Shown piece by piece: positions 1 through 47,157 of a stretch of 47,157 nt of DNA (positions are counted from its first letter, which is position 1; every line of letters starts with the position of its first letter). The position numbers were made by a program, and so were the translations under genes. The notes below the pieces were generated by a model, which did no database searches, was not told the DNA's origin, and was given only the letters and a program-made list of their open reading frames with translations. This DNA is from Nemertoderma westbladi (taxonomy: Eukaryota > Animalia > Xenacoelomorpha): positions 1 to 47,157 of the forward strand of contig JAUCBJ010005961.1 of the NCBI GenBank assembly GCA_032718475.1. Reading direction: 5' to 3'.

Positions 1-513
1 TGATACAGGTGGTATTGTACCACAAAGCTCGGCGTTTGTCATGTGTTGTCTCCAGCTGATGTTTAGGGCTGCCCTTAGTAGTCTTGTGTAGCAACCATCA
101 ATTCGTTGTTCAAGTGATTTAGTCAGTGTCCAGGTCTCACCCCCGTATAAAAATACACTTTCCACTGTGGCTCGAAAGAACTTAGTCTTCAGGTGCCTGG
201 AGAGATCTGATTTCCAGATGGTATCCATTTTTGATAGAGCTACCCAAGCCTTTGCTTTCCTAACTTCTATGTCATTTTTGCTACTCTCTATCCATGATCC
301 TAGGTACTGGAAGTCATCGACCTTCCTTAGTTGATTATTATCAATGGTTGTCAAGTTTCCATTAACATTAAAAGTCATGAATTCGGTCTTGGTAGTATTT
401 ATATGCAATCCAACCTCCTTAGTAGCCCTCTCTCCTTTATTCAGTAGAAGCTGTGTATATTCTAGCGTATTAGAGAGCATTGCAATGTCATCCACAAAGT
501 CGGTGTCTGTGAC
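1..513 (-). mobile_element. RTE-clade non-LTR retrotransposon fragment (RT C-terminal part), running off the window start
   Basis: Minus strand reads TDTDFVDDIAMLSN...GLHINTTKTEFM...FQYLGSWI...KAWVALSKMDTIWKS...FFRATVESVFLYGGETWTLT...DGCYTRLLRAALNISW, a typical LINE RT (F[A/V]DD, YLG) plus thumb region. A near-identical copy lies at ~19130-19660 on the + strand. Confidence 0.85.
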
Positions 514-1066
514 TATAGGCCGCCGTTGGTTGATTACCTTCCGCCGACCTTGTCAGCATGTCTAGCCGTTGGTTGATTGCCTTATGCCTATCCATGGCCT
601 ACGGTCCTGCTGCCGACTGTATGAGTCCTTTTGTTACACCCTAAACCAAGCGTGCCTCCTGGGTTAGGTTACCTAACACTGGTAGTGGAGCATCCAGTAT
701 AGACAGAGGGGCGTGCATTGCAGATGTATGCTCAAGCCTTTGCCTTCAATGGTGCCCAAGGCGCTATAGCCCTCAATGACTTATTTAGTTGACGGGGCTT
801 AACCAACCCACTCTTGATCAACTAAATAATGAATAGGCTACTGGCGCTTATCGGGCCTGCCCTACTGGGCTGACAGCAGCTACAGGCAGTACCACATTAC
901 TGCCATAGTGGTAGCAGGATGTTGTGAATCCATCATACACTAATATGATAATTATCTAGCATCAATGAATTCATCTCCAGTTCCACGAAATCATTTTCTT
1001 CAATTCCCAATTACTTAATTATAAAATTATATGTATAGTAACTATAGTCATTTTTTTACATTCTAG

Positions 1067-1300
1067 AACACGGTAAATGCAGCGTCTGGATAGTGGACGG
1101 TGACCCCGCCCAAAAGGAACTGTTGCCATTCTCTTTACCCACAGTAGAACAAACCCCTCACACATTGGTGCTGTTAGTCGTTGATTTTTCCAGACCCTGG
1201 GACTTTATGGAATCGTTAGAAAGATGGTTGAAAGTAATCACTAGACATATGGACTCTCTTAACCTTTCTCCCCAGGACAAAGCAGAGTTACAAAGTAAAT
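1067..1300 (+). CDS. DYNC1LI: Cytoplasmic dynein 1 light intermediate chain, internal exon A
   Basis: Acceptor ttttacattctag at 1066 and donor gtgagt at 1301. Translation HGKCSVWIVDGDPAQKELLPFSL...TLVLLVVDFSRPWDFMESLERW matches the DLIC motif (R)CNVWILDGD...VVDMS(K/R)PW. Ends in phase 1 (T). Confidence 0.9.
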
Positions 1301-1723
1301 GTGAGTTGTCATTGTTGAGATATCAAATAACTATATATTTGGTCCATTGTGGTAATTGTTATGTTACGCATAGAAAAATTTGCTATCAGTAGGTTATATA
1401 CATACACAACACAATCTATGAATGTATGTGTTCATTGTGTTGTAGACTGTACAGCAAATGAAATAATGACATACATTTACAACTGGTGAACCTCCAGACA
1501 CATATTCAATCAGTGAGTGAATTTACATCAATACATAGAAAAAATATTATAAAATGTAAATAGTTTTAATAATGATTAACCATATATATGTGTTAATAAA
1601 AAATAGGTGGGAAATCTTCAAAAAAAATTTAACAAACCATGAAAAACAATTAAATGCCAGAATATAATTTTCAAGATGAATCCGAATATCGTCATTTTTG
1701 ATCTAAAATATAAATAATAAGCA

Positions 1724-4700
1724 AGACGACTGGCTCTGTCTGATAACAACGTATCCTATTACATACGAGACGACTGGCTCTGCCTGATAACAACGTATCC
1801 TACTACATACGAGACGACCGGCTCTGCCTGATAACAACGTATCGTACTACATACGAGACGACTGGCTCTGCTTGATAACAACGTATCCTACTACATACGA
1901 GACGACTGGCTCTGCCTGATAACAACGTATCCTACTACGAGACGACTGGCTCTGCCTGATAACAACGTATCCTACTACATACGAGACGACTGACTCTGCC
2001 TGATAACAACGTATCCTACTACATACGAGACGACTGGCTCTGTCTGATAACAACGTATCCTACTACATACGAGACGACTGGCTCTGCCTGATAACAACGT
2101 ATCCTACTACATACGAGACGACTGACTCTGCCTGATAACAACGTATCCTACTACATACGAGACGACTGACTCTGCCTGATAACAACGTATCCTACTACAT
2201 ACGAGACGACTGGCTCTGTCTGATAACAACGTATCCTACTACATACGAGACGACTGGCTCTGACTGATAACAACGTGTCCTACTACATACGAGACGACTG
2301 GCTCTGCCTGATAACAACGTATCCTATTACATACGAGACGACTGGCTCTGCCTGATAACAACGTATCCTACTACATACGAGACGACTGACTCTGCCTGAT
2401 AACAACGTATCCTACTACATACGAGACGACTGGCTCTGTCTGATAACAACGTATCCTACTACATACGAGACGACTGACTCTGCCTGATAACAACGTGTCC
2501 TACTACATACGAGACGACTGGCTCTGCCTGATAACAACGTGTCCTACTACATACGAGACGACTGGCTCTGCCTGATAACAACGTATCGTACTACATACGA
2601 GACGACTGGCTCTGCTTGATAACAACGTATCCTACTACATACGAGACGACTGGCTCTGCCTGATAACAACGTATCCTACTACATACGAGACGACTGGCTC
2701 TGCCTGATAACAACGTATCCTACTACATACGAGACGACTGACTCTGCCTGATAACAACGTATCCTACTACATACGAGACGACTGGCTCTGTCTGATAACA
2801 ACGTATCCTACTACATACGAGACGACTGGCTCTGCCTGATAACAACGTATCCTACTACATACGAGACGACTGACTCTGCCTGATAACAACGTATCCTACT
2901 ACATACGAGACGACTGACTCTGCCTGATAACAACGTATCCTACTACATACGAGACGACTGGCTCTGTCTGATAACAACGTATCCTACTACATACGAGACG
3001 ACTGGCTCTGCCTGATAACAACGTGTCCTACTACATACGAGACGACTGGCTCTGCCTGATAACAACGTATCCTATTACATACGAGACGACTGGCTCTGCC
3101 TGATAACAACGTATCCTACTACATACGAGACGACTGACTCTGCCTGATAACAACGTATCCTACTACATACGAGACGACTGGCTCTGTCTGATAACAACGT
3201 ATCCTACTACATACGAGACTACTTACTCTGCCTGATAACAACGTGTCCTACTACATACGAGACGACTGGCTCTGCCTGATAACAACGTGTCCTACTACAT
3301 ACGAGACGACTGGCTCTGCCTGATAACAACGTATCGTACTACATACGAGACGACTGGCTCTGCTTGATAACAACGTATCCTACTACATACGAGACGACTG
3401 GCTCTGCCTGATAACAACGTATCCTACTACATACGAGACGACTGGCTCTGCCTGATAACAACGTATCCTACTACATACGTGACGACTGGCTCTGCCTGAT
3501 AACAACGTATCCTACTACATACGAGACGACTGGCTCTGCCTGATAACAACGTAACCTACTACATACGAGACGACTGGCTCTACCTGATAACAACGTAACC
3601 TACTACATACGAGACGACTGGCTCTGCCTGATAATAACGTATCTGACTATACATACGAGACGACTGGCTCTGCCTAATAACAACGTAACCTACTACATAC
3701 GAGACGACTGGCTCTGCCTGATAACAACGTATCCTACTACATACGAGACGACTGGCTCTGCCTGATAACAACGTATCCTACTACATACGAGACGACTGGC
3801 TCTGCCTGATAACAACGTATCCTACTACATACGAGACGACTGGCTCTGCCTGATAACAACGTATCCTACTACATACGAGACGACTGGCTCTGCCTGATAA
3901 CAACGTAACCTACTACATACGAGACGACTGGCTCTACCTGATAACAACGTAACCTACTACATACGAGACGACTGGCTCTGCCTGATAATAACGTATCTGA
4001 CTATACATACGAGACGACTGGCTCTGCCTAATAACAACGTAACCTACTACATACGAGACGACTGGCTCTGCCTGATAACAACGTATCCTACTACATACGA
4101 GACGACTGGCTCTGCCTGATAACAACGTAACCTACTACATACGAGACGACTGGCTCTACCTGATAACAACGTAACCTACTACATACGAGACGACTGGCTC
4201 TGCCTGATAACAACGTATCCTACTACATACGAGACGACTGGCTCTGCCTGATAACAACGTATCCTACTACATACGAGACGACTGGCTCTGCCTGATAACA
4301 ACGTGTCCTACTACATACGAGACGACTGGCTCTGCCTGATAACAACGTAACCTACTACATACGAGACGACTGGCTCTGCCTGATAACAACGTATCCTACT
4401 ACATACGAGACGACTGGCTCTGCCTGATAACAACGTATCCTACTACATACGAGACGACTGGCTCTGCCTGATAACAACGTATCCTACTACATACGAGACG
4501 ACTGGCTCTGCCTGATAACAACGTGTCCTACTACATACGAGACGACTGGCTCTGCCTGATAACAACGTATCCTACTACATACGAGACGACTGGCTCTGCC
4601 TGATAACAACGTGTCCTACTACATACGAGACGACTGGCTCTGCCTGATAACAACGTATCCTACTACATACGAGACGACTGGCTCTACCTGATAACAACGT

Positions 4701-5066
4701 AACCTACTACATACGAGACGACTGGCTCTGCCTGATAACAACGTATCCTACTACATACGAGACGACTGGCTCTGCCTGATAACAACGTAACCTACTACAT
4801 ACGAGACGACTGGCTCTGCCTGATAACAACGTATCCTACTACATACGAGACGACTGGCTCTGCCTGATAACAACGTGTCCTACTACATACGAGACGACTG
4901 GCTCTACCTGATAACAACGTATCGTACTACATACGAGACGACTGGCTCTGCCTGATAACAACGTATCCTACTACATACGAGACGACTGGCTCTGCCTGAT
5001 AACAACGTGTCCTACTACATACGAGACGACTGGCTCTGCCTGATAACAACGTATCCTACTACATAC
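1724..5066. repeat. 44-bp minisatellite array, ~76 units, in DLIC intron
   Basis: Unit gagacgactggctctgcctgataacaacgtatcctactacatac repeated head-to-tail with few point variants. No unique spacers. Confidence 0.97.
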
Positions 5067-5775
5067 ATTTATTTTCTTTTATTTAATTTTAATTTTGTTG
5101 TTTTCAATTCAATCATCAAGTGACACCTCGGATCGCATACATTTATGGTATTTATCTATATTAATAAAGAACTCCTTGAAGAAGCCATTTCTAAATTACT
5201 CGTGGGTATTCTTCCTTATATCTTCCCTACTATATACAATATTGGCTCACAGAGAGTTTCCTATGCATTGAAATGCGTCACAACCTATGGAATGAATCGA
5301 TCTTTACTTCTGGCCTGTCGGTGTCTATTTGTATAACAGTTACCATACCACAGCACTTCATTGTTTCTTCCTCAATTAATAAGGAATGCGGTTTACAAAG
5401 TAATTAAGGAATTGGATCTCACGATCTCAATATTTAGATCGCTCTGAGCCTTTGGTAATTAATATCAACAGATCTATAATCTCCACTCTAAATCTTACAT
5501 ATGTCACCTCCAGTATTCCCTTTTAACTGGAGATTGCATTATGTGCTATTATCGTTCTTCTTCGGCTTATTATTTTGTGATCCCCTTAATTTATTGGTAT
5601 TAATAGTGAATTAGTAAAATAGTGAAATAGTTTTTGTAATAAAATCGATGCGTACAACCGATGTTCTCTTGGTAGAATTATGTCAGACCTCTATCCTGGA
5701 CGTCAAAACCGCCTTCGTGCTCTGCTCAACAATACATTATAATACTATATCTTATATTCATATTTTGTCCGCTAG

Positions 5776-5939
5776 TGGTGCACGATTTCCAGGATTATCA
5801 GGAGCCAGACGAATCTGGTCGCATTCCTAGGAAACCCTCCATAATAATGCCCGACACAGTCGATGACGTCACACTTCCGCTCCCGGATGGGGCATTAACG
5901 CATAACATTGGGTTACCTTTGGTGGTTGTGGCTCATAAG
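5776..5939 (+). CDS. DYNC1LI: Cytoplasmic dynein 1 light intermediate chain, internal exon B
   Basis: Acceptor ttttgtccgctag at 5775; T|TG joins exon A as Leu. Reads VHDFQDYQEP...LPLPDGALTHNIGLPLVVVAHK, matching DLIC RDFQEYVEP...LPLG..TLTHNLG.P.LVV.TK. Donor gttagt at 5940, phase 0. Confidence 0.92.
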
Positions 5940-6187
5940 GTTAGTGCTCTATTGGATATTATGTGGTGAATCTTATATTAGTTATAATAGGTATTTGAGG
6001 CGTAAGAATCGTTACCCTAGAGTAGGGGGGCTTTTAATTGATTCCTACGAAGTACTGAAATGAGTATTGAATTACACCCCATATGCCATGGGGTTTATCG
6101 AGAATACATGGGTGGGGTAATTAGCTCTTATTTGCCTCGATTTTCCCCTAGAGATGGTTGAATTTTGATTGCGTCTAAGCCGACCAA

Positions 6188-6262
6188 CCCCCCCCCCCCC
6201 CCTCCCCACAATCCCCCCACCCTCCCCACAATCCCCCCCCCCACAATCCCCCCCCCCTACCC
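6188..6262. repeat. C-rich low-complexity tract (G-quadruplex-capable on the minus strand)
   Basis: Runs of C separated by acaat or t. Confidence 0.7.
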
Positions 6263-6867
6263 TCACGCATCTGCATCCTGGCTCATTAACACCACTGCTC
6301 ATCGTTAGTCGGACCGATAATATTGTGTATATGTTGATGAATGCGCCCTTGTGAAGAATACCAGGTTTTCACTTTTAATTGGAAATTTATAAATGGAAAA
6401 TACTTTGTAATTGTCTAAATTTCTCCTCTAAGTGTTTTATAGCTTTATTCATTTATTATAACCTGTACGTACATAATATACTAATTCGTTTATTGTTTTG
6501 GTTAGATTACGCACTTCTGTAACCTGGGTTTTTGTGAAAACCTGATACCTTTCGGTTTCTTTCTTCTTCACATGGGGAAAAAAGCAAAGTGAAATATAAC
6601 AGCAGAAAGTCTGGTAAACGTGACTTAGACTTAAACATTAATTAGCCTTAATTAAAAAAAAACGAAATAGTAATTATTATGCCATATAATTACGATGCTA
6701 CAATATCATTATGAAATACGATAATTAATATGCAATATTTATTATGATGAAATCAGGTTGCTATTCCGATGCGATTATTGCATAATAAATAGTTTCTTAC
6801 AGCCAATGTATGAAATAATAACTTTATGGATTGAATAGTTATTGTGCAATGTCATAGGCTATTGGTT

Positions 6868-6927
6868 GTTGCCAAGCAACATCAGGTAATACCTACCTGT
6901 GCTACTTTAAGTAGGACTGACGGAAGT
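6868..6927. promoter_or_regulatory. Candidate RIOK3 promoter motifs: RFX X-box (6868-6880) and ETS site (6921-6927)
   Basis: GTTGCCAAGCAAC fits the X-box palindrome and CGGAAGT is the ETS core. Both lie ~750-800 bp upstream of the RIOK3 ATG. Motif match only. Confidence 0.4.
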
Positions 6928-7190
6928 TGAACATAAACTGAAATCGCTTTCCTTTCTACTTCTGTACCTATCCTCTACTCGGCCTGGTTCTGGTAGTTTT
7001 CAATTCTATATCTGCAGACTCACACTGCCATAAAGTTTTTTTTCGTTATTCATTGAATCCACCGGCAGGACAGGTACCGAGTAATACAGTACCGGTACAG
7101 CGGTAGCAGAATAGTGCTGTACATGGGTGCTTAGATTGTGGCTTTTATTGGTAACTGGAAAAGCAACGATCTTTTAAGCACCAGTTTAGA

Positions 7191-7278
7191 GGGTAAATCT
7201 TTTCGACCTACGCGTAGGCCTACGCGTAGCTACGCGTAGCTACGCGTAGGCCTACGCGTAGGTCGAAAAGATTTACCC
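7191..7278. mobile_element. 88-bp perfectly palindromic micro-MITE with 8-bp target-site duplication
   Basis: gggtaaatcttttcgacc-(tacgcgta x5 core)-ggtcgaaaagatttaccc is its own reverse complement. It is flanked by agtttaga at 7183-7190 and 7279-7286. Confidence 0.8.
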
Positions 7279-7672
7279 AGTTTAGACGTACTCCTCTACC
7301 GTTGCTGTATGATTACGATAATAAGCTTACTCATTTACCGGTAACTAGAATTTTAACTTTTCCGACATGCGTTAGCCCTTAGCGTATGACGGATAGCACA
7401 GTAGCAGGGTAGGCTACCAGGCTACTCCGTACTCAACCAGTTGCGAGTGCCCAGTCTGCCAGTACGCTTGCAGGGTTGCTCTGCGTTTTACACATGCAGA
7501 TATGTGATACATAGGCCTGTAGGCCTAACAATCATTAGCCTACCAATTCACAATTGCTGCATTATTGTTAGGCTGCTTGGCTTGGTACTAGATTTTAAAT
7601 AGGCCTAATTTATACAGTTATAGCCGCATTAATTGCATACGAAATCGTTCTGTGCTATACAATCCGACTACA

Positions 7673-9358
7673 ATGGAGTTGGAATCAGTAGTTTTAGTGT
7701 CTCCTCAACCTCAAGCCAACCCATGGCACCATACTGGAACTGGACCACCCAAATCCCCTCCCGCAACCTCGCTGACCGAGGTAATGAGCGAACAACTAGC
7801 AGCTAAACTATCGGAAGAAATTCCGGACAATACGGTGGCGGTGGGCGCGCAGAGCCGTGATTCACCCGAAACCGGTGCGAGTAATCGCAATCGGGAACTA
7901 CCGACGGAGAACGAGGCGAATAAACCGGATGAATCGACGGATAACGACCTGTTAGTGGCCCAGATGCTGCAGAACGAATTCGATAAAGAACACGACGAAC
8001 ATCTGCGCCGAGTTCAGAACGCTTATAACCGCAACTCCAAGATCTCGGTATCCTACGAGAAGTACAGGGCTGTTCGAGACGAAGCCGACTCTTCGGACCC
8101 AGAGGAAGAGGCGTTGGAGCGATGGAGGGTCTACGAGAAACCGGAGAAACCGATGCCTACCCCGAAACGGGGCTATTCTGGACGCGGTAAGGAGATGACG
8201 ACCAAGCACGACGCCGATGTCTGCGGCAGACGGAACGTGGGACGGATGGAACGCTTCCATCCTGGGTTCCGTTCCGGCGACGGGACCGGGGTCGATCTCA
8301 AGCTCCCGAACAACGTGTTCAACGCGCTGAAGCGACACGACGTGAAGGCGAGTAATCGTATGGCTCGACTCCACGAGAAGAAAGAGAACAGTACCAGCGA
8401 GTTGGCTATCGACGCGCGGACGCGGTTGATGTTGTACAAGTTGGTTAACTCGGGTTGGTTGGAGTCGATTAATGGATGCGTTAGTACCGGCAAGGAAGCC
8501 TGCGTCTACCATGGAGTCGGCGGCTCTGTGGAAGGCAAGGTTATCCCCGACGAGGTAGCCTTGAAGGTTTATAAGACGACCCTCAATGAGTTCAAGTGTC
8601 GCAGCGATTATATCCGCGACGATTACCGGTTTAAGGGACGTTTCCGCAAGCAGAATCCTCGGAAGGTGATACGGATGTGGGCAGAGAAAGAGATGCACAA
8701 CCTGACGAGGATGCGAGCCGTTGGGTTGAGGGTGCCTGAGGTCGTGTTGCTTAGGAAACACGTTTTGGTTATGGCCTTTATAGGGAGGGATCGAAGGCCT
8801 GCCCCACAGCTCAAGGACGCAGCTTTGGGATGCGCCGATATGGAGATCGCGTACGATCAGTGCGTCGAGATGATGTGTAGACTTTATAAGGAATGCAATC
8901 TCGTTCACGCTGATCTCTCAGAGTATAATATGTTGTGGTTCGATGAGTCGCTTTGGTTGATAGACGTGAGTCAGTCGGTTGAACCGACTCATCCATACGG
9001 CCTGCACTTCCTCTACAGGGACTGTCGCAATGTCAGCGGCTTCTTCTCCAGGGCTAAAGTCCATAATGTTCTCGACCCTATCGGCTTGTTTAATTTGGTT
9101 TCCGGAAGGAACATCTCATCACCAGAGGAACGGGACCTTATTTTACAGGTGGAACAGTTTGGAACAAAGAAGGAATTGATGACTGATTTAGAATTCGATT
9201 CCGCCGATAAAAACTATTCTTTTGATTTCTTCTTTAGTAAAGGCGAATCATTAGGGGATGTCCGTGATGTTGACGATGAATCTAGCTCTAGTGACGATGA
9301 ATTACCTTTGCGTGACAATGAATTACTATTGAGTGACCACGAGGATCATACAAACTGA
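7673..9358 (+). CDS. RIOK3: Serine/threonine-protein kinase RIO3, intronless CDS, 561 aa
   Basis: RIOK3-specific N-terminus (SLTEVMSEQLA, DLLVAQMLQNEFDKEHD, TTKHDADVCGRRN, LKLPNNVFNALK) plus RIO kinase motifs STGKEACVYH, KVYKTTLNEFK, LVHADLSEYNMLW and LIDVSQSVE. First ATG is at 7673. Confidence 0.95.
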   Translation: MELESVVLVSPQPQANPWHHTGTGPPKSPPATSLTEVMSEQLAAKLSEEIPDNTVAVGAQSRDSPETGASNRNRELPTENEANKPDESTDNDLLVAQMLQNEFDKEHDEHLRRVQNAYNRNSKISVSYEKYRAVRDEADSSDPEEEALERWRVYEKPEKPMPTPKRGYSGRGKEMTTKHDADVCGRRNVGRMERFHPGFRSGDGTGVDLKLPNNVFNALKRHDVKASNRMARLHEKKENSTSELAIDARTRLMLYKLVNSGWLESINGCVSTGKEACVYHGVGGSVEGKVIPDEVALKVYKTTLNEFKCRSDYIRDDYRFKGRFRKQNPRKVIRMWAEKEMHNLTRMRAVGLRVPEVVLLRKHVLVMAFIGRDRRPAPQLKDAALGCADMEIAYDQCVEMMCRLYKECNLVHADLSEYNMLWFDESLWLIDVSQSVEPTHPYGLHFLYRDCRNVSGFFSRAKVHNVLDPIGLFNLVSGRNISSPEERDLILQVEQFGTKKELMTDLEFDSADKNYSFDFFFSKGESLGDVRDVDDESSSSDDELPLRDNELLLSDHEDHTN

Positions 9359-10384
9359 TAGTAATGGTTGTAAAGATTTTAGTTGTATGTATTTAAATTG
9401 GGGAGTGTATGGGTTTTATTTTAATTTAATAATACTTAGTTCACTAACTGCTGTAACTGATATTATTGTGAATTTGACTCGAAAAAATAGCCACTAAGTA
9501 CTGGAGTCAAAATTATCACTTTGGCTGATGTATTGGATTAGACTAAGACTAACAACGGTGACGCGTGACGGTGGTATACGTACGGTTGTGTTCTTGTAAC
9601 ATCAGTTGCATTCAGTGCCGTAAAAGAAAAGGATGGCGGATGTGGTGTGCATGTACCACAGTGCTCATGGATACTCGTAATTTGGATATTTTGTTTTCCG
9701 ATTATATAGCGCGGTAGCTATTAGCCAGTTTATTTAACCCAAATCAACTCCAGTTGGAAACGGGATTCTATCCATACCAATTTGAAGAATAAGTCTAGTT
9801 CCTAAAAACATATAAACTGTATAGAGATTTTACCTTTGTGAGAAAATTTAAATATTACAATTTATGTTTCGGATATGTTGAGGTTATGTTATCGTTATAA
9901 ATCAGGGTAATTCATACATATTGTTGTACAGACACACTCACACTCACACACACCCCGTCAAAATAAATTTGCAATCAATCAAAGCCACATTTTTGGATTA
10001 TATATTTCAATGTTGATTTGTTTAATTGTGTTTATAATAAATTTAAAGGTTTGTAAGTTATTATTGTTGTTTTGAAGGTTTTCTACTAAGTCGAAAATGT
10101 TAGTTCGTTCGTCTTCGAATGAGCTTAAAGTTTGCAAACCTTTAAAATAAACTAGTATATCATTGACGCAATTTTTGATAGCCATCTTGGCAAAATTGAA
10201 AATTTGTTGGCGATTACCTATAATTTGAATTAAATACATTGTGGGGATATTCGGAATGAATAAGATTCACCTTGCGGTCTGTCGCTCATTAATTCCTTGA
10301 TAACGAGCGTTGCGCCAGTACTTGTTGAGGTCATAGTAAATGAGGAAAAGGGATGTTGAAGGGGGGCGGATACAAGGGGCATTA

Positions 10385-11425
10385 AATTGTACGCCATACG
10401 GCGGCCGGATCGAATAGAAAACATTTTTATGCGATCCGGTTGCCGTACGGCACTGTATACACCTTTTTGCATTGCGAAGGCCTATAATTATAATCTTATA
10501 ATGTAAAACAACAGTCCGAAATACTAGTGTTTGGTGGCCCATGAGTATCACACAAAAATACAAATTAAATTAAAAAAAAAACAAATAAAATTTAATTAAA
10601 AAACAAATAAAATTAAATTAAAAACAAATAAAATAAAATTAAATAACAAATAACAAATAAAATAAAATAAAATTAAAAAATGTAAAAAATTTATTTTAAA
10701 AATTTCATAAAAGTTAACAATAAATAAATAAATTAAATAGAAAAAAGATGATATTGTTTGTTGCTGTTGGTGACACATCAGTATCAATCCATGGAAATGT
10801 ATATCATTTTACCAGCCCATCAGAATCAATACCAATATCCGTAATTGGAAGTTATACTGATGGGCTGGTAAAATGATACATTTCCATGGATTGATACTGA
10901 TGTGCCACCAACAGCAACAATAGCAATGATACCGGTATACATGAGCTAGCTAGTAAATAAATCATCATCGGTATCACTTCAGCAAATAAATCATGTATTG
11001 GGTATTTTGGCTTAGCTGGGTGATATAAAGCGAGAATACATGATAAACATTTCTATGGATTTATACTGATGTGCCACCTGATGTGTATTTTTTTCATTTA
11101 TTACTTTTTCTTATTTTTTCTTCATTATTTTTATATTTAATTAATTAATATATTTTTTCTTTTATGAAATTTTTAAAGTAAATTTTTGACAATTTTTAAT
11201 TTAATTTAATTTAGTTGTTTTGTAATTTAATTTAATTTTATTTGTTTTTTAATCTAATTTTATTTTTTTTTTAATTTAATTTTAGTATTTCGGACTGTTG
11301 TTTTACATTATAAGATTATAATTATAGGCCTTCGCAATGCAAAAAGGTGTATACAGTGCCGTACGGCAACCGGATCGAATATAAATGTTTTCTATTCGAC
11401 CCGGCCGCCGTATGGCGTACAATTT
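10385..11425. repeat. ~1 kb foldback (nested inverted repeat)
   Basis: 10385-10527 is the near-perfect reverse complement of 11283-11425. A-rich 10560-10745 faces T-rich 11090-11282. An inner stem pairs 10757-10823 with 10856-10920. Confidence 0.9.
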
Positions 11426-11622
11426 TGTGGCATCTCGGACGTACGTTCACCGGTACAGTAAGCATCCGATTCCGATGCCTTAGGGTGGCCGTATACGTGG
11501 TCGTAAAATAACTGCAGATTATGTACGGAACCGCACGGCCTTGGATCAGGCCGTAGGTTGACCTCACGGCCGCCTTACGACGTTGTCTTACGGCTGTCGT
11601 ACGGCAGAGTATAAATGGGCCT
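11325..11622. mobile_element. Partial PIF/Harbinger-type MITE (one terminus visible)
   Basis: Ends in gagtataaatgggcct|tta, the same GGCCT+TWA terminus as the complete MITEs at 32965, 40135 and 40603. Rich in tacggc/gccgta subrepeats. Left end not found. Confidence 0.5.
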
Positions 11623-13004
11623 TTATTGTGCTGCTATTATATCGTGATTTGCTTCATCAGTAGAACATGTAAATAATAACACAAATGTTTTGCACAATGT
11701 TAGTGGATAATTTACATGTATTTTCAGGCAAATATTTTAAAATATATTATTAGAAGACCGTCAGGGCTTCTTGCTGTCAAAAAAAAACGCCTGTGTGTTT
11801 GTCTGTATGTTTGTGCACATTGATATTGGCTTGGAAGGGTAAGAAGTGCTCTACTTCATGGCCAACTATACAAAGAAATGTATCGATTATTTGGGTTCTT
11901 ATTTCGGTTATTAATTATTTAAGCGGGTGCTCTTGCTGTATAAAAATAGCACAGGTCGATTCGCCGTGTCCCATTCTCACAAAGTTTTTATTATATTCGA
12001 GTGTTTAATATAAAGATGTATGATTATTTATTGATTGACAATAAAATAGTGTATAAATATGTAACATTCCCTCACACAGCCTGAACTTTGCCTATGGCAG
12101 CGAATAGGGAAGGATTTTCTCTGTATCATAGCAACGTTGTATAATTATTTAACTCTAGCTAGCTGGGAAGACAGGTAGCAAGCTGGCCGGAGTGTCTCAG
12201 TAAATCCAATGGTTGGGGTGGGTTGTCTATTGAGAACTCCGAACTGGTCATGGCATTAATTCTGCTTTCTTCAAGGCTGCATGGAAGGTGGAAGAGGTTT
12301 ATATATTGATTGCGATTGATATTTGATTGGGGATTAGATTATCATTTAGTTTTTCGGTTTTGTTGTCTTATAGACGGTCTTCTTAAAGCCAGCTTGCTGG
12401 CTTTCTAGTATATTAACAATGTAGCAAGAACCCGTTGTAGTCTACCAAAAAAACAGACTGCATGTTGTGTGAATATCAGAGCGAACGACTTTCAATATCG
12501 CATACTAACAATCAATAAATATATCAATTTTTTTCATCACCAATCATGCATTAGATATAAGTTCTAAAGCTATTTCTTGATGTTGCAATACTGCAATGAT
12601 ATAATAAAATAACTTCGTATATTACAGTAATGATGGATTGCATTCAATGTTTCAATTCAATTCAACATCTTTCAATTACATATTGGGAAACATATGGATT
12701 ATCTTAGCACAAACTTGTACAAACAAACCCCAATCTATTATATGCAACTTTCCCATCATTATACATAATGCCAAATGTTAAGATAACCACAAAATGTTCC
12801 AGGCTACCTTTAAATAAAATGAATCGAAATTGTACGGTCATAAATGGCCGGGATAATTAACTCAGAATTTTATGCACAATATGTCGCACTATTTGCAATG
12901 ATATTTGTTTCAGTAGAAAGGGCTCAGTACAACCTACTGTACTTGATTATGTTAAATATTGACACTAACAGATATAACAATAAACATTCCCACAGTTTTT
13001 CTTT

Positions 13005-14678
13005 TTAACTTTCGATGAGCTGCAAAGTTTCACTGGTGTCTTTACCTTTTGGCGCGAATATGTTACCACGATGGCAGCGAAATATAATGAAATAACTAAT
13101 GGCTATGAGCGGAAGTGTGAGTCCGAAGATGGCTGCACCAACTGGAAATCCGGTGTATTCGACCAGGGGACCGGCTATAATCGGACCGATAAACAGCCCC
13201 AATGCGTCCGTCAGACTCCTTGAATAGGAGTAGATTGCAATGTTCTCGACAACTTCCTTCCATTGTAGTCGATGGAAACAAACCTTGTATAGGCACTCGA
13301 AGTAGGGGACAGCACAACTGCCATATCCAATGCCGAATATCGCAGTCCCAAAAAGGATTACAGAGATATCTTGTGGTATATGAAACAGCGGGAAAGGGCC
13401 TTGTAATAGCATACCAACGTAAATTATTAGCATCCCGCAAGCTATTATATAAAGTGGGTTTATTATCGGGAATTTCTGCATGACAACTCCCCAAATAAAA
13501 CTTGTAGTCACTGTGGTTAGGGGCGCTATTAGAAAGATGAGTCCAATCGTAGCTGGACCAAATTTAAACATTTCTAGATACAAAGCGAAAGTTGTTTCGT
13601 AAAATCCCAAGGATGCCAATACTAGGAACTCCATTGTAAAGGACATGAAACCAACTTTATCCTTCAATATGTCCAGAACAGTATATTTGGTTTCAGGTTT
13701 TGTTTCTGATTCAATGTTGGGACAAGTGGCAAAGAGATATATGGCTAGTAATACCTCCAAACTGCCGAACACTAGGAAAGGTGTTGTGTAATTTGATAGT
13801 TCATATATTACTCCACATATTGTTGGCCCCGTTAGCATTCCAAGGTTGAAGCTGTTGTACAGGAAACTCAGGGCTATAGTTCGTTCCTTCTGCAACAAAT
13901 TAATAAAAGTGACTAAATTTTACTACGCCAAACATCATCGACCTGTCAGTAATAATTATCATTAGTCCCAAGATCTTGGGCTATCCATACAGGCTTGCGA
14001 GTTGACAATTAACTTACTTTGAACAATATCGTCGTAATTCCATACATAGAAAGAGTGGCTGTCGCATAAAAGGAACCCTCTACGATACGGCAGATAAAAC
14101 ATAACACGATATAGGTGGTGCCACCTGGTGATAAATCTAGTAACCCGAACAGGGCAATGCAAACACCTAAAAAGTAAATAGAAATATATCACTGCAGTTT
14201 GAGTTGAGTTGAGATTGTCAATGCACTCCTGTGTCATTCAGGGTGTACAGATATTGTAGAAAATTAGCTGATATGGTTGTGTGTATGGATCGAACTCTTA
14301 ACATATACAGTTTATACACAGTGAGTTATTCTATACTTACTTACCTGAACCCATGAATCCGAGTGCTGCTGCGTTCTTAAGTCCCAAGCTCACGGCCACA
14401 CCACCCACCATGACATAGAATACAATCCTGCTACCGGCAAACACACCAAAAAGAATACCAACCAAACTTTCGTCGAAGCCTTTCTCAATAGCTCTTGGAG
14501 GAAAGAATGCAGCTGGAAGCGAATAGTTAACTGAAATTGTGAAAAACAGGGTACATAGAACTATGAGTGTTGTTATTCGATGCGTCATTACACGGATTAA
14601 TATAGATTTTATAGGCTGATTGATTTTAAGTTCTGAGTTATAAATAGTTTCTTTGGAAGTAACACGGCTATCACTCAT
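13005..14678 (-). CDS. SLC18B1-like MFS transporter, copy 1 (exons 14678-14345, 14166-14018, 13889-13005; 455 aa)
   Basis: GT-AG introns with compatible phases (1, then 0). Exon 1 has YSLPAAFFP..A..KG....VG..FG, exon 2 reads GVCIALFGLLDLSPGGTTYIVLCFICRIVEG, exon 3 has GMLTGPTICG.IY....YTTPF and FIGPIIAGPL. Multi-TM pattern of the SLC18/VMAT-related family. Confidence 0.85.
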
Positions 14679-15349
14679 CTTTTATTGATAATTCTTCTTT
14701 GCTTCAAATGGTGTGGAAGTGTCGCAGGCCTTATCACAAACTATTTATCGCGTTAATTAGGACAACATATGTTGAGGTAGGTAAAGTTATTTTCTTATCC
14801 TTTGCCGGCTGTAAGTACTGTACAAAACACGCAAGAGTAAGCGCAAGACATAAGTCCGCCTACATAGTACAAGTTACAAGTACAAAATTAATAAATTTGA
14901 ATATTATACATTGAATGAATTCGTTTTCCTGTTGTAGTTAATGACCCAGCCCATGAAATACCCTATCACTTGGAATCAATAATCAGCTGATTATCTGCAA
15001 ATCCTCCTCTGTGGTGAGTGGGTAGGTCGTTAATGCTGAGGGAACTAGTTGGGTCCAATTATTCCATGTTTGAGTCCAAGGAACTGATGATTATCGTGCA
15101 TTTACTTTATTGGCATTGGCTCTGTTTTAACGATAATTGTAATGATGACATATTGCAAGGGGAAGGAAAATCTTTTAACAGTGACAGTTGTTGGTGAATT
15201 TTATTGAAGGTATGGATTCAATAAAGATAATTAACGCAGTTACAATGATATTTCAACAAACAGGGCTTTATCAAATTGTATGAAGTCTACCAACTGACAG
15301 TGAAGTGAAGCCACGTACACTGCCCCACACTGCCTAACTACCTAATAAT

Positions 15350-16960
15350 AGTACTACTTCTATTTATCTATTGGTACATTGGTATGTCGTTGGTCTATAT
15401 ACCTCAGAACCAGTGCTCCAGACGTCCATGGGGTTACCAGAAAAGTGGATACGTTACCTTCGTTGTTACGATGGGTGGTATTCTACCATAATGCGTGATC
15501 ATATCATTATGCCTGGCATTTGCTTTGTCTCCAACTCATGTTTGTCCTGCCCTTGTCAGGGTTTGTCCTTACCTCCATATAAAATGGGTAAACGTTACCA
15601 AATAAACAATAAGAAACAAGTGATTGGAAACATATTTTAATTGAGAATCAACAGTTTGAGGATAAACATTCAGATGTATTAGCTTATCGGCAGGAAGATG
15701 GTATATGTATGTATAGGTGTGTGTAAGCGTGTAAGGGTAGGCGTCACATTTACCCCCGTATAAAAAAACCACACTTTCCACTGTGGCTCGAAAACATGTG
15801 ATCATCAGGTGATGGGGGATGTCTGATTTTCAGGTGGTTCGCCACTTCGGATAGACCCATGAATTTACCGCCGTTGCATTTGCTTTCCTAACTTTTATGT
15901 ATTTTCTGTGGCTCTCTATCCATGACCTAAGGTTCTGGAAATCGTCAACTTCCTTGGTGGATTATTATCGATTGTGGTCAGGCTTATATTAACATTACAA
16001 TCATTTATTTTGGTTTGACAATAGCACAACAGTAGCATTTATATGCAATCCAAGCTTCTTTGCAGTCATCTCCACTTTGTTCAGTAGAAGTTGTGCATCT
16101 GCTACTACTATTTATAATACTACTATTATAGGCGAATTGAAATGCTATGTCAACTTAATAACGAGTTTGTGCTGTCATATTGCAATCCACAATATGCATG
16201 CATGCTGCAATGCAGCTTGCATTAAGACACCTATCCTTCAGCGTCGTCAAGTGCTGGTCCGCCAGCCAAAGCAATGATATCATGCGAAGCAGAGGCGGAT
16301 TAGTTCAATTGACAAGCTTGGGGGATCAGTGACACAGCTCAAATGCTGTATGTTGCTTGGTGGGGATGTGTGCATTGTGAACCAGATGTGGCATTCTTGT
16401 CATCTTGTGAATGGTGCCATCCAGAGATTTGGCGTCCTCAGCAGTAATAGCTCAGCTTGGACTCATATATCTTGTTTGTGGTTGGTTGGCATTTCCTCCA
16501 CTAATATGAGCCAGGAATTATTATGTGCCGTAGTGAGATCCTCACTGTGCATGTGATAGCGTGTTGGATAGCAGGGCGATGTTATCCACAAAGTCTGTGT
16601 CTGTGTTTGCTTGTGCAGGATATCAGGTGCTTCTATGTCTTGTAGTGTGAACCAAATAATATCTTCTCCATTTGTGGCCATCTTCATTGCATAATCCAAC
16701 ACAATTATGAATAGCAATGGATCAAATGTATTGCCTTGCAGTACATCAGTAAGGATTGAGAATAAATCAGACCTGTCATCTGGATGTAGAGCATGTCTGA
16801 AATTCTGTGTCGCAGTACAAAATAACAATCAAATATCAGCAATGATTATTTTTGGTATTCCATAAGCTCTTAGGATTTCCAGCCTTTTACCACTATGGAT
16901 GGAGTCGAATGCGTTCTTGAAGTTAGAATTCATTCTTCCTTCTATCTTAATTGCAAGTAT
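15350..16960 (-). mobile_element. Degraded RTE-clade LINE, interrupted by a nested insertion (~16105-16556)
   Basis: Broken frames give FKNAFDSIH..K.LEILRAYGIP, VLQGNTFDPLLFIIVLDYAM and FRATVESVVFLYGG, with many frameshifts. Confidence 0.8.
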
Positions 16961-17179
16961 CTGAGTTGTTGTTGATTGATATATTTTGTCGGAATCCAAT
17001 TTGTCTCTTATGCAGTAGTAGAAAGTTATCACCTTATAAAAAGGTATATAATTCTCCTATATTATAAAACAACTCTTGCAATCTATAATTAATCTATAAT
17101 CCTATAATTGGCACATTTTTACACAATTGATATTATTTCTAATTAATTATTAATGATTAATAAGTATGATTATACGTTA

Positions 17180-17560
17180 TTATTATTAGTTTTATTTATT
17201 GAGAAGTCAGTACTGAGCAGCTATGTCATGGCCGCGCAGCCCCGCACCATCCCCGAAACAAAGTCAGTGCCAGCGCTGCGCCTACCTCCATGGAGGCACA
17301 GCAAACTGGACCGGAGGAGGGCGAATTGAAGTTGTTGATGACATCCCCCAGCACACATGCGAGGCCCCTCTTCAGCATTCCATCACGCTTAGAAACCAGT
17401 GCCTCTTTGATGTAGGTGATGAGTATCTGGGTCTCTCGGCACCAGACTCCATCCATTGTATCAACCAGTGGGGTGAATGGTTTCCTCCATTCCACACAGA
17501 CAGCGCTGTAGTGGCACAGTTTATTGCGGCAGCGCTCCTCTAGGATGGAGTTGGTCGAGC
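17180..17560 (-). mobile_element. 3' fragment of an RLE-type (CRE-like) non-LTR retrotransposon
   Basis: Minus ORF contains NKLCHYSAVCVEWRKPFTPLVDTMDGVWCRE, resembling the K..KY...C....FTPLV.S.DG..G.E end of CRE-clade endonuclease domains. It is followed by AATAAA and a (TAA)n tail. Confidence 0.55.
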
Positions 17561-17726
17561 GGTTTATATTATATTCGTTACATGAAATAGTTTCACTTTT
17601 GTAGTTTAGTAATAAAATCATTACTCGTAGTTTTTTTACTTATAGTTGCGCTCACAATGTAGTACATGTAATAATTACACATACAAATGTAGTGAAAATG
17701 TAAAGTTATGTACACAGTTTCTCTTT

Positions 17727-20326
17727 TTAATTTTCGATGAGCTGCAAAGTTTCACTGGTGTCTTTACCTTTTGGTGCGAATATGTTACCACGATGGCAGC
17801 GAAATATAATGAAATAACTAATCGCTATGAGCGGAAGAGGGAGTCCGAAGATGGCTGCACCGACTGGAAATCCGGTGTATTCGACCAGGGGACCGGCTAT
17901 AATCGGACCGATAAACAGTCCCGCTGCGTCTGTCATCGTCATCGAATAGGAGTAGACGGCGGTGTTCTCGACAACTTCCTTCCATTGTAGTCGATGAAAA
18001 CAAACCTTGTATAGGCACTCGAAGTAGGGGACAGCACAACTGCCAAGTCCAATGCCGAATATCGCAGTACCCAAAAGGATTACTGAGATATCTTGTGGTA
18101 TATGAAACAGCGGGAAAGGGCCTTGTAATAGCATGCCGGTGTAAAGAATCATCATACCACTAGATATTATATAAAGTGGGTTTATTACCGGGAATTTTTG
18201 AATGAGAAATCCCCATAGAAAACTGGTAATGACTGTCGCCAGGGGCGCTATTAGAAAGATGACTCCAATCATAGCTGGACCAAATTTAAACATTTCTAGA
18301 TACAAAGCGAAAGTTGTTTCGTAAAATCCCAAAGTTGTCAATACTAGGAACTCCATTGTAAAGGACATGAAACCAACTTTATCCTTCAATATGTCCAGAA
18401 CAGTATATTTGGTTTCAGGTTTTGTTTCGGATTCAATGTTGGGACAAGCGACTCGAAGATATATCGCTAGTAATACCTCCAAACTGCCGAACACTAGGAA
18501 AGGTGTTGTGTAATTTGCTAGTTCATATATTACTCCACATATTGTTGGCCCCGCTAGCATTCCAAGATGTAGGCTGTTGTATATGCAACTCAGGGCTATA
18601 GTTCGTTCTTTCTGCAACAAATGAGAAATAGTAATTGGCGCTAATTAACTACTCCGTCATCATCATTATTTTCTATGTAGAAAGAAAAATCATTCAAATC
18701 CAACTTATAAATCGTATGAAGAAGGCCTTGGTCAAATTGGCAGTTTTTGGCAAAATTGACCCCAATACGGTTCCTTAGAAATCTTAAAGTGATAGCTTTG
18801 AACAAGTATTAATAAACTTACTTTGAACAACATTGTGGCGATTCCATACATCGATAGAACGGCTGTCGCAAAAAAGGAACCCTCTACGATACGGCAGATA
18901 AAACATAACACGATATAGGTGGTGCCACCTGGTGATAAATCTAGTAACCCGAACAGGGCAATGCAAACACCTAAAAAGTAAATAAAATATATCAGCTATT
19001 GAAGAAAATTATATATGGTGGTTGTGTGTTGTGTAGGGATCTAAATCGCAAATTTTGATGTTTTCTACTCTCATATCTTGGATTAACACTACAAGAACGC
19101 AGAAGCAACCGATAGACAGCAACTAAAGTCGCAGACACCGACTTTGCTGATGACATTGCCCTGCTCTCTAATAGACAGCAACTAAAGTCGCAGACACCGA
19201 CTTTGCTAATGACATCGCCCTGCTCTCTAATACGCTAGCTTCTACAGAATGAAGTAGAGAGGGTGGGAAAGGAGGTTGGACTGTATATAAATGCTAGCAA
19301 GACCGAATACATGACTTTTTATGTCAATGGGAACTTGACCACAATTGTTAATAATCCATAAAGGAAGGTTGACGATTTCCAGTACCTTAGGTAATGGATA
19401 GAGAGCAGCAAAAAATACATAAAGTTAGGAAAGCAAAGGCTTGGGTAGCTCTATCAAAAATGGATACCATCTGGAAATCAGATCTCTACAGGCACCTGAA
19501 GACTAAGTTCTTTCGAGCCACAGTGGAAAGTGTATTTTTATACAGGGGTGAGACTTGGTCACAGAATTTGAAGAATTGGGTTGCTAGACAAGACTACTAA
19601 GGGCAGTCCTAAACATCAGCTGGGGACAGCACATAACAAACGCCGAGCTTTATGGTATCGTTTATCAACCACGCTGACGTGAATGTAATTACAATTCAGT
19701 GCACACTGCTGGATCCTGGATAAGTAAACAAGAGGTCATACCAGATCTACTTTTCTGGCAACCAACTTAAGGAAAGCGTAACCGTGGATGACTGGCTATA
19801 TCATATAATATAGACCTTCTGGAAAATGATACTGAACTTGAGAAAAACGAAATTGCGACAACTATAGAGAATCGGCTGGAAGACTGGAAGACTATGGAAG
19901 GATCTCATTTCCACTGTCCGAGTTCGCTGCTTGACCTAGTAGTAGGGTAGTAGTAGTCACCTATACACTATGGCTTATTCCAGACTTACCTGAACCCATG
20001 AATCCGAGTGCTGCTGCGTTCCTAAGTCCCAATGACACGGCAACACCACCCACCATGACATAGAATACAACCCTGCTACCGGCAAACACACCAAAAAGAA
20101 TACCAACCAAACTTTCGTCGAAGCCTTTCTCAACAGCCCTCGGAGGAAAGAATGTAGCTGGTAGCGAATAGTTAACTGAAATTGTGAATTGCAGGGTACA
20201 TAGAACTATGAGTATTGTTATTCGATGCTTCATTAGACGGATTAATATAGATTTTGTAGGCTGATTGATTTTAAGTTCCAACAAGTTGTCAATAGTTTCT
20301 TTGGAAGAACCACGGCTATTATTCAT
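17727..20326 (-). CDS. SLC18B1-like MFS transporter, copy 2 (exons 20326-19990, 18970-18822, 18611-17727; 456 aa)
   Basis: Same three-exon structure and splice sites as copy 1. Intron 1 is enlarged to 1019 bp by a LINE insertion. ORF intact. Confidence 0.85.
19050..19958 (+). mobile_element. 5'-truncated RTE-clade LINE in intron 1 of MFS copy 2
   Basis: DTDFADDIALLSN (internally duplicated, ~59 bp) and KAWVALSKMDTIWKSDL...FFRATVESVFLY. Ends in a (TAG)n microsatellite tail at 19937-19958. Absent from the equivalent intron of copies 1 and 3. Confidence 0.85.
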
Positions 20327-21966
20327 CTTTTATGGATAATTCTTCTTTGCTTCATATATTTGGTGTGAATGCATCGCAGGCCTTGACACTATGCATTTTA
20401 GCTGATATATCACGTTATTTAGAACAGCATCGAAGTTGAGGTAGGTAAAGATACTTTACTTAACCTTGGCCGGTTGTGAGTACTGTGCAAAACACGTCAC
20501 AATGCGCGCAAGACTAAGTCCACCAACATAGAGCACCAACATAAATTGAAATAAACATTGAATGATTTCGTTTTCCTGTTGTATTTATTTACATATATGA
20601 CCCAACCGCCCCAAATCCAATGAATCGCTCAGAACTAGAGAACAAACCGGTTATCAGCAAATAGTCCCCTTGTGTGAGTGGTATGTAGTATGCTGAGGGA
20701 ACTAGTTGGGTCCAGTTATTCCTATGTTTGAGTCCAAGGAACTGATGGTTGCCTTGCCATTGATTTTATTGGCATTGGCTCTGTTTTAAGGATAATGAAT
20801 AAGGATATTTAATAATTCTAATCTAATCATAAATATTGCCGGAAGGGAGAGATATTTTCTAAGTGTTCGTTGTGGTTCAATCGTGCTGAATGATATGGTA
20901 AAGTTCATTAATGAGTCAACGCAAAAATTTAATGTGGAAATGCATTAATATGATTTTAAGTGCTGTAGTGCTTATTGTTTTTTGGAGGGATCCAAGAATT
21001 GCATGTCCTTATTTCTCACACGTGTTTGTGTTTTTGTTTGTACACACAACTTCTTGCACTTAATGTTGATTGGATGAAACTTTGATGATAGGTTCATTAT
21101 CGGACCTACTTGTGTATGCAAAGTTTTGGTTGCGAGGGACCTGTTGGTTGCCTAGCAACAAAATTAATTCTAGAACGACCGATCATAATTGTAGAATTCC
21201 CTCAATCAAAATTGTGTGGACACCCCATAGGGAGCATCTATTGGACATTCTTTCTGCAAAATTTCGCTTTATTTCGTTTAGAATTGTAGGAGAAGATTCA
21301 TTTCTTACAAACAGTGTTTTTTAACGTACTACTATTTAATTTACTATTTAATATACTACTATTATGTACTTCGTCCAATATTTAGTTTTGCGTTTTTCGC
21401 TATTAGACTGACCTACATAGGAGCGTAATTTATTAAAACAATAGTAATTGTATTGTAAAGACGTTACTTTGCCCAATGTTTCGTTTTGCGTTTTTCGTTA
21501 TTAGGCTACCCTGCATTTACTTTTCGTCATTACGTTTATCTTATATTTAAACACACTACTCAAGCAATAATTATTACATATATTTTTTATGTTAGGTCTT
21601 CATTTAGAGTCGATCTTTTCACCCGTGTCAAGGCAAATTTCAATTTTCTCATTATTTCTGAGTGTCTGTGTTGTCTCTTAACTATTTTTCGTTTCCATTA
21701 CATTTCGTTATTGCGATTGGAGCTATTGTTTATCATTGCAATATGCAACTTTTATTTTATTAATAAAGATTAAATAAAGTTGATCGAGGAGGAAAAAAAA
21801 TGTTTCATTCGATTTATTCTTCAATTTCGCTGAATCTAGTACAATCGAGATCCTTAATGTTATTTTTAGCTCTTAGCTCGCATACTATTGGTGACTTAGA
21901 ATAATGATAAAGACCCCCTGCGTACAGTTGCCATGCGAATGGAACCAACAAACTGATTTTTTGTAC

Positions 21967-22433
21967 ACTACAGTACTACTAGATCGAGCGAGCTCGGTCA
22001 GTAGAACTGAGGTCCTTCCAGGCTTCCCGCTGATTCTCCATAGTTGTCGCAATTTCGTTTCTCTCAAGTTCAGTAGCCATTTTAATTTGGTCTTCGTCAT
22101 ATCCAGTCGCCCACAAGAATCGTCCACAAGAATTCCTATCTTTTATGCCGCTCCCAGCCATGAACCAAGGTGTTGGAAGTCGTTCTATTGGAAGTACTAG
22201 GTTCTTTTGTTGATTATTATCGATGTTGGTCTGGTTCCATTAACATTAAATGTCGTGTGATATTCTTTTTTGGTAGCATTTATATTCAATCCAAATCCAA
22301 CCTTCTTAGCGACTCTTTCCAGTTTGTTCAGTATAAGTTGTGCATCTGCTACCGTGTTAGTAGTAAGCAGGATTAACTTACAAAGCCGATGTGTGTACTA
22401 ACTTCTTGATCGGGATATCTGCTTAAACCTTCT
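21967..22433 (-). mobile_element. Internally deleted RTE-clade LINE 3' end
   Basis: ATELERNEIATTMENQREAWKDL.ST.RARS matches the 3' end of the 19050-19958 copy and carries a tagtagta tail. A QYL-region remnant lies near 22190. Confidence 0.7.
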
Positions 22434-22461
22434 GATTCTACGTTATTTGAGTGCGCCCCTT

Positions 22462-22530
22462 GGCACAACTCTTCCGACCAGATAGGCACAACTCTTCCGA
22501 CCAGATAGGCACAACTCTTCCGACCAGATA
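22462..22530. repeat. 23-bp tandem repeat x3
   Basis: ggcacaactcttccgaccagata repeated three times exactly. Confidence 0.9.
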
Positions 22531-23204
22531 CCTTATTTATAGTTTGCTATTTATAGTCTGAGTCATGACTATTACTGTATTTGAGTGGTAGTAATTGACC
22601 CAAATCAATTCAATTTTGTCCTGTATGTACTTCGCTGGCTGGTGTTGAAAACCACTTTGAGATCTCATTTAGCTTTTGGCATGTTTTTGGCTTTGCTGCT
22701 TTTTCAGTTTCTATATAATGAAGTTTTGTAGTTTTTAAACGAAAACATAAATATATTATTACATAAATCAATAGAGCAATCACACTTTTATTATGTGAAA
22801 AATCTTCGCTAACATTAGGGGAAATTATTAAATTCCTTACCTCGGTATTGTATAATTTTTTACATCAGTTACCATATAATATTTGGTAATTTTTGATATA
22901 TTTAAAAATTGTATGCTACTTATAGTTACCGAGGTAAAGTAATTAACGTGCGACAACGCTTTGAATGTTACTTAAACTCCCTCATCAATTTTGTTAATAA
23001 TAACCTCATTGGCATACAAGAAATTAGAAACAAGAGATTATAAAAAGTTAATGTATATTATATGCGTTACATGAAATAGTTTCACTTTTGTTATAAAATA
23101 ATTATTTTTAGTTTTTTTTACTCACAGATGCACATACAATGTAGTACAGACAATTACACACACAATGTAGTGAAAATCTAAAGTTATTTACACAGATTTT
23201 ATTT

Positions 23205-25246
23205 TTAACTTTCGATGAGCTGCAAGGTTTCACTGGTGTCTTTACCTTTTGGAGCTAATATGTTACCACGATGGCAGCGAAATATAATGAAATAACTAAT
23301 GGCTATGAGCGGAAGCGGGAGTCCGAAGATGGCTGCACCGACTGGAAATCCGGTGTATTCGACCAGGGGACCGGCTATAATCGGACCGAGAAACAGCCCA
23401 ACTGCGTCCGTCATTGTCATCGAATAGGAGTAGACGGCGGTGTTCTCGACAACTTCCTTCCATTGTAGTCGATGGAAACAAACTCTGTAGAGAGCCTCGA
23501 TATACGGGACGGCACAACTGCCATATCCAATGCCGAATATCGCAGTACCAAATAGGATTACTGAGATATCTTGTGGTATATGAAACAGCGGGAAAGGGCC
23601 TTGTAATAACATACCGGTGTAAAGAAACATCATACCACTAGTTATTATATAAAGTGGGTTTATTACCGGGAATTTTTGCATGACAACTCCCCAAATAAAA
23701 CTTGCAGTGACTGACGCCAGGGGCGCTATAAGAAAGATGAGTCCAATCACAGCGGGACCCAATTCAAACATCTCTAGATACAATGCGAAAGTTGTTTCGT
23801 AAAATCCCAAAGATGCCATTACTAAAAGCTGCATAGTGAAGGACATAAAACCAACTTTATCCTTCAATACGTCCATAACAGTATATTTGGTTTCAGGTTT
23901 TGTTTCTGATTCAATGTTGGGACAAGCGACTCGAAGATATATCGCTAGTAATACCTCCAAACTGCCGAACACTAGGAAAGGTGTTGTGTAATTTGATAGT
24001 TCATATATTACTCCACATATTGTTGGCCCAGTTAGCATTCCAAGATGTAGGCTGTTGTATATGCAACTCAGGGCTATAGTTCGTTCTTTCTGCAACAAAT
24101 GAAAAATAGTAATTGGCGCTAAATTAATAACGTGCCACTGTAACCTACTCCTTTCCCTAAATTGAGAATTCAATATTGCGGAGGGATATTAATTCGCCAA
24201 GATGGGATTTGCGTCCAGTCCAGTCCCACCCCCCTCCCCCTGTCTCCAGTCACCATCCTTATTTTCCATGTAGAAAGAATCATTCAATTCCAACTTATTA
24301 ATCGTATAAAGTATAATAATTTGATCAAATTGTTTTTTGCCCTTTTTAGCTAATTTGATCGCCTACAATACCCACCACTGAAAATAGTTTTGATGTATGT
24401 TGCACAGATCTGTATAGGTACCATGATTCATAATTCAATACGGTGCCTTCTTTATCTTTTCAATCAGAAATATAAATTTATAACGTTATAGTAATAGCTT
24501 CAAGCATGTAATAATAAACTTACTTTGAACAACGTTGTAGCGATTCCATACATCGAGAGAACGGCTGTCGCATAAAAGGAGCCCTCTACGATACGGCAGA
24601 TAAAACATAACACGATATAGGTGGTGCCACCTGGTGATAAATCTAGTAACCCGAACAGGGCAATGCAAACACCTAAAAAGTAAATAGAAATATATCACTG
24701 CAGTTTGAGTTGAGTTGAGATTGTCAATGCACTCCTGCGTCATTCAGGGTGTGTAGATATTTAAGAAAATGACATAATATGGTTCTGTGTAGGGATCGAA
24801 CTCTTCACCCATTCACACTGAATTTTCCCATACGTACCTGACCCTGCGAATCCGAGTGCCGCTGCGTTCTTCAGTCCCAAGCTCACGGCCACACCACCCA
24901 CCATGACATAGAATACAATCCTGCTACCGGCAAACACACCAAAAAGAACACCAACCAAACTTTCGTCGAAACCTTTCTCAACAGCTCTTGGAGGAAAGAA
25001 TGCGGCTGGTAGTGAATAGTTAACTGAAATTGTGAAATGCAGGGTACATAGCACTATGAGTATTGTTATTCGATGCGTCAGTGATCGTATTAATATTGAT
25101 TTTCTAGGCGGGTTGCTTTTAACTTCCAACAAGTTTTCAAATACATCTTTGGAAGTGCCACCGCCATCATTGTCATCTTTTATAGATAATTGTTTCTCTA
25201 CTTCATATATTTGGGCTGATAAATCGCAGGAATTATCACAAACCAT
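23205..25246 (-). CDS. SLC18B1-like MFS transporter, copy 3 (exons 25246-24838, 24672-24524, 24089-23205; 480 aa)
   Basis: Same intron positions (donors gtacgt and gtaagt, acceptors ttttag and ttgcag). Longer N-terminus from an upstream ATG. ORF intact. Confidence 0.85.
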
Positions 25247-25624
25247 TTTTATTAAATATATTATAAGGTTAATTAGAACAATTAATTGTAAGTTGCATTA
25301 ATTAAAATTACTTGTGTCGATTTGTTGAATGTGAATTTTTAGAGAGCAGGGAATGAATGAGAATAAACAAGCTGAGCCAAAGAATTGAATCAAATAATCA
25401 GGGTTTGGCAAAAAGAAGCCCCAGTTTATACTTGGCACATTCATATTCATACGAGACTGAATTTGGTACTAATATTTCATATAAAAATAACATACACCCA
25501 CCCACACACACTGTCCTCACTCTTCCGTAATATTTTAATACGTAAAATCAAACTTAAATTCACCACTACATATACCAACATAAACACAAGCGAAGCCACC
25601 AGCTACTTGTGGCACAGATGGTAC

Positions 25625-25842
25625 GCAGCAAACTTTGCCCGCAAGAAAGCTTCGCCCGCGTCCAATCTTCGCCCAGAGCAATATTTGCCCTCATAATGAG
25701 TGTTAACAACATCGTTTATTGTTTTGGTTAGATAATGTCGTTTCTGTAACCTGCTCCTTTCCCCCAATCGGGCGAAGGTTGGACGCGGGAGAAGATTGGA
25801 TGCGGCGAAGATTTCCCGAGGGCGAAGATTGCATCCAACCGC
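25625..25842. mobile_element. Probable MITE remnant with inverted subterminal repeats
   Basis: cttcgcccgcgtccaatcttcgccc on the left and gggcgaaggttggacgcgggagaagattgga...gggcgaagattg on the right. Confidence 0.5.
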
Positions 25843-27725
25843 ACATATATATGGCTGATCGCTGAGGTTTTTGTGCAGCTTAATTTCTGGATCTGCCGTC
25901 ATTGCACCGCAGGGCAGGTCTATCACCTATGCATGCAGTGCACGCCTTGATGAAGTGCTTTCCCTATTTTCTGAAATGGTACAGATTTACATCGTGCGTG
26001 CCAAATGATGCCTAGTAGTCTTGTTTTTTGGGGAAAGGGTGGGGGGTTGTGCTTTGCCTTACTCCCTCTAGGGGTGATTCTTCTCACCCACTCCCTTGTC
26101 CGTCCACTGATTCTCTACACGTCTTTGACAACACAAACCACTAAGCCAGAATAAGTACAATGCTTTCTGAATGGGAATGCCTAAAGTCTAAAAGCTTTAG
26201 TACCAATATAGTACAAAATTAATAAATAGGAGTGCACAGTGAATAATTTATCTTTCCTGTCTTGTCTTTAAATACATGGCCAGGTCGCCGTGGAATCCGC
26301 TTATTTCCAGAATTGCCCTTATCATGACGTAAGCGGGTACTTGATGTACACTAGTTATGGGACTCAATTGATACCATTGGTTGGAAATTGGTACCCAGAA
26401 TTACATCAGCAAATCGTTCCATGGGATCCAAGGAATAGATTAGTACGTGCCATTGATTGTAATTCCTTGTGTAATCGTTGACAATCTTGCTACAAATTAT
26501 AAATTCTCTCACGGTTGATTTCATGCATTGAGATATGTTGACTATCTAGATTTCTGCGAATTATTGGTAATCAGATACTTAAATATGTAACGTTATTTGG
26601 CCGTGCGTAATACTCGTTGGCTGATTTGGCTGTCTATAACTTGTAACATTTCACGTTTCATTGCTCGAACGACACTCTTGTGGCGCAAGTCCGGATTAGG
26701 GAGGGGGGGGGGGGGGGGGGGGGGGGGCAAGCAAGGGGCCCGGGCGACCCACTAAGTGGGGTGATAAGACTTTGATTTTTACCCCGAATTTAACAAAAAT
26801 TACTGATACTGCACAAATCCTTTGATTACTTTATAGTTTTTAATGATGTCCTTGTATTGAGACTTAATCATGTTGAACCCCCAAACTAAACTGCCTGGCC
26901 ATAATTAAACCATCTGACAACAATAAAATTATTTGTGGGACAAAATCCGCTAAATACCAAATCTGCTTGAAGATTTTGCTTGGTCCGGGGGACTAAATTC
27001 ACTAGCAAATCTGGCCCTGGTGGACTGCATCTGCGGGGGACCAACTCCTCTATGACACCGCAGTTCCGGTACCGGTAGTTCAGGGAGGCTAGTACTGTAG
27101 TAGTGAAGCCTGGTTTCTCAGCACTCTGGTATACATGTGGCATGCAAGAAGCTAAAAGTACCTACAGAATGTTAAGATTCCTGTGAAATCGAAACAATTA
27201 TGGCAGTATGGTATGGTGTATGGTCACCTGGTGAGGCACGGCTGTAACGGCTTTATTGACTATTGGCTGATGGGTGATGGGGGGTTGTGGGGAATTACAC
27301 CCCACTCCACAGTTCAGCAGTTTGAGTTACTCAATTACTGAATTACCGGAATTAGTAGGTACCGTTCAGCAGGTAGCTGGGTATGCCTTCGGTATCGGTA
27401 TCAGGTATACTTGTATAGGCATGCCTAATCTGATTTTTATTTATTAAATTAGGCTAAGCCTATAGCTGTAGGGCCTATAGCGCTATAGCAGTATAGTACC
27501 GGTACCCTAACTATTGAACTACTGAAATACAGAACTAGGTTTGGCAAGACAGCAAATTGCTGAACTCTGGAACTGGCAACGGGTGTTTTTATTTCCTGCT
27601 AGGCCTAGGCTATACTAATACAGTAATACCAGGTACAGTTACAGGTTCCAGCGTCCAGTATTGCAGTGTAGATCTGTTGATTATATATTCAGATATTACT
27701 GAATTACCCCGGTTTATAACCATCG

Positions 27726-28583
27726 ATGGATCCTGCCTTACTCAGGGAACACCAGGCGTTCACTAAGCGAGCGTTGTCGCTGCCTACGGTGGAACGTAGA
27801 CCGAAGAAGGAAGATGTTGTCATCGCTAAATCAACGTCTCAACCGCTCAAAAAGCGACCGGCGCAGAGCGGTTCTTTTTCTTTTAAAGTCAGTCAGGATC
27901 CGGACTATTACAAGTCGATGAAAGCCTCCAGTTCCTATAAGTTTAGCATACTCGCGAAAATCGTGAGTCACATGCGGAGTCGGCACAAACAGGGCGATTC
28001 GTACCCGTTGAACCTCGAGGAAATCCTGGACGAGACTCAGCAGGTTGAGCTACCGGTTAGGGTCAGACAGTGGCTACAGACCGAGGCCATGGTTAATAAC
28101 CCAAAACTCGAGGTATTGGAGGAAGATGGACAGACTAAATTTAAGTTTAAACCTCCGTTGCCTTGTAAGGATAGTAAGAGTTTGCGTAGACTCTTAGAGA
28201 AGTACGATATGCGAGGCAAGGGAGGGATCTTATACGACGATGTGGAAGAAAGTGTACCCAAGGTTGAGAAAGTAATGCGGTTATTAGGGGACTCTGTGGT
28301 TACTGTGCAGAGGAGCGGGGATAAAAAGAAAGTTCTCTTCTACAACGATAAGTCGTGCGATCTGTGTGTTTCCGATGAGGTTATCAGACTGTGGAGGTCG
28401 GCGACGGTAGACGCACTGGACGAGGGTTACATTACCGAATACCTCGAGAAACACGGACTCACAAGCATGCAAGATTCCCGGCCCAAGACCGCCCAGCCCA
28501 AACTCAAGAAGAAATCCTCCCGGAGGACTAATGTTAAGGTTACTAATGAGCATCTTAAGGACGTACTAGTTGACTATCAATGA
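27726..28583 (+). CDS. GTF2E2: General transcription factor IIE subunit 2 (TFIIE-beta), intronless CDS, 285 aa
   Basis: MDPALLREHQAFTKRALSLPTVE N-terminus, YKFSILAKIVSHMRSRHKQGDSYPLNLEEILDET, WLQTEAMVNNPKLE, DKKKVLFYNDKSC, LWRS and C-terminal NEHLKDVLVDY all match TFIIE-beta. AATAAA at 28634. Confidence 0.95.
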   Translation: MDPALLREHQAFTKRALSLPTVERRPKKEDVVIAKSTSQPLKKRPAQSGSFSFKVSQDPDYYKSMKASSSYKFSILAKIVSHMRSRHKQGDSYPLNLEEILDETQQVELPVRVRQWLQTEAMVNNPKLEVLEEDGQTKFKFKPPLPCKDSKSLRRLLEKYDMRGKGGILYDDVEESVPKVEKVMRLLGDSVVTVQRSGDKKKVLFYNDKSCDLCVSDEVIRLWRSATVDALDEGYITEYLEKHGLTSMQDSRPKTAQPKLKKKSSRRTNVKVTNEHLKDVLVDYQ

Positions 28584-28663
28584 CGACCAACCAGCAATCC
28601 GGTCCCTATTAGAGTCTATATATCAGTACTACCAATAAATGCAGTCGAGTGCTAATGAATATA

Positions 28664-28675
28664 TGCGCATGCGCA
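28664..28675. promoter_or_regulatory. NRF1/ewg-type palindromic site, candidate PIGL promoter
   Basis: Perfect TGCGCATGCGCA, 25 bp after the GTF2E2 AATAAA, followed by a short CpG-containing stretch. Confidence 0.5.
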
Positions 28676-29819
28676 ACTCCAGCAATTTTTTTAAGTCTAT
28701 TTGACTGGGCGTCGTGCGAGCCAGTAACAATCGAATCCTTATCGCTTAGCGTGCAGAACGAGAGCGGTTATTATGTAGTTAGTTGTCGGTATCTATTATG
28801 TATTATTATTATTATTTAAGCTAACCATACCACTGTACGATTGCTATAAAGTGTTGGTAGTTAAGTACCTACTGTAGTAACGTAGTACTAACTAGCATAC
28901 GATGTTAGTCAGCCAATAGAGGCTCCTAAAAATTATAATCATCGCCGGCTGGTGTCCTTGTACTATATCTATATTGATAAACTTAGGGGGTGAATTAAGT
29001 CGTCTGGTTAAATTCTTAGAGAAATAATAAGATTCTTAGTCATAAACAATAAACTAATGTTTGTTTATTCATTTTTTCCCAAATACCTATTTATTGTTGC
29101 GTTGAAATAATAAATTTTTCCTGTATCATATTTTCAATATCGGTAAACGATCCATAAGATTAAACTTAATGCCGGTGTAATGTGTTTCTATTACTTTTCT
29201 TGTCATTCTTCTATTTCTATTGTTATATTTATGAAATTCGTAAATATCGAATTATTATATTTGTGGTTGCATTGCTTAGCAAGTTAAAAAGTGTTATACC
29301 TTAAAACCTGGTTTTTCTCACAGACAAGCAATAATGCCCAATAGATTAGTATACCACCGGATGCATGAGGAAGTAAACTGATATGTATATTATACTAACT
29401 AATATCTATTAACTATAAAGTATAATTTACTCGTAAATATTTATTTTAATAAACTATAAAATATTACTTAATGCCGAGATGGATTTAGTGGTCCTACTGG
29501 TGGATCGATTATTGAACGCGCGGAGTAGAAAGCTTTATATGCAGTCTTAATTTTATATCAATACTATCTATATCAACCCCCCCCCCCCCCCCCCCCCCCC
29601 CATACATTACTTATTTCCTTCCGGTAATAATAACTTAAAATATAATATTCCAAAAAATATCGTATCTTTTGAATTAATTTATTTGACCTTTAAGCTTAAG
29701 ATTTATGCTTAGAAGAGCGTAATGGATATTATATAACCATAACCTTGAGTATACATTTAATTTGATTTTCTCAGTTATTCGTTGTCTTACTTATATAGTT
29801 ACTATTTTGATTGATTACC

Positions 29820-30683
29820 ATGTGGCTAATTGATTGGCTCACGCGTATTGTATACGTGCGTCTGATTGGTTGGGACCTACCAGAGGAAGCCCCCAGCTCC
29901 CAGTTATCCTGGGCCTGGTTCCTCCCCATTCTCGTCGCCATCTACCTTCTCGCCTACATACTAGCCGCCATCATTCTCTACGTTGTCTGCGCCTACTTCC
30001 CTCTCCGATTAAACTTTACGATTAAACGAATCCCCGGCACTGCGTTGGTTATCGTAGCTCATCCCGACGACGAAGTAATGTTCTTCGGTCCTACACTCCA
30101 TGGGCTGCGAGATGCCGGCTGGCAGGTTCGTTTAATCTGCGTAACTACGGGTGACTTCTACGGCGAAGGGGCGACGCGCGTAAAGGAGTTTAATCGCTCG
30201 TGGCTCGCGATGGGCTTCCCGGCGAAATCGGCTGCGATAATCGACCACCGACAGCTCCCGGACGATCCCGGCACAAAGTGGGACGTCGACGTTCTAACCG
30301 CTAATATAAAGTACCACGTCGACGAAATCGTTCCGGATGTCGTCGTTACGTTCGATCGGCGCGGGGTATCGGGACACGCCAATCACGTCTCGCTCCACGA
30401 CGCGGTGGTTCGGTTGCAACGCGGGTTGGAGTTACCGCGACATTGCACCGCTTACAGACTCACCACCGTTAATCTCTCCCGCAAATACCGCTGGTTCTTC
30501 GACATATTGCTATCGGTAGCGGACTGCAAGGCCTACAATCAGCAACTGTTTGTTTCGCCTCCCGGCTCAACAGTTCGCACGCAACGTGCCATGCTGCTCT
30601 ATAAGAGTCAAATGGTTTGGTTTCGTTGGCTGTATATCGCGTTCTCTCGGTATATGTACATTAATAGCTTGGAGATGATATAA
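29820..30683 (+). CDS. PIGL: N-acetylglucosaminyl-phosphatidylinositol de-N-acetylase, intronless CDS, 287 aa
   Basis: N-terminal TM segment, AHPDDEVMFFGPT, LPDDP...W, VTFDRRGVSGHANH, KSQMVWFRWLYIAFSRYMYINSL. Strong acceptor tttgattttctcag at 29774, upstream of the ATG. Confidence 0.95.
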   Translation: MWLIDWLTRIVYVRLIGWDLPEEAPSSQLSWAWFLPILVAIYLLAYILAAIILYVVCAYFPLRLNFTIKRIPGTALVIVAHPDDEVMFFGPTLHGLRDAGWQVRLICVTTGDFYGEGATRVKEFNRSWLAMGFPAKSAAIIDHRQLPDDPGTKWDVDVLTANIKYHVDEIVPDVVVTFDRRGVSGHANHVSLHDAVVRLQRGLELPRHCTAYRLTTVNLSRKYRWFFDILLSVADCKAYNQQLFVSPPGSTVRTQRAMLLYKSQMVWFRWLYIAFSRYMYINSLEMI

Positions 30684-31697
30684 TCTTTAGGTTAATTTTT
30701 TAATGAATATAGTAGTAGTTCATCATGTTTATCATTTCATTAACAACAACTGATTGTTTATTTCAATATAATAGTCAAGTCAAATATCAAGATACGATAT
30801 AGGACTTCCATGCTCCCTCTGTTACACCCAATATTGTTCTAGTCTTATACATTGACATTGTTTGTTTCTTCCTGTAAAATGTTGTTAGTTTTACGTATCA
30901 CTAGCATTCCCTTTATCTTATCGTTATTTAGCGAAAAAATTATCTGTCAAATTTGTTTGCCAAATCATATTTTTAAAAAGTTGGTGTATTGATTTGCGTT
31001 CTAAAACCTTAGGTGTTTCTTGTTTCACTGCGGTGACATCCTAGTATAATTTCATTTAACATTGCAATCTTATTTTATATATATTTTGTAGAAACAGTTT
31101 TATATATAGTATTTATGTTTGAGCACAATGAGCTTACCTGAATTTGTGTAGTCGCTAAAACTCAACTATAGAAATGTTCTTTCTTTTTTGGTTTATAATA
31201 AATACACCATGTCCTGGAATATAGTGTCGTTATTCAGTTACCCCCCCCCCCCCCCCCCCCCCCCCCTCCAAAAATAAAAAATTTATATAAATCTTATGAG
31301 ACGAGACTGCATGATATTTGAAAGAGAGTTAGTTTCATTTCATCTTATGAAATTGTCAACTTCAAAACTCATTTCATCTTATGAAATTGTCAACTTCAAA
31401 ACTCTACTACTTCTACAATTTTTGAGCAATTAGTCTGAAAATTTATGTGGGTGTCTGTCTACATAGCCACCCTGCATAAAATTATCAGAAAAATTTTTGA
31501 AATTTTTTGTTAATAAAATTTAGTACTATTTATAAAAACTAAAAAATTCGCATAAATTTGCAGGGTCACCTAGCGGTGCAGAATTATTTTCGTAAAATTT
31601 CGCCTGATAGTTACGTTGACCCACATTTAATCTATCATATAAAAAACAAAATAAAAAAATTCTCATGTGATTAGATTCAAAACTGTAAAAGCCTTAA

Positions 31698-32961
31698 CCC
31701 TATTACCACTGGGGTGTTTAGACCATTAGCAGCACTGGCGGGGGTCGATTCGGCCCCCCACTGTATTTTTGTAATCATCCAATAAAATCCTACGAAATTT
31801 GGGCTGTAGGTGAAAAAATTATCGAAGAACATTTTCAAATCCAAAAAAATGAAAATTTCATAAGGTGGGTATAATAATTTTCATGAAAAATAGAAGTAGT
31901 CCCAGGACAAAATATACATTTTTTTGATATTCTAAAAACTGATAGTGTGGCATTGTTGGCTAGCATTAGTAGGTTTTTCACTACGCTGAATCGAATGTGA
32001 TTATATTCCATTTCCTAAAATTGAACTGGATGCTATTTTTCGTGCACCTAAGAAGTGGGCGTGGCACTTCAAATTTTGAAAAATACGATATTCGGAAAAT
32101 ACCCCCATCTTTTGATTTCAACGCGTTTTTATAGGTTTTCTGGACCGCTGAATCGATTGAAAATATTATCGAAGCCTGAAGACTTAGTGGTTCGGCATTT
32201 TTGGTGCACCAAAATTAGGGAGTGGCACTTATTCAAATTTTGAAAAAGTACCACGCCCTAATTGTGGTGTACCAATAATGACGTACCACTAAGACTTGAA
32301 GCTTCAATATTACTTTCAATCGATCAGCGGTCCAGATAACCTATAAAAATGGGTTGAAATGAAAACCTTGTGGTATTTTCTGAATATCGTAATTTTGAAA
32401 ATTTGAAGTAAGCCTACTTGCCACGCCCTAATTTTGGTGCACCAAAAATGATGTACCACTAAGAATTGAGTCTTCTATATTACTTTCAATCGATTAAGCG
32501 GGCCAGAAAACCCATAAAAATGCGTTGAAATCAAAACTTCGGAGTATTTAACGAATATTGCAATTTTGAAAATTTGAAGTGCCACGCCCTAATTTTAGTG
32601 CACCAAAAATGACGTACCACTTCCCTTACATACTTATATAGAGTAGTAGAGTGCTCCATACGAATCAGAATCAATAAAAAAAAGCCCCAACATAAAGAAT
32701 TACTAACTCACAAATGACCTTGTAAAATTCGAAAATTTCAAAAAAAATTCTGCTGGGGACCAAATTTTGAGGTGGCACCCACATCGAAAAGTTGAAATCT
32801 AATTGCAACGCCGTTTTTTGCAAAAGATGCGCCATTAAATTTGACTAATTCTCGTAAAAAATTGGGCTGGTACATAATGTGGTTGCATAGATACAGCAAT
32901 TAAAAACTAGGAAGGGGCCGATCCCCCCCCCCCCCCCCCCCCCCCCCCAGTGGTAATAGGG
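31698..32961. mobile_element. Non-autonomous piggyBac-like DNA transposon
   Basis: TTAA|ccctattaccactgggg ... ccccagtggtaataggg|TTAA (17-bp TIR, TTAA duplication). Internal ~165-bp unit in inverted and tandem copies at ~32055-32620. Confidence 0.8.
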
Positions 32962-32964
32962 TTA

Positions 32965-33321
32965 AGGCCTGTTTACACGTGGCAACTTTAGAGCAACTTT
33001 CTCGGCAACTTGTAGAGCAACCCAGGTTGCCGATCAAGTTTCTCCGTGTAAACACGTAAAAAAGATGCCGCAAAAGTTGCTCAACTTTTACGGCAACTTG
33101 AAGGAATTAGCGTTGGCGAATTAAAGCGGACTAATCAAATTAAATTATCAAAAACTAGCTAGTAGATAAAATGACCCACTATTTTACAGTCAAACTAGCC
33201 AAGTTGCTCTAAAAGTTGCCGGTCAAGTTGCTGGTCAAGTTGCCACGTGTAAACAGCGATTAAATTAAGTTGCTCCAAAAAAAGTTGACGAGATAGTTGC
33301 TCTAAACGTGTAAACAGGCCT
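32965..33321. mobile_element. PIF/Harbinger-type MITE, family A copy 1
   Basis: TIR aggcctgtttacacgt, TTA duplication, gcaactt/aagttgc subrepeats. Near-identical to 40603-40974. Confidence 0.88.
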
Positions 33322-33664
33322 TTAGGGTTTTAAGCGCAACCAAGTTTTTTTTATTGTTAACTAGACAAGTATTAACTAATATTAAATAGATACATTAAAT
33401 ATATACAATTTTTTTCTGACCTGTCATGTAGAATAGCATCTTAGATAAATAAAAGAGTTGTTTGAAAATTTTAGTTAAGTTTAGGTGCCACCCAGTCACT
33501 TAAAATAATTAGTTTAATTGCACTATACTTTGCCTCACAATATATTTGGCAAATAATTATTTTAAACTCGCCTCATTAAAATTTTGTATCCACGCGCCAA
33601 CAAAGGCAACAATTATCGAACTTGTGAATTTCTAGTATCAACTGATTGGATTGTCATGGAATTA

Positions 33665-33678
33665 GTATCCTTAGCAAC
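33665..33678. promoter_or_regulatory. Candidate RFX X-box upstream of the VWA/DUF4537 gene
   Basis: GTATCCTTAGCAAC (good RGCAAC half-site) ~150 bp before the ATG. Motif match only. Confidence 0.35.
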
Positions 33679-33830
33679 GGATATACACAACACAACCTGG
33701 TAGTTGTTACCGTTGTCAAACTGTTGGTAATTATTTTTCCAAGCAGCTAGAGTGAAGTAGTAGTAGGCAGCAGTTGGGCGGTTTTGAGTGAAATACTTTT
33801 AATTCACTGTAATAATTCTGGTATATCAAA

Positions 33831-36722
33831 ATGCACGAGAGTGAAGCGTTGGAGATGAAAGGGATCCGCACAATGTTCGGTGCGTTTCGCGAGCGGAATA
33901 TCGCCTTCGTTGTTGATACTTCAGGGTCAATGTATCTCACAATAAGTGTAGTCAAGGAACACATATTAGAAGCGTTGTTACAACGATCCTATAAGGAGAA
34001 AGATACGATGTTCAACATAATAGAGTTCTCATCCGACGTTAAATCCTGGTCGGATCGAATGGTCCGGTGTACTCCGCACACAGTAACGTCAGCCGCCCCG
34101 TGGCTCAAGAAGCTAACAACACATACCGGCCCCTCCAATATGTTAGGCGCCTTGATGACTGCGTTCTCCGACCAAGACACAGACGCCGTTTACCTAGTAA
34201 CAGACGGTTTACCTGGGGAGAATTCCCTCGATATACGTCGCCACGCGGGTATTGCCTCCCAGGGCAGACCCATTCACGCCTTCTACTTGGTTCATGGCGG
34301 AAAGATAGATTCGTCGGCTCAGGAATTTTTAGTGAGCCTTGCTGTTGAGACGGGAGGTAGTCTCACGGCTATAGTCTTAACCTTTGATGGGGCTGTAGAG
34401 AAGGCAGAACATATTTACACAGCCGCAAGGTATTTAGATACTTTGGATCCTCTCATTGTTCAACCACAAGCTGCTGTTGATCCTTACAAAGCTTCTACCA
34501 TCACCACCCGTCTGGATGATAACCCTTACGTTGCGGGCGGGCCTCTAATGGAGGATATATACTCGGACTATATGATGCCTCCATATAACATACGTGGCCG
34601 TGCCTTGTATCCCGGTGTACTGCCCGCGCACGCATGGCGTGCGGAACGCCCATACCTAAAGCGTTGGTTGGAGGATGAGGCTGGTCTGTCTGAGTTAACT
34701 CCAACAGCTGGCGCGCTAATCCAAGGTGCTAAAGTGCTGGCTAGACGTGAGACCGATGGGTATTTCTACAAAGCGATTATTTGCAGCAGAGCCTCGGAAA
34801 ATAAATTCCTTGTTGAATTCGACGACGATTTAAAATCTCGTAGTTCTGGGAAATCGGAACATTTCAAAGTTCAGGACACCGTAATTGCTGATATTATCTC
34901 GCACGTTGATGCTTTGCGTCATCCTATCAACGAAGGTGATACTGTATTAGCGCCGTGTGAGAAGGGTGGTGCGCGGTACGCACCTGGGATAGTGGTTACA
35001 GGTAAGGAGCAACGCGGTGAGTATGAGCATGTGGAAGCAGATCGTATAACTGTCGCCTTTACTAACGGGAAGACTGCAGATGTTAACCACGGTGTAGCCG
35101 TTAGAATCCCTTATGCTCAGTACCAACGTGTCAAAGAAGAATTACAATTACCATACGCGGCAAGACGCGGTCTCATTTCCAAGCCGGGGTACCCGGAAGA
35201 CGCTTATGAAACGGTGAAGAAGATTGACAGACTACCTACAGTGGTGGATGTACCTGAATTAGAGCGATTGGTTCCTAAAGTTAGTTACCCGAGGGTACCA
35301 CATTATTATCCATATAGCTACCCACCTTTGTATAGCCCTTACTACTACCCTCCTTACCCACCCCACTACCATCACCATCCGACCTACATTGTCCCTGAAC
35401 GCGAAACCTTTGTGAAAGCTAGCGACATCAATGCCGCGTCGTTAACCGCAAAGGAAAAGTCGAAACAATATGACGCTGACTTTATAGAAAGTGTCGGAAT
35501 GACTAAAGATGAACTCAATGATAAAGTTATGAGTCAAGTAACAGATGAAGAACTAAGGCTTCAGGATGAGGGTAAAGAAGCTGATGATATTTTGGACTAC
35601 CTCCATGAACCTGCGACAAAGACGGTAGGGGTAGGAACCGATTCCAGCCTCTTTTATCGACATATGAAGAACCGCATACCAGAGGAGCGGCCTCCCTGGA
35701 GGTACTGGCGTCTATACAGCGCCCCTCCGCGGCACTACGCGCAACCGCGTGCTATCAAGGGGTCGTACCATCATCCCGGAGCACCAGAGGACCCTGTGGA
35801 ACCGGTTGAGGAGGCCATCGACGACGATGTTGGGGATGATCCAGTGGAGGTGCCACCCGATGCTCCAATACAGCCTCCTTCGACCTCAGTCGAAAACGGT
35901 GTCGATGCCGAGAATTGTTACCGATGTATCAAAGAAAGGGAGACCTTTGATTCGGGGTTCCCAGGCGGATATGTGAACACAGACGGGACGTTTAATCGCG
36001 TCGACTACTATAGAACAGCTACCGAAGATAGTAAGAAGGATCATTTGCACGATATATTGAAGCACGATTACAAACCGAGTAAGGTGCCGAAATGGCGGAG
36101 GTTTGGAGCCCCCCCTCTTACGGCTGATCAGTTGGAACAACAAAACTTCGATATTCGTCGACAAAAAGTTCTAGAACGAAATAAAGAATGGCAGGCCCAG
36201 GTTGATGAGGCTGGTAAACTGCAGCAGGAGAGAGATGAACACCATAGAGGGCGGATGAGGAAATATTTAGATTTCGAAATCGCCAGAGAGAAATACAATC
36301 GGGAGAAAATTAGTTCAGCTGAGGAGGGGAAGCGAGCAGTTTCCGCGTCATTGGCGGATCGGTGGCGGGATAAAATGGAGCAAGAAGCGGCGCGGATGGA
36401 GGGAAGAGCTGAAGCTGCGAGGGATCGTCTAAGGGGATACAAGGACTGGGAGCAGATGCGTGTCGAGGGGAACAAACGGATGCAGGAGGAGGCGAGAGCT
36501 GCCAGACAGTCCAAAGTACGGGACTACTGGAACCGGCGTAGAGACGAGGTGGAGGAGAGGGGATATCAGCATCTAAACCGGGATAAATGGCGTCGAGATC
36601 AGATAATACAGACTCGGGAACATTTCCGCGACCTCGAAACTATCAACCAGGAACTCAAACAAATCGGACAGCATTCTAGAGACCAACGGATGGGCATATA
36701 TCGATCTACCGTGCTCCCATGA
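33831..36722 (+). CDS. VWA domain + DUF4537-like (VWA3B/C11orf16-related) protein with Pro/Tyr-rich region and C-terminal coiled coil, intronless CDS, 963 aa
   Basis: MIDAS DTSGS in IAFVVDTSGSM and AVYLVTDGLP (VWA3-type). GAKVLARRETDGYFYKAII and INEGDTVLAP......YAPGIV resemble the tandem Tudor-like DUF4537 region. E/R/K/Q-rich tail. Confidence 0.8.
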   Translation: MHESEALEMKGIRTMFGAFRERNIAFVVDTSGSMYLTISVVKEHILEALLQRSYKEKDTMFNIIEFSSDVKSWSDRMVRCTPHTVTSAAPWLKKLTTHTGPSNMLGALMTAFSDQDTDAVYLVTDGLPGENSLDIRRHAGIASQGRPIHAFYLVHGGKIDSSAQEFLVSLAVETGGSLTAIVLTFDGAVEKAEHIYTAARYLDTLDPLIVQPQAAVDPYKASTITTRLDDNPYVAGGPLMEDIYSDYMMPPYNIRGRALYPGVLPAHAWRAERPYLKRWLEDEAGLSELTPTAGALIQGAKVLARRETDGYFYKAIICSRASENKFLVEFDDDLKSRSSGKSEHFKVQDTVIADIISHVDALRHPINEGDTVLAPCEKGGARYAPGIVVTGKEQRGEYEHVEADRITVAFTNGKTADVNHGVAVRIPYAQYQRVKEELQLPYAARRGLISKPGYPEDAYETVKKIDRLPTVVDVPELERLVPKVSYPRVPHYYPYSYPPLYSPYYYPPYPPHYHHHPTYIVPERETFVKASDINAASLTAKEKSKQYDADFIESVGMTKDELNDKVMSQVTDEELRLQDEGKEADDILDYLHEPATKTVGVGTDSSLFYRHMKNRIPEERPPWRYWRLYSAPPRHYAQPRAIKGSYHHPGAPEDPVEPVEEAIDDDVGDDPVEVPPDAPIQPPSTSVENGVDAENCYRCIKERETFDSGFPGGYVNTDGTFNRVDYYRTATEDSKKDHLHDILKHDYKPSKVPKWRRFGAPPLTADQLEQQNFDIRRQKVLERNKEWQAQVDEAGKLQQERDEHHRGRMRKYLDFEIAREKYNREKISSAEEGKRAVSASLADRWRDKMEQEAARMEGRAEAARDRLRGYKDWEQMRVEGNKRMQEEARAARQSKVRDYWNRRRDEVEERGYQHLNRDKWRRDQIIQTREHFRDLETINQELKQIGQHSRDQRMGIYRSTVLP

Positions 36723-37948
36723 TCTTAATCGGGTAGTGTTGGTAGCAACTACCATTAATTACGATTATTTTCTAGCATTTAACAATTATAAACATGTTCT
36801 CTCTACAACATTAATGAATTATACTGTACTGTGTTTTTATATTCCTCAAAATTGTATTATGCCTTACTTATTTATGTTCGTGCTTTCTTGTGACTATATT
36901 TTTGTAAATATTTTTTACTGACAGCAATGAATGACTTAAAGAAAATTCTAATGTTATATGATTAGTAACCTTTTTGAATAACTTTACTTCATGGCTATTT
37001 ATCTCGTAGTATTCACTATATTTTACACTACAAGTCGTTTTATAGATATGAGCCCTATGGTACACTATGAAGTACGTAAGGAGAAGTCATTGGTGAATGT
37101 GAAACGCGAATCACCGAATGTCCTCTCTCTTTGCAGTTACCTATATGGCAGGGAGGTTTACAACGGTACAACCCTTATTGCCAATATAGAGTACTCTAAT
37201 TATTCAACCATTAAGTGTTCCTCTATTCTGCAGAAGCCAGATACACCACTGTGTGGGATATGAGATTTGTTTCTTAGAATTAACCTAAGAATTTTATGAC
37301 AGCTCTCTAACACTGTGCTCGAAATCACGACCTTCCTGTTGGAATCATGCGATGTAGTCAACGTCAACCGAACAATCTGTAGTTCGAAACTTGAAGCATT
37401 ACTTGACGACGGGAGATGTATTATTAACGCATTGAATCAATATGTTAACGTATCAATCAATGTATCAAACAAAACTACTCGTAATCCTGCCTTCTTGTAG
37501 GAGGAATACGTCGTGTTCATGCCACAGATGATAAAGGATGAGATAATCTTCCCTTGAATGTCATATATCGTCAATTACGTGTCTATAAAGTCATATCATT
37601 ATGCAACCTAATAATTGAGAGTAAAATGAATCTTTTTCGAGTACGGTCGTCGTCTCCTTCAGCCCAAGAAAATGGAACATTTATGGTCTCTAGGTCACGT
37701 GATAACATACATTATCATTTTTTGAAAGTAGAACGGTTCTACCATTTTTTATCAGACGGGATATCTGCACGATAATGTTGCGGTTGGTTTTCTAACAAAA
37801 AGAATAAACCATATTCAGGAACACCGATTACATGATTTGGTACCGTTTGGTATAGCGTTGACACCTTAGATAGACGATATCCCTGCTCTTTTTCAGGATG
37901 ACTTTTATTTTTATTCTGTTTTGTTTAATAGTTGTTTTATTTTTGTAG

Positions 37949-38178
37949 TCGGATGCTATGGATTCTCTAGAGAAGGATTCGGAGTATAGAGAAGAACACT
38001 TTGATTTTATCCAGCTGCATCTCCGACGTTTCTGTTTGCGGGTAGGAGCCGCACTCTTCTACACCTCGACTCGCGAGAACTACAACCTGGACAACCTACA
38101 CAGATACCTCGTCCACAGACTCTATAAGCTGCCTTACAGTCACCCCGTAAATGTTATAGACAGAGACTCAATATCAAT
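37949..38178 (+). CDS. DYNC1LI: Cytoplasmic dynein 1 light intermediate chain, internal exon C
   Basis: Acceptor ttatttttgtag at 37948, phase 0, continuing exon B: AHK|SDAMDSLEKDSEYREEHFDFIQLHLRRFCLRVGAALFYTSTRENYNLD. This matches DLIC K|CDA...[34 protein letters not shown]. Donor gtaagt at 38179, phase 2. Confidence 0.93.
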
Positions 38179-38264
38179 GTAAGTCGCTCCACGTTGTTTT
38201 GTGTTCCAACGTAAACCCAGGATGGAAATGTGTTATCCTGATTTTCAGCTATGTTTTGGGAATC

Positions 38265-38415
38265 CAAGCAAGCAAACAGTCGGCCGAAGCCGGAGGCGAC
38301 CCGAAGGCTCCTCTTTCGATAGCTGCTACCCGAGGGTAGGGGTGGGCGCTACTCCTATCCCATGATTTGCTCCCAGTTATTTAACTGGTACTCATTTTAA
38401 TACACTGAGTACCAA
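38265..38415 (-). mobile_element. 5'-truncated SINE fragment with a conserved-type central domain
   Basis: Minus strand aaaatgagtaccag...ggagtagcgcccacccctaccctcgggtagcagctatcgaaagaggagccttcgggtcgcc followed by a ttgc repeat tail. Resembles, from memory, a widespread invertebrate SINE body (Deu/Nin-like). Confidence 0.5.
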
Positions 38416-38529
38416 CTCATCTACCCCCCCCCCCCCCCCCCCCGGTTTTGGGAATAACGTGTCCTATATCCAATAATGTATTAGAAATAATAGACTGATC
38501 TCTTTTTATCACAAATATTTACATTTAGT

Positions 38530-39660
38530 TTGTGGGGCGAGCCACGAATGTAAGCAACCATAGCATACGGGTACCACTAACTCAATCGGTGTCTGTTGTT
38601 CTGTCGTGTCAAATTTTAAACACTAATAACTCAGCCAATCCTCTATGAGATCTTACAAAGCTTAGTCCACACATGTTGTTTGACAAAAGTGTATAAATTT
38701 TCCTAGTTGAATTTGCGTGTGGTCTTCGAGAAGCTAAGTTAAAACTGTTAATTAGTAAATTAAGTTGATTGGGTAAAAAAAGCATTTTTATGCTTGCCCT
38801 TTTGGAAATTAACGTAATTAACTTACACAATTCCCCGTCTCTCCACACCCTATACTTCCAGCTCCCCCATTTCATGGCGTGCTTGCTATTGCCTAGCTGG
38901 GAACCAGTCCAACTATAGTCCCACCTTACCACAGTTTAGCCAGACTAATGTGCCAGCTTGCATATTGTGGGGCGAGCCACGAAGTCCAGGTGAGCCTTAG
39001 CATAGCACTACAATTAGTGAACCGTCCTTTGTCGTTGTCGTTGTCGTTGTCGTCGGAAATGTTTGAACGCCAATAAGTCGGTCAATCTTTGATGAAATTG
39101 AACCAAACTTGGTACATATGTAGTCTATAAAAAGTTTAGAAATTCTACAGAGAAACATACTTCTGTACTTCATCTGTCTGCCGCTAGGTGGCGAATTGAC
39201 AGAAACGTAGAAGTAGCTGTAATTATAGAACCAACCATCAGATTCATCGGATATTCGGTAGGAGTGACTGCTGAATTATATATTCTAATCAAATACAGTA
39301 CTACTCTTGGTTATACTCTTGGTTAAATTTCTTAAATACTGAGTTTGTGATACTGTAGAATTGCTCAATATTAATCTGTATATCATAACTGAGCCTCGTG
39401 CTGCGCAAAGGCCCCACGAACGTGTTCATCTCGCAAAATTATTGGCTGAGCTTTAGAATAATAATTAGCTAAATAATTTCGTTGAGGCTTTGACGTGATA
39501 AATTAATATTTCAGTACCGATATTTCCCCTCTTCTTTGATTTATTGGCGCTTTGGTTAAATTCCCTAAACAAAGATTTTGTAATTTAATTGCTCTATTTT
39601 AATTTGTATCACATAACTGAGACTCGTGCTGCGCGAAGGCCCCATGAACGTGTTTATTGC
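38530..39660 (+). mobile_element. Helentron-associated (DINE-1/HINE-like) elements, nested or tandem pair
   Basis: Two 5' ends ttgtggggcgagccacgaa (38530, 38965), a (gtcgtt)n microsatellite near 39030, and two 3' ends cgtgctgcgc.aaggcccca (~39397, ~39625) containing the inverted gcccca(c). Confidence 0.65.
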
Positions 39661-40134
39661 CCATTGATGGTAGTCAACTAACCCGAAAACCACTTTACAC
39701 ACGAATAAATTGCAAATTAAAAAGATAAATGCGATTATTTTTTCCAGAACATTGCTTACGTTCCAGGTAAAAACGATTATACTTTTTCTTTCAATTAAAC
39801 GGGATTTACTTCTATCTAGCTACTTCTATTCCAAAAATTGGCGGAATGCTTTGGCTTTTATTCCTAAAAATGACAGTTTAAAAGTAGGATAAAAAGTTAC
39901 CTTTAATTCCTATAGCTTGTGCTGGTACGGTTGTACTCCATTCCTCAGTGCAGTTAGCCGATGCCAGTCTACAATGTTGCATTTTTCAAGCACTTCTAGA
40001 ATTAATTAATTAATTAATTAACTTTTACTAAAAATTAAAATTTGAATAAATCCAATTCAATTCGAATAAAAATTTTATAATTAATAAATACTATATTCTA
40101 GAAGTCCTTGCGTTTTTATATTACAACAGGCTTA

Positions 40135-40353
40135 AGGCCATGATACACAACAGGAGCGGCGAGCGGCAGCGGCGAGCGGCCACTTTTGAAAAATAGAACA
40201 CATTATTTTCTATGGGTGATGATACACCACAAATGGCTGCTGCCGCTCGCCGCTCCTATTAAGTGTATCATACTAAAAGTCGCCGCTCACATCGGCCGCT
40301 CGCCGCGGCCGCCCGCTGCTGCCGCTCGCCGCTCCTGTGGTGTATCATGGCCT
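40135..40353. mobile_element. PIF/Harbinger-type MITE, family B
   Basis: tta|aggccatgatacac...gtgtatcatggcct|tta with long imperfect TIRs built of gagcggc/gccgctc repeats. Confidence 0.88.
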
Positions 40354-40602
40354 TTACGCCTACAGCTAGCTGTACAGTGTTAAGTTGGCGTTCTTTATGT
40401 ACTATTCGACACTTAACTCACATGGCGACGGCGGGAGTCTACCTGGCATGACATGGGAGCGAAGTTCAATTAATAGTTTACTGAGAGCAAGGAAAGCTGA
40501 AACAACAATAAGTTGAGAGTGAAAGGGAATTTTGTGGAATTAATTTAGGATTTGCAAAAAACTTATTTCGTCGCAAAAAAGCATTTTTCGTTTTCTGTCT
40601 AA

Positions 40603-40974
40603 AGGCCTGTTTACACGTGGCAACTTTTAGAGCAACTTTCTCGGCAACTTGTAGAGCAACCCAGGTTGCCGATCAAGTTGCTCCGTGTAAACACGTAAAA
40701 AAGTTGCTGTAAAAGTTGCTCAACTTTTACGGCAACTTAAAGGAATTTGCGTTGACGAATTAAAGCGGGATAATCAAATAAAATTATCAAAAACTAGCTA
40801 GTAGATAAAATGACCCACTATTTTACAGTCAAACTAGCCAAGTTACTCTAAAAGTTGCCGGCCAAGTTGCTGGTAAAGTTGCCACGTGTAAACAGCGTTA
40901 AATTAAGTTGCTCCAAAAAAAGTTGCTAGTTGCCGAGAAAGTTGCTCTAAAAGTTGCCACGTGTAAACAGGCCT
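40603..40974. mobile_element. PIF/Harbinger-type MITE, family A copy 2
   Basis: taa|aggcctgtttacacgtggcaactttt...aaaagttgccacgtgtaaacaggcct|taa. Confidence 0.9.
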
Positions 40975-41138
40975 TAATAAAGAGTTATTTGTACGTAGGT
41001 CCTGTGAAAATAAACTTAAAAATTGTACTGCTTACTGATTTTAAATCCGCGTAGGGTGCCGTACCTTTAATAAACGGGACCTCATGCTGAAAACATACCT
41101 GAAGCAGAAATGGTACTTGAAGCTGATCATTACTTCAC

Positions 41139-41212
41139 GTAATGATCAGGATATGTAATAATGATCAGGATATGTAATGATCAGGATATGTAATGATCAG
41201 GATATGTAATAA
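41139..41212. repeat. ~16-bp tandem repeat x4
   Basis: gtaatgatcaggatat repeated, just downstream of the GPCR stop. Confidence 0.85.
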
Positions 41213-41328
41213 TGTATTTGTAATAATTTTTTAATATAATTTACGTTAAGAAATAAATATTATGTTGGTTGGATGTTAAGTACGGCTGTACGGGCGTCGG
41301 ACGGGGATTTACAAAGTTTGATAATATA

Positions 41329-42987
41329 TTAACTGTTCATCGATTCTTTATTCGATTTGGTATCAACATCATCATCCTTTGAATTTGTATCAACATCATC
41401 TACTATTATATGAATGGGAGATTGTATCCTGGACAAAAATAGCCCGTCAAGGTTTTTATCATCTTCTTCTGCAAAAGAACTTAAGTCGTCATTTCTTTTA
41501 TCATCCGTACCTGTTGCCTTGGCCTTGAGGGAATCCCAGGCCATCATCCACTTATGATAGGCAACTCTTCTCTCTTTCTTCTCCACGTCTTCCATGAATT
41601 TCGCGGGATCTACTTTCTTAGGGGCGGCCAGTTTCCCTTGATATTTGTGCATCTGCCGCTTAGCCTCTCGCTCAATCGCTCCGTGACTCCGAGGTGACGA
41701 GGCAATGAGGAACTTCTTGACTTCGGTTGGCTGGAACCATTCCTCAGCTTCCCCTTCAATTTCTTCTTCTGGTTCGTTGGGATCTGGTCCAGTTTCTTCG
41801 AGGTCACCTAGCCAGTCTAATCTATGGTAGCCATCCGCGTGTTGGATGGTCAGCCTGCGGGGTACCTTAATCCCCCCTTCTCCTGCCTTCGACTCAGAAA
41901 GGCTCCCATCTTCCGACTTCTCATCAACACTTCTAACTTCTTCTGTTGCGTCGTTTTTGGTCGCAGAAAGTCGGTTTAACTGTTTCACGTTCGCGGTTCG
42001 TCCGTAAATGGCGGTAGCGAAATTAGCCGTCTTGTTTTCGAGTGAGTTCAGATACTTACAGCATAGATGTGGTAGATTAATGTGATAGGACATGCACAGA
42101 ATAACTTCAAACATCTCCAATCCGTAACTGTCTTTACTTTGATACCCCGAGCGTGAATATCCACCCATGTATTCTAACACTTTGATGGGAATCCAAATAG
42201 CCAAGTATACATGAATGATGTTAACCAGTTTCTTAATGTGGCTGCGTCTTTCTGGTTCCCGCTGCAACGATTTCATTATCATGGCAATCTGAGGGACCAA
42301 AAGTAGCGTGATGCTATAAGTTGGAATGAAACTGTAGATCAGTATCGTTTCAGCTATATCAGGATCGGAGTAGTCCAGCGAGCAAACAGTGCTATTTGGG
42401 AAGCAGGTACTATTTCTGGCTTCCTGGTGACCAGCATTACCCAAGGCCACCCGCGCCTCAACGAGTTTCACTTGCTGGTAGAGATCTTTTGACATTCCGC
42501 CTAGCGCGGGCCACAGACTTATACAGAACAGCCAAGTCGCTTTGACAGTAAATAGACGCTGACCTATTATCGGGTTGAGTTTGGCTGTGCCGAATATTGT
42601 TATGGATAGGGCGAGGATGTAGCTAGCTGATAGGTGTTGGCAGATTGCGTCGGTTCCGTACATTATATTGCAACCTATATCACCGAATATCCAGATCTGT
42701 GTGCTTTGCTGGCCCCACTGCATTGCCATACTTTGAGAATGAATAAGAGATGCTAGGCATAGCATGAAAAGAAATGGGGTGATTGGGGACTGGAGGTTCC
42801 CGTGATTTAGTGCCCTGTGGAGAGCCCATAGGTTATAGGCGGTCGCGTATCCATTCATCCCGAACACCATAAGGGGGAGTGTGACTTCCCGCAATCCCGA
42901 ATCCTTGCATAAACGCATAGCCGGTATAACGTCGTCGTCAGCTCCTTGTACTGGGACAAATCGATCGGATTGTTCATCCGCATCCAT
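41329..42987 (-). CDS. Divergent rhodopsin-like (class A) 7TM receptor, intronless CDS, 552 aa
   Basis: About seven hydrophobic segments, ECL1 WIFGDIGC with the TM3 Cys, ECL2 CSLDY and TM6 IWIP. DRY and NPxxY are missing. Charged C-terminal tail of ~240 aa. Confidence 0.75.
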   Translation of the reverse strand: MDADEQSDRFVPVQGADDDVIPAMRLCKDSGLREVTLPLMVFGMNGYATAYNLWALHRALNHGNLQSPITPFLFMLCLASLIHSQSMAMQWGQQSTQIWIFGDIGCNIMYGTDAICQHLSASYILALSITIFGTAKLNPIIGQRLFTVKATWLFCISLWPALGGMSKDLYQQVKLVEARVALGNAGHQEARNSTCFPNSTVCSLDYSDPDIAETILIYSFIPTYSITLLLVPQIAMIMKSLQREPERRSHIKKLVNIIHVYLAIWIPIKVLEYMGGYSRSGYQSKDSYGLEMFEVILCMSYHINLPHLCCKYLNSLENKTANFATAIYGRTANVKQLNRLSATKNDATEEVRSVDEKSEDGSLSESKAGEGGIKVPRRLTIQHADGYHRLDWLGDLEETGPDPNEPEEEIEGEAEEWFQPTEVKKFLIASSPRSHGAIEREAKRQMHKYQGKLAAPKKVDPAKFMEDVEKKERRVAYHKWMMAWDSLKAKATGTDDKRNDDLSSFAEEDDKNLDGLFLSRIQSPIHIIVDDVDTNSKDDDVDTKSNKESMNS

Positions 42988-43659
42988 TGTGTTAGCTAAT
43001 TATTTGATTACTATTATATTTTTGTGTGTTGTTTTACATGTGTGACTAGGTGTCGTTCAGCCTGTCTTAAACTCGTCTTCCACGTCTGCGATTGTTATTA
43101 TACTTCACGAAGTGAACAAAACACAAACCTTATCCTAACAAAATTATGTTCTAGAAAATAATACTGCAACTTGTTTCTGTGTGTGAGGAGTGCAGCAACA
43201 AAATGGTGGAACATTTTAAAATAACTATTTAAGTGGTGGAAAAAATAGTAGACTTTTTTAGTCGAGCGATATATTATTTGGCGAGCGTAGCGAGACAAAT
43301 AAAATAGCAAGAAAAAACTATCTTAATAACTTATCTTCTCAGTTTTATCTGGGCCTATTTTAGCACAAATATCGGCCATCGAAGCTTCTTCCAGAGTGAA
43401 ATACGGGCATTACTACACCTTGGGTTTGGGTACCCATAGTTTGACCAATTTTTTCATCTGAAAAAGGCTTTTATCATGAAGTTTTTTTCCTAGGACAAAT
43501 ATTTGACCTTCTGACAATACTTAGGATGGTAGTTATTTTTCCAAAAATTATATAGTAAAAAAAGACTAAAAAATAAAATATATTATGCGGATCACTTTCC
43601 ATTTCATATATGATAAGTTTAATGAATCGTCATCTTCGTTATTCTTAATATATTCATTG

Positions 43660-44570
43660 TTGTCTAGTGCCTTAGTGTCACCGCTCGATTCAGTTGTCTA
43701 GTGCCTTAGTGTCACCGCTGTATTCAGTTGCCTTAGTGTCACCGCTGGATTCAGTTGCCTTAGTGTCACCGCTGGATTCAGTTGCCTTAGTGTCACCGCT
43801 GGATTCAGTTGTCTAGTGCCTTAGTGTCACCGCTGGATTCAGTTGCCTTAGTGTCACCGTTGGATTCAGTTGCCTTAGTGTCACCGCTGGATTCAGTTGC
43901 CTTAGTGTCACCGCTGGATTCAGTTGCCTTAGTGTCACCGCTGGATTCAGTTGCCTTAGTGTCACCGCTGGATTCAGTTGCTAGTGCCTTAGTGTCACCG
44001 CTGGATTCAGTTGCCTTAGTGTCACCGCTGGATTCAGTTGCCTTAGTGTCACCGCTGGATTCAGTTGCCTTAGTGTCACCGCTGGATTCAGTTGCCTTAG
44101 TGTCACCGCTGGATTCAGTTGCCTTAGTGTCACCGCTGGATTCAGTTGCCTTAGTGTCACCGCTGGATTCAGTTGCCTAGTGCCTTAGTGTCACCGCTGG
44201 ATTCAGTTGCCTTAGTGTCACCGCTGGATTCAGTTGCCTTAGTGTCACCGCTGGATTCAGTTGCCTTAGTGTCACCGCTGGATTCAGTTGCCTTAGTGTC
44301 ACCGCTGGATTCAGTTGCCTTAGTGTCACCGCTGGATTCAGTTGCCTAGTGCCTTTGTGTCACCGCTGGATTCAGTTGCCTTAGTGTCACCGCTGGATTC
44401 AGTTGCCTTGGTGTCACCGCTGGATTCAGTTGCCTTAGTGTCACCGCTGGATTCAGTTGCCTTAGTGTCACCGCTGGATTCAGTTGCCTTAGTGTCACCG
44501 CTGGATTCAGTTGCCTTAGTGTCACCACTGGATTCAATTGCCTTAGTGTCACCGCTGGATTCAGTTGCCT
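43660..44570. repeat. 27-bp minisatellite array, ~32 units
   Basis: Unit gccttagtgtcaccgctggattcagtt, with occasional ctagt insertions. Confidence 0.97.
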
Positions 44571-44970
44571 ATGCCTGATCCAAACGATTCATTGATACAG
44601 GCAGCATTTTAACTGCCTGCACACAGACCCCAATTGCTTTGACTTAGGTGTTCAGTTGCCATCTGATTTCCGCTGACCTTCTCTACACGCCGCCAAGTTC
44701 GCGGAGGAAGTCCATGGTGCTAGTACCAACGCCACCCAAGGTCTCGACTGCAACAGGCTGTACTATATAGTTCGGAGACAGGTCACTGTACTTCCCTTTC
44801 TTTCGGTCCTCTGCTAAGTTGGCAACAGATGAACCGTCGCTAGATGCTATGGCCTGGTATGATGGGGCAAGTCGGTGAATACAGGTGAAATCCCAGACTA
44901 GGGGGAGTCCCCTGGACCATGAGAGTAAGGTCGCACCCTCTGGCCGTTTACCATCATTTCGGCAATTCAT
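44561..44970 (-). mobile_element. 3' fragment of a CRE-clade non-LTR retrotransposon (restriction-like endonuclease domain)
   Basis: RNDGKRPEGATLLSWSRGLPLVWDFTC...AEDRKKGKYSDL...VQPVAVETLGGVG. It continues after frameshifts as KAIGVCVQ..NAACINESFGSGIGN*. Confidence 0.8.
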
Positions 44971-45636
44971 TTTTAAATCAATGTCATGGAATTACTTTTG
45001 TTACATTATGTCAACTTAACAGCGTTCTGGTGAATTACTCGTAACGCTGCAAAGTACTACTTTGCAGCGTTGCGGCCTATAGGACGGAACGCTGCAAAGT
45101 AATCAATAACATGGAAACAACTTAAATTACCGTATTCCAGAATGTATTATTTCCATTTATATTAATGTGTGCTTCTTTATTCAATAAAGCAGCACGTGTT
45201 TGCATAATGCGTGCGTCCAGTTTGAAGTGACGGGACTAGCTAATGTATGTAAATAATTGTTTAACGTGTAAGACTGTATTCCATACGTCCTATAGAAGAC
45301 ATTTTAGAGAAATGAGCAAAGAAAATACGGCGACAGTGTTCAGTAAAACTGAACGGATACAGACGGGACTCAGTTTGCTTCAGTCGACGATGGATCAAAG
45401 ATTTATCACATCCATGCAGGAGATAACAACAATAAACTTTAATTAGATATAATTGTATAGTACCGGTACCTGTTAATAATTTTCACGTTAATATTCGATA
45501 TAGTACATGATTAAAATGTTTAAAAGAGCATCCATAAGATCCTTTCTTCACATACCGAACGCTGATAAGTTGACATAATGTAACAAAATTACATACATCA
45601 TTGCTTGCAAAGGTCACTTGTCAGCGTTAAAGACCC

Positions 45637-45725
45637 TTGTGGGGCGAGCCACGAAGTTGGCGGAGCCTTAGCGAATTGACACTGTTAGGGGGTGGGTCAA
45701 TTTATGCAAATAGTTGTCGTCGTCG

Positions 45726-45772
<47 letters not shown>

Positions 45773-46930
45773 GTCGTCGTTACGATTTTGACATGCTAAT
45801 AACTTTGTCGGATTTAAAGCTGCCAAGTTGAAAATTTGTAGGTATCAATATGAGCTAAAGTTGAGATTTTTGAGAGACTTTCAGACATGTCACATGTCTA
45901 AACATTAAATGCCCTCCCATTTCTTTGCTTTTAATCCGTTTAAGCTGAAACTTGGCAGTTATGTATTAGACCATTAGCTGTGACTTTCAAAGGAGGCGAA
46001 TCCATCTGCAGTTCTCCAGTCTGCCGCTAGAGGGCCAAAGGTCTGAAAGTGAAATCGTTGTCGTCGTTACGATTTTGACATGCTAATAACTTTGTCGGAT
46101 TTAAAGCTGCCAAGTTGAAAATTTGTAGGTATCAATATGAGCTAAAGTTGAGATTTTTGAGAGACTTTCAGACACCATCAGTGCAATGGTCTCCCGCTAG
46201 AGGGCCACATGTCTAAACATTAAATACCCTCCCATTTCTTTGCTTTTAATCCGTTTAAGCTGAAACTTGGCAGATATGTATTAGACCATTAGCTGTGACT
46301 TTCAAAGGAGGCGAATCCATCTGCAGTTCTCCAGTCTGCCGCTAGAGGGCCAAATGTCTGAAAGTGAAATCGTTGTCGTCGTTATGATATTGACATGCTT
46401 ATAACTTTGTCGAATTTAAAGCTGCCAAGTTGAAAATTTGTTTTGTTGAAAATCAGTTCAACAGTCACCCGCTATAGGACTACTTTATGCCTGAAAGTGA
46501 ATAGATTCTCCCGTCTCATTGATTTTAATCAGTTTAAGCTGAATCTTGCCATATATTCTGGACCACATGCTGCGTCTTTGTGGGGGGGGGGGGGGGGGGG
46601 GGGATTTAATCGGTCTGCCGCTATACGACGAAATTTCTGAAAGTGAGATCCGTCTCTCATTTCGTTATCCGTTATTCAAGATGAAACTTGGCCGATGTAC
46701 GTATGTACTATTCATCCATAGGCTGTGTCTTTGTGGGGCTGGAGACCCTAATCCATCTTCAGTTCTCACTATACCGCTAGAGTCAGAAATGTCTGAATAG
46801 AAATGAAAGAGGTAAAAAGTGATTAGGCGAAATCTGCTTAAAATTTGCTAATACAGTAATACTTTCGAATTAGTACTTAAATTAAATTTAAGTCACGTGC
46901 TGCGCGAAGGCCCCACTTCGTGTTTATTTA
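45637..46930 (+). mobile_element. Helentron-associated (DINE-1/HINE-like) element, apparently complete
   Basis: 5' ttgtggggcgagccacgaa, (gtc)n microsatellite at 45713-45781, internal ~290-315-bp tandem units, and 3' cgtgctgcgcgaaggccccac. Same ends as the elements at 38530-39660. Confidence 0.7.
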
Positions 46931-47157
46931 TGTAAACCTCCCTCGCTGCGCTCGCTCTGTACATATATAAACTGGGTCAGTATTATAATTTCTGTTTTAC
47001 TGTAATTACTGTAATTAATTTTTTTTATATTATATTCTGTTATATAATATAAAAAAAAACCGCCATAATTGAAAAGTTAAAATTATTGAAGGGGGGGGGG
47101 GGGGGGGGGGGGCTATCTCAGCTTCATTCCCCTGGGCGCCAGAAGGGCTCGCTACGC

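Follow-up and report, generated by a model that had tools for sequence, protein, structure and literature searches.

In Nemertoderma westbladi, two successive exons of a dynein light intermediate chain (DLIC) gene enclose seven intact genes. Judged from the sequence, seven nested genes in one long intron of a single DLIC gene is the simplest reading. We assign a probability of about 70% to the explanation that an ordinary spliceosomal intron at an old position was enlarged by genes and repeats, that it is removed by a single cis-splice, and that each nested gene is transcribed from a promoter and to a poly(A) site of its own. The original prediction had proposed one DLIC gene with one 32-kb intron. 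The anatomy of the exons, a conserved intron position and a gene-bearing next intron are all in agreement with this proposal, in which the splice itself is presumed.

DLIC exons and introns

The window, i.e., the whole stretch of 47,157 nucleotides that was analyzed, contains no letter N and is rich in repeats. Three DLIC exons were identified on its forward strand. Exon A (1067..1300) is an internal exon of phase 1 to 1 with AG/GT ends and an open join, and it matches residues 71-148 of the Pfam DLIC profile. About 85 residues of the N-terminus lie upstream of the window, in which a search did not reveal an N-terminal exon. Intron A-B (1301..5775, forward strand, 4,475 bp, GT..AG) consists for most of its length of a 44-bp tandem array. 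Exon B (5776..5939, phase 1 to 0, Pfam DLIC 148-208) encodes PLVVVAHK at its C-terminal end and is directly followed by GTTAGT. Exon C (37949..38178, phase 0 to 2, Pfam DLIC 206-279, E 3.5e-31) begins with SDAMDSLE behind a pyrimidine-rich TAG acceptor, and GTAAGT follows directly 3' of it. Joined together, exons A, B, and C yield a single open frame with intact splice signals at each join. The protein collection contains no spliced DLIC protein of the organism or of a close relative, the best match being 61%.

It had been claimed that the protein passes from VVVAHK at the end of exon B to SDAMDSLE at 37949 in phase 0 and between canonical ends. This was borne out by collinearity in 87/87 homologues: among the homologues longer than 400 aa (87 of the 120 fetched), the columns at the exon B/C junction are always adjacent, with zero residues between them. 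An alignment with a coral DLIC also placed the three exons as successive segments. When the full DLIC profile was compared with all six-frame stretches of at least 12 aa in the window, only exons A, B, and C matched. Profile and homologue alignment thus both indicate that exons B and C are consecutive DLIC pieces with no further piece between them.

The predicted intron B-C (5940..37948, forward strand) is 32,009 bp long, has GT..AG ends and phase 0, and occupies a position that is common to insect-like homologues. The read-through open reading frames P0035 and P0091 carry inserts of 22 and 21 residues, running from V to Q, exactly at the B/C boundary, and in P0069 homology begins after Q at the same boundary; the best full-length matches of all three are insect-like (74-95%). 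As these insect-like frames mark an intron at the same codon boundary, intron B-C looks old in position and expanded here. The boundary at the end of exon C also seems to be common to homologues, because 18 of 119 end at most 6 residues from it. A search of the gap for recursive-splicing ratchet points (pyrimidine tract, YAG, GT donor) found none with at least 10/14 pyrimidines; the sole YAG-GTAAG, at 35002, lies within the coding sequence of a nested gene (the VWA gene described below) and has 5/14. The whole 32-kb intron would likely be removed in a single cis-splice.

The following intron, C-D, would extend from 38179 past the end of the window at 47157 (forward strand, at least 8,979 bp), and the next conserved DLIC exon is absent from this part. 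The consecutive introns would thus measure 4.5 kb, 32 kb, and no less than 9 kb. Intron C-D contains an eighth nested gene that the original prediction had missed, an intronless gene for a Rhodopsin-family GPCR of 552 aa on the reverse strand (41329..42987; Pfam 7tm_1, E 6.9e-08, above the cut-off).

The nested genes

The genes that had been named in the gap, RIOK3, three SLC18B1-like genes, GTF2E2, PIGL, and a 963-aa VWA/DUF4537 gene, were all found with open frames and family matches (7/7), the identity of PIGL being putative. Their coordinates also confirmed that four of the seven are on the DLIC strand and three on the opposite strand. The coding sequences make up 32.7% of 5940..37948, and the genes are spaced by 1.2-3.6 kb. 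None of the 26 other open reading frames in the gap reached the Pfam cut-off, and a tRNA search of the gap yielded no hit.

The four genes on the DLIC strand all have intronless coding sequences. RIOK3 (7673..9358, 561 aa) has human RIO3 as its best solved match (E 3e-159), and a close representative is absent from the protein collection. GTF2E2 (TFIIE beta; 27726..28583, 285 aa) has a match with 100% query cover, and its best protein-collection match is 52%. The gene at 29820..30683 (287 aa) encodes a PIG-L family de-N-acetylase (Pfam PIG-L, E 1.3e-23), which is likely the putative PIGL. The fourth gene (33831..36722, 963 aa) encodes a C11orf16-like protein with VWA and DUF4537 domains that has full-length matches, the best of which in the protein collection is 42%. 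In a tree of 24 rows, calculated from the first 520 residues with 23 of 39 hits and without a ctenophore row, this protein is on a long branch at an open fork and falls in neither the spiralian nor the cnidarian group. For five window proteins the protein collection was searched for exact matches, and none was found (0/5). We take RIOK3, GTF2E2, and PIG-L to be housekeeping genes of general function, a label taken from their gene families.

The three MFS/SLC18B1-like genes are all on the reverse strand and contain two GT-AG introns each. Copy 1 (13005..14678, 455 aa) has the exons 14678-14345, 14166-14018, and 13889-13005; copy 2 (17727..20326, 456 aa) the exons 20326-19990, 18970-18822, and 18611-17727; and copy 3 (23205..25246, 480 aa) the exons 25246-24838, 24672-24524, and 24089-23205. 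SLC18B1 is their only solved match. Pairwise protein identities of 87-88% characterize the three sequences as real paralogues, and dN/dS ratios of 0.31-0.44 support them as protein-coding genes. They presumably arose by tandem triplication (dS 0.14-0.22).

Read contigs over the window

None of the read sets was labelled RNA. Set X4 was taken as RNA, and it behaves as such, since one of its contigs skips both GT-AG introns of transporter copy 3. Three X4 contigs (7564-8675, 8721-9375, and 9378-10154) cover RIOK3, starting 109 bases 5' of its ATG and extending to an AATAAA at 10146. This candidate poly(A) signal (10146..10151, forward strand) adjoins the end of the last contig, which is weak evidence for its use as contigs cannot show RNA ends. 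A further X4 contig (17068-17751) is located at the 3' end of transporter copy 2. RNA-type contigs were thus present on 3 of the 4 nested genes of the stretch compared (RIOK3 and transporter copies 2 and 3). In this stretch, which comprises exon B, RIOK3, and the three transporter copies, X4 cover was zero over 13068-14395 in copy 1. None of the 8 X4 pieces listed, to which 25,116 further pieces over all read sets must be added, is on exon B, and none of the 8 joins exon B to exon C. The absent cover on copy 1 and exon B is evidence neither way, and in the exon B bin a repeat contributes to the X4 depth and makes it unreadable.

Strand bias and signals

The original prediction had regarded four sense genes out of seven as noteworthy against an antisense norm. 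This was overstated: at the rate of flies the result is not significant (P 0.11), and mammalian pairs are only slightly biased in orientation. The same-strand excess has a P of 0.026 when the three paralogues are counted once, and of 0.061 with the GPCR gene added. Single-exon genes account for 4/4 of the same-strand versus 1/4 of the opposite-strand nested genes.

Neither donor-like GTRAG motifs (35 vs 45) nor AATAAA signals (53 vs 48) are depleted on the DLIC strand or biased between the strands, and thus the sequence bears no mark of selection to avoid mis-splicing or premature termination. Donors are also not depleted in the four same-strand coding sequences in comparison with 300 synonymous shuffles.

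Alternative explanations

The DLIC pre-mRNA could be an operon-like precursor of the four same-strand genes, which would be freed by spliced-leader trans-splicing. We consider this unlikely. Leaders and heavy nesting occur together in Hormiphora and Aphrocallistes, according to the available parts of the genome papers (PMC8527503, PMC10282587). Pyrimidine-rich AG sites are indeed present shortly 5' of the ATG of GTF2E2 (27692), PIG-L (29774 and 29798), and VWA (33746), but such sites are common in AT-rich DNA and may be there by chance. In addition, the RIOK3 contig of X4 is collinear with the genome from 7564 onward, past all of the five AG sites at 7571-7623 and with a single letter unaligned, and thus shows no leader. 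An Rfam search gave two matches that were both far under their cut-offs, and the spliced-leader RNA family was unmatched in the window.

Trans-spliced split genes exist, e.g., the Giardia dynein heavy chain gene and fly mod(mdg4), and one of their features is complementarity between the halves of the intron. In the case of DLIC, the 5' half would end at a poly(A) site in the gap and would be trans-spliced to exon C on a separate transcript. A likely used poly(A) signal is indeed found on the DLIC strand 4.2 kb 3' of exon B. The carrier of exon C could, for example, be a read-through transcript from the VWA gene: in the 1,500 bases that follow the VWA stop codon, AATAAA or ATTAAA occurs only once, at 37803. 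As this is some 145 bases 5' of the acceptor of exon C, such a transcript would carry exon C. However, the two ends of the gap (5940-7500 vs 36723-37948) are complementary only at the level of chance (best stretch 19 bases, 89%, E 0.37). The DLIC halves are on the same strand and in the correct order, and cis-splicing needs no extra step. We regard a split gene as quite improbable.

An assembly error, with exons B and C close together in the real genome or with fewer genes between them, has a similarly low probability. Among the contigs listed, none extends across the gap or across 6170-6655; the contigs are interrupted by numerous short high-copy repeats, and the depths of X1 and X3 are uneven. 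Yet a random single misjoin would not place the following DLIC exon in the correct order and reading frame, and the insertion of a block would require two misjoins. The sequence just 3' of exon B is confirmed by two samples, X1 and X2, whose DNA contigs continue past the exon B donor for 47 and 231 bases, and the X2 DNA depth is even (15-36) over eight listed pieces between 5228 and 22815. The transporter copies, being true paralogues, do not point to an assembly artifact.

Least probable is a dead DLIC locus or two paralogue fragments, in which an ordinary gene block landed while another copy is functional: the listed contigs include no RNA contig on a DLIC exon and the gene spacing resembles an ordinary gene-dense segment, but the three exons are open, have intact splice signals at common positions, and show no duplicated or missing residue, and two paralogues would imply still longer gene-bearing introns, since the missing exons of each must lie beyond the window.

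Discussion

With a single cis-spliced intron as the preferred reading, intron B-C would have grown by taking in genes and repeats, and the five unrelated families suggest several arrivals. Five of the nested genes (RIOK3, GTF2E2, PIG-L, VWA, and GPCR) are single open frames without introns, a trait of retrogenes. No poly(A) remnant (run of at least 8 A) was found 3' of the four same-strand intronless genes, and thus retroposition is not demonstrated; insertion as one block, or a loss of introns throughout the genome, would fit equally well. The nested genes would likely be transcribed independently from their own promoters to their own poly(A) sites. Antisense genes cannot share the host transcript, as they are on the opposite strand. 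The same-strand genes are probably tolerated owing to their intronless coding sequences, the spliced genes facing the other way: without introns they offer no donor-acceptor pair by which they could be spliced into the DLIC mRNA. A polymerase that transcribes DLIC would need to pass the nested poly(A) signals, presumably via U1-type protection, at the price of some truncated DLIC transcripts. Protection by U1 against intronic polyadenylation is described in the available part of PMC3325483.

Gene nesting as such is already known, including about 2,400 nested genes each in a ctenophore and a glass sponge, and heavy nesting occurs genome-wide in several animals (available parts of PMC8527503 and PMC10282587). 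The rarity of the arrangement had therefore been overstated. In the ctenophore Hormiphora californensis, 1,654 hosts were reported to contain 2,357 nested genes, with four in one example host and with many genes on the host strand as in DLIC (PMC8527503). In contrast to a mean of about 1.4 per host there, seven genes are found here in intron B-C alone and one more in intron C-D, and nesting was proven there by full-length cDNA, whereas the DLIC splice is deduced. In the glass sponge Aphrocallistes vastus, 2,432 genes (12.4%) are nested and 12,409/19,578 transcripts are single-exon (PMC10282587); intron-poor genes within other genes are a common feature, but introns are short there, whereas the DLIC window is repeat-rich with long introns. 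The dunce intron of Drosophila also holds several genes in an unrelated host (Sgs4 and four ng genes), yet these are short, related, and glue-like, in contrast to the five unrelated conserved families in DLIC, one of them a general transcription factor (PMC10835880).

As is mostly the case in flies, the same-strand nested genes are intronless here. RIOK3, GTF2E2, and PIG-L belong to conserved families that we take to be of general function, unlike typical fly nested genes. The latter are fast-evolving, narrowly expressed, testis-biased, and in 71% of cases on the opposite strand; 72.5% of the same-strand versus 37.4% of the opposite-strand genes are single-exon, which was read as selection against mis-splicing, and the hosts are conserved and broadly expressed (PMC3814207, available sections). 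At mouse H13/Mcts2, transcription of the nested gene leads to early termination of the host (PMC13309782), and by this precedent four active same-strand genes would be costly to DLIC. In both cases host elongation must pass an active nested gene, but H13/Mcts2 has one nested gene and imprinted methylation, whereas DLIC has four same-strand genes in series and no known switch. No literature was found on nesting in a DLIC gene or in Xenoturbella, and the word "nested" occurs 0 times in the available text of the Xenoturbella and Nemertoderma genome papers (PMC11521371, PMC10565955). What is unusual here is the load of five families and the three housekeeping-type genes on the host strand, although the Hormiphora and Aphrocallistes supplements may list equally loaded introns.

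If the splice is confirmed, DLIC would be a natural test case for a polymerase and a spliceosome that cross four same-strand genes, each with a start and a poly(A) signal of its own; going by the mouse work, the host should be terminated under such conditions. Gene finders that forbid nesting, which are noted in the available part of PMC10282587, would divide a DLIC gene of this kind or omit it, and in animals that are poorly sampled this could give rise to spurious gene losses. If the arrangement is confined to the DLIC locus, it is an extreme yet ordinary example of genes within genes. The gene-hosting compartment of the original prediction, as a function and as a genome-wide architecture, is a speculative proposal. 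A far-reaching and rather doubtful extension is that most genes of this animal lineage have lost their introns and that many are nested serially in few expanded introns of those genes that are still multi-exon, with hosts that cross poly(A) sites, are trans-joined, or serve as precursors. If true, much of the gene set, including genes of general function, would be located within host introns on either strand.

Organization of the dynein light intermediate chain gene

Three pieces of the dynein light intermediate chain (DLIC) gene were found on the plus strand, namely exon A (1067-1300), exon B (5776-5939), and exon C (37949-38178), and in a Pfam search they matched successive parts of the DLIC model (71-148, 148-208, and 206-279, respectively). 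They also aligned to successive parts of proteins from corals, fish, insects, and nematodes, and exons A, B, and C together yielded a single frame without a stop codon. Both gaps between the exons start with GT and end with AG; the B-C gap (5940-37948) spans 32,009 bp and is in phase 0. Among 120 DLIC homologues fetched for comparison, 87 are longer than 400 amino acids, and in all 87 no residue lies between the final K of exon B and the first position of exon C. A profile built from these homologues found no other DLIC pieces in any frame of the window. The original prediction that consecutive DLIC exons flank the gap, with nothing missing between them, was thus borne out at the sequence level.

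Three of the short homologues, the best full-length matches of which are insect-like (74–95%), were informative about the age of this position. P0035 and P0091 contain inserts of 22 and 21 residues, with V first and Q last, exactly between the K and the next residue, and the homology of P0069 starts after a Q at the same boundary. The inserts look as a GT..AG intron would if it were read in frame, which points to an intron of about 63–66 bases there in those animals. Because insect-like homologues appear to have a short intron at this boundary, the 32-kb gap is likely an expansion of an old, short intron at a conserved position. The end of exon C is also common to others, since 18 of 119 homologues break off no more than six residues away from it. 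The annotation of a glass sponge DLIC (P0007, Oopsacas minuta, 305 aa) ends right at this boundary, and that gene model may also be split by a long or gene-bearing intron. No near relatives of the window proteins were found in the protein collections searched, and one gene tree put the animal outside spiralians and cnidarians, without firm placement.

Genes within the gap

The prediction of seven genes with open frames between exons B and C was confirmed by the frames and by family matches. On the plus strand, RIOK3 (7673-9358, 561 aa) matched human RIO3 with an E value of 3e-159 versus 7e-66 for RIO1. GTF2E2 (27726-28583), a PIG-L family protein (29820-30683), and a VWA/DUF4537 protein (33831-36722, 963 aa) each occupy a single plus-strand frame and were assigned by full-length relatives or family matches. 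The minus strand carries three MFS transporter genes, each with three exons and an open frame, namely copy 1 (13005-14678, 455 aa), copy 2 (17727-20326, 456 aa), and copy 3 (23205-25246, 480 aa). SLC18B1 was the only solved relative found for them, and the copies share 87–88% identity, with dS values of 0.14–0.22 and dN/dS values of 0.31–0.44. The coding sequences of the seven genes comprise 10,482 bases (32.7% of the gap), the spacing between the genes is 1.2–3.6 kb, and no further genes were found within the gap. The single AATAAA/ATTAAA within 1,500 bases past the VWA stop codon is at 37803-37808 on the plus strand, and the exon C acceptor follows after about 145 bases. As it is so near, VWA 3′-end processing and DLIC splicing may compete.

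The following intron and repeats

The DLIC block after exon C was absent from the window (best E value 0.32), while six held-out homologues used as a control scored from 5e-10 to 3.5e-20; the intron after exon C would therefore have a length of at least 8,979 bp. It contains an eighth gene, an intronless rhodopsin-family GPCR of 552 aa (41329-42987, minus strand), which has a long charged C-terminal tail; the searches pointed to no close family for it. Tandem arrays of 44-base units (~1720-5070) and 27-base units (~43660-44570) occupy much of both flanking DLIC introns. Repeats that are palindromic or paired, a typical form for small DNA transposons, are located at 7191-7278, 10758-10920, 32035-32449, 32964-33322, and 40602-40975. 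One X1 contig corresponds to 6655-10457 minus a 106-base piece, and the absence of 7173-7278 from one X1 contig suggests that an insertion shortly upstream of RIOK3 is polymorphic. Decayed related fragments of one high-copy repeat family, which resembles a LINE, lie at 18-518, 15752-16605, 19182-19657, and 22202-22360.

Sequencing reads and proposed working of the locus

Contigs from four public runs matching the region were examined over 5100-25000, on the exon B side. Three samples (X1, X2, X3) behaved as DNA, and X4 was classified as RNA because one of its contigs runs through transporter copy 3 with both introns left out. X4 also covered RIOK3 (7564-10154) and the 3′ end of transporter copy 2; none of the eight X4 pieces listed for this stretch contains a DLIC exon. 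The RIOK3 cover stops three bases past an AATAAA, which weakly suggests that the DLIC strand has a poly(A) site after RIOK3. In the intact transporter copy 1, most of the coding sequence was free of X4 contigs, which is neutral with regard to the expression of this copy.

In the likeliest working of the locus, with a probability of about 0.7, a single cis-splice would join 5939 to 37949, and each inner gene would have its own transcription. The splice would remove the entire gap, and the inner genes would be transcribed independently. The host polymerase would have to traverse about 50 AATAAA motifs on its own strand, from which the host transcript would presumably be shielded by U1-type protection (available text of PMC3325483). 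In mouse, transcription of a nested gene can terminate the host early, according to the accessible part of PMC13309782. Several observations make a tuned design less likely: the host strand showed no depletion of donor motifs or of AATAAA, and neither ratchet points in the gap, nor complementarity between its ends, nor poly(A) remnants marking retroposition were found.

An operon-like release of the inner genes by leader splicing is improbable; the start of the RIOK3 X4 cover gave no sign of a leader. Slightly less probable still is a joining of two DLIC halves by trans-splicing. Misassembly is just as unlikely. No listed contig in this region spans the gap or bridges 6170-6655; in two samples, contigs extend through the exon B donor, reaching 47 and 231 bases into the gap, and the X2 depth is 15–36 in the eight pieces listed. 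A dead or paralogous DLIC locus has the lowest probability.

Comparison with known nested genes

None of the four same-strand genes has an intron in its coding sequence, and the spliced genes, three in number, all lie on the opposite strand. In flies, single-exon genes make up 72.5% of same-strand versus 37.4% of opposite-strand nested genes (available part of PMC3814207). As the chance of four of four at the fly rate is 0.28 and the spliced genes all belong to a single family, the pattern is consistent with that of flies and is not a test of it. The view that four of seven genes on the host strand is unusual in itself was not supported (P 0.11 at the fly rate).

As far as the accessible portions of the following papers report, Hormiphora has 2,357 nested genes spread over 1,654 hosts, including an example with four genes, and many are on the host strand (PMC8527503), and Aphrocallistes has 2,432 (12.4%), its authors regarding about 10% of exonic bases as normal across phyla (PMC10282587). 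About 6% of fly genes are nested (PMC3786989), and the fly dunce intron contains five genes (PMC10835880). In mammals, the strand bias is slight and genes in a nested position show greater tissue specificity (PMC11694760). In the literature covered, main texts with few subscription papers, no intron was found that carries conserved genes of five unrelated families, among them a host-strand general transcription factor, nor was a report of gene nesting in DLIC. Nesting as such is already common among animals, and it is doubtful that such hosting is the rule across this genome. In position and coding content, the DLIC locus resembles known hosts of intronic genes, with the splice across the gap as a probable feature, and to this extent the original interpretation is supported in part.
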